DNA of 64,000 nucleotides, taken from positions 1 through 64,000 of IMG/VR virus record IMGVR_UViG_3300014043_000004. One strand, given 5' to 3'. Below the pieces are notes generated by a model. That model did not search any database. It was not told the origin of the DNA and was given only the letters and a program-made list of their open reading frames with translations. The DNA comes from a virus. Its lineage: Duplodnaviria; Caudoviricetes. The number at the start of each line of letters is the position of its first letter. Position 1 is the first letter of the stretch. The translations under genes and the position numbers were made by a program. Of this stretch, positions 1 through 64,000 are shown one piece after another.

Positions 1-7994: not shown

Positions 7995-8525
7995 ATGAAA
8001 AAACCAGGTTATAGAGAAATGTTACGGGACAGATGTCCCAAGATGGTAGATTATGCACTAAAATGGCAAAAATCCAAAGAAAAATGGATAGACCATGTGT
8101 ATAATAGTTTTGTCAAAATTGTTGGAGATGAATATCAAAACAACAAAATGTTTAGAACAGCTTCACAGAACAAAAACATTATTGTAAGAACTGTAATGGG
8201 AATTGTTAATGGGAAAATAAAACATTTTGATTTTGACAAAACAATTGATTGGGACAATTTAGCAGATGAAGAAAAAATTCATTGGAAACGAGTATCTTCA
8301 TGGGTTAAATGGTTCAGTACTGATTATGCGTATATCAAAAATGCGTATGATATCTCTAAGAAAGTAGGAAAGGATGAAGAATCTATCAAAATAGACATCA
8401 TTAATTCCTATTTAGGATGGCTTATGCCAAAACCAAACATTTCAAATGAAGAAAAACTAGCAAAGTATCAATACGTTGATGATTTTGTTAACTATCTCAT
8501 TAAGTGTTTTAATGGAAAAAACTAA
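7995..8525 (+). CDS. hypothetical protein
   Basis: 176-aa ORF. Confidence 0.75.
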   Translation: MKKPGYREMLRDRCPKMVDYALKWQKSKEKWIDHVYNSFVKIVGDEYQNNKMFRTASQNKNIIVRTVMGIVNGKIKHFDFDKTIDWDNLADEEKIHWKRVSSWVKWFSTDYAYIKNAYDISKKVGKDEESIKIDIINSYLGWLMPKPNISNEEKLAKYQYVDDFVNYLIKCFNGKN

Positions 8526-8530
8526 GAATT

Positions 8531-8965
8531 ATGCATAGTGTATTTTCCAACTATTTAGAGCCTCTATATCCAGAGGCTAAGGATCTTTACGGAGAGATGA
8601 AGCCTAGTGAAATTTATGATCAATTGCGTATCGCATACAATCAAGGCGCAAAGGGTATATTAGAGAACACAAGACTTATTTCTTCTACCTCTGAAGATGA
8701 GAATTATCGAATAAAAGAGGCAGTTTGGTCAAATGAAGAATTCCACAAAATTGTAAAATGGATAAATCAGAAGATTACTTTAATCATAGGCATTGCAGAT
8801 TATCGAACGATAGACGTTCGTATGAGAATAGCAGTTAACATGATGGACAAATTAGTAGATTCTGGTATCATATCTTCTAAACTAAATTTAATCATATTTG
8901 GTAATCTTATTTCAAATGTAAGGCAGGAGCTTAACCTTATTGGTACTGAAGACTTGCCTTTTTAG
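8531..8965 (+). CDS. hypothetical protein with SSB-like C-terminal tail (EDLPF)
   Basis: 144-aa ORF ending EDLPF-TAG. Confidence 0.75.
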   Translation: MHSVFSNYLEPLYPEAKDLYGEMKPSEIYDQLRIAYNQGAKGILENTRLISSTSEDENYRIKEAVWSNEEFHKIVKWINQKITLIIGIADYRTIDVRMRIAVNMMDKLVDSGIISSKLNLIIFGNLISNVRQELNLIGTEDLPF

Positions 8966-9109
8966 CGCTGACAACCTAATCTGGATTGGTATTCCAGCAG
9001 CGCACGATTATCTATGGAACTTGACGAAATGGGGGTCGCGCAGGAAGCAACTTATAAAATATGACCCGTTGCTAAGATCGAGAAAGTAGATAATTTGTCC
9101 GATGGGACA

Positions 9110-9181
9110 GCGTCAGTAGCTCAGTCTGATAGAGCACTCCTGAGTTGGGAGAGGTCGGTGGTTTGAATCCATCCTGGCGCA
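9110..9181 (+). tRNA. tRNA-like gene with aberrant anticodon loop
   Basis: Normal acceptor stem GCGTCAG/CTGGCGC, D- and T-arms, but CTCCT-GAGTT-GGGAG has a 5-nt loop. Confidence 0.65.
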
Positions 9182-9241
9182 CTACACAGCACCGTCTGTT
9201 ACAGGAGTGACACCTTAATAACCGGTATAAATGTTTTGATT

Positions 9242-9784
9242 ATGAAGAATCCCAGAATCACTCAAGAAGAAATTGAGATAATCAAAAAAGCGCAAGCAGG
9301 TGACAAATCTGCTTTTTCAAAATTGTACTACCGATATAAACCATTTGTGGAGAATATTTTGTATCGATATATAAAAGACAAAGATGAGGCACGAGATATT
9401 GCCAACATCGTGTTTTTAACTGTACATAGGAAACTCTCAATGTTCACAGCATATGACTCCTTTGGAGGATGGCTGAGAATAATAACAAATCACACCGCAA
9501 TCGATTATCTTCGAACAAAGCATGAATCACAGGACATTGAAGAAGAACGACTATCTTTGGATATGCCTGGTTCTACTGAGGATGACCTTGTCAATCATCT
9601 TACAAGTAAACAGTTGATCGCCGAGTTTAATAAACTGCCTGAAATCACTCGTAAGATTTTCAAGTTGTTTTATGAAGAAGACATGAAAGTGGATGAGATT
9701 AGTGACGCGCTGAGAATCCCAGTTGGAACTATTAAGTCAACACTGTCGAGGACTAGACGCAGAATTAAAAAACGTTTAATCTAA
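9242..9784 (+). CDS. ECF-type sigma-70 family factor
   Basis: AQAGDKSAFSKLY, DEARDIANIVFL, FGGWLRII..HTAIDYLR (region 2); LPE..RKIFKL...EISDALRIPVGTIKSTLSR (region 4). Confidence 0.9.
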   Translation: MKNPRITQEEIEIIKKAQAGDKSAFSKLYYRYKPFVENILYRYIKDKDEARDIANIVFLTVHRKLSMFTAYDSFGGWLRIITNHTAIDYLRTKHESQDIEEERLSLDMPGSTEDDLVNHLTSKQLIAEFNKLPEITRKIFKLFYEEDMKVDEISDALRIPVGTIKSTLSRTRRRIKKRLI

Positions 9785-9789
9785 AAATT

Positions 9790-10200
9790 ATGACATTCTT
9801 AATGTTCATTCTTGGAATACTTCTTATTCTTTGTATCGCACGGTACAATGAGAGTAATAAGTTATTCTGGACACTGCTCACAGCATACGTGCTGTGTTTT
9901 ACAGTGGTAAAGGTGGTTAAAGGCGCCTTTAACGAGAAGGAACAAAGTGAACAGTCACTCAACCAGGCGTATCCCACACAGGGGTTGGATTTGGCGTCAG
10001 ACACATGTATGTGTTTTTTGGCAGACGAACCAATGAAGACAATCGTGAAGGAGACTTCAAAACCTGTGGGTCAGGTTAATACGCCTGATTACGTTGAGAA
10101 GATTATCACTTTAAGTGATGTCTCAGTGGTGACACCGGGACAATACCTTCACACACTGCCAAACCCACCAAACAGTGTAATACTTTTTGATACATCATGA
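9790..10200 (+). CDS. membrane protein (possible anti-sigma)
   Basis: Two N-terminal TM helices directly after the ECF sigma gene. Confidence 0.65.
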   Translation: MTFLMFILGILLILCIARYNESNKLFWTLLTAYVLCFTVVKVVKGAFNEKEQSEQSLNQAYPTQGLDLASDTCMCFLADEPMKTIVKETSKPVGQVNTPDYVEKIITLSDVSVVTPGQYLHTLPNPPNSVILFDTS

Positions 10201-10280
10201 CTGATGTAATTAACTAGTATGGCTTACAGATAAGTAGTCCAGCCAACTACAAGTATTTAATTTAAAAAACCGTTATCAAA

Positions 10281-11711
10281 ATGGCAACTAAAAAGACAAC
10301 TGCTGAAAAGGCAGCAGAGAAGGCAGCACGCGAGCAGGCAGCTCCACAAGTGGAGACTGGTGCAGCCAGGTTAAACAATAACAACAATCCTGCCACAAAA
10401 GGCCTTACTCAAGGAGAGAAGGTACAGTATGTAGCGTCTCTGCAGACAGAGCGTGCATACATAATGAATAGTGAGAATCCATCAAAGTCCATGATCGATG
10501 GTCTGTCTTTGCTTGCACAAGCAACGATTCTGGACATCGGTATTGGTGAGATGGCATGTGGTACAAGCGCAGTCGGATGCATTGTTGCAGCAAATCCGAA
10601 GAACTACGACACGTTCAAGGCGATTGCAAACGAGCTTGGTGTAAAATTGCCTGAGTTCAAAGCGCTGCCTTCCCCTACAGAGGAGCAGCTTAAGAGCGCA
10701 GGCATTGTAGGACTTCTTCCGTCAGAGGCTCGTGTTGTAACAATCGAGCAGAAAGATGTGTCTAAAGAGACCATCAAGAAGAAGAAGGATGAGATTGCAG
10801 CAGAAGCAAAAGCTGTAGAAAATCCAGCCGACATCAAGAACGAAGATCAGCTCAAAGCATCTTTGAGTGCGTTGCTGACAAAGCCAGTTCCCAACGGAAC
10901 AGATCGTCCTGATGCACGTGTTCAACGAGTAATCAACTTCTATCGTGGTTATCTTACGATTCAGGCTAACAAGGCTGAAGATAAGAAGGCAGCTCTCGAT
11001 AAGATCAACGGTATGTCCCGCATAGACATGTTGAATGCTATTACCGAGATTGTCGGTCAGTGCACATTTGCACTTTCCGGTACTGCGTACTTTCTTCGTA
11101 AGCGTACCAATGAGACCGATTCTCCTATTTCCGCCTTCTGTCTCTACCGTCGTAACGCCGTTCCTGGAAAGGACAACGGAATTGACGATTTGTACATAGC
11201 AGATCTCGTGAAAGTTCTGTTGATTTGGTCTTGTAAGAGTCAGATTGCAGAGTATGAGCGCATTATCGCCACAAACGAAAAGGTTGTGAAGAAGGAGACT
11301 GGTGCAGCCAAGAAGGCAACAGAAACTGCAATCAGCGCTCAGAAGCTCAAGATCGAAGAGCTGAATCACATTATCGCTGTAACAACGAATCCTTCGTTCG
11401 ACATTGTTGATACTCTCATAGAGAATTACAAGAAGGAAGAAGGTTCTGAGGGATATGCTCTGGCACATCGTATCGTCGATAACATCATGAAGACTTATTA
11501 TCCAGATGAGGATATCAAGACTCTTGATGAAGACGTCATGTTGAATAATGTTCAACAGCGTGCTGGTATCATAGTCAACATGTTCCGCGATCCTCTCTCT
11601 CAGTCAATTGCTTACAACGAAAGCAATTTGACCGATATGGTTAAAAAAGAAGCCCCAAAGGAGGAGAAACCCGCCGAGGAAAAGCCTGCTGAGGAAAAAC
11701 CAAAAAACTGA
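10281..11711 (+). CDS. large hypothetical protein with probable -1 frameshift isoform
   Basis: 476 aa, biased codons, TTATCAAAATG start; ends A_AAA_AAC_TGA. Confidence 0.85.
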   Translation: MATKKTTAEKAAEKAAREQAAPQVETGAARLNNNNNPATKGLTQGEKVQYVASLQTERAYIMNSENPSKSMIDGLSLLAQATILDIGIGEMACGTSAVGCIVAANPKNYDTFKAIANELGVKLPEFKALPSPTEEQLKSAGIVGLLPSEARVVTIEQKDVSKETIKKKKDEIAAEAKAVENPADIKNEDQLKASLSALLTKPVPNGTDRPDARVQRVINFYRGYLTIQANKAEDKKAALDKINGMSRIDMLNAITEIVGQCTFALSGTAYFLRKRTNETDSPISAFCLYRRNAVPGKDNGIDDLYIADLVKVLLIWSCKSQIAEYERIIATNEKVVKKETGAAKKATETAISAQKLKIEELNHIIAVTTNPSFDIVDTLIENYKKEEGSEGYALAHRIVDNIMKTYYPDEDIKTLDEDVMLNNVQQRAGIIVNMFRDPLSQSIAYNESNLTDMVKKEAPKEEKPAEEKPAEEKPKN

Positions 11712-11750
11712 TTAAGGTCCTCAAAGAAAAACTTCTAACTTTGTGGGACC
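11702..11750 (+). promoter_or_regulatory. -1 ribosomal frameshift signal
   Basis: A_AAA_AAC, 7-nt spacer, 11-bp stem GGTCCTCAAAG/CTTTG(T)GGGACC. Confidence 0.6.
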
Positions 11751-11788
11751 GACGCTGGTGGCTTCATTAACTTAAATCTATCAAAGGT

Positions 11789-12232
11789 ATGAAATATATT
11801 ACAACAATCCTTTGTGCTATAGCATTTGCTTTTTCTGGAGCTATGCTGGCATTATCGGATGACAATTCGACGATTAGAAAACATTCTACCGTCAGCGCCG
11901 CCGTTGTGCCAAATTATGGATTTCCAACGACGCCACTTATTAATCAGTTTGACACTGATAAGAAGTACACAAAAACGGATACAGTCTACTTGGATACGTA
12001 CACGGCAGTATTGCCGCCGCGTCCGATAAAAACTGTAACTAAAGTTAAACCCATATATCTTCCTGCACCTACACAAGAAGATACAGAGTCATGTACAGTA
12101 GATAAGTTCCATACGGATTCTGTTAAAAACAAAGTAGGCGTGGTTCGTGAGGAGTACACCACAGACACTATTGGACCTCCTGATAAGTCCATTATCCTTA
12201 TTGTCGACGGTAAGGAAGTCTATAAACGATAG
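11789..12232 (+). CDS. exported protein
   Basis: N-terminal signal peptide; Pro/Thr-rich; TAG stop. Confidence 0.7.
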   Translation: MKYITTILCAIAFAFSGAMLALSDDNSTIRKHSTVSAAVVPNYGFPTTPLINQFDTDKKYTKTDTVYLDTYTAVLPPRPIKTVTKVKPIYLPAPTQEDTESCTVDKFHTDSVKNKVGVVREEYTTDTIGPPDKSIILIVDGKEVYKR

Positions 12233-12239
12233 TCACTCC

Positions 12240-14460
12240 GCAGCTGGGGGATAGGGAGATACTGCTCTCTGTCCCCAGAGCAATGCATACTCTTTCGTAG
12301 AACAGCTGGTCAGTGCATTTCAGGTGGGTCTCATTAGCCCAGGCACGAAATAGTACAACTTGATCCGAGAATATGTTAGCCTGCTCAACAGGTGAGAAAC
12401 GCAAAAGGTAGGATGAAATGCTATAAAGATTGCGACGTACTACACAATTTGAAAACTTTATAGTAAGAGGATTAAAGCGCATGTATCAAGTCCTTCTGCT
12501 CCGAGAACCGACTGGTGGGGGAAAGTAAACAGTAAAAGGCGCGTAAGTCTCGAAAAGAGCAAAACTGAACCGTATCGACAATCTAAGCGATGATACATAA
12601 ACTTAGAATTAACGTCACACGAGCTGCAACATTACATTTATCCAAGGCATGTAATGATGTATCAATTAAGCTGTAGTCTAGTGTTCCACGTCTCCACAAC
12701 GTGTATGAAGGGATGAAAAATATCTGAGTAAACTATATTGTGAGAATAATACTCACAAGTTGTATGGTAAATATGACGCCTATGTAAAACCTTGCCGTTC
12801 GATTCGCAAACATCTCGTAAAAGAGCTTGTGAGAGTCTAACATGGTAACTTGATGATATACGAGATGGCAACACGTCCAAAATCGGTGTCCAGGGATGGG
12901 GTAAAACGGCTGATTACGTTGAAGATGACCGCCAGGCCTTAGTCGTTCATGCGGGATATAAAAGTAGAATGACTACCGGGGTAGGGCAACCCCCGAAGCT
13001 CAGGTGAGCGCGCGGATGAAGCCCGCGTAGAAAGGCTATTTCAAAGATAGTTAATACTGGTAAGCGAGTATGATACTATAGAACGATCTATGTTATGAGG
13101 AAATGCAGCATAGTAAGATGACCACTTGACAGTCAAAAACAAAATAAAGAGGTCGATTCAAAGACTATACACGCCAGTATAGAGGGAGATCGCTTCTTTC
13201 GAAAGCATTAAATAACCAGATGATTGTACTTGTGTTACTACATCATATGGGAATACTGTAGAGTAGTAAACTACATACCATGTGTGAACGATACATTACA
13301 TGTAAGTGATTCTGTATAAAAAGATGTAAGTAGAAAACAATAAGTGATATTAACATGTTTAACAAAAATTGATGTCCCCTGGCTGGGAGAAAGATAAAGA
13401 CTACGTTTGTAATGTTTGTGAGTGCTTTCACGCCAGAAATCGAGTGCCAACCGTTCCTGAGAAGCAAGTAGCAAGATGGGAAACTAAGCGAAGCATAGAC
13501 TGCAAATCTATGTGGGTGGATACCATGAAGCAATATGCGTCAACGATGCAAGGCAGCTATCGTGAAGTGAAATCACCTCCCTGTCTCGGAGGGGTAAAGC
13601 GACTGGTTAATAGTCCATCGCAAGATGGTTCGCTGTTGCCAGAAACCGACGAAACGAATCCGTAGTGGGTGATAAATCTAGACGTATGAGGTGGAATTCC
13701 TCCAGTATTCGTGCACTATAAATAAATGAGGCAAGCAATATGCCAAGAGAAGAAAACAAGCCGTAAAGTCGTTAGGAAGAATCCTGAATCGTAGTACTTG
13801 AAAAGAGCTTTGGAACTCTTAGACTGTTCGATAACGAAACGTACTCCTCACGTACACCACACGCACGGTGTATAAAAAGCAGGAAAAAACAAGCCTGTCA
13901 TAGTGGACAGGAGCCCCCCGCGATGTTGCTGAGCGGAATATAAATCATGGCATCAGCGTAGTAGATTCGAATGTTCTTGGGAAATACATTATCGAAGATA
14001 TTACAAAAATTTTACGGGTATTAAATATTGGACTTAGTAAGACTATTCTACGAGCATTAGTCCTTCGTGAAATTTTGTCAACGAATAGTTTGAAAGTGAA
14101 TCAATATATGTTTTACAAAAAATAAACATTTTAACATACAGAAAGAAAACTTAGCATTTGATTATGCACAGTCAGCATTTAAAGTTTAAGAACCTATTAA
14201 TGCTATAGGTATAAATATCCTACCGTTGGATTCCTGTTACATGAGTTGAGCTTCACATTTGCCATACTTAAATGTATTGGGTCGAGGAATATAGAAGTGT
14301 AACAACATTAATAGAAACGTGCTTCCCATTAGCACAGCAACTGGCGTAATAAGTAACAAACAATCGCGCTCGTAGAGCCAGCGAGCCGGAGCGTATTTTT
14401 TTAATATAGGCAACTCCGCCTTGAAGGAGAAAAAATTAATCTTGTCGTTGGTGGATCAAC
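12240..14460 (+). ncRNA. ~2.2-kb structured non-coding region (one or more large RNAs)
   Basis: No convincing ORF; GNRA-capped hairpins (e.g. CCATC-GCAA-GATGG) and pseudoknot-like elements. Confidence 0.5.
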
Positions 14461-14485
14461 CACGATATCAAAAAGGATAAGAAAA

Positions 14486-15148
14486 ATGGAAAAAACAAAC
14501 ACTATTGATGTCAACATCAATACTACATTGGCTGGCGCACGCCAGACTGCAAGCCTCATTGGCGGTCTTCTTGGTAAAGCTTACGCAACCGTAGAGGCAC
14601 GTGACATATGGCAGGGTGGTAAAGAAGGTTACGAACGTGACAAGGCTGCTGCAGCAACATCTGCCGCACTCATCACCAATCGTTCTCCTCGTAAGTTTAT
14701 GCTGAAGACTCAGGATATCCTGGGTGCGGTAACGTATCAGCAGCCTATGACGAAGCAGATTGGTATCGCAATCAACCTGCGTTCTGACGGAACTTACGAC
14801 ATGTTCTTCCCGCTCGACGGAACAAACCCAGTAATAGCTGAGAAGCCTATTGCTGATGCTGTATCCGACGCCATTCACGGAGAAGGTAACAACTTCTTCT
14901 TGGAGCCTACAAAGGTGGTTAACATCATCAATGAGGGCAACCGTGCAGAGATCAAGAACATCGACAATTTGGTTTCGTCCTTGCTGAAGATGAAGCAGAA
15001 TCTTCTTACCGCTGTAAACGAGAATGAGAAGAAGGCTGCAGAGATCGAGAAGGAGTGGATCAATTCTAAGATCGACGGAGTTGGCATCAAAGAGGTGATT
15101 GCAGGTAGCAATGCAACACTCAACGTTCATACATCTACTGAAGGATAA
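14486..15148 (+). CDS. hypothetical protein
   Basis: 220 aa, biased codons. Confidence 0.8.
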   Translation: MEKTNTIDVNINTTLAGARQTASLIGGLLGKAYATVEARDIWQGGKEGYERDKAAAATSAALITNRSPRKFMLKTQDILGAVTYQQPMTKQIGIAINLRSDGTYDMFFPLDGTNPVIAEKPIADAVSDAIHGEGNNFFLEPTKVVNIINEGNRAEIKNIDNLVSSLLKMKQNLLTAVNENEKKAAEIEKEWINSKIDGVGIKEVIAGSNATLNVHTSTEG

Positions 15149-15150
15149 AT

Positions 15151-15735
15151 ATGAACAAGACCCTCACAAAGAGAACCGTACAACTTATGGCTCTCTTAAT
15201 GTTAGATGAAACCATAGCAGAAAAGGTAAAGTCTGCAAATGGCGAGGGCAAATCATTTGAGATATTTGATATAGATGACGCTACGGGAAATGTAACTCTC
15301 GGTGTCACTAGATTCAAATGGTGGAATCAACTCATTAAATGTCAGGTAAAACTGACGTTTACAAGTTGGGCACTCGCCGTATGGGATGCCCTTGTTAGTC
15401 TTTCTAAAGGTGGCAACGCTGTTGCTATTGAGGAAGGGCTTAGTGTAGAAATCGCAAAGAAAGCGCAGCGTGAAAGTGAGTTTAATTGGGTAGTTGAAAG
15501 ATTGTGTGATGTATACGACCACGTGGTAAATAATAAGAACGGTGGAGCGTCTCTCGAGGGAGACCGGGAGAAGTCGGGTCCGAGCGTAATCGTTCGCGAT
15601 CGTGGTAATGCTGAAACAATTGTCAACGTAAACGTATCTGATATGCGCAAAACGTTTCGCTTTCCAGACGCAACAGGTCAAGCATTTCTTGATGTAGAAA
15701 TGGGAGTTGTTGGACTAGGAGTTTCAAAGAAATAA
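15151..15735 (+). CDS. hypothetical protein
   Basis: 194 aa, 2 bp after previous gene. Confidence 0.8.
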   Translation: MNKTLTKRTVQLMALLMLDETIAEKVKSANGEGKSFEIFDIDDATGNVTLGVTRFKWWNQLIKCQVKLTFTSWALAVWDALVSLSKGGNAVAIEEGLSVEIAKKAQRESEFNWVVERLCDVYDHVVNNKNGGASLEGDREKSGPSVIVRDRGNAETIVNVNVSDMRKTFRFPDATGQAFLDVEMGVVGLGVSKK

Positions 15736-16009
15736 TAATCCCGAGGGATTTAGTTCATAAGATATCGAGGTATTTTACGAACACTCTTAAAAACAAATAG
15801 AAAGACAATAACTGTCTATATCGAGAGATACAGAAAAATAAAAAAAACAATCTCATCTATAATACTCGAGGGTATTCGGGGGGTAGGAATCGAGGTTCCT
15901 GCCTCCCAGAGATTTGTTTTATATCAATTTGTTTTGATATAAAGCGCGTAGGTAATATCTCGAATTCAACATAATTAACGGAAGTCTAACTAAAATCAAG
16001 TGTAAATAT

Positions 16010-16552
16010 ATGACGAAATCAATTAAGTTGAACTCAGGTAAGATAATTAATATGCGTAAGGATATCGATGCTAAGAAGAAGAAATATTGGAGTTACATTA
16101 AGAGCGAGAATCTTATGTCCAAAAAAGAGATCAAAGCAGGTCTCCGTACGCACGATCTGAAGGCTCTCTATAACGAGATTACTCAGATGGCAGAGAAGCT
16201 AGTATATATTAAAGGTATGTTGTTCTATTTGAATATGGGTACTACAACCTTTGATAAGGAGGCTTTCAAGAAGACGAACAATTATAGTATTTTCATGGCT
16301 TGTGAGATGAAGGAGGCTATTGCCCAGTTGAAAATGATTCCTACATTGGATCAGAAGACAAAGGCACAGAAGGGTCTTAAAGCTATGAATAAAGAAGAAG
16401 TTTTCACCAGCGCCAAGATTGCTACCCTTGTTAAGGATCTGCAGTTAAAGGCAAATAAGTTTGATACAAACATGGAGAACTTTAATAACTCTACAGAGAT
16501 TACTATCGATGATACTCTCACCGATATGTTTAAGTCAGATTTGGCTATATAA
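16010..16552 (+). CDS. basic helical protein
   Basis: 180-aa ORF. Confidence 0.8.
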   Translation: MTKSIKLNSGKIINMRKDIDAKKKKYWSYIKSENLMSKKEIKAGLRTHDLKALYNEITQMAEKLVYIKGMLFYLNMGTTTFDKEAFKKTNNYSIFMACEMKEAIAQLKMIPTLDQKTKAQKGLKAMNKEEVFTSAKIATLVKDLQLKANKFDTNMENFNNSTEITIDDTLTDMFKSDLAI

Positions 16553-16678
16553 TAGTATCAAACAGATCAGATATGTTGGTGCATATGTGTAAAGAAACAT
16601 ATGAGCGGATCGTTCCCGTAACTGATCACAAATTTCCCAAAAAATTAACATGTATAACTTAAAAAAATCATAATCAAT

Positions 16679-17509
16679 ATGAAAAATAATAACACAGTAG
16701 ACACTGCCCAGAAGGGTCAGACTGCTAATAAGATACAGCCTGAAAAGGTACAGAACAACTTGAAGAAAATTCAGGAGATAAAGAACGCTAAGAAGGATAA
16801 AACTCCAACTGGCAAAGTAATAGTAATTTCCGAAAAAGAGTCTACACGAAAGGCTCGTGAGGAACAGTACCGTAACTTCCGCATAAACGCTTTAAAACGT
16901 CGAGCAGGACGTATGGGTCTCTCTGAGGAGGAGATTGAAAAGGCTGTAAAGAAATTGATAGAGCAAATGGACGCTCCTAAGGAGTATAGCATACTCATCA
17001 TGGTTGCAAAAGCTACCAGGAAAAAAGACAAACCTGATATAACAATGCTTAAAGAAGCTTTGGCTAAAGAAGGTATCAAATATGCATTCTGTGGAGATGA
17101 CTTTGTATCTGTCAATGGTAACCAGGACATCTTGGCTAAAATACGCGAAATAGCCCCTCCTAGCGCAAAGATTTATCCTCATGCTAAGAAGATGGAATCT
17201 GTTCTTCCTAAGAAGGAATATCTAAAGACAAAGAAACCTTCTAACAACTCTAAGGAAAAGGCTCTTACGGCAAAAATAGCACGCAAAGAGAAGAAAATTC
17301 GTATTCACCGTAATAAGAAAACCGGCGAAATCGAGCATCGTAAGATAAGTGAACGTTCAAATCGTCACTCAAATCCGACGAAAAAATATACTAAGAAAAT
17401 AGTGCTAAAAACGCTCGCTAAAGCGAAGAAACGTAATTCTAGTATAGTTGTCCAGATGCCTACCAAAAAGGCGTCAGAGGGCTCTAAAACGCTTAAGAAA
17501 GCCGCTTAA
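16679..17509 (+). CDS. highly basic protein ending -KKAA
   Basis: 276 aa, Lys/Arg-rich. Confidence 0.8.
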   Translation: MKNNNTVDTAQKGQTANKIQPEKVQNNLKKIQEIKNAKKDKTPTGKVIVISEKESTRKAREEQYRNFRINALKRRAGRMGLSEEEIEKAVKKLIEQMDAPKEYSILIMVAKATRKKDKPDITMLKEALAKEGIKYAFCGDDFVSVNGNQDILAKIREIAPPSAKIYPHAKKMESVLPKKEYLKTKKPSNNSKEKALTAKIARKEKKIRIHRNKKTGEIEHRKISERSNRHSNPTKKYTKKIVLKTLAKAKKRNSSIVVQMPTKKASEGSKTLKKAA

Positions 17510-17538
17510 CGTATGTTTAACCTAATAGAAAAACTGAT

Positions 17539-18300
17539 ATGGGACATAGCAGCATACGTATTAAGATTCGTAGAAGAAAAGTAGCGAATCTTGCAGCCTA
17601 CAGTCGTCAACACACCGTTAGAAATTGTACAATACCCAAAGTCGATAAAAACGACATAATAGATGTCAAATATCCTTGGGGTGTTGTAAAAGGCACCAAA
17701 GGAGGTGGATGGGATATTCCAAAAGAAGGTTATCCACAGTGTAAAAATCTTCATAAGAGAATACATGGACAGAAGTGGGTGAAACATAAAGATGGTACCA
17801 CAGAACTCATAAAGTGGGATTATCCGTCCGAGTTCCCCAATCCACAAGACTATCAAAAGAAATTGTGGAAGAACCTTAGTAAAGCTGATAAAATGAAAGC
17901 TTACGAGGATGAAAAGGTAAGAAAGTGGGATAAGAAGAATCCAAAACCATGCCCTGAAGACGATCTGTTCAAGGACGAGTTTATCCCAATGTGGGAAAAA
18001 GAGCGTGAGGAAGCTTTGACACGAATACGAGACTTTGTTGTCTCGATGTTTGACAAATTGCCGTTAACTGGTCGGTACAAAGAAGGTGACAATAAGTTCA
18101 CTGAAAAACCAGTTGCAGAGCTTAAAGATGTTAATGGAGATGGACATCGAGTAAACGAACTCGATTCCAAATCTAAACTTCTGAATAAAGCTCAAAAGGT
18201 GACCAATAAAGAGAAAGCTAACAATGCTAAACTAGTCGCCACAAATCTGAAGGACCACAAGCGGAAGAAAGGAAGAGTAATACTTCCTAAAGCCGCATAA
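17539..18300 (+). CDS. basic protein ending -PKAA
   Basis: 253-aa ORF. Confidence 0.8.
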   Translation: MGHSSIRIKIRRRKVANLAAYSRQHTVRNCTIPKVDKNDIIDVKYPWGVVKGTKGGGWDIPKEGYPQCKNLHKRIHGQKWVKHKDGTTELIKWDYPSEFPNPQDYQKKLWKNLSKADKMKAYEDEKVRKWDKKNPKPCPEDDLFKDEFIPMWEKEREEALTRIRDFVVSMFDKLPLTGRYKEGDNKFTEKPVAELKDVNGDGHRVNELDSKSKLLNKAQKVTNKEKANNAKLVATNLKDHKRKKGRVILPKAA

Positions 18301-18369
18301 TGCTTAGTAAAGCCTCTGCATAGCACGTAACTAAGTGTGGTCTAGCACACTACTACAAGGTGTGCAAAA

Positions 18370-18497
18370 GGGATATTTGACAGGGAATGGTACACCGGCG
18401 CCTCGCTGCATACATGCAAACAGGAACGAGAGGAAGGTATTCTCGGTAAAGGTTGAAACAAAATGTTTAATGGAGGTTCGAGTCCTCCAATATCCCC
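18370..18497 (+). ncRNA. extended tRNA-like element
   Basis: GGGATATT/AATATCCC closing stem; T-arm GGAGG-TTCGAGT-CCTCC; oversized centre. Confidence 0.45.
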
Positions 18498-18524
18498 TAG
18501 TATTAACCAAAGAACCTAAGAGTC

Positions 18525-20444
18525 ATGTGGATACGGAATGATCTAGTCGTTATATACGATATAGAAATCTTTCCAAACTGCTTCCACTGTTGCTGTAAAG
18601 ATACAGAAGATGGTAAAATTTATAAGTTCGAAATATCAGAACGAAAGAATCAGCTTACAGACTTAGTTGATTTCTTTTTAAAGCCTAAGATAATATTCGC
18701 AGGCTACAACAACCATCATTATGATGATGTCATAATTAACTACATAATAGATTATAAGAGTAAACTGGCAAGGCTACCATATTGGCAAGTTTGCCAGTCT
18801 CTTTTTAATCTATCTACTACGATAGTGGAAGACGAGGAAGGGAGTCGTGAGAAGCTCAAGCGATGGAAGTATGCACATTACTTCAAATCTATGGACTTAC
18901 TCACAATGCAGTTTAGTCAAAAGTTACGAGTAGGCTTAAAAACCATGCAAGTAACTATGCACTATAAAAACGTGCAAGAATACGATGGAGACTTTAACCA
19001 GCCTCTACCAGTAGATAAGATTGACGAAATGATTGCATATAACATAAATGATGTCGAATCGACTACAGAGTTATTAAACCGCTTGAAAGAGCAAATCGAT
19101 TTAAGATTGTTTATTGAAAAAGAACACGGCATAGATTGTCTCTCTATGGACAGTGTTAAAATGGCAGAGACCTTCTTGTTAGAAGAATATTCTAAGAAGT
19201 CAGGTATTCCTAAAAATGTTATAAAGGAAATGCGTTCTCCAATGGATTATATTCCACTGAAGGATGTTATTTTGCCATTTATAAAATATAAAAATCCAAA
19301 GTTACAAGCCGTTCTAGAGGATATGAAGAAGCAGGTAGTATACTCTAAAGAGCGCAAAGGCTATGAGAAGAAGTTTGTTCTCTCAAATGTGGTGTATTCT
19401 GTAGGTGTTGGTGGTATACATTCTATTAACACTCCACAAATATTCCACCCTAAAGATGACGAGCACATAGGACACGCTGATGTAACGTCCATGTATCCGT
19501 CTTTGTTGATCAAATATCAACTTGGACCTCGACACTTAGGAAAATTTTTTTGCGATATATTCGAAGGCATATACTACGAACGAATAGAAGCAAAACGTAC
19601 TGGTCAAAAGATTAAGAACCTGTTTTTAAAGATCGTGCTTAATTCTCCTACTGGAAAAATGCAGCAGGAGGTGAGTTGGATGTATGATCCGTTCAATGTT
19701 TTTAAGATTAGAATAAACGGTCAGCTAATTCTTTTAATGCTCGTAGACAGACTTTTAGAGCTCGGATGTGAAATTATTCAGGTAAACACAGACGGCGTTG
19801 TCTACAGGGCTAAAAACAGCCTTAAAGATGGAATTCAGGAAGCCATTCATGAGGTTGAACAAATCACTCAACTTGGTTTTGAAGTAGATGAGTACGAAGC
19901 TTTCTATCAATACGCTATTAATGACTACTTTGGGGTCTTAAAGGGCGGAGAGATAGAAGAAAAAGGTATGTTTATAACTAAGACCAAATTAGGCAAAGGT
20001 TTAGCACCGGTAGTAATACCGAAAGCTATAATAGCATACTTTGTACACAAAACGCCGGTGGCAGAGTTTATTGAGAAGGACAGAGACATCCGGGATTTCT
20101 TAATGTCACAAGCAGTAGATAAGAAGTTCAAAGTTGTACATGGTGAAAAACCTATACAACGTATCAATAGATTTTATGCAAGCACTAACGGACCATATCT
20201 TTATAAAGTAAAGAAAAATGATAATCCTGGACACCATACACTCATAAATCCATGGGGATACCCAGAGGAATATGATATTCCAGAAGAGTCGTGGTCTAAT
20301 ATGTTAACCAAATCAGGAGTAACAATCCTGAATAAATTTGATGATCTACCGATAGAAGATCGAAAGATTAACTATCGTTACTATATCAGTGAAGCCAAAA
20401 AAGTGATAGCAGACTTTACTGAACAACAGCTATCATTATTTTAG
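18525..20444 (+). CDS. polB: DNA polymerase family B
   Basis: Exo YDIE, GYNNHHYD, YNINDV; Pol DVTSMYP, KIVLNSPTGK, NTDG; C-terminal QLSLF. Confidence 0.92.
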   Translation: MWIRNDLVVIYDIEIFPNCFHCCCKDTEDGKIYKFEISERKNQLTDLVDFFLKPKIIFAGYNNHHYDDVIINYIIDYKSKLARLPYWQVCQSLFNLSTTIVEDEEGSREKLKRWKYAHYFKSMDLLTMQFSQKLRVGLKTMQVTMHYKNVQEYDGDFNQPLPVDKIDEMIAYNINDVESTTELLNRLKEQIDLRLFIEKEHGIDCLSMDSVKMAETFLLEEYSKKSGIPKNVIKEMRSPMDYIPLKDVILPFIKYKNPKLQAVLEDMKKQVVYSKERKGYEKKFVLSNVVYSVGVGGIHSINTPQIFHPKDDEHIGHADVTSMYPSLLIKYQLGPRHLGKFFCDIFEGIYYERIEAKRTGQKIKNLFLKIVLNSPTGKMQQEVSWMYDPFNVFKIRINGQLILLMLVDRLLELGCEIIQVNTDGVVYRAKNSLKDGIQEAIHEVEQITQLGFEVDEYEAFYQYAINDYFGVLKGGEIEEKGMFITKTKLGKGLAPVVIPKAIIAYFVHKTPVAEFIEKDRDIRDFLMSQAVDKKFKVVHGEKPIQRINRFYASTNGPYLYKVKKNDNPGHHTLINPWGYPEEYDIPEESWSNMLTKSGVTILNKFDDLPIEDRKINYRYYISEAKKVIADFTEQQLSLF

Positions 20445-20468
20445 TAATTACAGAACCAACGAGTCAGT

Positions 20469-21035
20469 ATGATTATTGAAGTAAACACAAAGCTCTTGGA
20501 TTTATATCCAGAGTTAAACGCAAATCAATTATTGTTTCTGAGTATTGTGTTGGATAAGAATCAGCCTAAATATCAAGACGTCCGCAAGATTGTCAGCCTA
20601 ATCAGCGACGACGAAATACAATACTTAATCGATCAGCATTTGGTCACCTCGATTGGGAGAGATGATTCAGTTACATACAAACCAACAGAGAAGATTGAAC
20701 AAGAAATAGCACCTAGTAAAGACTATTTTGATCTTTTCTATGATATGTATCCAGTGTATGTTGTTCGTTCAGATGGAAGTAAGTCATATTTACGCGCAAA
20801 TGTAAATAAATGCCGTCACTTCTTTAACACAAAATGTGGAAAAAGTTCCGCAATGGCAGAACATATAATTAAATGTCTCGAGTATGAAATAGACAAAAGA
20901 ATGCGAGAAGGCAGTATTAGTTATATGATGACAATGTGGAATTGGTTGACTAGAAGTCAATGGGAAGCAGTTGAAGATGAGATGGAAGACAGAAAACAAA
21001 TACCAGTAAATTCTTATGGAACAGACATTATCTAA
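20469..21035 (+). CDS. putative replication organiser/helicase loader
   Basis: Between PolB and DnaB; FDLFYDMYP...WNWL pattern of phage replication initiators. Confidence 0.55.
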   Translation: MIIEVNTKLLDLYPELNANQLLFLSIVLDKNQPKYQDVRKIVSLISDDEIQYLIDQHLVTSIGRDDSVTYKPTEKIEQEIAPSKDYFDLFYDMYPVYVVRSDGSKSYLRANVNKCRHFFNTKCGKSSAMAEHIIKCLEYEIDKRMREGSISYMMTMWNWLTRSQWEAVEDEMEDRKQIPVNSYGTDII

Positions 21036-22911
21036 TATAGTTCGACCAATGTCAGTTGTTGCTCAAGAAGCAATCAACTATATTGAAGGACGAAGAGAAC
21101 ACAATGTTGTATCTCTAAAAACTAGATGGAAGAAGTTTAATAAGCAATGTATGGGAGGTATAGAACCAAATACCGTTTACACCATAGCTGGTATATCTGG
21201 AAGTGGTAATAAATCGTTCGGTAACTGCAACCTAACGCACCCGTTTTGTCGTTATAAATAAAAACGACATGGCAAATTATAATTATTTTGACACAATAGA
21301 TACTGAAAACAAAGCCTACTGGCTTGGATTTTTGTTTGCCGACGGAAATATAACAACTCCATATCGGATAAATAAAGACGGGTCTATTAAAAACGGGATT
21401 TATAGGATAGAAATATCTTTGAAAGCAGAAGACAAAGAACATTTGGATAAGTTTAGAATAGAATTAGGTATAGAAAAGCCTTTAAATATATCTAATACGA
21501 ATTTTAATAGTTCTGACAGATGTAGATTGTATTTTAACAATAAACATATGTGGGAAGTATTGAATTCATATGGATGTACGCCAAAGAAGTCAAAAACTTT
21601 AAAATTTCCACCAACTTCTATATTTAAGAATAAATCATTGATTAGACACTTTATTCGAGGATATTATGATGGCGATGGATGTCTATCTTGGTGCGATACA
21701 AATCACAAAAGAGCTCATGTTGGAGTATTAGGAACATTTGAGTTTCTGACTGAACTTCAGCATTGGTTACCTTTGGAATTCGAAAATGTTATCTTGAAAA
21801 AGCCAGAAGAAACTGTATCTACATTGTATTTTACAGGGAAAACTGGGTTTTTTGTTGCAAACTATTTGTACAAAAATTGTTCTGTCTGTTTAGAAAGAAA
21901 ATACGAACGATATTCAGAATATTGCCGTTTATACTTGGAAGAGTATAAATTACGATTGGGCAAATACGGCGAACTTTGGAATGAGAATGCCGTGGTAAAC
22001 TCAGAGATTACGAAAGGCTCTGGGTCACCGTACAGCGTAGAGGTTGAATAAATATAATACCTCCAAGAGTGTCCAACATCCCAACTGAAATAAGTGGATG
22101 AAAACGTACGCGGGGCTACATCATACGCAGGAAGGATGTAGAAGTTAGGATAAAAAGCCTGACGATAACAAAACCGAAGTCCTCATTTGTTAATGAGATG
22201 ACTACCGACATAATTGATTTGAATCCTGATGAAGATATAATCGTTTTAAATTTCTCGTTAGAGATGGTTGGATTTAGGCAAGTTGGAAGAACGCTTTCTA
22301 ATAAATTAAGAAGAACTACTTCTGCCTTGTATAGTTCGGAAACGGACCTCGATGAAGAAACTTTTAAAAAAGTCATTGCAGTATCCAATAAACTGAAGGA
22401 ATATCCCATTTACTTTGTAGATGATCCAGGTACTCCTTCAGAAGTAGAACGAATTATTAAAAGATTTTATGAGGCATATGTGAAAGGTACGAAAAAACAT
22501 TTCATTATCTTTTACGATCATACGCTATTGACAAAACAAGTTGGTTCTGTAATAGAAACAACGTCAGAGCTTGAGCGAGTATTTATACAAGCGAAAAAGT
22601 ATCCAATGACGTCAATAGTACAGATCGCACAAATGAATCGTAATATCGAATCTTCAGAAAGGATAAACAACCCATCGAGTCATTACCCGATGAGAAGTGA
22701 TTTATCGTCATCTGATGCAATGTTTCAGGCAAGCGATTATGTGCTTGTTATGCATAGACCAGAAATATTGAATATCCAAGAATACGGTCCAAACCGATTA
22801 CCTACACAAAATAAAGTTTACATGCATATGTTGAAAAACAGAGACGCTGGTAAACCTTGTATTCTTGAATTCGAGAATGACTTGGCGTTTAATAATCTGG
22901 TAGAATGTTAA
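21016..22911 (+). CDS. dnaB: DnaB-like helicase, exons 21016-21207 and 22177-22911 (~308 aa)
   Basis: Splicing restores Walker A AGISGSG|KSS; FSLEM, AQMNR, SDLSSSDAMFQASD, KNRD motifs. Confidence 0.9.
21208..22176 (+). mobile_element. group I intron in dnaB
   Basis: Exon ends in T, intron ends in G, in-frame join, contains homing endonuclease. Confidence 0.8.
21269..22051 (+). CDS. LAGLIDADG homing endonuclease
   Basis: AYWLGFLFADG and HFIRGYYDGDG motifs. Confidence 0.9.
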   Translation: MANYNYFDTIDTENKAYWLGFLFADGNITTPYRINKDGSIKNGIYRIEISLKAEDKEHLDKFRIELGIEKPLNISNTNFNSSDRCRLYFNNKHMWEVLNSYGCTPKKSKTLKFPPTSIFKNKSLIRHFIRGYYDGDGCLSWCDTNHKRAHVGVLGTFEFLTELQHWLPLEFENVILKKPEETVSTLYFTGKTGFFVANYLYKNCSVCLERKYERYSEYCRLYLEEYKLRLGKYGELWNENAVVNSEITKGSGSPYSVEVE

Positions 22912-22954
22912 TGCTTTAGATGACAAGTATTAACTTTTAAATTTAGGCTGAATT

Positions 22955-23434
22955 ATGATTACAACATATACTTTTGGTAAGAACGACAACAACAAGTTTA
23001 ACTTTTTTCACACTAGTAGCAAACCCAATTACTCTAAGATTCTTGATGACATTATTATTTCTGATGTAATTAAGAAGAATAGTTATTTGTTGAACAAGAG
23101 CAACACTTACATTAATAACACCGACGATATTCTCCTTGGTGCAAATTCATATGCGAGTGACCTTGATAAGGCTATTTTGTTCCTTGCCAATTACAAGAAG
23201 TATAAGAAGATCTATTTGAATAAGATTCCTTATGCTTTGAATAAGATGTACACACTTTCGGATGGTACACCCATCATTTTTTACGATGATGAGATTCAGA
23301 TTGGTTTTGATACCTATAGTTATAGCAACTTTAATAATGCTGATTTCATTAGCAGTCTGACTCCGAAGAAAAAGGATATTATCATTAATATTTTCAACAC
23401 CATCGGTGCAGATATTAAGATCAATATTTTATAA
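22955..23434 (+). CDS. hypothetical protein
   Basis: 159-aa ORF in replication operon. Confidence 0.7.
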   Translation: MITTYTFGKNDNNKFNFFHTSSKPNYSKILDDIIISDVIKKNSYLLNKSNTYINNTDDILLGANSYASDLDKAILFLANYKKYKKIYLNKIPYALNKMYTLSDGTPIIFYDDEIQIGFDTYSYSNFNNADFISSLTPKKKDIIINIFNTIGADIKINIL

Positions 23435-23451
23435 TTAGAACTATAAGTCAT

Positions 23452-25038
23452 ATGATAGTATTACCTACTAATAAAGTTCCTGCAACTTCGATGAATCCTC
23501 AGTATTTGATTTTATACGGTTTGCCTAAACTATTTGGGCCTTTAAATAGAAATATTTATCGAAAAAACGCTTAATTGCTGAAACCTGTTTATGTTGTTTA
23601 TACGTTATATAACAAAGAACGGATAAATAATATTAACACGATTAGCAGCTAAGTTATGGTTAAAGAAGAAACAATAAATAGATATAAAGAGTATATCGGA
23701 AAAGATTTCGGATGTATTCATGTAGATGATATAGATTTATCTGCAATATCTAAAAACAGGATATATTTTTTATGCACTTGTACAAAATGTGGAGCAAAAC
23801 TTCGCATACGAAACGATGGATTATTGAAAAAACGTCCTTGTGAATGTTGTATAAAGTGTATTGGTAAATGGAGAAAAGAACACTTTAACGATTTATATAA
23901 ATATAAACCGGAAAAGGTGTTCAGAGAAAAACATACTCATTTTAGAGCAAATGCAAACATAAGAGGAATTGGGTATTTTCTCACATTAGATGATATAGTT
24001 GATTTATGTAGTCAACCATGTCATTATTGTGGAAAAGAACGCTGTCTTGGAATAGATAGAGTTGATAATTCAAAACCTTATACACGAGATAACTGCGTAC
24101 CATGTTGCGGATGCTGTAATAAGATGAAGATGGATTTAGAATTATCATTTTTCCTAGACCAAATAGAAAGAATATATAATAATATTGAAACCATAAAAAG
24201 TTCAACGACTATCTCGAAAGAGAGTACATCTAAAACGTTTGTAGATGGAAATGGCGTTCACCTTAGTCATAAATAGACAGGTGGTGATATAGTCTAATCT
24301 GTATGGTGACATGCAGCAGTTCATAAGAGAACGTATCTGGAGTAGTGAACCAGATAGAATATAGTGAAATCGGGTAAAACAAGTGCAGTAGCACAACTGG
24401 AGAATAATCTCATAATAGACCTAGAAGGCGGATCTAAGTTTATTGATGCACTTGCCATACAGGCGCGTACCATCAACGACCTTGGAGAAATTGCACAAGC
24501 CATTCGAGCTAAGAATGAAGAAGTAGGACATAATTTTTATAAACACATAACAATTGATAACGCTACTCGTCTTGAAGATATTTGTATGAGCTATGCGTGC
24601 ACCCTTTACAGACAGACAGAATTAGGCAAGAACTGGAAAGGAAACGACGTTACAACGCTTGCGCGTGGAGCAGGCTATAAGTATCTAAGAGATGCAGTAA
24701 AGAAGGTTATTGATATGTTCAAGGACCTTTGTGATGAATTTATTCTGATAGGACACGTTAAAGATTCTATTACTGATAAAGACGGAGAAGAAGTAAATGC
24801 CAAAGAAATCGACCTTGTTGGAAAATTGGGAAAAATCGTATGTGGAATGGCTGATGCAGTCGGATACGTCTATAGGAAAGACAATGAGACACACATTAGT
24901 TTTAAATCCGGAGGTGATGGCACAATCATGGAGGCTCGCGCTAGACATATCGCGGGTCGAGACATTGTCATTGCGACCGGAAATGATGATGGATCTATAA
25001 CGACCTATTGGGACCGTGTTTATAAACCCGAACCATGA
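23452..25038 (+). CDS. AAA ATPase (Sak4-like), exons 23452-23526 and 24367-25038
   Basis: Splicing restores LILYGLP|KSGKTS; IIDLEGG, ITIDN, ILIGH motifs. Confidence 0.85.
23527..24366 (+). mobile_element. group I intron in AAA ATPase gene
   Basis: P1 GCCT|AAA-CTA-TTTGGGC with U.G at the splice site; TCAACGACTA and GATATAGTC core; terminal G at 24366. Confidence 0.88.
23656..24276 (+). CDS. HNH-type homing endonuclease
   Basis: CHYCG...GIDRVDNSKPY...NCVPCCGCCNKMK. Confidence 0.85.
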   Translation: MVKEETINRYKEYIGKDFGCIHVDDIDLSAISKNRIYFLCTCTKCGAKLRIRNDGLLKKRPCECCIKCIGKWRKEHFNDLYKYKPEKVFREKHTHFRANANIRGIGYFLTLDDIVDLCSQPCHYCGKERCLGIDRVDNSKPYTRDNCVPCCGCCNKMKMDLELSFFLDQIERIYNNIETIKSSTTISKESTSKTFVDGNGVHLSHK

Positions 25039-25151
25039 GTACAGGAGATGTAATTATATTGTGTAGTGTTATTGTAGCAGGTGTAATCCTGTGTCTTGCA
25101 CCACATATTGTAGATAAGTCTACTAACGAAAACGATTGGACAGAACTTTAA
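25035..25151 (+). CDS. small membrane peptide (38 aa)
   Basis: MSTGDVIILCSVIVAGVILCLAPH...; ATGA overlap with ATPase stop. Confidence 0.55.
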   Translation: MSTGDVIILCSVIVAGVILCLAPHIVDKSTNENDWTEL

Positions 25152-25164
25152 GTCAGAGGAAATT

Positions 25165-25794
25165 ATGTATAGTACTAAAACAGCAACAACAAACAACGAG
25201 GAGTTTAATAGCTCCTATATGCCTGTAGGCATCAATGAAAACGTAACCTTGAAAGAGGTTAATGTAAACAAAACTGAGAATGGTCGTGATTTCTTGGAGA
25301 TTATCTTTGAGAATGAAAACGGTCAGACAGCAACTATGACCGAGTGGAAGAACGAGAAGAATATGTGGATCAAGACTGATGAAGAACTTCAGAAGCGCGA
25401 TGATCAGCAGTTTGGTCGTATTCTACAGGTTATAGATGCAGCAACTGGATCACACACAGACTTTGAGGGCAGTTCGTTTACAGAGATGATTAATTGGGTA
25501 AAAGCTCAGCTTGAACCAGCTACAAATCCTGCAAATATACGTCAAAGTATGCGTCTTAAGGTTGTTTACGACAAGAAGGGTTATACGAAAGTTAGCTCTC
25601 TTGGTGTTTTTGTTGAACCTATGAGTGTAGAGCAGTCTCAGATTAAGCTTTGGAAGAATGACCTTCTGGAGCGCCCTATACAGGCTGATGTAGAAAAGCC
25701 TATTGATCCGCTTATTGCAGCTGCAAACGAAGCAATTGCACTCAATACTCCGGTTACTGAGACTTCAACAGGTGCTGACGACCTGCCATTTTAA
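25165..25794 (+). CDS. ssb: single-stranded DNA-binding protein
   Basis: Follows Sak4-like ATPase; acidic tail GADDLPF. Confidence 0.7.
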   Translation: MYSTKTATTNNEEFNSSYMPVGINENVTLKEVNVNKTENGRDFLEIIFENENGQTATMTEWKNEKNMWIKTDEELQKRDDQQFGRILQVIDAATGSHTDFEGSSFTEMINWVKAQLEPATNPANIRQSMRLKVVYDKKGYTKVSSLGVFVEPMSVEQSQIKLWKNDLLERPIQADVEKPIDPLIAAANEAIALNTPVTETSTGADDLPF

Positions 25795-26058
25795 TCTAGA
25801 GTTTAAGCCGCTTGTATGTAAACCATACGAAGCTGCAAGAATTTTAGGTCAAATTATAAATGGTCAGTGGTGGAGGACTGGAGGTTAATCCTTCAGCCCC
25901 TAACGAAGAGGTCAAATTATATCGCTCCTCTTACAAATAAACACGGCGATATATGGGTTGGAGAAATCCTGAAGTGTGATCCTGGACGGCTGCGTATGAA
26001 AAATTACGTAATTGGGTTCGAATCCCAACACACAACAATACAAAAGAGCTTATAAGCC

Positions 26059-27027
26059 ATGTATAGTACAAAAACAGCAATTACAATGAGTCTTAGAGAC
26101 TTATTGGATAAAGTGGATGACTATACTATCTATTCATATTATTTAGGTCCATTTAAACCTGGTAAGTTAATGAATAGTCCATTACGCAGTGATGATAAGA
26201 TGCCATCTTTCGCTATATTTCCTACAAAGGATGGTGCATTGCTGTTTAAAGACCACGGAACTGGAGTTGCAGGTAATGCGCTTAAGTTTTTAAAGTTATA
26301 TAAAAGAATACAAACGCGAGAAGAATTAGAGAAAGAACTGCTTAGAATCGTTCGGCGATTCAACCCAACGAGCAGTGTGGCAACTGTGACACGGTCATAT
26401 ACTCAGCATGAGGATACTGACATCGGAATAGTTCGACAACCGTTTACTGAAGTTGATAAAAGATATTGGAAGCAATTCCACATATCTATCGATACATTAA
26501 AGCGATTCAATGTATTTAGCATTAAGTACTTTCTTTGTAATAGAGTCGTCAGAGGAACCTACAAAGAAACTAGTCCTATGTATGCATATAAGGTCTATGA
26601 TAAATTTAAAATTTATAGACCTTTAGCCTCCAAGTATACTAAATGGCGTACCAATCTGACAAATCGACACGTTCAGGGATTAGCCGAATTGCCGTATGAG
26701 GGCGGTAATCTTTTAGTTATAACCAAATCGTTGAAAGACGTTATGTGTTTATACGAGATGGGTATTAGTGCTATAGCAGCTTCAAGTGAAACAACATTTA
26801 TTCCCGATGATATCTTAAGGTCTTTAAGACGTAAATGGAAACGTGTTGTTATACTATATGATCGAGACGCAACTGGAATGATGAAAGCTCGAGATTACAG
26901 CAAACAATACAAACTAGACGCTATATTCGTCCATAAGAAATTTAAATCGAAAGATATTTCAGACGCAGTAAAAAATAACAATTTTAACACAGTCAAAGAA
27001 TGGCTGTATAAAACATTAAACATATGA
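26059..27027 (+). CDS. dnaG: DNA primase (TOPRIM)
   Basis: SPLR.D..PSF, FKDHG; LVITKSLKDVM, YDRD..G, KDISD. Confidence 0.85.
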   Translation: MYSTKTAITMSLRDLLDKVDDYTIYSYYLGPFKPGKLMNSPLRSDDKMPSFAIFPTKDGALLFKDHGTGVAGNALKFLKLYKRIQTREELEKELLRIVRRFNPTSSVATVTRSYTQHEDTDIGIVRQPFTEVDKRYWKQFHISIDTLKRFNVFSIKYFLCNRVVRGTYKETSPMYAYKVYDKFKIYRPLASKYTKWRTNLTNRHVQGLAELPYEGGNLLVITKSLKDVMCLYEMGISAIAASSETTFIPDDILRSLRRKWKRVVILYDRDATGMMKARDYSKQYKLDAIFVHKKFKSKDISDAVKNNNFNTVKEWLYKTLNI

Positions 27028-27278
27028 TAGAGACACTGATCCTCGGTATAGTAATCGGTATTATTGGTACTGGTGCTGGAGCCGCATATGCAGCGTACAG
27101 ATGGAGTAAACAACCATTTATACTGAAAAAGTTTAATAGTGGTTATCGATTAATAGCTGCAGATTTAGGAGTTGATGGAGATCCTTCAGGTTATGTAGGA
27201 TTGAAAAAAGATAATAAATTTGTTATAGGTATTAAATTTAACGATAACGGAGTAACAGATATCGTATATGATATCTAA
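27024..27278 (+). CDS. small membrane protein
   Basis: N-terminal TM helix; overlaps both neighbours. Confidence 0.65.
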   Translation: MIETLILGIVIGIIGTGAGAAYAAYRWSKQPFILKKFNSGYRLIAADLGVDGDPSGYVGLKKDNKFVIGIKFNDNGVTDIVYDI

Positions 27279-27666
27279 GTCTAAAGGTAAGGTAAAAAAT
27301 GCGACAGCGGTCGATGCGTATGGAATCCATTTTAGGAGTAAACTCGAACTCTATACGTATGAAGCTTTTATGAAAGCAGGAATACCTGTTAAATATGAGC
27401 CAAAGCATTTTACTTTACTTAAATCGTTCGAGTATATGGGTCAAAAAATAAGACCTATTACATATCTACCAGACTTCGTAGGACGAGGTTTTATAGTAGA
27501 ATGTAAAGGTCTTATGGGAGACTCTTTTCCTTTGCGTTGGAAGCTTTTCAAATATTATCTGTATAAGCATCACGCAAAAACAAAACTATATCTTGTGAGA
27601 AATCATAAAGATGTAGATTCCATGATCCAAGAATTACTAAATCAGAGACGAAAATGCAATTTATAA
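27268..27666 (+). CDS. T7 endonuclease I-like PD-(D/E)XK nuclease
   Basis: FRSKLE, YLPDF, VECKG. Confidence 0.8.
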   Translation: MISKSKGKVKNATAVDAYGIHFRSKLELYTYEAFMKAGIPVKYEPKHFTLLKSFEYMGQKIRPITYLPDFVGRGFIVECKGLMGDSFPLRWKLFKYYLYKHHAKTKLYLVRNHKDVDSMIQELLNQRRKCNL

Positions 27667-28439
27667 AAGATAAAGACCAAATAGTTCCTATGCCAAAAGG
27701 TTTGGCGTACGATCTAATCGGAGGAAAGATATACCGTTTAAAATCAACAAAAAGCATGTTTTCACGAGTAGACATGTTGATTGAAGACGGGGAATTATCT
27801 ATTCCGAATAAAGTCTATTATTCTAATGATGAAGAACTTATTGTAAAACGAGTTCTTCGTTACCACAAAGAAACTGAGAAGAATACTACAGGAGTAATGT
27901 TCTACGGAAAACAAGGTTGTGGTAAAACGTTATTGTCTAAAATAATAGCAAAAGAATCAGGACTCCCAATTATTGTAGTAGACCCATCGTTTCCTACAAG
28001 TAATCTAATGAACTTCTTTACGAGATTTAATACTGAAGTAGTAGTGTTATTCGATGAACTTGATAAACATTGCGGTAAGGATGATTATTGGGATACTGAG
28101 GATATGTTAGAATTCCTTGATGGTGTACAAGAAACAGGTAAAAAACTTGTTATATTTACTTGTAACTCGGATAAAGTGGTCAATGAATTTATGAAAGATC
28201 GCTGTGGACGTATTAGATATTATAAACAATTTGATACGTTAAGTCATAAGATGATCGTTGATATTGTTAAAGATAATATTAATGATAAAGATAAAGTTGA
28301 TAAGGTTGTTAATTTTATTGAGAATAGACTAAAGGTTCCATCTTATGACAATGTGACAGCGATATGTAAGGAAGTAAACGATTGGCCAGATTATTCTATA
28401 GAGGGATTGATTAAGGACTTAAACGTTGAACTTAAATAA
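27654..28439 (+). CDS. AAA ATPase
   Basis: GKQGCGKT, VLFDE, FTCN, DRCGRI. Confidence 0.85.
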   Translation: MQFIKDKDQIVPMPKGLAYDLIGGKIYRLKSTKSMFSRVDMLIEDGELSIPNKVYYSNDEELIVKRVLRYHKETEKNTTGVMFYGKQGCGKTLLSKIIAKESGLPIIVVDPSFPTSNLMNFFTRFNTEVVVLFDELDKHCGKDDYWDTEDMLEFLDGVQETGKKLVIFTCNSDKVVNEFMKDRCGRIRYYKQFDTLSHKMIVDIVKDNINDKDKVDKVVNFIENRLKVPSYDNVTAICKEVNDWPDYSIEGLIKDLNVELK

Positions 28440-29461
28440 TGGACATATCTATTCCATATTACGAGGATAAAACCCGTATAAGTAATTCAAACATAGGCTG
28501 GTTTCTAAACAAGGGACCAGCCTTTTTACATAAGATGCTAACAGAAGATGTTCCTGAAGAAAAGTCTCAAGCCTTGGAGCGTGGAACTATGATTCATGAA
28601 TATATTCTGCAGCCTGAAGAGTTCCAAAAAGACTATGTAGTCTGGAACAAAAGTAGACCTACTTCTGCGCAACAGGAGAAGTTCTGTCAGGTACTTGCAT
28701 CTTCACTAGAAATAGAGCCAAATAGAGCCATTCTAGACGCTTATAAACAAGCATATAGTACAGCAGGAAAGTCAGAAGACAAAATGCTGTCAGAAGGCCT
28801 TAAAATAGCCTCTACGTTGAAGGATTATATAGACTTCCTGAAAGCAAATGATGGAAGGATTATGATTGGTCCTTGGGATGTAAAAATGCTTGAGAAGATT
28901 AAGCATAACATCCAGTCTCACAAACTTGCATATAACTTAATATGGCCGTTGAGTACATTTGTCTCAAAACAAGATGGTACATATATGAGTGATGCAATAA
29001 ACGCTTGGCATGAGTTTCATATAAACTGGGGTTATGAGAACAAGATACAATGTAAATCTTTATTAGATGGTCTCACTCTCGATTTTAATAATAAGAGAGC
29101 CATTATATACGACCTTAAGACCACACAAAAGTTGTGGCATTTTGAGGATAGTATTAAGACTTACGATTATCTAAGACAGTTAGACTATTATAGTATGGCT
29201 GTCAGATGGTATCTTGTCAACGAATGTGGTGTTACAGAAGATGAAATATTTGAATGGAAATTTGAATATTACATCATTGGTATAGATACTACTGGTTCAA
29301 ACGAGATCAGAGTGTTTAAAATTGAGCAGAAAGATGTTAGTTCCAGAGATGAGACTATATTTACTGCTCTCGACCAGATAGCTTGGCATCAGTCTACAGG
29401 TAAGTGGGATCATAGTAGAGAATATTATGAAGGCGATGGCTCAGAGTCATTGAACCTATGA
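28439..29461 (+). CDS. PD-(D/E)XK exonuclease (RecE/ExoVIII-like)
   Basis: ISNS, GTMIHEYILQPEEF, CKSLLD, DLKTT, YLRQLDYY. Confidence 0.8.
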   Translation: MDISIPYYEDKTRISNSNIGWFLNKGPAFLHKMLTEDVPEEKSQALERGTMIHEYILQPEEFQKDYVVWNKSRPTSAQQEKFCQVLASSLEIEPNRAILDAYKQAYSTAGKSEDKMLSEGLKIASTLKDYIDFLKANDGRIMIGPWDVKMLEKIKHNIQSHKLAYNLIWPLSTFVSKQDGTYMSDAINAWHEFHINWGYENKIQCKSLLDGLTLDFNNKRAIIYDLKTTQKLWHFEDSIKTYDYLRQLDYYSMAVRWYLVNECGVTEDEIFEWKFEYYIIGIDTTGSNEIRVFKIEQKDVSSRDETIFTALDQIAWHQSTGKWDHSREYYEGDGSESLNL

Positions 29462-29943
29462 GTACACAAGCAAAATTATTAATCCCGCTTCTAGATGATG
29501 TTCTTAAAAAAGAATATCTCACTCCGGAAGCAGGATTTGTCGATATGTATGTACACGATAAGAATCGTCCGTATATAGAAAATTGTGTGTTTTTACTATA
29601 TAAAATCGGAGTTAAATCCGACCTTGCGTGTGAATGTGAATATTACATGCGAGAATGTAAAAATGTACACAGTGTTCGAATAGAGTATATAGACGGCGAA
29701 CCTTATCGTATATATGCATTCCATTTAATTGGAAAAGATAGCAAAAACATATATAAAGGGTTTAAACCGCGCGAAGATAAAAATATTACGCGCATTCTAG
29801 GATTTTGGATGGGAAGTGACGTTGACGTAAACAACGTCATGATGAAGAATAGTATATACGGCATTAAAGTTGATTGGAAAACTTTGCCAGAATATGATTA
29901 TCAACCATCCTTCCTAGAAACACAAATAGGTGGGTATCTATAA
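29458..29943 (+). CDS. hypothetical protein
   Basis: Last gene of the + strand operon. Confidence 0.75.
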   Translation: MSTQAKLLIPLLDDVLKKEYLTPEAGFVDMYVHDKNRPYIENCVFLLYKIGVKSDLACECEYYMRECKNVHSVRIEYIDGEPYRIYAFHLIGKDSKNIYKGFKPREDKNITRILGFWMGSDVDVNNVMMKNSIYGIKVDWKTLPEYDYQPSFLETQIGGYL

Positions 29944-29963
29944 AAGATACTCACCTATTTTTT
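29924..29963. terminator. intrinsic terminator between convergent halves
   Basis: AAATAGGTGGGTATCT-ATAAA-AGATACTCACCTATTT followed by T-run. Confidence 0.8.
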
Positions 29964-30003
29964 ATGTTTCTCACTCTACTAAACACTCGATAGAATAGGC
30001 GTT

Positions 30004-33000
30004 TTAATTAAACCTATTATTAAATCTGTTAGAGTTATTAAATCTGTTTGAACTAAAACGATTATCGTTAAACCTACCGTTCGACTTCTTCGAAGTCTGC
30101 TTTGGTTGTTTCTCCTTTTTGTCGTACTGACTCTTCCATTTGTTAAGACGCAAATACCACTTTGTTTTAGCTTTTATTCCTTCAACGTTACTTGATGAAT
30201 ACGAAGCATGGAGACCAAGTCCAGATAACGTTTTAAACAAACTACGCAAAGCTTTTGGCTTACCTTTATACGCAGACTGACCTTTGACTTTTTCCCATTC
30301 ATCAAAATTCCATCCGTGTTGACTATAGCCAGCAGCTACTTCCTAAAGAAGGTCTACAATTGCTAATTTGTTTTGCAAATCGCTTGTTGATGCTGTAACA
30401 GATGTAATAAGGTCTAAAACAGTATCTGGAGAGAAGAACGTCATTCTTACAATAGCAATTCTCATTAACAAATGACTAGACAGTTGATACCAATATTTAT
30501 CGTCGTCACCGTCCCCAACTATTTTATTGTGCCACATTACATCAGCAATCATAAAGAATAAGAATATACCAACTTCTGTTAAGAATCTATCCATTGCGTA
30601 TAGATCAGTATCTGCGATCTGCAATTCTTCTTTCTTTGCTTTTGTTTTATCGTCAATAGTAGATTTCATAGGGTGTGCTAGCTACCATATTAGATATTTA
30701 TAGTATCTACTACGAGACAGACATGCCCAAAAACCCTTCCATATGCCATCGTCTATTGTACGAGTTTGAAAGTTGAAACCACCTTTGTCTCTCCAATACT
30801 TCTGCTTTAACTCTTTTCTATCACTCAAAGATTTGGTTTCATCTGCAGAAGACGGATCGTCTATTTGGAAGTCATGTAATGATTTAGCTCTTTCAGATAC
30901 AGCAACAAGCATAAACGTTCTCATGACAGAAGTAAATCCAGCTACAATGTTTGTTTGAAGACCAGTACGTTCTGTTTGAGGTACGATAAGGTTTGCTATA
31001 GTTGATTTACTACGCATTTCCTTTGATATTTGCTTCTCAAAATCGTCAGTTAGAATTCTACCAAGCTCGTTGCGTTTTCTAGCAAACCTTCCGCGTTTGT
31101 CTATATGGTATGCAGAATGTAAAGTATTCATGTTAGTATGCCACTACATCCTAGCAGTTTTTAAATCTACGCCATGATCATAGGCATGCTGAAGCCATTC
31201 CCGCTTTCTCATGAACTCTAGTTTATGAGTGTCCATATTTTCAAACGCTTTATACTGATGCATAACAATCTCATAGATCTGAGCGTTTACAGTATATTCG
31301 CCTATAGAGAAGGGTCGCATTACTATATCTTCTGCTAAAAACCTACCGATTTTACTTCGGTCCATTCTAGAATATCTTTCTGTTACAGTTCTGCCTAAAT
31401 TAAAGTATGCCATTCCGCCAACAGTATGGCTACCTAATATACCAGAACTATTAGTAGATCCGATGCTTGCTATAGCAGACGGTAACGACTTTAGAACGTA
31501 GAATATACTAGTGATGTAATCTCCCATGTTATAATTCTTACCACAAATCGCTTCTGTGAGAACCTATAACGCCGGGTCTGCCCAAGCAACAGCAGCAGAA
31601 ACCCAGTTTAATGCAAGAAGTCCGACTGTCGATATTGACCTGAATAAAGGGAGTATTTTTAACAGCATTTTTGTTATATTCTGTTTATAAGATACGCCAT
31701 TATCCTCATTAAATTCCAACACCCTTAGTCTTTCATAGAACTATCTGTTTATTATACCTTTTATAGCATTTATCTGTCCTTTTCTGTTTTTATTACCAAG
31801 TTCTGTTCTATACAATATAGTCTGCACCTCAGAAAGGTGCTTACTCTTGTTCTTATAGTTTACAGACATTGTATAGAAATCAATAACAGATCCTAATATG
31901 TCGGTGTTTATTTCCCTAGGGTTATTCAATCTTCGTATATACCTCACTGGAATATTCATAGAACGACTTCCATCTGGTCTGAGTTGATAGTCTATGTTAA
32001 TCTCAGTATCTGTGTCATTTATAAAGAACAAACGCTTTGCCCAATACCACAACGGTTTAAGAGGATTCCACGGATTGGTTAAGTAGACCTATCTTGCTGT
32101 TCCGGATTTTTGTACAAGTCTGCCGTCATACTATCCAGCAAATGGAATATTAGCATAAGCTTGCTTCATAGTATTTTGTAGAGCTCTAAAATAATTCTAA
32201 ACCTCTCTACTACCGTTTTCTATGTATTCCTTATACTTTTGATTAGTATAACTAACCTGTTCTTTATCCGTTTTATCTATAGTCTTGTCTGTAATAGGCT
32301 GTACCAGATCGTTTGAGTTGAAATCATATCGTTTATCTACAAATCTATTACTCGAATTATCTGGATCTATTACTGAGTATGCTTGAATAGGTTCTCTTAT
32401 TATGGACAATACGGTCTATCCATTTATTGTAGTTTTTTCTTTGGTTGGCATTCTTATAGAGAATATGCTCAGCGGAACTAATTCTTTAACGTTACCTTTA
32501 GAGTCCTTTATTTCGGCATAAAACTTACGCATTTCTTCTTCAAACTTTTGCTTCCACAAAGGATCTCCTGGGTTTTCATCCCTTACTCGCTACTTTACTT
32601 GCGTCTCTATAATCTGTCTCCATACACCACCGCCCGTCTTTTTTATATAATCTTTTCGAACAAGTCTTCCTATAGCCGATTTCTATGCCTGTGTTCTAGG
32701 TTTAACAGATTTAATCTCGTTCAATAATTGACCAAGCTCCTCGTCCACTTTCTTTAGGTTTTCCCAGAAACCTTCATAACCAACTCTGATGTTTCTTGTA
32801 GATTCATCCCAAACGTCCTATATTCTAGGTTTCACAAGACCTTTGCTAACAATTATGTGTCTGAGTTGATTTCTATATTTTCTAAGAGTTTTTATTCTGT
32901 CGTCTCCAATAAGCGGAGAAAGTTTTTCGATTTCTTCCCAGATAAGTGGATTCATTATTGGGTATGAGTTCTGCTTTTCAAAGGCTTCTGGATTTCTTGA

Positions 33001-35946
33001 ATTTGCTTTAGCTGCTTCATAAGCCTCTGTATCTTTCTTATACGCAATTTTACCCTCTATGACATCATTCCACGCCATCAATTCTTCAGCAATCTGTCTT
33101 TCGTCAGAACCAACTGGTTTTTCATTTCCGAATTCATCGTATATGCTAGCCAATTGAGATTTTTGGTTATATAAGATCTTTAGTTGTTTTGCCTTAGAAC
33201 TATTTAACAATTCAGTGTGAACCTTTCCGTTTATCGTACAAGCACCAATTATATCGTTGATATCCTTCTAAATAGCCTTCTGAGCATCTCTCGTCTTACG
33301 AGATAACATATCTATCTTAAGGTCATAATACTCCTCCGTAAACGGTCTTATTGCGTGCTTGCTTGTCCAATGATTTAGTTTGTGAAGAAAGTCGTTTTCT
33401 AGATCTTCAAACCCTTCTGGGAAGATAGGTTCACCATCTGTATCGAATTCTATCTCGTAATGATAATCTCCGCTTCTCTATCTGATCTGCTTCTCTATTC
33501 CGCCATTTCCAAACAATAAATCGTCTATGAATTTTTCACGGTCTTGATAATATTGACCTTTATTAACAGAATCCAAGAAATTTCCTGTCGGTATACCATC
33601 ACTATTCTTTTCAATAAACATCTTATCGAAGTTGAACGGGGATAATGCCCCATACAACACAGACTTCAAACCTAGAGATTTTATAGCCTTTTTTCTAAGT
33701 TTTTGCAAAGTCTTAGCCTTGTCTTCAGATTCTCTATGGGTTTCATAGTTAATATTGTCTACGATATCCTATAACATTCTAACAAGGTTTGATGCAGAAT
33801 GGCTTGGTAATTTTAAAAAAGCATCAAGTCCGCCAACATCACCCCAAGTAGATTGGTTCGCAAGCCATTGTCTTACCGAATATGTTGCACGCTGTATCAA
33901 ATCGTCTGGCTGACCTTTCATTGCATTTTGTACATAAGAAACACAGAACGATTCAATTCTAGACTTTGTTGCATTATTAAACATTGTCTCCACATTAACC
34001 ATTATGCTAACCAACGATGCAGAACCGTCAGATACCTCTTGTAAAAACTGCTCAGTTACATCGTGACCATATACAGCTTCAAATTTACCGTCTTTAAGAG
34101 CTTCGTCGAGTTGTTTTATAGCAGAAGAATAGAAACCGATTACGTTTTGATACATAGACATTATTTCATCGAAAGTAAACTCACGTCTATCGAGATTCTA
34201 GTCTTGCATATTCTGTATAGTAGCAGGAATGTACTATACTTTAACGTCTCCTGTGTTAGGATCAACAATCTCTTCTTGTATATAATGCGTATACTCAGAT
34301 TCTTTAGCGCTTATCAGTTTTTCAATAACGTCTGTCAACTCTGTACGAGCGGTTTCTATAAAAGATGTAATCAGGTTTATGTTTGCGTCTTTTTCTTCTT
34401 GAGTATTTATCATCTACTCCTTTTCTGCTTCAGTTAGACGCTTTTTGTTTTCCAGTCCATGATCTTTCAGATATTTCTGTCTAAATTCTTTTATATCTTG
34501 CAAGAATTTTTTAACAGCCGTCTCTTGAATTTGCATCTGTACTTGCATTTCAGGGTTTGTAACCTAAGATCTACGAAATTCTTTATTTCTAGACACGGTA
34601 CCCTGAGCGATACGCTAGATAGCATCGTGAAGTGGAGTAGCGTTTACTTTTTCATACTCAATCAGAGCATCTTTCTGTCTATTCTCGTCTCTAGTTTTAC
34701 TTAGCTTTTCTCTATACTTAGACACACCTTCAAACGCTCTTACAGTAGAACGATATGCTCTACCGATAGCTGTTAGAGGCTTAGATTTAAACATTCTGCC
34801 TTCATGCATCTAAAACATCTGCTTTTCCGCATCAAGAGCTCGTTGCTGTTCATTCAAAGCAAACGCTCTTGTTATGTTAGCATACAGCTGATTTCGTATA
34901 GCTTCGTTTTCTATTCCAAATGTGGAATATAGCATGTTAGCCAATGCTGCCCAGAATTTCTAGAAGAATGATTGATCTTCTATACAGCTCATGAATTCTG
35001 TATCAGTAGTTCTAGCAGTAATTATATCGACCAAAGCTTCTTCGACTTCTTCGTTAGACATACCCTCTTTATATACAGCACGCAATGACGTTTGTATAAG
35101 TTTTGAGTTCCAGAACATCCTTATGTAATGATGTGCGAGTTCGTGATCGAACGTACTAGGATCTCCTTCTGTCAAAGATATAGCTATCACATGATGTGCA
35201 GCAGAAGATGTACTATTATGGTCATAGTATCCTTGATGATCTCCTCCGATATAATCTAAGAAATCTATTATAAGATTTGTTTTATCGTCGTTGTTCTCAG
35301 ACACAAACCGTATAATTCCATCTTCCCCTACAACCTGATGTAATCCATAAGCTTCTGCAAGTTTTAATTGCGTTTCTCCGATAATCTACTTCTGACGCTC
35401 TTCGATCCACTATTTTTTGGCATCTTGCATAGACTTTATAGGATCTGCATTAGGGTCTTTCTAAGCTTGTTGTATAGTCTATCTTGCAGCATAACTATTC
35501 ATATCTTGATTGATATGATTGAGTTCCTATAAATGATCAATGTCACTTCTGTTTATAGATACAGTACGGTTAGGATCGTTTACCACAACATCGTCTAGAC
35601 TTACACCTTTTGTGTCAGATTCTTGTAAAACCTATTCTATCTTTGGTTCTCCATTATCGTCGAGTTTGTCTACAACGGTGCCTGGGAAATCAATCCAATT
35701 ACCAAAAGAACTTAAGAAATCATTACCGTAACACTTAGCCTTTTGACGAATTGCCTTTACTCTATTTTTAAATTTACTCAACAACGCAGCAAACAGGATA
35801 GATGGCTCCCCATTGGGAGCCTTATCTATTCCGTTTCCGTTGTTTTTAGACCACACATTATAGGCGGTCTTTTCTGTTGTTGCGTCCTTTATTTCATTAA
35901 ACTCCCTAGCAACGTCGGGATTGCTCATTAATGGACAAATTATCAT
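30004..35946 (-). CDS. ~1,980-aa virion/ejection protein with zincin motif (TAG=Gln)
   Basis: 12 ORF fragments in one frame ending at TAG, final TAA; HELAH at 35131-35145. Confidence 0.8.
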
Positions 35947-35954
35947 AATTATGA

Positions 35955-38900
35955 TTATTTACATGTTTTTTCAGCCTCTTCGCTTTGGTCAGAATCATCA
36001 AATTCTCCATCGTCTTGTTCTTCTTGAGACAAGTCACTTCTGACTATACTTAAAGCTTTACCAGCACTTGTATTCTCAAATTCAGTACCTTCTGTATCCA
36101 ACAGTTGCTTCAGTAACTCAGGATTTTGTCTAAACGATTCTTTTATTATATTCAACCGAAGATCTACCATCTCTTCTTTAGTCATAGGTTTTGGATCTGT
36201 AGCAACATCTTGAGCCTCACTTACAATAGATTTTATCTTAGCAGTATCTGTGGTAGATAGAATATCTTGTTTATACTCATTTTTACTCTCGGCGTCAATA
36301 TCTAATGCGTCTACAATAAAATAGTTGTATGCCTAATGGGCACTATTAAATTGTACACCATTATAAGTAAATTGACGTTGAGCAGTACTCTTAAACTGAG
36401 GATAATCTTCTAACTTTATTACACTAGAACTACCAGACTCTTTGGCTTTCGGTTTTTGCTCAGACTTTTGTTCCTATTTCTCTTTCTTCGGCTTTTCACT
36501 AGACTTTAATTCTGCTCGAATCTGTGTAAGGAGTTTTGGGAACTCTTTATCCCATCCATAACGTTTACTTGCCTTCTTATGAGTAAGTTTTGCATCTTTT
36601 GTAGATAATAACAAATCTTTTGCATCTTCATTTTGTTCGAAAGACGCCTTCATTATCTCATACAACAAATCCGCTTTAACTTTATCCCACTCAGACTTAT
36701 TCAAATCTTCTATCTTACCTCCGATAGCAGTAGCATCAGACCCTTGCGACAATTTGAGCTATTCTTTTATATCTTCTTGATATTCTACAGTCGTATCAGA
36801 ATATTTAAGCTTCTGTGCCTAGAAAGCTGCTTCTACCGATGGCCAACTTTCACCGTCGTATTTTACCTTTCTTGGGGCAAGATTGCTCAAATAGCCGTTT
36901 TTGCGTGTTTCTTTGGTTCCCCACCAAATATCTACAGATCCATCGCTTTCGTACTCTATTTCTGTCTGTTTTTTGGACTTTTCTTTATTTGATTCTGATT
37001 TTTCTCTTACTGTTTCAAGAAGTTTCTTTAACTTTTCTCTATATTTCTTGAGATCTTTTTCGGAAATGTCCATATCCCTTAGGAACAGCTCTTTAGATAT
37101 AAAGTCGTCAAGATTCTCGTCTCCCATCCAAACAGACATTTCATTAAATGCGTCTGCAATAAACTATAAAACGTTGTCAACAGATTCAGATACGCCTTCC
37201 TAATAATTTAAAGGTGCAGGTTGATCAAGTAACGTTAGCACGTCTTGTACACTATGCGGATACATAGGCTGTTTATCACTGACATTAGCACAATAAATAT
37301 CGTAGAAATAAAAACCTGCCCTAAATCTACCAGATTCCGGATGGAATATTCTATATACAGGATAACTACCTTTATCAGGATTTTTCTCGTCTATATAGTT
37401 CTCACCTATATACTTATACAACAAGATGTTGTCGTTGTCATAGCGGTCTGAACCATTACGCCTTATCTTTATATATGGAGGATATTCCTCTCCGTTCTTT
37501 TTAATAGTTACAATTGTACCAGACTTTTTCTTTACTGCGCCGGCTACTTCTGTTATTATTGGTTTTCTTGTAGATTCGGACTGGAACCAAAATTTACCGT
37601 TCTTCTTATGTCTAACTCTTTGCGTAGAGACATCGATATAACGACTTCTTGTTGTAAGATTTCTACTAGACCCACCATCCTTATATGTTTTCTTAAGCGG
37701 AACAAGTTTTACAAAATCGTTATCAAACCAGTTTTCGTAAATAATATCGTCCGCAAGCATGTCTATCGTTTCGTCAGACAAACCAGCCTGGAATAGTTCT
37801 CGTTGCCTTCTGATCCACTGATTATAAGTTAGTTTTTCACCATCTGCAGTCTGAATAGATATATCTTTTCTAATGGTGTTTGGTACAAACTTAAAGAACG
37901 TTCCTCCACCAGCTTTATCTCCAGAATTCAAGAACGCATATATAGCCAAATCTAAAGCAAACTGCCTTATCTCTTCATCTTTATCGTGGTACATTTCATC
38001 CCACGCACGCTCAAGTGCACTAGAGTTATCAGAATCTTCAAGCAGTGCGTTCTCAAGAGTTATGAATACAGGATCGTCAAAATTCTGTCTCTTTTCGTAT
38101 ACATCAGCACGTAACGCTTTCAATAACGGGTTTGTGATAGTACCACCAGTACCATATCTACTATACTTCTTGTTTCTTACATTCTTAACCTTATTCTAGA
38201 ACTTTATAAGGCGAACCATTATGTTATTTTCTCCGTAAAGTAAGTCATTATAATAGGTTTCTCCTTGTTGTTTTAGATACTGTTTAAAGAATTCTGTCTT
38301 GACGTGTGTCATTATAGCTTTTGACACTTTATTCGCAAGCGTTGTATTTTGTATAGAAGAATTAAGCTTAGAAAGTATCTTATCACATAACTTATCAAAC
38401 GAGTCGTTTGCTTGCATGGAAATGTTTTGCAGAATATCTTTGTACAACTTTGTTGCATTTGTAGTCTTAACGTCTACATAAGAATGCTCTTTTAGCGCAG
38501 TAAGACCTTTCTGTTCAAAGAATTCATTGTCTTCAAATACATCTTTATACTTGTCAAGATATGCTCTTTGTTCGATATAATTTTTTCCGTGCTTTTTAGT
38601 ATCAATCTTAGTAGCATTTACAAGGTTAGAAAGCTATTCTCCATATATATTCAAACAGTTCTGAATATACGCAACATACTCTTGTACTTGTTTTGGAGTA
38701 AGATCTACATCTACAAATTCACCGTCTTCATTCTTTACACGCACTCTATACATTCTACGCTGATCTTCAAGATTGTTAAACGATACACCTGCATTTTTGT
38801 TCTTAAGCACCTCTGGGTTCGTAAGAATGTCTTGCAGAATATTACCTTCTTTGATTTCAGCTTCGTCCGCAGAAGAATAATACATAAACGTGTTTGTATA

Positions 38901-41900
38901 GTTTCCTTTATCGTCTATTCCAAACAACGCTTTAGCAAACGTACCTATGATATCTTCATACTGAAGTCTTTCTTGATCTGTAACAGCATATGGAGAAAGC
39001 ATATATTTTTTCAGCTTCTCTTCCATGCCTCGTCTAGTTTCTGCTCTACCTTGATTAGCAAAATTATCAATCAAGAACGTATCTATAGCATCTCGCTGAG
39101 CTTTAGATTTAGATACGTTAGGATCAGTCATAAACGTACCAGAAGCATCGTTGTATACCCTAGACAGTTCTTCCATTATAGGTTGTCCAGTAAAGAACAA
39201 AGCCCTTTCTCCCATACCTGTACGAATTAATAGGTTTACAAGATTGTACGTAAAAGTATTAATGTTCAACCCTTCTATACTGTCTGGGTTTTTGGCAATA
39301 TCCACATGAACGTTTATAAGACCTGAAAGCCAACTCATAATACGCTTTCCTTGTTTATCCAAAGATTTAGAAAGACTTAAACATCCAAGTTGTTCGAGTA
39401 TGTTGGTATAGTTTTCGTTCTTCCAAGAAGCAAATCTTACTTTATACAACATTGTAAGAATGTGATTATTGTTGTTCAAAGCAAACGGACCAATACCAAA
39501 CTTACCAATCATGAACTTTATCTTCGTAGCTACCTAGAATGCAATATTGCCGAACATATACGCATAATATCTTTTCTTCGGTTTAGCTGCGTTTATGATA
39601 TCTCGAACGTCTGTTACAAGTTTAGTATCTTTATCGATTGAATAAAGAGCAACATGGCTATTAGCATCAAACTTAACGCCTGTTTCTGTAGCCACACCGT
39701 AAGACTTTAGTACTGTAATATAGTTGTATATAAGCTTATTTCTCCAATAGTCTACAGAACCCTCTTTAAAGTCCGTACTTACTACATCCTCTTCACCTTT
39801 CTTGCCATACTTAATATTATAACTAAGTCTTACAAGATAACGTTTATCAATATCGAAGTCAGAACCATCAATGCCGGTAATTTCCGCAGGAAGAATAATA
39901 GTGTCTCGTACAACAGGAAGAACATCAACAAATCTTAAAGCTCCAATAGAAGATTGTGCCTGAGTAGGAATACGAGCGTTTATACAACATGCGTGTACAT
40001 CATCCGTATTGCCGATAATCTTATGTTTCAACAACCATTCTCTAGACTTTTCAAAATTGTCTCTAATTCCTTCTGGAAGTATATCATAGAAGAAGTCTAT
40101 AGATATTACGGCATCCATGCTACCGTCGTTATTGATAACCTGTAGTCGTTTACCACCATTTATTCCACGCTTTGCGAAGTCTACGGTTTTGTCGTCAAGG
40201 ATTAACGGTTTGCCTTCAACACCCCAGTCAGGTCTCTGATAGAATGCGTTACCTTTCACATTGATGTCACAAGTCTCTTTGTTTATCTTGGATACCAAAA
40301 TACTTTGTATCCAGTCAATAGAAGACATTGCTTCAAGCTCAACGTTGAAGTGTTTAACCATTCTTGTCTTAGTCTCTCCTGTTTCTGGGTCAGTATATTC
40401 CTCCTCTTCTTCTACAACCTGAATTCCGTCTATAAGATTTGCGTCAGCATCTCTACTATCAAGCTCTCTTTCAAGGAACGCAGAGAAGTTGTCAATATTA
40501 AAAGTACCGTCTTCATTAAAGACTTCTTTTCTTATTTCTGCTTCTCCAAGATCAGACAGAGCTTTAATGGCGTCCATGATGTCATTCAAAACCTAATAAC
40601 CCCTTACAACCTCATATTCGTCTTTTCCAGTAACCGGATTTCTACCAATAAACCTCTTATACTTTTTGTTTGGTTTAAGGTTTGCAAGAGCGACTTTCGT
40701 CATCTGCGTACCCATGGTAGTAGTATCCTTTTCGTGAGGTTCTGTGTTAAGCTGCCTTCTTATGAACGCATAATCTTGTTCGTATGTATGGAAGTGGAAG
40801 TTTTTAAACGACTCTTCAGAATCAAACATCCCTGGATAGCACATCGAAGCTTCTTCACTACCGGTCTTTACACCACTGTGCATCATCAACATGTCTATTC
40901 CGTCCTCTTCCATCTTTCTAAGCAAGTCTGCAGTAAAACCTGTAGCCATGTACTTAAACAACGGGAAGAGAGCAAACTTGTCGTAATAGTGAATAGGAAT
41001 GTCTTCTGTCTGTGCATTTATTCTGTATCCGTAAGCACTATACTTCTAAGTACCAAGCAGAGCATCAATGATCACTTTATATGCATCTGAAGCGCGTAAA
41101 GGATTAATGTTTTTACCATCTTTCGTCTTACCTTCAAGATACATGAAAGCTTCTTGTACATTTGATGTAAATTTGCCGCGCATTCTCAAAAGAGTCTTTG
41201 CCATCTTCGGAGAAATAAATGCAGCACCATCTGCAGGCTTTGTGAAATCCAGAGCATCTAGAGCATTCTTGGCGCTTATACGAGCATGATCTAACGCAAT
41301 ACCAGCATTCTCTTCAAGCTCGTCCTCAATTTTCTTAGTAACAGCGTCAACATCTTTATCGTTCTACATGTCGTAGAGTTCGTCGTTCAGATTGTTTAAA
41401 GCTTCTTGTTTTTGCTCGTCTGTAAGATTTTCATCCTATTCTATTTGATCGGTCTTATAGTCCAAGTAAGCTTGTCTTAACGCTGCCTGATATGTAGTTC
41501 TTTCGAAATCTTTATATAACGCCGATTGTACTTGTGCTTCCTTAGGTTTATCTTCTATTTCTGCACATACATATTTACGTCTCACATCTGCCAAATCAAG
41601 CCTGTTTTTCTCACCGGTAGATCCAGCACCACCAAGTCGTTTAGACTGGTCTTTGTGTCTATCTGTGAGACAGTTCATGATTTTCTTAGATAACGAATCG
41701 AATATTTTTCCATGATGCCACTCGAAGAACTACGGCTGTCCTATATACATACGTTCTACTTCTTCTTCAGAAATAACACCACGCATGTATATATCCCATA
41801 TAGTCTGCATTATGGCTAAAGATTCGCATCTCTTTTTACCAGCTTCATCTGTTTTCTTTATATCAAGCTTTTCGATATATCTATCTCTGAGAGTCTGAAT

Positions 41901-44900
41901 CACATCGTCATCCAAACCAACATTTGAATACTGTAACAAACGATTCTACACAACTCTTCTACCAGTTGGGTTTCCGTTGGCATCGAGAACGTCTTCTTTT
42001 AATCCGTTGTTCGCTACAATAAGTCCAGCACGCTCAAGCATTCTTACGTTTTCGTTGAATCCTTCCTCCAACGTAAGCATCATGATCTTTCTTCTCTCCT
42101 ATATAGGAAGATCAAAGAATTCTTCTTTAGCTCTTTGTAAACATTCTTCTGGAGTTTTGTCATAATCGTTTAAAAGGATAAGCTTCTTTTCGCCTTTTTC
42201 ATCCATTTTTACGATTTCAACAAGACCACTAAAACGTTTCTTATTTTCATTGAAAAATTCAATAAACGGGAACGGAGTCTTTCGATTTATCTCCCTTTCT
42301 ACAGCTAACATTTCGCACTCAGCATACTCCAACATTTGATCTATTTGTTCGTTAGAAACATTGTAGTCAAACATTACGTGTAAATCTTTTGATGCTGCAT
42401 TTTGCCCAGGAATTATACCAAGAGTTAAAAGTTGATTGCTTGGAACATTCTAAAGGTTTTTATAGTTTAACCCAGGAACTCGTACGCCAGTTAGGTAGAA
42501 CCACGTAGACTTATCTGAAAGTGTCGGGAATATAATACCGCCGTCTTTCAATATAGCATATTTTGCAAGCCAGTCTTCTCTTTCCGTTATATCGCTATAA
42601 GATTTACCACCAGTTCTATCACCATCCATCATGATACCTCCGTGAGTATGTAGAACAAGGTTTATCTTTCCGTTGTTGAAAACGTGCTTTATAATGAGAG
42701 AACCTATTGGAATAGCCGCATGTTTACCGGTCTTTACAAAGTTATATATGTAATTAGCCATGTCTCGCATAATACGGCTTTTCTTGAATTCTCGTTTATT
42801 TGCAGGCTGACTTGTATCACATTCCGCATCGTTTATATCGAGAGTTATATCAGAAACAGTGTGTGACTGTGCCATAAGATAACGTTTTGTACCTTCCGGT
42901 CCATTTGTCATCAACTCCTTAGTACTCTTGTTATAAGCAGATTCAGCTTCACCGAACCAACAAACTACCGAATTGTCAGTATACAAGTTTGCACCAGATG
43001 CCTATTGTCCTTCTTTCCTAAACTTACCTCTCTTTATTTCTTTTATCTCTTTTCTAGATTGTGAGAGGAGTTTTCCACCTTTTTCTGTAGCGTGCTTCTA
43101 AATATAATCTATCTTATCTAAGAACGTCTTATAGCTAAGACCGTTTGGATTTGCTTCTCCAAAAAAGTCCAACAAACATCCAGACAATCTTCTGCTTCTT
43201 CCGTACTTTTGTTTGAGATAGTATTCAAAAGCGTCTCTACTGATATCAATACCCAACGTGTTCAAAGCAGAAACATACTCGCTAATCAGTCTTCTGACAT
43301 CGTCTTGATTTGCTTTATCGTAGCTTCTTCCGTGTAAAGTTAAATCTTTAGTATTTTTTGTACTTCTAATTATCCTATACACTTTGTGTATTGTATCTAC
43401 AGCATCATTTAACAAAGCTTCTCCGTCTTTAGTATACTCGTATTCTCCAGATGGCGTCATCTTAAACACTCCGCTAAATCCGCTGACTAACTTCAAGAAC
43501 CAGCTTCTCGGATATACTCTGGCTGCGTAATCGTCACTAGTCTTTTGAACTTCTGTGTTGTACTGGTTATCCAAAAGCTCGCCTTCGTCATCCATACGCT
43601 GAGATATCTTTACCCGTATGAAATCAAGTCTTTGACATGCTACAAAATTGAACAGCTAAGTGACAAACGACTCCATATCAGGATCAACTTGCGTTACAGC
43701 GCCTTCGATTCTGTTTCCAGTGTCTTCTCCGTCTTCTACCCAAGTATAATAATAACCATTCTCGTCTCTGTGTTGAGCATAGCTCTTGTCTGCTACAGGA
43801 TTTCCGTTATAGAAGATTATGTTCTTACCCGACTTGCTTTTTAAAATTTCATTTTGCTTTGCACTATGGTATTTTATAGCTATTCTGTAGAATATAGGAT
43901 CGTCTTCTGCTAACTGCTGTAATATTTCATCAAGCTCTTCGGCATTCTTTACACCATTGCATTCAGACAAGAGTCGCTGACTTACGGTCTTCATGCTCAA
44001 AAACGTCTTAAACCCGAGGAGCGTCGATCTATTCTTAACCAACACAGGAGTTTCAACAACAGTTCCGTCTTTCTTGGTCTTCTTTGTAGTAGTACTTGGA
44101 ACGATTCCAGCTTCCACATCTTCTTGGGTTGCGAAATGTTCGTCAGGTATACTACTTAGGAAGAAACGAATTGCTGCAGTAGCGTCATCGGTTCTAGAAT
44201 GATCAAAGAAGTAATCACTGTGATCTGCAATATCAGTTCCGAGTGTACCTCCGCCTGGCTATTCTGGATCCGGACTACCGTCCTGATTTCCTATGGCATC
44301 AGCTTGTTGTTCATAAGTCTATAATTCAGAATCAATACCCATCTTAGCAAGACGTCTGTTTACTTTTTGTTCAACAACAGGCCATACTTTATCTGAGAAC
44401 AGTTCTGCCATCATCTTCTACTTTTGGTCGAGCTCGTCCTTTGTGAAAGATCCCTCGTAGTCGAGAATTGCCTGAATTTTAGCAATCTTCTTTCTCTTTG
44501 AATCTTTCTTAAAAGCATCCCACTCTTCGTCAGTCATATCTTCACCCAACTGCTCCATGTACTCACGTACAACTTCTTTTACCTCCGGAGTATTTCCAAA
44601 CAATGTAAGATACATTCTCGCATCGTCTGCGTTCATTTCGTCGCCTTCGTTTGCATACTCTCCGGTAAGAACTCTAAACCAAGAAGAATGTTCAGTCTTT
44701 TCTCCCTTCTTATACAACGTTTGTACAGATTTTAAGTCTGTCTTCAACTTAGAAGCATTTTGCGCAAGATCTCGAACATCATAACTAGTACATAATGCAT
44801 ATATAATACAGCTTACGGCGTCATCAAAGAAGTCTTTTCCACCTATTGACGGGAACTCTTTTAAATTTACTGATCGTTTTTCACCTTTTATTGAAGTACT

Positions 44901-47900
44901 TATCGTAAGATTAGCTATACCTCCCAATTGGCTTACAAAATGAGCTACGTTTTTAGCGTTCGGTTTTACAAATCTGAACATACCACTGTTTGCGATCAAG
45001 AACAACAGCGCAATCTTTTTACTGCCAAGAGACCTAAGACCGTCTATCATTTGCTTCAATTGTCCAAATGTTTTTGACAAATCTTTGAACTAAACATGTT
45101 CTCGGTCTGTCATAAAATATCTAAACATCTCTGCAAATGCTTCAGAAATGTCTTTATCTGTCAGATCTCTTCCAGTTTGCTCTTTAAATGTAGCATTGTG
45201 CTTGTTGTAATACTCGTCATATAAACGTTCTCTTATGAAATTCGGGAGTAATATCTCCATGATCCTATGGAAGGCTTCGTGATATTCGGTTCCCTCTGGC
45301 ATTTTGTCATAAAGTTCGAACGCATCAGCAGCAGTCTGTCCAACAACAGCAGCTCCACTCTTTAATATATCGATGACATGAGGAGTCCACTTTACAGGAA
45401 CAAAACCAACAAGTCTACGCATACGTTTTACAATCTCATCTTTTTCTTCATCAGAAAGATGCTTCTTACGTAACTTCGACCTGTCGACATGCATTTGTCC
45501 ATAATCGGTATCGTCGTCTTCGTCAGAGATAAGATTCATGAGCTCTTCGTCAGATATCGTATGCTTTCTCTTCTTAGATCCTTTTTTACGAACCACTGGA
45601 GTTTCTTCATCTTCATCGGGTTCCGGTTGTGGAGCAATCTCTTGTTCTACTGGAGCAGCAGCGTTTTCTTCTGCATTAGAAGTTCCAACTTGTACAGGTT
45701 TGTCATCTTCTGGTAATTCTTGTCCTTCTACACCCAATTCGTGGATACTTATGAGAGGATTTTCTATACCGACGGCGTTTACTTTAGCTATTCCATGTCT
45801 AATAGCCCATTCTATACCAGTAAGTCCTTTTTCGATATCTTCTTTATCTATAACAACTTCGTCTGTGATTCTTATACTTTGAATATCTTCGTTGCCTTCT
45901 TCAAAGAATACAGATTTGGATAAATCAATAATAGACTATAAATTACCAAGTGGAGATTCGTCTGTTGTGTTGTTTAACCGAAAACGCATATTACCAAACT
46001 GGTTTATATGGAATTCTACATGGCTTAATATATTGTATAAACGTTGAACATCTTCTTCTTTATCTAACCGCAATATTACAGGATCTCTGTGTAACATTCC
46101 GTCTTCGCCTCTACGAGGCTCTTCGTCCATTGCAGTTATAGTTATAGCAAGATGGCCGTTTAACAAATTATTTTCGCCGTCTCTAGCATAATCAAAAACA
46201 AACTCGTGTCCAGCATATTCTGCAGCCTATCCAAATCTTGTAAACAACTTTATTACCTTCTGTCTTGTTAGGCCTGGTATTTGTATTTTCTTGGTACTTC
46301 CATCTTTGAGTACTGCTGTTATCTTTGGCAAAGTGCTTAATTTGCCACCAGCAGCTACGTTTTTAAGAATTGCAACTAACGCTTTTGCAGTATCAGACGG
46401 ACCTTTTTCGTCCACTAATTTAAATCCTTTCAGAGTAATAGGTACAATTCTTGGTTCTGCATCTTCGGGATCTTCATCGAATTTGAATTTATACAAAAAC
46501 ATCACAGTACCTGGTGGAATTGTATCAAAATCACTTCCTGGTTTTACCTACAATCTTTGTTTGGGGTGTTTCAGACCAGCGTCAGTATATTCCGGACTCC
46601 ATAGTGGGTGACGTTTTCCGTCAGTAATTTCAACGATGTTTCCATCTTCATCAACCACACCGATTATACTATTGTCTCCATCCAGCATTTTACCATATCT
46701 GGGATCATTTTTACTGAAGAATGCCGTATCTTCCAGATTAACATCTTTATCTGAATATACCAAGGTTCCGTTTGTACGTTCAACTTTAGTAGCAATTATA
46801 GTTTTTCCAGGGAACATTTGTTTTAACTGGAAGAATTGTTTTATGAGATTTCTACCCATAATGCTATACAAAGTTGAATTTAATCCTTGTGATTGATGGT
46901 TCCTTGCTTCTCCTACGGCTTCGTTTCCAAGACGAAGATTTATATCTTTAAATGTAAATCCTCTATACTTTATAGTAACTTTTAATACGGTAGATATACT
47001 GTCTGTTGGTTTGTCACTATGATCTGCGTTGTCTATAATAAATGTTGCGTTTTTAATAAAGTCGTTCTTTATTACAGACTCCATGTAGTGTGGAAGTTCC
47101 TTTACGTGTTTAGACCAAGAATACAAATTGTTAAATTGCCACCAAAATTCTCTAGCACTATCTACAACTTCTTCTAGTTTTTCATATACCCATTCTTTGC
47201 CAGTTTTGGTTGGCGGAGTTGGAGGAGTTTCTTCAACTTCATCTCGATTTGCTTCTTCTATTTCTTGATCCGCTTTTTCCGCCAGTCGTGAAATACCAGC
47301 GCGTCTAGATCTTGCGTTTTCTAAGAGCTGGTTTACATATACAGAATCTGCGAGCTTCTAATCGTCATTTAGTACTTCTTTCAACGACTCGATTGCGTCA
47401 TAATAATCACTTAACGCAGAAGCTAGACCGTCTCGTGTTTCTTCTAAAACATCCGGGTCTGCTCCGTACTAGCTTACATCAGCAAGTACTTGATCGTACA
47501 TAGAGATTTCTTCATTCACTTCGGCTTTTCTGTCAGAAACATTAGATTTTGACAAGAAGCTGTCAATTTCATCTAAATCTGACTCTAACTCTTTTACAGA
47601 AGTCAAATCTACCGGATCGTATACGTGTACTTCATAGATGGATGTAACTTTATCATCTTCTGTTTCATATCCGACATAGAACGGAATTATCTCCAAAGAT
47701 GCAACCTTTGCGCCAGGTATCTCTTGTTGTATGAGGTTTCTATAAGCTGCCAACTGTCTTGCGTACTGAGCAGCATATGTACGTTTTCCTTCTACCGCAC
47801 CGTGATCTTTTGTAGCAAGTTGTGTTAAAAAGTCAGAAGATACTCTACGATTCGCTCCTTCTGGAATCTAGTCTTCGCTATCTACAGCAAGCCATCCTTT

Positions 47901-50900
47901 CTCTTCTACAACATCGTCGTCACCAATAGTTGGTATAACTCCTTCGTATTGCAGATAAGTTTCGAATCTATTTGCATTCCTAGTTGTCTTAAAGTCAAGA
48001 ACGTGAATACGACCCTGTTGGTCTACTGCAATCATATCAGTAGCTCCAGCGAAACGTGTACCCATACCAGTCTGACCATGCCATACGAAATCATCTGTAT
48101 ATACAACCCACTTAAGCTCATTAAATCTGTCTCTGAGTTTTTTCAGTTGAGATATTACAGAATTAAACGTAGACTGAGACATGTTGTATTCCGGTTTGTT
48201 TTCTACAACACCTTTATTCTTAAAGAAGTCTCTAGCAATACTGTCTATATGAGTACCTACGATAAGTGCCGGGTTTGTAACGAATGACGACAGTATTGAT
48301 GAAATTGCATCTACAACTCCGTCTTGCGTAAGAACACTTGTTGATGTATACGGACTTAGATCTATCTTATAGTATTTGTATTCATAAGAGTCTGCACCAA
48401 ACGCATCTTCTAGTTTTTTATTATACTCATCCTATAATGTTTTTACTTCTTTTTTAAAGTCGGATTTGTCAGATTTTTCGTATAATGGAGCAAGTATTGA
48501 TTTTATTCTATTCTCTTCATCTATTTCGTCTTGAGTCCTGTCAAAAATAGGATCTAAAATACCATGCACACGTAAAAACCTAGTAATCCTGTTCCCTATC
48601 TTTAGGAAGTAATCATGAGGAGATGGTTTTCTGTTACCAACAAGTTTTTCGTCTTTCTTAAGCTTATCTTCCAGTTTTGCTCTTACGCTCAACTGTTTTT
48701 CGTTTTCCTCAAACTCTGTAGACTCTTCTTCCGGTTCTTTATTAAGTAGCTCGTCTATTTCTTCCGCTGTCATTTTAGAAACTTCTCCAGTCTCTATGTC
48801 AATAACTTCATAAGAATAAATACCACAACTGTTTTCTTCATCTATGCTTTCAAGTACAGACTTTGCAATCGTGTACTTTTTCCCAGACGTTGTAATGATC
48901 TCACCAGACGGATATTTTCTTAATGAAATAGGACTGTTTATCTTTCCGACAACAGATCTGGCAGGATCGTTTGGAGATATTGTCTCAGTTCTTCCAGATG
49001 GGTATTCTACAGTAAGAGAACCGTCTTCTGCTTGACCTACAACAATCGCAGACGTCTTATCTCCGTTTTCGTTACTTACTTCAACGTATTCTCCAGGTTC
49101 ATACGATATTATAGGTTCTGGCTCTGGTTCTTGAGCCGGTTCTACAACAGGCTGTTCTTCAACCTCTTCCTCAGAAGCTTCTTCTTGTGGTTGTACGCCA
49201 CCGTTGTTTATATTAGAATTAGCACGTCTACGTTTTTGCTGCTCTTCTATAGATTTCTCCTCTCTAGTCTTTGCCGTATCGTATTCTACTCTATCAAACG
49301 GCATCGAAGTTCTATCTATAGAGCCGTCCTTATGCCACCTGTGTTTTCTGTATTTTCCGTCCTCAAAACGCACAATATAGTATTCTCCGTCGTATCCTTG
49401 ATAAAGATCTCCGTTTTGTACTGGTCTAGCTTGAGCTTTTTCGTATTCTTGTATACGATCTATATAGTCTGCTTCAAGAATTGCTTCGAGTTTTTCGTCA
49501 GATCTTGTCCTAGCATCCCATTTATCTAACACCCATTGAGGGTTTTGATGGAACTGTTTGTACTGTTGATCAGCTAACAAGAAGTCAAACTCCAGCAACT
49601 CTCTTTCTCTCAGCATGTCCGCATAGCTATCCAACAAGTCAGATGTAGACAAAGCGGACTCGTTGTACTCTATACCATTTTTCTAAGCTTCTCTTCTTGC
49701 AGCAGTTTCCATAAGTTGACGCAGATACACACCTTCGTCAGACATATTTAAAGCAGCTCTAATATCATCTTCTGTTTCTACGTTTATTCCAGATTTTGCA
49801 AGAGTTTCTTTTATCTAGTTTAACCTAGCCTTACTTCTATTCAAGAATACGTCTTCTCTACCACTCAGTTTTTGAAGTTGCGTGTAATCTTCTACAAGTT
49901 TAAACAAAGATAGAGCTTGTACAAGCAATTTTGCTCTATCGAACGTTGTGATTTTTGGCTTTAATATATCCTCGGCTCTTTGCTCTTGTTTTTGTTTCGC
50001 AGAAACAGTTTCTCCTGTAGGAAGTTGTTCGTCGTATTGTTCTTCAGAATATATTCCGTATTGAGGATTATCTTCGGCAATCGCACTCTCACCCAAAAGT
50101 TCTTGTTGTTCTTGATCTGCTTTTTGTAGTGCTTCAAACTTTTGAGCTCTACGTTTACTAGCAAAGTTCTCATAGGCAACAAGTTGTGCATATTTATCAG
50201 ATCCTGGCTTTGCATTAGCTTTAGCTCCTATTGCACGCATCTATAAAGAATTACCAAGTTCGTATATATCTTCATAGTCCTGCTCTTGCTAGTCTATAAG
50301 TTCTGTTGGAATATGATGCTTATCTTCACCTAACATTACTTCAGGATCAGCTTTTTGCATTGCGTCGTCATGAATACCAGCTATCTTTCTATAAGCCTCG
50401 AATTTCTTATGCATTTCTTCTTTCTGATCTTTAGAAAGGTATTTTGCATAAGATCGATTTTGTTCAAGTTCAGCAACATTACCTCTTCGTTCAGCATCAA
50501 TGTTAGCTGCAACAATAGAAGCCAGTTTATAGTCGGAAATGGTGTTATGCATCCGTACACCAACCTGTAAAGAATTTGGACCTATCAGCGTAAGCAGAGG
50601 AGTGGCATTCATTTGAGAATAAACATCAGCTTCTCCTAGCATTTCTGGATCATCCTGATTTAACCAGATATATGCAGCTCTAGATCCAAGCAACATGTCA
50701 TCAAATACACGTTGGAGTAAAGCTCTATTGTGTTGAACATCGTAGTCAAAATCGTCTCTAGCATTCAGTGCCTGTACACCTTCTTGACCCATCTCAGAAG
50801 CTGTGTCCAGTCCTACACGACCTGTAATATTACCGGCGCCTTTTCCTATCGCAGCAGCCTTTAACCATGCTCCTGGTATTCTTGTAGCAAATGCTCTAGC

Positions 50901-53429
50901 TTTCTAATATCCTCTTGCTATTTTATCTTCTACGCCAATCCACTTTAAACCTTTGTGAGTACCGTATAAAGAAGCTCCTCCAACAAGTGCGCCGGCAGCT
51001 GCTCCCAACACAGATCCGTCACTTTCATAGTAACCACCTAATGCGCCAGCTGTGCTTCCAGCAACTACTCCAAGAGGTATCTTAGATGTTTTATCTGCAA
51101 ATTTTATTACGCCGTTTTCTACAGCCCTTGTTATTTTGTTTTCTGCAAGCTTGACACCTAGATTATGCATCCCATCTTTAAATCCAGCAAATCTGGCAAA
51201 AGCATCTGGATGATTGTTCATCATATATCTATTAAACCTTAGTTTATTAGACTGATGCATAATTTTAGTGGCTCTTGCTAAGTATTTAACAGTACTTAAA
51301 TTTGCTATATCTACAATAGACCCTATTGCAGCATCTGCAGTATTTACAGGCTGATCGTTGTAGAATTGGTTATTTGCACCGATTATAGCGTCGGCATGCA
51401 TCTTTGTTATTTTCGGATTCTTAGACTACCACACACCACTGAGAAAAGCGTCCATTATAAACTCTCTCTTTTTATCATCGCTAAGTTGATTCAGCAAATT
51501 TCTTGGTGTAGTACCTTCGTAATCCCTAAATAAATATTTTGCACTTACGTTTACAGGCTTAGAAAGCAATGCTTTCTCTCCCTCTTTTAAGAACTCTTCA
51601 TAATTTCCAGCTGTATGCAGTAACGAAGAAAGTCTTTGAGCTACTCTATCAGAAGATTCTATGTTGTTTTCGTCAGATCCAGCAGATTTATCAGCTTCGA
51701 AAGATGCTCCGATCGATCCAACTTGAATCAGCGCTGACGTACCACCAGTAGTTGCGGCGCCACCTATTATACCAACTGCTTTCGAACCGACGCTTATTAT
51801 ACTCTTCCACCAAGAAGAATTCGATCCACCTGCAACACCAGACCACCCGAATTGAGCCATTTTAACAGGATCTGACCAATCAAAATTACTCTTCTCTAGT
51901 AATCTTTCCTGTGCACTATAATACGGGTCTACGTTCGCTTTTAAGCCCAAAACATTATTACCAGTCTTCCAATCAACAATGTCCTGTGCGTCAGTTAACG
52001 CTTGTTCTTTCCACACTTCCTGCTTTTCTGCATTTTTTGCATTAAAGTCTGTGAGTTGTTTTTTTATACCAGAGGTAGCCTTTGTAATTTTTTCTAGCCA
52101 TTTGTCATCTCGTACACGTTCTCCAAGCAGTTTTTGAAGATCGTCCAGTTTACCATCTAATCCGTATAAACCGTTTCTAACGCCACCGATATCATCATCT
52201 ACAATCTTATCGACCATTCCTGCTATATATCCCGCTGTAGTTGGAGCCCAACTTGCAAGATTGTTTGCATTTTTCCACCATTCGTTGGTCTATAAGCGTT
52301 GTTGTATTTCTTTATTTTCGTCAAGAATCTGATAGTATATTTCTCGTCTCTGAGGATCGAGATTCCAAAATCCACCTACAGACTTTGCTATTTGATTGTA
52401 TCGTTCAAGCTGAACTAAGTTGTTTGCATATCTCTCAATGTCGTTTACGTTTCTTATAGTATTATTTGAAAGATTTACAAACTCTTTAGATCTTTGAATC
52501 TGACCTGTGGAAACTTTCATCTGACTCTCGTTTGTTTTCAACATAAAATCAGACATGAAAGATTTTGAATGTTGTGACCCAACCCAATCTGCTATTTGTT
52601 TTCCAACATCCATTGCAGCATACTCGTCGCCAGTTGGTCCAGCAATACCGTAACCTAAAGGCTTTGGTGTATTTTGAGACCAATCTCCATAATAGTTATC
52701 AGATTGTTGTACAGCATTCAATTCTGCGAGCTCTTGCTATTCTTGTTTTGCAAGATTTTCGTTAATCTCATTTATCCTTTCGTAACCGTATTGTGGGTCA
52801 GTTAGCGTTCGATATGTAATAATTTCGTTTACTTCGCTATTTGTAAGACCTTTATCTTTATTTACCGTACTAAACATGTTGTGCTCCCAGATTCGCCTAT
52901 TATAACGCTCTGGGGCACTTTCTTTCTTGTTTAAATCGTCCGTTACGAACGCATTATACATGTTGACAGCAGCTTTCGCTTGTTTTGTCACAGGATCGTT
53001 TTGTATCGTCGGATTGGCAGCACCTCTCAGAGATTGTCTCACTGCCCAAGCTTGATACGCATCCTGGTCTAATATAGACGGAACAAACTGATCTTTAAAT
53101 GCGTTTGGATCGCTAGTACGTTTTAAATAATCTTGTGCAGATTCCGTAGCATAAGACCTTCTTGGTGTAGCTATTTCTGGATTTGGCAGCTGTGTATTCT
53201 TCTCTTCTAATATACTAGAATCGTTTTCCTGAGTATCATTTTGCTAAACATTTTCTTCTGGCTGCTCATAAGATCTTTTTGCTTCTTCCTCAGCCTACGC
53301 CATCTTGTCTAAGATGTCCTATTTTGCATAGTATTCATCTAACCGTTCTTTAGCCTATTGTTGTATCTAAAGATCCTCCAGCCTTCTTCTGGCTTGCCAT
53401 CCTGGTTGATATTTTCTTTTTTTGCTCAT
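35955..53429 (-). CDS. ~5,824-aa protein containing virion RNA polymerase (TAG=Gln)
   Basis: 28 fragments in one frame; DFDID at 39846-39860 and RIPTQ; HEAFH at 45267; PD-(D/E)XK ~47.7-48.3 kb; NADAR-like C-terminus. Gaps not all checked for TAA/TGA. Confidence 0.8.
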
Positions 53430-53434
53430 AATGT

Positions 53435-55213
53435 TTATTTAGATGTTTTTTGCTAAGGTTGACCAAATCCTAATAATTCTGGCAACGTTACTGAAAAATC
53501 GTATCCTGTACCGTTTGTATCTATTCCAGACATGTATACGTCACCTTGTACAGCATCCATAAGTCTCTAGTCTTGTGTATTCGTAACTGGAATACCACTA
53601 GTGTCGTTCACCTTTCCTGTCTTTTTGTCTACAGTTCCGAGATATCCTGCACGAGGATCGTCTTGTATAGATTTAATGTGACTGTCAAAGTAGAAATCGC
53701 CTCCATTTCTAACTACAGTTGTTTTGTAAGTCGGAGTTGCTCCGTTTTTAGCATCTAGCTGTACGCCATTTTGTTTACCAACGGTAATCTTTTGTATTCT
53801 GAAGTAGTTTTCATTAGTTGCATCTTTCATATATGCACCATAAACACCTCCGTTAAATGTAACATCAATATAGTCCGCATTTTCGAATAACTTCCTACTA
53901 GTAGAACGTTTAGGTCCTCTAAATCCTGTAGTATTTGAAGTAACTTCTCCTTTCGAATATATTCTATTGGCGTCACTTGGGTATATTCTTATTGTATTAT
54001 TGTCGACCATATTCCATCTTGGAACAGGTTTTCCGTCTACATATTTATAATTAGACCCAACCAAGAAAGAAACTAGCGCAGACGGATCATATTTAACACG
54101 TTCGTATCTATCTACGAACTGATTTATACCAGAATAAGAACCGCTCTTACCGTTTGTATTCTTACTTACTTGTTTTCCGAATGCTATCTAAGCGTCTCTT
54201 TGTGTACTCAATATGGCTTTTCCATCAGTACCCCAATCTTGTATAGGTTTCCCGGCAGCGTTTGCGGCAGTATTTCTACGTAAAACTTCCATAAAACTCC
54301 ACTGCGGTGTATTCTGTTGCTAACCGCCGCCTCCTCTAGAAGCTCTTGCCGCTCTCATCCTAGATGCATCTTCTTGTTGCATCTTCCAAAGCTCATTGAT
54401 TTTTCGGTTTCTGTGAGTCTTTTCATTATTTGCAGCTACTATATTATTTTTAAACTGCTGCATTATTTGAGCATCTGTAGGATTTACAACTCCTTGTCTC
54501 AACAGATCGTTTTTAGCATTATTATAATGAAAACGTCCAAGATCACTATTCAACAAACCTCCTATAGTATCTGGCGTAAGAGACTGCATCATCTGTTCCG
54601 GAGTTATTCCATACCAATCGTAATGATCTTTGTCCGTACCTATATATGAATCCTTAATGGCATCAAATATATGAGTAGTAAACTGATTAAGATCTTGATA
54701 TTCTGCAGGAGCCGTTCTTGTCCACATACCATCTCTAGCTGTATCCCAGTCTTCCAAGGATCTACCTTTTAGGATCATTCTTTCAAACTCAGGGTTCCAT
54801 AGACCTTTACTCTATAATGTAGCTTTGTTCTTAAGATATTCTTTTGCATCAGCGGCACTCTACTTAAGTTGATTAATCTTACCTACAGGCATACTGTTGA
54901 TCCATCTAGAGATAGCAGCTCTACCTTCAGCAGAACGAAGAGGATCTATTCCTTGCGCATACAGATTGTTTATAAGATCTCTAGTAGCACCGGTAACTTC
55001 CTGATCGTACCATTCCATATCCTTCTATATAGGACTAAAGAAGTCCCCAAAGTTCTTATTGAATTCTTTGAGGTCTTCTCTTCCTTGCATATAGTCTTCT
55101 CTCATAGCATTAACGTAGTTGTTCTATGCTCTTAAGACCATATTTGCCATAGTCGGATCAAATATCTATCTACTCCCGTACTCAACGGGTTTTTCTAATC
55201 CTAATATAACCAT
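53435..55213 (-). CDS. ~592-aa virion internal protein (TAG=Gln)
   Basis: ATG 55213 to TAA 53435 with in-frame TAG fragments. Confidence 0.7.
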
Positions 55214-55215
55214 AA

Positions 55216-57756
55216 TTAAAATCCAAACATTCTTAAAAGTTGATCCATTCCTATATTATTACTCGGAGTAGCATTTTTCAATAACCGATTATGTCTTTGT
55301 TTCGCTTTTATGTATTCCTTTGAAGCCGGACCTCCCTTTTTTCGAACAACCTCTTTGGGAAATAATCCGTTTGGAGTTTGGTACACTGTATCTCCTTTGT
55401 TTGTAATCATCTTCGTAGAATATTCGTCGCTACCGATACCAAACAGATTGTCCGGTTGGATTTCCTCATAAAATTGCCCCAAAGTTGATCCTCGTGATAC
55501 AAATCCTCCTTTTCCGTCTTTGTATCCTATTGGAGCGTATTTTGTGTATTTTGGATTTCTTAATATTCCAGGCATACTTAGCGTTGGCGTATTAAAACTA
55601 CCGTATGCATTCCACAATCCGTCCGGTCTATACATTCCCCAATTAAGGAACATCGGATGTGTATTCTCGACAGCTTCCTTTGCAGCTTTATCGTACGCCG
55701 CCTGTCTGTCAAGTCTATCTTGCATAGCATTAGCTAATGTAGCTTGAGCATTAACTTTATCGTTTTCAACCTGTTGATTATACAACTTAAGCATAGCGTT
55801 CTGATAGTCTTCAGATCTATTAAACTGTCTAACGCCCATAATATCACTAGCAAGATCGGCAAGTGCTGTAAGACCATTCTTTTCGTATTGAGCCATCCAA
55901 CCTTCTTTAGCTGCATTCTGCTGTTGCTGCCACTGGAATCTACGAATGTTATCGTTGATTAATGCTTCTTGTTCTCTAGCACCATATTCAGCAAGTGCAC
56001 TAGCATGCGCTGCACGATATTTGTTATCGGCATCTTGCTGTGCTATTCTAATCTTACCCAGAGAGTCAAGGTATCCCTGATAATTTGTATTTCTTAGTAT
56101 AGCTTGTCCACCAGCACCAAGTCCAGCCATTCTATTAGCCTGGAAGTTGGCTTGGTTGTAAGCCCTTCTTGCGTCTGTTAAATACTGTGTAGGATCAAAT
56201 CTAAGTTGTGCTAATTCATTCAAAGCTTGTGCTCCTGCTGCGTTGTTTACGTATGTACTAGGAGCATGTGTATCAGCATATTTAGCTCTATTATACTAAT
56301 TCCAGCTAGCGCCCATTGCTGCTAAATGAGGTATTGCAGACATTAAGTAATCTGTGCCTCTCCAGAATCCTGGCAACTTGCCGTTCTTATATTTCTTCAT
56401 GTCGTTTTGATTGTTTTCAGTCATCTATAAAGCTGATTGTTCTTTTTCTAATTCGTTTAGCTGCCAATTTTTAAGGTTCTCTGATGCATTGCTCTTCAAT
56501 ACTGCCTAAGCCTTCTTAGAAATACCATCTTTTTTCGTGTAGACTACATTTGAGTCTCCTGGTTTTACAGTTGAGTATACATTGTCTTTATTTCCTTTAC
56601 CTGGTACAACAGCCCAGTTTGATGTTTCTTTATTTAGAACAGTCTCTCCGGGCATTAGTTTTGAAGTAGGAACTCCGAGGTTTATATTGTTTTTTGCGTT
56701 TACATCAAACAACATTCTTGGGATGTTTATATTATCTCCTTTCTTAGAGTTCATTGGGCCATAAGCATTCTTACCTTCAGCAGCAGTTGCTACACCTTGT
56801 CTGTCGCTAAACTCTGCAGCAACATCTTTAGACTTAGCTACAGCTTCTTGCTATCTATTATACATGGCTATGTTGTCATTAGCTAAAGATATTTGTCTAC
56901 GAACTTCATCTTCATTGTCTCCCCAGCCAAACAAACTACCGAGACCACCTACAAGCAATCCTACCCCAGCACCAATAGCTGCACCCAAAGGACCACCAAC
57001 ACTACCTAATGCGCCAGTAGATGCCAATAAACCTCCAAGACTTGCACCAGTACCAATAGCATTCATGCCAAACCCGAGTTGTTTAGCTCTGGTATTTGCA
57101 TTCTCATAAGCAATTTCTTGACCAGCATTCACGCCGTTGTAATTTGTATAAGAATTGCCCATGTCGGTAGTTATATGTTGTCTACCAACATTAGCCATCA
57201 TATCGCCAGCATTTCTATGGTCTCCGAATCCTGCAATTTGATTAGCCATTGTATAACCACCAATAGCGGTGCCAATTCCAGCCAAGGCTTTTCCTCCGAT
57301 GTTTTGCATGAAATTTTTAAAACCTCCACCAGTACTACCAAGTAGGTTTGGATTTGTTGAAACGGCACCACCGTTACCCATGACTACTTGAGTTCCAGCT
57401 GGAGCTGAAGACAATCCTTGTATTCCATAAGAACTCAATCCTGCTGCTGCACTGTTCATACTTGAAGCAACACTTGCTATTGTATTTGTAGCAGTTTGCG
57501 CTGTTTGGTTTGCAGCGTTATACATTTTTAAATTCTCTGTGATATACGGAGTCTGCTATGTAATGTATCCTAGTGCGTTTGGTAAAGCACTCTTACGTAC
57601 CGCTTGTGTTTCTGGATCTAAGCTCATATTCTGCTCAGTATCAAATTTAACATTACCTATCCCGCGCGCCTGCTAGTAACCCAAGTCGATAGGTTTCATT
57701 GTACCTAATGCATACTTAGGTAGTCTTTTGTATAAATGTCTTTTATTCTTTTTCAT
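55216..57756 (-). CDS. ~846-aa cargo/ejection protein (TAG=Gln)
   Basis: Three fragments in frame; Gly/Ala-rich TM-like segment and Q/A-rich helices. Confidence 0.72.
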
Positions 57757-57757
57757 A

Positions 57758-60700
57758 TCAACTATAAGATTGTCTAAACTTTGTTATTACGTGAGATATT
57801 GTAGTGTATTGCGTAGGAGTATCGTAATTCATGTTTACTCGCATCCACTTACCTCTGAGCCTGTTACCCCAACCAGCATTGTCGCCAAATCTAGGTATGT
57901 TATACACTATATTACCCTCTCTGTCTGTATAAGCTTTTATCGAATTATCTGTCTTATTTATATCAGTCTCAAACGACAATTCACCGCTTGCATCTTCAAA
58001 GAACGACGTATGATCTTCTGGCATAGTAGCCACCCAGTCTTTCCGCTTTATAGAAGTGAGCTGTTGTGAATCAAATACTTTTGTAGTAGATGCTGACGGA
58101 TTTACAACAAAACTCAGCATCATTGGAGACATAAATTCTACAGAAGGTTTTAGGTGATTGTATTTAGTAATACTGCCTGAATTATAACCGTATATGTGAT
58201 TTTGTACGGTAATTATGTCTTCGTAACGTCTTGTATATATAGATGTAGCAATATTCAACTTAAGATTAAATATCATCTGATCTCCACCTTCCAGACACTT
58301 ACATAATAATTCATTGTTCTACAGATCATAATCTACACGAGGTATTTCGGTACTCATCTTAGCATTTAAGATGTTCTGAACATTTAATCGTTCTCCGATA
58401 TTTACACACTCGTTAGCAGATCCACCAACAACAGCTTTATTGTTTACATCTACCCAGTATACACCATTCTCAGCACTTGTAGCACAGAAGTCATACAACC
58501 GCATGCCATACTTCGTACTTATGTAGTCATTACGTGATAGAATACCAGCTTGACCAAGCATGATAGTATTACCATTAGTATCGTTGATAAGTGAACGCTC
58601 GTTAACACTAAATTTACCAAAGGCTGTGTCTTGCCAGTAGTACAATGTATTCTTATCTGTAAGGAGATTTGTTATCTCTCCGTACTTAGGATCTACATCA
58701 ATGTATGCAGCTGGTTTAAATATTACAAAGTTGTCTACGTATTCGCCATTTGTCTTTGGTTCTGAATAGTATGTACGCTGCTTAAACTGATTATCTTCAG
58801 GCTTTTCTACAACTAAGGTAAATACATCATTGGACTCATCGTTGGCAGAGTATATTTGATTATATTGATGTACAGGTCTGTCTTGTGTAGTAACGCCATC
58901 GATAGATCCTGGCTCCGTCATCAGGTTTGCACTATTAGTATTCAGCAGATTCATACCATAATCAAAGAACGTATTAACTTTTGATTCTAGTGGTACATAG
59001 TTGGTTATCTACATTGACTGTAACGTATCGTATGACATAAAATCATACGTCTTATACATAGTAGACAACTCTTGTGGTGTTATATAAATGTCGCCGTCGA
59101 ATACGGTCATCGTAGTATCCTCAGTTCCGTCGTTATGTATAACTTTATAGTTGTTTTTAGAACCTTCTAGTTTAAAAAAGTTTCCAAATCCGAAATACTG
59201 TATGAATTCGTCTGGCTCGTTTTTTATATCACTAATTTGGTGTTGTAGATTACATATTACTGTCTAGCATTGATTGTTCCTAGACTTTAATGCATTTTCA
59301 TTTTCGTTTTCCACTGTCATCAGAAAACATGACGTACCAGGACCTATCCATCCTCTACGTTCTCCAAATCCAAGCTTTACGCCATCACTGTAGAAAGACG
59401 TATTTCTATTCCTAATTTCTTTCGGCGCTCCGCTAATAAATTGTGCAGCACCACCGGCTGTTGCATTTGCTTGAATGTCTTTTTGCCCAATCTTACAGTC
59501 GTACAAAGCGAAAGATATCCAATTGTTGAATGTAAATTGATCAATACTTGTTTCAAACTGTTTGTATTTTTTAATACCGCCAGCTGCGATTTCTGCATTA
59601 TCTTCACTAGGGTCTAAGTTTGAAAACCCGTCCATCCATTGTGGCAGTTTTACATCTTTTATTGATTTTACGTTGTACTCTTCTCCACCGCCAAATTCTG
59701 TTATATGGTACAGCGGGAATATCAACTTCTAACTCGTCTTCGAATCTGCGTCTTGTAATATAGACCACCTGTATATATGTCCGTTATTTACAAATCCTGG
59801 TAATCTGAATGCTTGTCGGCTAAGTTCTCCTGGTACAAGAAGAGAACCAAAACTCTGTTGAACAGATCCATCTCCACCAAGCTGATTTATGATAGAGTTG
59901 TTATATCCCAAAGAACTAGTGTCGTTAGATATACTGCAATAATACAACGGCGTCGCAACTAGAGTATTCTATTTTAGCACAGACATCACATCGTCTCTTC
60001 TAAAATCTATTTCAGATGAGAATATCTGGAATAAGTTTTTATTATCGAAAGAATTTGCAATAAAGTGATGATGTTGTGGGTATAGTACGTGCGTTTGATC
60101 AGAATCCCATTCACTGTTAGATGTCGTTCCGTTTTTAGCTCCGTAGTCTACTCGAAACATATCCCATGGCACCTGGTCATCATTATAAAAATACATTCCA
60201 GGACCTATAGAAGTATCATCAGACCACATAAAACCTGTAGGGTAATAAGGCGATTCTTTTTTAGCATCAGATGGAGCTGTAAAGCCCCAACTATCCAAAA
60301 TATCTCCCATGTTACTTATTTCTACATTGTAAAGATCTTGTTTTATTGGTCTAGCCAAAGCAACTTGAAGCAGTGTTTTTTGGTATATTGATTTAGAAGA
60401 TCTTCTTACGATCTAACAACCTATTATGTCATCAACGTCTGGCTGAGGCAACGTTATCTTTACACCATATATGTTTGCAGTAAGTCTTTGATTTTCTATC
60501 TAGAACGTTGGCTTAGCGTTACTTATCTTTGGTACAGTAACACCAGGTGCTTCATTTTCTATCCGAATAGTAGTACCCTAGAACGTTGAAGGTGTCCAAC
60601 CTGTTATCTCGTGGACATTTGTATGTCTTCCGTATTTATCATAGTATACAATCCCGTATACATAATCTTCTCCGCGTCTCAGTGAACGAAGCAAGCTGGA

Positions 60701-61948
60701 TGTAAATATGTTGTTGTAAGAATTTTTTACGATTCCAGGATTTACATTTCTGTCTTGTAAATATTTTGTTACAGCTTCGTCTGAAAAATTGCTTTGATTG
60801 TGAGTAGGTACCTTGTCCAACGTATTAGAGATAATAACCTTTGTCTACGTCGTCTCTATATTCTCTCCAGAATACGTCACGTTTTGTATTATAGTATCAT
60901 CCTTTACGTTCGACGCAAACATGTATTGCTAATTCTGTTCAATTATCTTAGGTATGATAACCATACCAGACATTGCAGCAAACTCCTACATTGTAAGTTC
61001 TTGTAATGGCGTAGTACCTACGTCGTTAAAAGAAAACGATTCTTTTTCAGTATCTATGTCTCCGTCGTATATGAGCTCAACGTGAGCGTCTTCTCCTGGT
61101 ACGACATAAGACAGTCTGTATATCTGTAATCTATTATATGCTTTAAAATCTTTTACGTTTCTTATTTTCAACGTAAAACCTACAGAAGTTATAGTGTCTT
61201 GTGCGTTACCTGTTTCTTTAGATCTATTTGAATCTATAACCTAAATTTTATTTGTAAGCGGTGCAAGTTGTGTAGTAATACCAAATTTGTTGTAATACCT
61301 ATATGTATACTGTACTTGAGAAGTCTTTAATGATCCGTCTACTACTGCATCTATGTATACAGGATGTGTAGGTAATATTCTGTTATTTATAAACTTATCT
61401 ACTTCTTGTTGCCCATCATACGCCTTTGTGCCGTCCACTCTAATCTCTATTATTGGATATACACCAGTAGCTATATACAACTTGATTACACCCTCAAGTT
61501 CTTGATACATTACTGTAGATACTGATTGTACATCTTCAAACTAGTCTTTTAGTTTTGACGGTATATCACAACTCCACCAGTCTTTAAATCCTTTTGTGTA
61601 TACAGAATCTTTATTGTCAATGACAGCTTTATAAACATGCAGTGCGTTTTTTGTTTTGGTTATTACTACGGCAATATCATTTATGCTGTCAGATCCTAAA
61701 AACACACCTTCAATATCATCGCCTTCCGTAAACTAGCACACGTCACCTTTTGGTAGTGGAGACACTATACCTTCGTGTACGGACGAAAAATTATTACCGT
61801 TTATGTCTCCTTCAATGAAATCATTCTTTGTAATACGGATGTTTTTACCGTATACATACGACTGATTATCTACCTGATCGTATGTAGTATCGGAATTCAT
61901 TCCTTTTACAAAAGCGTTTATCTGCGAATTGTTTTCATTAATAACCAT
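57758..61948 (-). CDS. ~1,396-aa tail stabilisation/muzzle protein (TAG=Gln)
   Basis: Nine fragments in frame; FVKGMNSD, SLRRGEDYVYGIVYYDKYG, RLRGKWM. Confidence 0.8.
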
Positions 61949-62801
61949 TGTAGTAATCGTCGTAAATTAATTCTCGTTTGTTTATATCTTTATAGAATCT
62001 GTCTCCAGACTCAAATTCAGGCATTAACCTGTTCCATTCGTTCTGTATAGCACGCATATCGTCCGCAGTAGGCATCATGGCTTCAGCGTAAGCTTGGTTT
62101 CTGTAGAAGTTCCACTACTGTTGTATATACGTATACATATTCTGTCCAGCGCTTACTCCTTTGCCTCCTAAAGTACCTTTCATCCACTTAGAGAACGAAA
62201 GTTTCATGACAACATACCAATATATAGCTTCCTAGTATGAAGTAAGGTCTGGTATTAAAGGATATCCTCTTTCATCTACAGCTATTGCTTTATATGCAAG
62301 CTTAACGAACCCTTTGCTCTTGTTCGTAACCAACCAACCGGGCTTAATGAAGTACTCTGGCTTATTGTGACCGTTTATAACAGCCTTCTCAAAGAATCTC
62401 ATGTTGTTCTCTGTATAAAACTATGACTGTGAAGTAATAGCCTTATAGCGCATTGGCTGATGTGGTTCTAATGGTTTATTATGTCTCTTATTAGGTTCCC
62501 TAAATATACTAGTAGTAACTGTCATTGGAACCCACGGTCCCTTTGGGGATTCTGAAAAAGCCACTCCGTCTAACACTACCAGGTCGTCCGGAAGCGGAAC
62601 TTGATTGTCTTGTATTTGTAAGAGAGGGAACTCTTCAGTTCCACCCTCCTTTTTGATATACTGCATAGGAGCACCAATCTTGTCCACGGCTTCGAATATC
62701 CACTCTTTTATATCCGAGGTTCTCTATCTGACCTCTGTGGAATCTAAATCAGCCATGATCTTTGCAATGACTGATTCACACCTTGTATAATTGTATATCA
62801 T
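61938..62801 (-). CDS. tail ring/tubular protein, 287 aa (TAG=Gln)
   Basis: MIYNYTRCESVIAKIMAD...EWIFEAVDKIG; position next to muzzle gene. Confidence 0.7.
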
Positions 62802-63219
62802 TTATGTCTAAATAATCGTGTTTGTTAAATATTAGTTGAGCTAATCTTCGTTTATTTTGTCTAACCAGACCTAACTAATACTTGTATCTGTCTGGGAACG
62901 TTCTCGGTATTTTAGACCAGTATAATCTAAACTTATATCCATCCGAGTGTTCATTTAAATGGTATATCTTTTTGTTATACTCTTTACTAGCTCTGTAGTC
63001 TACTGATAGGGATGTCTGTGTAAGTGACTTAGGTCTATATTTACCTACCTAAATAAACCCTAGTCCATAAGGCATTTTAAAGCCCTCTGAGCGCTCTAGC
63101 ACGTGTTCTAGGATTACTTTACACATCTCGTCTAATATCGTCCTGAAGAGGCTGTAATCCACCTCTATGGGCATTGTACGGTACATATCCCTAAAAGTAT
63201 AGGATTTCTTACTCTTCAT
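62776..63219 (-). CDS. IHF-like protein, 147 aa (TAG=Gln)
   Basis: GFKMPYGLGFI*VGK...YHLNEHSDGYKFRLYW, a conserved crAss structural-module gene. Confidence 0.65.
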
Positions 63220-63961
63220 CGTCTTGTGGTCCGTGTGGTTTTACGCTAGCTAATGTAGCGTTGTTACTATCGTCACTAGGTCTGTTAAGCATAAACGGTA
63301 GTTCGTTCTTCATTATACGCTCTTTGATTGGCGGTACAATCCATGCCGGATACAGTACGTCATCTTCTTCGTCGTTATTATCATCGTCCTCATCATCTAT
63401 TTCATTCTCATATAACGCAAGAACGTAGATATAATTTAACTCGTCTCCGTCCACAAGTCCCTAAACATAAACATGACCGTCGTCTTTATAATACGCGGTC
63501 ATATCTCCAAATGTATACTTTCTATGATAGTGGTAATGGCGACGTATATGGTTCATATACTGTATATTCTCGCCATCTTGATCGTGTATTGCTAATATGC
63601 TACTTTCTGCATTATTCAATACATCGAGCCCTGCTGCTTCTGACAGAGTCTACTTAGTCCTTTTAGTGTTCTCAGGCCAGTGTGGATCTTCTTCTAGATC
63701 TGTAGGTCTCTCAAGTTCCATAGGACCTGTTTCTTTTCTTTCTATAAACTCATCATCTATCAGTTCGTCCCAACTTATTCTACCAAGCCGAGCAAGTTCC
63801 TTTCTACGATCTTTTTCCTCTTTCCATATTATACGAGCATAGGCTTTTACCCAGGAATGAATCTAAGCTCTAGAAAGGTCCTCACTTTCGCTTATGTAGT
63901 TGTTTCTTACCAAGAGAAGTATATCATCTGTTATTTCTTTAAGTGAAATTTTCTTTATCAT
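63209..63961 (-). CDS. tail ring protein, 250 aa (TAG=Gln)
   Basis: MIKKISLKEITDDILLLVRNN.ISESEDLSRA*IHSWV; in frame with the 63209 fragment. Confidence 0.7.
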
Positions 63962-64000
63962 TTTTTATCAGTTGATTCAACAATTCTTACATCTTCACTC

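Follow-up and report, generated by a model that had tools for sequence, protein, structure and literature searches.

Hairpins that carry the start codons of replication genes, together with an array of hairpins beside the tmRNA gene, point to an undescribed translational control circuit in a crAss-like gut/rumen phage. The window analysed is the first 64 kb of its 102.6-kb genome. The motif is a direct repeat of two GARYC pentamers (GARYC-N2-4-GARYC), and it occupies a 15-17-nt loop in short hairpins. Their stems vary by compensatory changes and include G.U pairs, and at several genes the AUG is contained in the 3' strand of the stem. We lean towards reading these elements as operators in the RNA, to which a sequence-specific and probably dimeric factor binds to control translation initiation.

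A preliminary description of the window had proposed a pentamer repeat shared by the starts of sigma and replication genes, and every sequence that it quoted was found at its coordinates. The pattern AGAAYY-N2-4-RARYCA matches 13 times in the window, whereas 100 dinucleotide shuffles give an expectation of 1.45 and none got to 13; this is about 9-fold above chance. The wider pattern of the preliminary description has 14 matches in the whole genome against 3.84 expected. Twelve of the 13 window matches are on the + strand, and in the 30-kb early module a real gene start follows 0-10 nt after the end of 6 of the 11 + strand matches (binomial P ~2e-8). Some 80 related phage loci yield 207 unique motif contexts on the + strand versus 50 on the - strand, with an ATG 0-3 nt after the motif in 82. 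The proposed scan for enrichment at starts was thus borne out both in this genome and in the related loci, and enrichment, position and relatives agree on a + strand-specific repeat locked to the start codons of the replication module. A match at 17936 was checked, shows no conservation and looks like chance, as do, from their location and strand, those at 35707, 44668 and 63973. Two copies are additional to those first listed, at 13779 and, within the exonuclease gene, at 28715.

The motif adjoins the ATG of the genes for DNA polymerase, ORF188, a RecA-like ATPase, a 209-aa 'ssb', primase, an AAA ATPase and ORF161, all on the + strand. At the polymerase start (AGAACCTAAGAGTC-ATG, 18511-18527) the final A of the motif doubles as the A of the ATG; most of about 65 relatives keep the motif here, in forms that differ by lineage, and the relatives' annotation of this gene, first called polB, is 'DNA polymerase' only. 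The ORF188 hairpin (20442-20478) has the loop ca-GAACCAACGAGTC-agua, and the 3' strand of its stem begins at the UG of the AUG (20469). Sites adjoin the ATG of exon 1 of the RecA-like ATPase (AGAACTATAAGTCA-T-ATG, 23437-23454) and of the 'ssb' gene (AGAACTTTAAGTCA then GAGGAAATT-ATG, 25142-25167), whose product has no family or PDB match. The primase hairpin (AUACA, a 17-nt loop with AGAGCUUAUAAGCC, UGUAU; 26038-26064) places the AUG (26059) across the loop-stem junction, and that of ORF161 (GCUCA / GAGUCAUUGAACC-ua / UGAGU; 29439-29463, AUG at 29458) has GUUC/GAAU at the equivalent pairs in the relative L023.

Three of the copies first described need qualification. The AAA ATPase copy (AGAATTACTAAATCA, 27630-27656, + strand), which lies 9 nt before the ATG within the end of the upstream ORF, is degenerate in this genome, although it is perfect in the relatives cr272_1, L032 and L075 despite their differing overlapping protein sequence. 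The loose copy reported at 25030 is present as GAACC-ATG-AGTAC (25031-25043, + strand), and its spacer itself holds an ATG that opens a 38-aa ORF. The sigma copy (AGAATCCCAGAATCA, 9246-9260, + strand) is only a possible member; it is present at its coordinate but lies inside the coding sequence, beginning 4 nt past the A of the ATG (9242) and covering codons 2-6 of this ECF-type sigma gene. Roughly half of the relatives retain it, all of them with KNPRIT in the protein and AGA/ATC codons in the gene, and its conservation is confounded with coding for KNPRIT.

Pairing of the flanks over the start codon, as first claimed for several genes, is clear at ORF188 (9-10 bp including G.U), primase (ATACA/TGTAT) and ORF161 (GCTCA/TGAGT) and weak at the polymerase (3 bp), while the ATPase, 'ssb' and AAA sites carry no stem in this genome. 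At the ATPase site of relatives the 5' flank tracks the first codons (ATCAT/ATGAT, CCAT/ATGG, TAATC/GATTA). Over 159 unique start-codon sites the 5' flank pairs over 4.23 nt with its own start region versus 3.35 nt with those of other genes, and pairing of at least 5 bp is found in 42% versus 18%, homologous sites in these as in our other conservation and covariation counts not being independent of one another. In four relatives (L032, L037, L040 and L043) the motif straddles the start itself (GAACC-T-ATG-AGTC), which fits occlusion of the initiation site. Real tRNA genes of relatives end 25-28 nt before the polymerase ATG, and the motif is therefore probably within a short processed leader.

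The motif is kept at equivalent genes across the related loci, and its two half-sites co-vary by lineage (GAACC/GAGTC, GAGCC/GAGCC, GTATC/GTATC and GTGCC/GTGCC); AAGCTT is a further loop variant. The motif, its placement and conservation, the covariation of the stems and this concerted loop change are directly supported. In Logan contigs from public RNA runs, of strains 90-97% alike, skips of 840 nt and 970 nt correspond to two inserted elements.

The preliminary description also placed the motif in an array at 6682 and in a hairpin at 14366, and it was found at both. Four loop-motif hairpins (6683-6987, + strand) lie in a non-coding stretch upstream of and adjoining the phage's own tmRNA gene. 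The first (AGCC / aa-GAACCTTTGAGTC-ac / GGCT, 6683-6707) has orthologues with different, complementary stems in five complete relatives; the second (6790-6818) has the loop GAACCTTTGAGTC; the third (GUGC / GAGCCAUGAGCC-g / GUGC, 6873-6893) needs two G.U pairs for its stem; and the fourth (loop ca-GAATCTTGAATC-agt, 6957-6987) has a 7-bp stem that entered the covariation test. In ten array hairpins 92.9% of cells pair versus 61.7% in shuffles and 31-53% in slid controls, and compensatory changes occur at 7/7 pairs in covariation sets that were selected for stems. The G.U-only stem of the third hairpin (GTRC/GGTGC) is conserved in the window and in L082, L083 and L084, and again in L092 and L093; over all stems the asymmetry favouring G.U over A.C is only modest. 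Single-sequence folding gave no significant z-scores, the hairpins alone folding no better than shuffled sequence.

The hairpin at 14366-14394 (CGCUC / gua-GAGCCAGCGAGCC-g / GAGCG, + strand) sits at the 3' end of a 2.2-kb non-coding region, about 90 nt upstream of ORF 14486, and a weak member (GAATCCTGAATC, 13779-13790, + strand) lies inside the same region. Around ten different complementary stems occupy the 14366 position among relatives, including CATCC/GGATG, CGTCC/GGACG, CGTTC/GAACG, CATTC/GAATG, CCAC/GTGG and AGTCC/GGATT. These stems were read directly; RNAalifold returned no consensus for the 14366-type hairpins, where the place of the motif in the loop shifts by 1-2 nt and the MAFFT alignment follows the motif. 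A further hairpin (CUAGAA / aua-GAGCCAAAUAGAGCC-a / UUCUAG, 28706-28736, + strand) lies within the exonuclease coding sequence, with no start anywhere near. Its synonymous sites are frozen (GAG in 31/31, GCC in 30/31 and ATA in 30/31) and its stem shows the compensatory change CTA..CTA to ACA..CTG. There is selection at the nucleotide level where element and coding sequence overlap, both here and in the ORF upstream of the AAA gene.

A role for the array as a decoy, as first suggested, proved too narrow, although the motif hairpins are there. Three related genomes (two complete, one about 74% complete) have no start-codon copies in the sequence examined and keep three loop-motif hairpins upstream of the tmRNA gene, implying that the array has a function of its own and is older than the regulon. 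The start-codon regulon is accordingly a later expansion in one sub-clade. Since the motif is also frozen inside the exonuclease gene, away from starts, a pure start-codon operator model is insufficient, and the array in those three genomes together with this conserved copy implies that translation control is not the sole function.

These copies away from starts are what a sequence-specific endoribonuclease, of the host or an unrecognised one of the phage, would account for, an alternative that we regard as unlikely. It would recognise or cut the hairpins; cleavage at start codons would silence replication mRNAs in the manner of T4 RegB at GGAG, and the array and the 14366 hairpin would be cut so that the tmRNA, tRNAs and a large non-coding RNA are matured or released. 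Such a single mechanism covers the start-codon copies, the array in genomes without the regulon, the 14366 hairpin and the exonuclease copy, and the tRNA or tRNA-like elements directly upstream of the polymerase and primase sites suggest processed polycistronic transcripts. However, a cleavage site needs no stems that hold the AUG and track the first codons, and no nuclease candidate was identified.

That the motif is a promoter or start-site element, read by the crAss-like virion RNA polymerase or the phage's ECF-type sigma and giving leaderless or very short-leader mRNAs, seems to us very unlikely. N4-type virion-RNAP promoters are template-strand hairpins with a 5-7-bp stem and a 3-nt loop, transcription starting just downstream; here the loops are of 15-17 nt, the AUG is inside the hairpin, and the G.U pairs that the stems need on the sense strand would be C.A mismatches on the template strand. 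GAAC and GTC do resemble the -35 and -10 words of ECF promoters and the phage encodes an ECF-type sigma, but those words stand about 16-17 nt apart with the start upstream of the ATG, whereas the half-sites are separated by 2-4 nt and the motif adjoins or straddles the ATG, a spacing that the preliminary description had rightly judged too short. The distance from motif to ATG runs from ATG-in-spacer up to 10 nt, which leaves no fixed start site for all copies; the start codon is often in a stem, and copies lie within operons of overlapping genes and within coding sequence. The motif does head genes and RNA genes in a strand-specific manner, and its lineage variation is as expected of a phage-encoded reader. 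In phage phi14:2 the virion RNAP transcribes the replication genes, which are early; no motif for early promoters was recognised there, and this enzyme uses single-stranded templates in vitro (10.1101/2020.03.07.982082).

It is in our judgement highly improbable that the tandem repeats serve a phage transcription repressor, such as one of the ribbon-helix-helix type, as operators in double-stranded DNA just downstream of promoter-like TATTAAC boxes. Ribbon-helix-helix proteins bind direct repeats with a 7-9-bp period, and the 8-9 bp period and concerted half-site change of the motif would suit tandemly bound dimers; a TAGTATTAAC box also stands 3-6 nt upstream of the polymerase and ORF188 sites, and a similar box precedes many other genes. 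A duplex leaves the flanking stems, with their compensatory changes and G.U pairs, unexplained; the sites are fixed relative to the ATG and not to the promoter box, and occur inside operons and coding sequence; and no ribbon-helix-helix or helix-turn-helix candidate was found besides sigma. We give very little weight to RNA-RNA pairing, in which the GARYC pentamers would wobble-pair with a word like GGUUC carried by some tRNA, tmRNA, rRNA or phage RNA. G.U wobble against GGUU would permit the R/Y degeneracy at positions 3 and 4, and the elements cluster with tRNA, tRNA-like and tmRNA genes, but there is no reverse-complement tandem motif on the + strand, the tmRNA has no complementary word that tracks the loop variant (G008 has GTGCC loops and no GGCAC), the GTGCC and GTATC variants misfit GGUUC, and T-loop bases are not free for pairing.

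Stem covariation, G.U pairs and starts that lie within stems or within the motif spacer favour action on RNA at translation initiation. Their action as RNA, their binding by a protein and the sign of the regulation are inferred. In the RNA-operator reading they would form one family of cis-acting elements, usually with the pentamers in the loop of a short weak hairpin, whose loops are read by a trans-acting factor; the likeliest is a protein that presents two equivalent surfaces to the RNA, as a homodimer or through a tandem domain. Start-codon elements have the AUG at the loop's 3' edge, within the 3' stem strand or between the two pentamers, and the bound factor would keep it in the hairpin and exclude the 30S subunit. 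The outcome would be co-regulation, probably repression, of replication-gene translation. The array of four hairpins near the tmRNA would be bound by this factor too, as would the 14366 hairpin and the exonuclease copy, the array being its older, primary platform, which may also buffer free factor. More tentatively, we propose a new post-transcriptional system of crAss-like phages, in which a phage or host RNA-binding factor reads tandem GARYC loops, the original platform is a multi-hairpin RNA tied to tmRNA, and one sub-clade copied the site onto its replisome start codons.

Several candidates for the factor were sought. Six-frame searches of the phage genome gave no match to SmpB, CsrA or RRM_1; the CsrA family (PF02599) gave nothing at E <= 0.1 in the whole genome, its control matching E. 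coli, B. subtilis and T. maritima, and the RegA family (PF01818) gave no match in the phage genome, nor in the control genomes. The unassigned early-module proteins have no Pfam or PHROG match, and presence/absence profiling found no early-module gene whose distribution follows that of the regulon. ORF 11789 was rejected because it has a signal-peptide-like N-terminus and is missing from the motif-rich L075-L081, and ORF 14486 because it has positional orthologues everywhere. ORF 16010 is a predicted helical protein (pLDDT 91) with no PDB fold match, and the ESM Atlas gave no lead for it or for ORF 6149. The host protein RbpB (RRM-1) was rejected as reader because the ligand motifs reported for it in Bacteroides (GUAGGAUA and a 41-nt FopS motif) do not resemble GARYC.

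Few viruses of animal guts are as abundant as crAss-like phages, and the timing of their gene expression is largely obscure; a conserved, covarying RNA element with a dozen copies per genome offers a concrete handle on it. The array RNA could serve as bait for the factor, the operator is testable by simple reporters, and the loop variants GAGCC, GTGCC and GTATC are a ready-made series for work on specificity. RNA family databases would gain the element as a new entry, and it also gives a hint of what the conserved non-coding RNA adjoining the phage tmRNA may do. Phage phi14:2 makes two abundant early non-coding RNAs with no assigned function (10.1101/2020.03.07.982082). If our proposal is right, replication-gene translation would be tied to the level of the array RNA, possibly to ribosome-rescue or tRNA status, and such control would operate in hosts without CsrA and Hfq.

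The expectation that the motif belongs to no described family was upheld. The hairpins have no Rfam 15 match at gathering scores across the window or at E <= 1 over 6600-9250, 12200-14500 and 18300-29600, and the literature on crAss promoters, leaderless mRNAs, translational repressors and non-coding RNA hairpins held nothing on the motif. The nearest likeness is to CsrA/RsmA with the sponge RNAs CsrB/RsmZ (Gammaproteobacteria, Bacillus), which share a short motif in hairpin loops, targets that overlap the ribosome-binding region of several mRNAs and a two-fold symmetric binder, as would be expected here. The multi-copy non-coding RNA, here the four hairpins with covarying stems, is alike in layout only. 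Csr/Rsm reads GGA in small loops and at the Shine-Dalgarno sequence, in contrast to a tandem GARYC pair in one large loop, and here the phage has no CsrA homologue and the multi-hairpin RNA occurs also in genomes without target sites. Bacteroides is itself reported to lack CsrA (PMC13370968).

Two systems of phage T4 resemble the present elements in position. RegB is an endoribonuclease that cuts GGAG in Shine-Dalgarno sequences, likewise a sequence-specific RNA signal at the translation starts of early phage mRNAs. RegA co-represses translation of many early mRNAs, including those of replisome genes, via operators that overlap the AUG, as the motif does here at several early and replication mRNAs; its operators are loosely conserved, AU-rich and unstructured, whereas ours are a defined tandem pentamer, often in a hairpin loop, and we know of no sponge RNA for RegA. 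The coat-protein operators of MS2, PP7 and Q-beta are small hairpins that hold the start codon of the regulated gene and are stabilised by a dimeric protein, which blocks initiation. Those phages have one operator per genome, with a 4-6-nt loop and a bulged A, bound by the capsid protein, whereas here a DNA phage carries a dozen copies with 15-17-nt loops.

The tandem repeat of two GARYC-type pentamers, set 2-4 nt apart and often in a hairpin loop, is concentrated in the early/replication module, which comprises the + strand genes to ~30 kb, where the coding strand flips. Every copy quoted in the preliminary description was found in place, and its assignment of the motif to start codons is borne out: six of the 11 + strand matches in that module have a gene start 0-10 nt past their end (P ~2e-8). 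The pattern AGAAYY-N2-4-RARYCA gave 13 matches against 1.45 expected, 12 of the 13 on the + strand, and the stricter AGAAC-N3-6-AGTCA gave six against 1.3 expected, all on the + strand. Matches at 17936, 35707, 44668 and 63973 fit chance expectation; conservation was checked at 17936 and none was found.

The record, of which the window forms the first 64 kb, is a single virus record of 102,611 bp whose replication genes share ~72% nucleotide identity with crAss-like phages, the closest named relatives being cr272_1 and cr273_1 (Suoliviridae, Oafivirinae, Buhlduvirus). Family searches support an ECF-type sigma factor (9242-9784), a DnaB-like helicase, a Toprim primase, an AAA ATPase, a DUF1064 protein and an exonuclease. 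The name "DNA polymerase" for the 639-aa protein rests solely on the annotation of relatives, and none of the searches run on the 209-aa 'ssb' backed its name. The 'ATPase' gene at 23452 is RecA-like, and its Walker A motif is interrupted by an 840-nt insertion (23527-24366), a probable group I intron, with an HNH ORF (23656-24276) and, at 24089-24316, a group I intron match that falls below threshold; in contigs from three RNA-library runs 23526 is joined directly to 24367, although these contigs may come from strains lacking the intron and not from spliced RNA. A 970-nt insertion between two parts of the helicase gene (21207-22176; LAGLIDADG ORF 21269-22051) is absent from contigs of related strains. 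ORFs 1204, 1523, 2969 and 3226 (1204-3438) encode related proteins that are small, basic and Cys-rich, have an N-terminal KYKPGQF-like motif in common and look like zinc ribbons.

We retrieved 80 IMG/VR loci around polymerase homologues (62-94% amino-acid identity), ~65 of them usable at the polymerase start. In most of these the tandem repeat abuts the polymerase ATG directly, with a TAGTATTAAC box upstream of it and, farther upstream, a tRNA or T-arm-like hairpin. The repeat reads AGAACC..GAGTC in most loci; other variants have the halves swapped (AGAGTC..GAACC) or equal (AGTATC..AGTATC; AGAGCC..AGAGCC), and between lineages the two halves vary in concert. Furthermore, one variant is reused across the genes of a genome, as in the related locus L023, with AGAGCC pairs at the polymerase, ORF188 (an early ORF starting at 20469) and the RecA-like gene. 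Relatives also retain the motif at ORF188, the RecA-like gene, 'ssb', the primase, the AAA ATPase and ORF161 (starting at 29458). Across all loci, 207 unique motif contexts lie on the + strand against 50 on the other, and the ATG begins 0-3 nt past the motif in 82 of the 207; in some relatives the spacer contains the ATG (GAACC-T-ATG-AGTC). Where the motif overlaps coding sequence, nucleotide conservation exceeds the protein's requirement, and locus L032 has a perfect motif ahead of the AAA gene despite a differing overlapped peptide.

Flanks had been described as pairing over several start codons. In this genome they do so at ORF188, the primase and ORF161, by just 3 bp at the polymerase, and not at the ATPase, 'ssb' and AAA genes. 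The ORF188 stem is 9-10 bp, A/U- and G.U-rich, its 3' strand starting at the UG of AUG; AUACA/UGUAU closes a 17-nt loop at the primase; and the ORF161 stem GCUCA/UGAGU has GUUC/GAAU as its equivalent pairs in L023. At the RecA-like gene of relatives the 5' flank tracks the first codons (AUCAU/AUGAU, CCAU/AUGG, UAAUC/GAUUA). Over 159 unique but non-independent start-codon sites, matched flanks pair over 4.23 nt compared with 3.35 nt for flanks from other genes, and pairing of at least 5 bp is seen in 42% and 18%, respectively. None of the hairpins folded better than shuffled controls, and in the absence of a partner they are marginal structures. A 38-aa hydrophobic ORF (25035-25151) starts at the spacer ATG of a loose motif copy and has its stop codon within the 25142 motif. 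The 'ssb' (25165-25190) and primase (26059-26084) genes open with the same ~20 nt (ATGTATAGTAC.AAAACAGCAA; MYSTKTA), which is conserved in relatives.

Genuine tRNA genes (Met, Leu, Ser) end 25-28 nt ahead of the polymerase ATG in relatives, hence the polymerase motif probably lies within a short leader left after tRNA processing. In the window the polymerase and primase operators each have a lone T-arm-like hairpin ~20 nt upstream, at 18472-18488 (GGAGGTTCGAGTCCTCC) and ~26012-26028 (TTGGGTTCGAATCCCAA), respectively, and neither hairpin receives a tRNA call from ARAGORN or Rfam. A second conserved leader class, serving a different early-gene set at many loci, comprises a (TA)TTAAC box, TTAAA, ~5 nt and TTATCAAA-ATG; in the window it is found within the 45 nt upstream of 846, 4955, 6149, 10281 and 16679. 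The TATTAAC-like box, common to this class and the operator-bearing genes, may be the module's promoter element.

Non-coding sequence at 6662-7000 contains four motif copies, every one in a hairpin loop (the array, 6683-6987). The same four hairpins occur in five complete relatives, with stems that are very different yet complementary (ACGTC/GACGT, AAAGC/GCTTT, TAGAGT/ACTCTA, CACAGT/ACTGTG), and hairpin 3 requires two G.U pairs wherever recovered (the window, L082, L083, L084, L092, L093). When a set of ten hairpins is aligned in a single register, 92.9% of the cells are paired, compared with 61.7% in shuffles and 31-53% in slid controls, a figure biased upward because the set was selected for having stems; compensatory changes fall at 7/7 pairs. 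The 14366 position, ~90 nt upstream of ORF 14486, has ~10 different complementary stems in relatives around the loop (T)AGAGCC-N3-GAGCC, and this hairpin is a member of the array family. It ends a 2.2-kb stretch (12233-14485) that holds the 13779 motif copy, is ORF-free and matches nothing in Rfam; in the corresponding position cr272_1 has an equally long unannotated gap. The conserved leader of ORF 14486 (14440-14485) consists of a hairpin, ATATCAAAAAGGA and the ATG, the hairpin being TCGTTGGTGGATCAACCACGA in the window and TCGTTAGTTAATCAATAACGA in other lineages, a compensatory change. Within the exonuclease gene, a hairpin at 28706-28736 has synonymous sites frozen in ~30 relatives and one compensated stem pair.

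The array lies immediately upstream of the tmRNA in every relative examined. At 7120-7460 is a phage circularly permuted (two-piece) tmRNA with the tag GDVNIVDYTGLKEAA, scoring 45 bits with Rfam tmRNA_permuted, slightly below the 47-bit cut-off, and followed by tRNA-Met, tRNA-Arg and tRNA-Thr. Three related genomes, G006, G008 and G009, have no start-codon copies in the sequence examined (G008 and G009 complete, G006 ~74% complete). Upstream of its tmRNA each retains three of the loop-motif hairpins, one loop variant being common to all three hairpins of a genome (GAGCC-TTT-GAGCC, GAGCC-TT-GAGCC and GTGCC-TT-GTGCC across the three genomes). We infer that the array predates the start-codon regulon. 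The array had been proposed as a decoy; since these genomes keep the hairpins without start-codon copies, it is not merely a decoy for replication-gene operators. In G008 a concerted A-to-T change in six pentamers points to a shared putative reader with shifted specificity.

The AUG is placed within the stem, at the loop edge or in the spacer, the stems covary and contain G.U pairs, sites occur within operons with overlapping genes, and the motif-to-ATG distance ranges from negative to 10 nt. These observations incline us towards the motif being an RNA element, at which binding of a factor would control translation initiation at the start codon. That the two half-sites are equal and vary in concert suggests a reader with two-fold symmetry. 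The strongest rival, which we consider rather unlikely, is that the copies are sites for a sequence-specific endoribonuclease, which would also account for the array beside RNA genes and the copy within a coding sequence. Taken together, the AUG placement, covarying G.U stems, intra-operon sites and variable ATG distance argue against both a duplex-DNA operator and a promoter with a fixed start site, and the half-site spacer of 2-4 nt rather than 16-17 argues against an ECF promoter, as the preliminary description had objected. RNA-RNA pairing of the loops is unsupported, as a complementary tandem is absent and no word in the tmRNA covaries with the loops. The factor of the proposed RNA initiation element was not found in Pfam/PHROG searches of early unknown proteins or in six-frame SmpB, RegA, CsrA and RRM_1 searches of the phage genome, the RegA search giving no match in its control genomes either; the factor would come from the host or be a conserved phage protein whose fold is unknown.

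The motif had been put forward as a candidate new regulatory system, and a search of Rfam 15 gave no match between its hairpins and a described RNA family; we found no paper on it. A study of phi14:2 reported no early promoter motif, and describes two early non-coding RNAs that are abundant but for which no function is known (10.1101/2020.03.07.982082). In layout the arrangement here is like CsrA/CsrB, and in logic like T4 RegA or the coat-protein operators of RNA phages; the parts that define those systems were not found in this phage.

Follow-up and report, generated by a model that had tools for sequence, protein, structure and literature searches.

A conserved non-coding gap of the Suoliviridae as a candidate locus for very large structured RNA

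GOLLD and ROOL are the described RNAs that lie closest to the element examined here. GOLLD occurs in Lactobacillales, in lake metagenomes and in their phages, and was found by cryo-EM to be an RNA-only multimer (PMC12286853). ROOL, a rumen-originating ornate large RNA of about 580 nt, assembles with copies of itself into a cage-like homo-oligomer (PMC12286853). For crAss-like phages, Yutin et al. (2021) recorded genomic regions without recognisable proteins and left them uninterpreted (PMC7886860). No paper describing the RNA proposed below was found in a literature search.

The locus studied here occupies about 2.1 kb of a 64-kb window (the whole stretch of phage DNA that was analysed, numbered from its first nucleotide). 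Like GOLLD, it would specify a large, many-stemmed, covariation-supported non-coding RNA carried by a phage, and tRNA and tmRNA genes lie within a few kilobases of it. It differs from GOLLD in being ca. 2.5 times longer, in belonging to crAss-like phages of Bacteroidota only and in not standing directly beside a tRNA gene. GOLLD is, to our knowledge, the largest ornate phage-borne RNA known. With ROOL, the locus shares a gut/rumen habitat, a link to mobile or phage DNA and an ornate multi-stem architecture; however, it is ca. 3.5 times longer, has other hosts and yielded no long-range helices pointing to a compact single fold. Ribosomal RNA is comparable in size and architecture only (a length of kilobases, domains arranged in a chain, conserved single-stranded cores that covarying helices hold in place, and expansion segments specific to lineages); unlike it, the locus matched no rRNA model and had neither a terminal processing helix nor detectable long-range domain-closing helices. 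Sponge RNAs of the CsrB/RsmZ type are likewise non-coding and built of many loop-presenting hairpins, but the loops of the Suoliviridae locus are mutually different, are each conserved individually and include no enriched repeat motif. A CsrB-like protein sponge was considered and set aside; k-mer enrichment was unremarkable, and neither k-mers nor short loop motifs were convincingly enriched in the gap.

Rfam gave no match at the gathering score in the whole window, the covariance models of GOLLD and ROOL included, and nothing meaningful at E<10 in 11800-14900. Matches to FsrA, SurA, sR14 and IsrM fell far below threshold and were rejected. When the class of large ornate RNAs (GOLLD, ROOL, OLE) is defined loosely, as RNAs that are longer than 500 nt and non-coding and have many helices with compensatory changes, the locus fits it in these respects. 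On balance, we favour the reading that a very large structured non-coding RNA, specific to the Suoliviridae, has its gene or locus at ca. 12296-14404 (plus strand).

Setting, coding potential and conservation of the gap

The window is the first part of a single phage contig of 102,611 bp. As judged from DNA and protein searches, the genome is that of a crAss-like phage of the family Suoliviridae from the gut (rumen-type), and its nearest named relatives are the Oafivirinae genera Buhlduvirus, Chuhaivirus, Cacepaovirus, Burzaovirus and Bohxovirus. The rightward gene direction holds up to ca. 30 kb of the genome. The gene order is an ECF-type sigma factor (9236-9784), genes of 136, 476 and 147 aa, the gap, genes of 220 and 194 aa, more small genes and then a family B DNA polymerase (PolB, 18525-20444); the non-coding gap sits in the early/replication gene arm. 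The features that delimit it are as follows.

11789-12232, plus strand: upstream gene (147 aa), a syntenic partner of the gap
12233-14485, plus strand: interval without ORFs, flanked by two co-oriented genes and larger than any other non-coding stretch of the genome
12296-14404, plus strand: proposed structured RNA body of ca. 2.1 kb, with collinear conserved blocks and covarying helices
14486-15148, plus strand: downstream gene (220 aa, starting at ATG 14486), a syntenic partner of the gap

The upstream protein has an N-terminus like that of a signal peptide or lipoprotein and looks secreted. No family or fold match was obtained for the 220-aa and 476-aa neighbours in Pfam, PHROGs or the ESM Atlas, and an AlphaFold2 model of the 220-aa protein (pLDDT 66) suggested no function when submitted to Foldseek. 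Family and fold searches of the neighbouring proteins gave no sign of an RNA-binding partner.

The first-pass annotation, made from the sequence alone, had described 2.2 kb of structured non-coding sequence with no credible coding sequence. The coding part of that description was borne out. With a 75-aa ORF threshold, at which the ranking as largest non-coding stretch was made, the gap is interrupted solely by chance frames; the longest in 12233-14485 are 98 aa (plus strand, TTG start) and 96 aa (minus strand). Reassignment of stop codons (TAG=Q, TGA=W, TAA=Q) opened no long frame in the gap. The genome is without a suppressor tRNA, and TAG terminates 27 of its 69 long ORFs. All stop-to-stop frames of at least 30 aa in the gap were translated and searched against 33 relatives; in no case did more than 14 of these keep the frame open and alignable across 70% of its length. 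The best-kept frame (14/33) is on the minus strand, over the most conserved DNA block, and the frame of 98-100 aa was retained in three of the 33. Conserved small ORFs, which had been named in advance as a competing explanation, were not borne out, since no frame was kept in most of these relatives.

Relatives were fetched from IMG/VR by means of an invariant 17-mer (13706-13722), which returned 93 stretches; a search for related loci with the 220-aa protein returned one near-identical locus only. The full region was present in 61 fetched loci (IMG/VR stretches and phage records), which were reduced to 34 sequences of <95% identity, i.e. the window genome and 33 non-redundant relatives. Gap length was 2.0-2.3 kb in all 34 when chance frames were allowed for. 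Column identity was 0.6-0.9 in the cores of the gap, compared to 0.3-0.6 in adjoining coding DNA, and against the named relatives the flanking proteins were just 23-38% identical, whereas blocks of the gap were 74-82% identical as DNA. These comparisons show the gap to be better conserved, at the level of aligned DNA, than the genes that flank it. Between the conserved blocks lie dips in conservation and hot spots of insertion; the order of the blocks is preserved across subfamilies whose proteins are ca. 30% identical. The two most conserved cores (12356-12545 and ca. 13330-13720) are also those recognisable in other subfamilies.

Six more Suoliviridae records were fetched via the sigma factor: cr10_1 and cr1_1 (Boorivirinae), cr115_1 and cr118_1 (Uncouvirinae), cr6_1 (Bearivirinae) and cr4_1 (Loutivirinae). 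An unannotated gap of 1.9-2.5 kb in the same gene order was present in all six and in the Loutivirinae record cr52_1, such that a gap of this size occupies the same syntenic place in all five Suoliviridae subfamilies. A sequence profile detected collinear blocks in cr4_1, cr52_1 and cr1_1. The 5' cores of these three fit R1, a 66-position covariance model of the 5' core, with compensatory changes, and they were afterwards added to its seed. In the search by R1 with filters off, cr10_1, cr115_1 and cr6_1 yielded no clear 5' core, and cr118_1 gave a weak but position-consistent match (E 0.16). Homology by sequence or model is thus shown for three subfamilies, and for the other two the evidence is synteny and size. 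Among the 93 IMG/VR loci, R1 matched 73, with one copy in each. When the entire gap was searched by blastn against 50,697 phage records, the sole match outside the Suoliviridae was a lemur-gut phage that is unclassified and shares the synteny.

Base pairing and architecture

Local helices were sought in the 34 sequences with the criteria of at least four stacked pairs, at least 85% canonical pairing and a span of at most 150. The scan returned 56 conserved helices, eight of which had a covariance sum of at least 2; in thirty column-permuted alignments the mean number of helices was 0.73 (maximum 3), and none had a covariance sum of at least 2. When ten overlapping segments were re-aligned and folded, approximately 46 distinct helices with 234 pairs were obtained, and 157 of these pairs had at least one change on both sides. 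Covariation among homologs was the check that the first-pass annotation had put forward, and compensatory changes were found to be widespread across these diverged sequences.

The 5' domain was counted separately, using 29 hand-placed pairs in five helices (12356-12530). Pairing was found in 84.1% of cells (64.3% in shuffles), there were 216 double-change cells (75.7 in shuffles), and the covariation score was 0.571 compared to 0.222, a value reached by none of 500 shuffles; slid partners scored 0.08-0.18. In the R1 alignment, 99.2% of cells were paired and all eight pairs were compensatory in 49 distinct sequences, although this alignment was fitted to the model and is biased towards it. RNAalifold, applied to plain MAFFT alignments, was far more conservative and still returned compensatory pairs; on the near-invariant central core it returned unvarying pairs only. 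The comparison with the 33 relatives shows purifying selection in the gap that acts on base pairing and not on protein.

Cells with G-U pairs outnumbered those with A-C in the helices (832 vs. 250). A scan of the plus strand gave 56 helices with a covariance sum of 56.7, and the reverse complement gave 49 helices with a sum of 40.8. Because of the G-U excess, the weaker scan of the reverse complement and the orientation of the flanking genes, which like the purine-rich skew lie on the plus strand, the data point to the plus strand.

Single-sequence folding told a different story. Compared to dinucleotide shuffles, minimum free energies (MFE) were z = +0.16 for 12296-13290 and z = -1.05 for 13291-14285, whereas a coding control (10300-11294) gave z = -3.95. 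The evidence for structure is comparative and is invisible in one sequence. The structured character ascribed to the gap at first reading accordingly stands as far as the helices found by comparing 34 sequences are concerned, but the density of hairpins in one sequence is not above chance.

The elements between the upstream stop codon and the 3' hairpins are listed below.

12244-12278, plus strand: strong hairpin just 3' of the upstream stop codon, with a sequence unconserved in relatives
12313-12348, plus strand: first of the conserved hairpins; its outer stem covaries and its loop is near-invariant
12356-12421, plus strand: 5' core (model R1), with helices 12363-12366/12411-12414 and 12380-12383/12389-12392 around invariant single-stranded blocks
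12419-12465, plus strand: long variable hairpin (expansion segment), with compensatory change in 8-9 of 9-10 pairs
12468-12521, plus strand: pair of hairpins, 12468-12495 and 12499-12521, both with conserved loops, that of 12499-12521 being near-invariant, 15 nt long and containing AACCG
12538-12685, plus strand: domain with closing helix 12538-12542/12681-12685 and nested helices 12591-12597/12658-12664 and 12630-12636/12650-12656
12671-12899, plus strand: multi-helix domain closed by 12671-12674/12896-12899, with hairpins 12676-12714, 12738-12758, 12759-12777 and 12793-12809 and helix 12810-12816/12884-12889
12940-13191, plus strand: series of covarying hairpins at 12940-12975 (near-invariant loop), 12977-12995, 13011-13027, 13055-13070, 13119-13135 and 13155-13191, the last enclosing 13167-13180
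13353-13557, plus strand: central domain with closing helix 13371-13377/13551-13557 and helix 13378-13383/13431-13436
13664-13722, plus strand: most conserved core, with near-invariant helix 13664-13672/13709-13717 around hairpin 13684-13708, and the invariant 17-mer
13762-13855, plus strand: domain closed by 13762-13770/13822-13830 with an inner hairpin, followed by a small hairpin at 13841-13855
14046-14239, plus strand: less conserved 3' part, with helices 14046-14056/14076-14085, an A/U hairpin at 14108-14129, hairpins at 14154-14167 and 14174-14186, and helix 14203-14209/14233-14239 with 14217-14231 within it

The resulting picture is a chain of about 8-10 putative domains, in which covarying stems would present near-invariant loops and junctions. 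The hairpin at 12244-12278 is possibly a boundary or processing element. The R1 core is present as a single copy per relative. Within the multi-helix domain, an insertion at ca. 12817-12880 is carried by about 7% of relatives. The central domain contains an invariant block (ca. 13441-13453) and a hairpin (13493-13513) in which all seven pairs covary, and it gave nhmmer matches in other subfamilies. The hairpin noticed earlier at ca. 13688 (13688-13702) proved real and conserved, its middle pair varying between A-U, G-C and U-A among relatives. In all variants read, positions 1 and 5 of its 7-nt loop (13692-13698) are U and A, respectively, which suggests that the loop is T-loop-like. An operator-like copy that had been proposed at 13777 did not hold up: it lies in an insertion (ca. 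13771-13795) common to only about 13% of relatives and is no copy of the element at 14366. Insertion hot spots between domains resemble expansion segments.

All well-supported helices are local; the domain-closing helices (12538/12685, 12671/12899, 13371/13557 and 13762/13830) have spans of 150-230 nt. No helix spanning more than ca. 230 nt rose above the noise floor, and the best such candidates clash with strong local hairpins. A duplex search of the ends in the 34 sequences revealed no closing duplex between 5' and 3' (mean z -0.09). A 15-nt complementarity between 12143-12157 and 13841-13855 was rejected as probably due to chance; it is retained in the closest relatives only and overlies an invariant R-E-E protein motif.

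The putative 3' boundary and RNA-library contigs

Three hairpins precede the downstream gene.

14366-14402, plus strand: hairpin whose outer stem covaries and whose interior has a conserved direct repeat (GAGCC twice, separated by three bases), followed in this genome by a T-run (14396-14402)
14414-14429, plus strand: hairpin with a covarying stem, ahead of the downstream gene
14440-14482, plus strand: near-invariant hairpin that pairs the purine-rich ribosome-binding stretch (14473-14477) just before ATG 14486

The element at 14366 had been read as an operator-like copy. What remains of that reading is a real, conserved hairpin (14366-14393) whose outer stem covaries; the operator-like copy was not upheld. 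Together with the T-run, the hairpin looks like an intrinsic terminator, which makes it a candidate 3' end of the RNA. The hairpin is conserved in most relatives, and hairpin plus T-run were present in nine of 30 tested (four more were without the anchor). A consensus terminator scan had skipped it, since its loop exceeds 8 nt. The hairpin at 14440-14482 is probably a translational control element (operator) of the downstream gene, separate from the big RNA. The last ca. 125 nt (14366-14482) are more likely a terminator and a translational operator than part of the big RNA. The 3' hairpin and an A-rich hairpin were also considered as recurring promoter or operator motifs; neither recurs elsewhere in the genome.

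The stretch is contained in 20 sequencing runs from 11 studies (mostly bovine gut), 12 of which are on record as RNA. These twelve contain between one quarter and almost three fifths of the words sampled from 11500-15500. Four runs from four studies were examined over 9000-18000, and contigs over the locus were present in all of them, although contigs show no ends, strand or level. Some bridge the flanking genes, such as X1 (9020-15948) and X2 (9234-14616), which share one strain and may carry virion DNA. For X1/X2, a sequencing adapter at 9020 could mark either a discrete RNA end or a DNA terminus. Transcription of the locus is likely. A contig from an oligo-dT run ends at 14395 and one from a size-fractionated run starts at 14429; they flank the terminator-like hairpin and provide a weak hint in support of a 3' end there.

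Readings of the locus

The presence of one or more functional structured RNA elements in the gap is very probable. The original suggestion of one or more undescribed large RNAs is supported by the lack of an Rfam family, the lack of a conserved ORF, the widespread compensatory changes and the family-wide synteny. The locus would specify a single RNA of about 2.1 kb or else a string of closely spaced RNA domains, and we put a single transcript of 1.9 kb or more at slightly under an even chance. The string, a set of independent elements (stable RNAs of small size, sites of processing, and control hairpins of long leaders or UTRs) inherited together through one operon, is a serious rival that we regard as possible without favouring it. 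It would account for the confinement of the well-supported helices to spans of at most 230 nt, the want of a terminal closing helix, the conservation dips and insertion hot spots between blocks, the clear tie of the 3' hairpins to the ribosome-binding site of the downstream gene and the unremarkable MFE z-scores at the kilobase scale. It sits less easily with a total length that stays at 1.9-2.5 kb and a block order that is preserved across subfamilies, with no lineage seen to lack a module. A consensus scan, moreover, gave no excess of internal promoter-like sites and placed all five reported terminator-like sites on the minus strand, and RNA-library contigs traverse the whole block.

Readings other than structured RNA fare worse. 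That the gap is a DNA-level element (a replication origin, packaging site or regulatory region with hairpins in single-stranded DNA) is improbable: its position upstream of the replication genes (PolB) and its richness in hairpins would suit one, but it contains no iterons, tandem repeats or AT-rich unwinding block, it is not at an extremum of cumulative GC skew (these are at 29 kb and 96 kb), and the strand-asymmetric excess of G-U fits RNA pairing. Two kilobases of compensatory helices also far exceed the need of any origin known to us. Delta-group crAss-like phages carry group I introns (PMC7886860), which lends some interest to a self-splicing intron, another mobile RNA element or a remnant of one. 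Such an origin is nevertheless very improbable here, as no group I or group II model matched even at E<10, no endonuclease ORF was found, the flanking genes stand as complete, independent genes in all relatives, and the locus is fixed instead of being patchily distributed. That coding was missed, in the form of small proteins, of a gene with recoding or of a decayed gene (pseudogene), is scarcely credible. Records of some relatives do have small gene-caller ORFs in the gap, and a protein database holds a TAG read-through form of the upstream gene (225 aa). Against these stand the failure of any frame to be retained in most relatives, the stop-codon and suppressor-tRNA results given above, and conservation exceeding that of live neighbour genes, unlike the expectation for a pseudogene.

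Were the locus to act as a large RNA, transcription would run rightward with, or from within, an operon starting upstream of the phage sigma-factor gene, and the RNA would end near the terminator-like hairpin. It would function as RNA, with the folded domains (100-230 nt each) chained such that covarying stems position the near-invariant single-stranded loops and junctions as contact surfaces. Our best guess is a modular scaffold that would assemble with phage or host proteins in early to middle infection or, alternatively, with its own copies, as ROOL and GOLLD do; a mechanism of scaffolding or assembly is offered tentatively. The more ambitious idea that a single stable RNA spans the whole block of ca. 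2.1 kb and forms by folding, or nucleates, a particle the size of a ribosome, be it an RNP with phage or host proteins or an RNA-only multimer like ROOL/GOLLD, is rather unlikely. If that idea were true, no phage would be known to have a larger structured non-ribosomal RNA, and the RNA would occur in one of the most abundant phage families of human and animal guts. All members of the family devote about 2% of a densely packed genome to the element, which is conserved above the surrounding proteins. As one RNA, at about 2.5 times the length of GOLLD, it would provide a clean cryo-EM target and a way into what large RNAs do for phages.

The model of the 5' core was also carried beyond phage records. 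Most of the 27 matches from a GTDB scan, considered as further loci, were chance 17-mers. With one genome per species, 185,579 prokaryote species contained the R1 core only on three phage-like contigs, one of which is ca. 101 kb long and was binned with Segatella copri.

The tmRNA-like gene and tRNA-Thr

ARAGORN was the source of these RNA-gene calls in the window:

7120-7429, permuted tmRNA (end of the tag peptide, LKEAA)
9110-9182, tRNA-Thr (AGT)

The tmRNA was not reported in the Rfam search at the gathering score, and the tRNA-Thr was likewise absent from the Rfam gathering list, which gives only three tRNAs. An annotated tmRNA is present in the Suoliviridae relatives cr10_1 and cr115_1, in both cases also within the early arm. 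The tmRNA-like gene and two tRNAs are contained in a 1.3-kb stretch (6662-7994) that ranks second in size among those without ORFs of at least 75 aa. Several candidate RNA elements in this stretch had been noticed in the first-pass annotation from the sequence alone.

Coding sequence upstream of the non-coding block

The end of the 147-aa gene (11789-12232, + strand), directly upstream of the ORF-free block (12233-14485, + strand), contains a 15-nt match (12143-12157) that is 93% complementary to a hairpin loop of the proposed RNA (13841-13855). Because this complementarity is retained in the closest relatives only, and because it falls on an invariant R-E-E protein motif, the pairing is probably due to chance. 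In a public protein cluster, the same gene was found in a 225-aa form (11789-12466), which reads through four TAG codons into the non-coding block; this form was rejected as a gene-calling artefact of an alternative code.

Folding of the mRNA of the 476-aa gene, located farther upstream, was evaluated over 10300-11294 against its own shuffles. The z-score was -3.95, and none of the 20 shuffles folded as well. Such much-better-than-shuffled folding was seen in this mRNA, but not in the adjoining non-coding block.

A probable molecule end at 9020 and a hint of the host

Contigs from X1 and X2, two sequencing runs that are on record as RNA and share one phage strain, start at 9020 with Illumina adapter sequence, which implies a discrete molecule end at that position. 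This end is either the 5' end of a transcript, upstream of the tRNA-Thr and the ECF-type sigma-factor gene (9236-9784), or a physical DNA end.

Two GTDB contigs of ca. 101 kb, both near-complete relatives of this phage, were binned in Segatella copri MAGs, which hints at the host genus.
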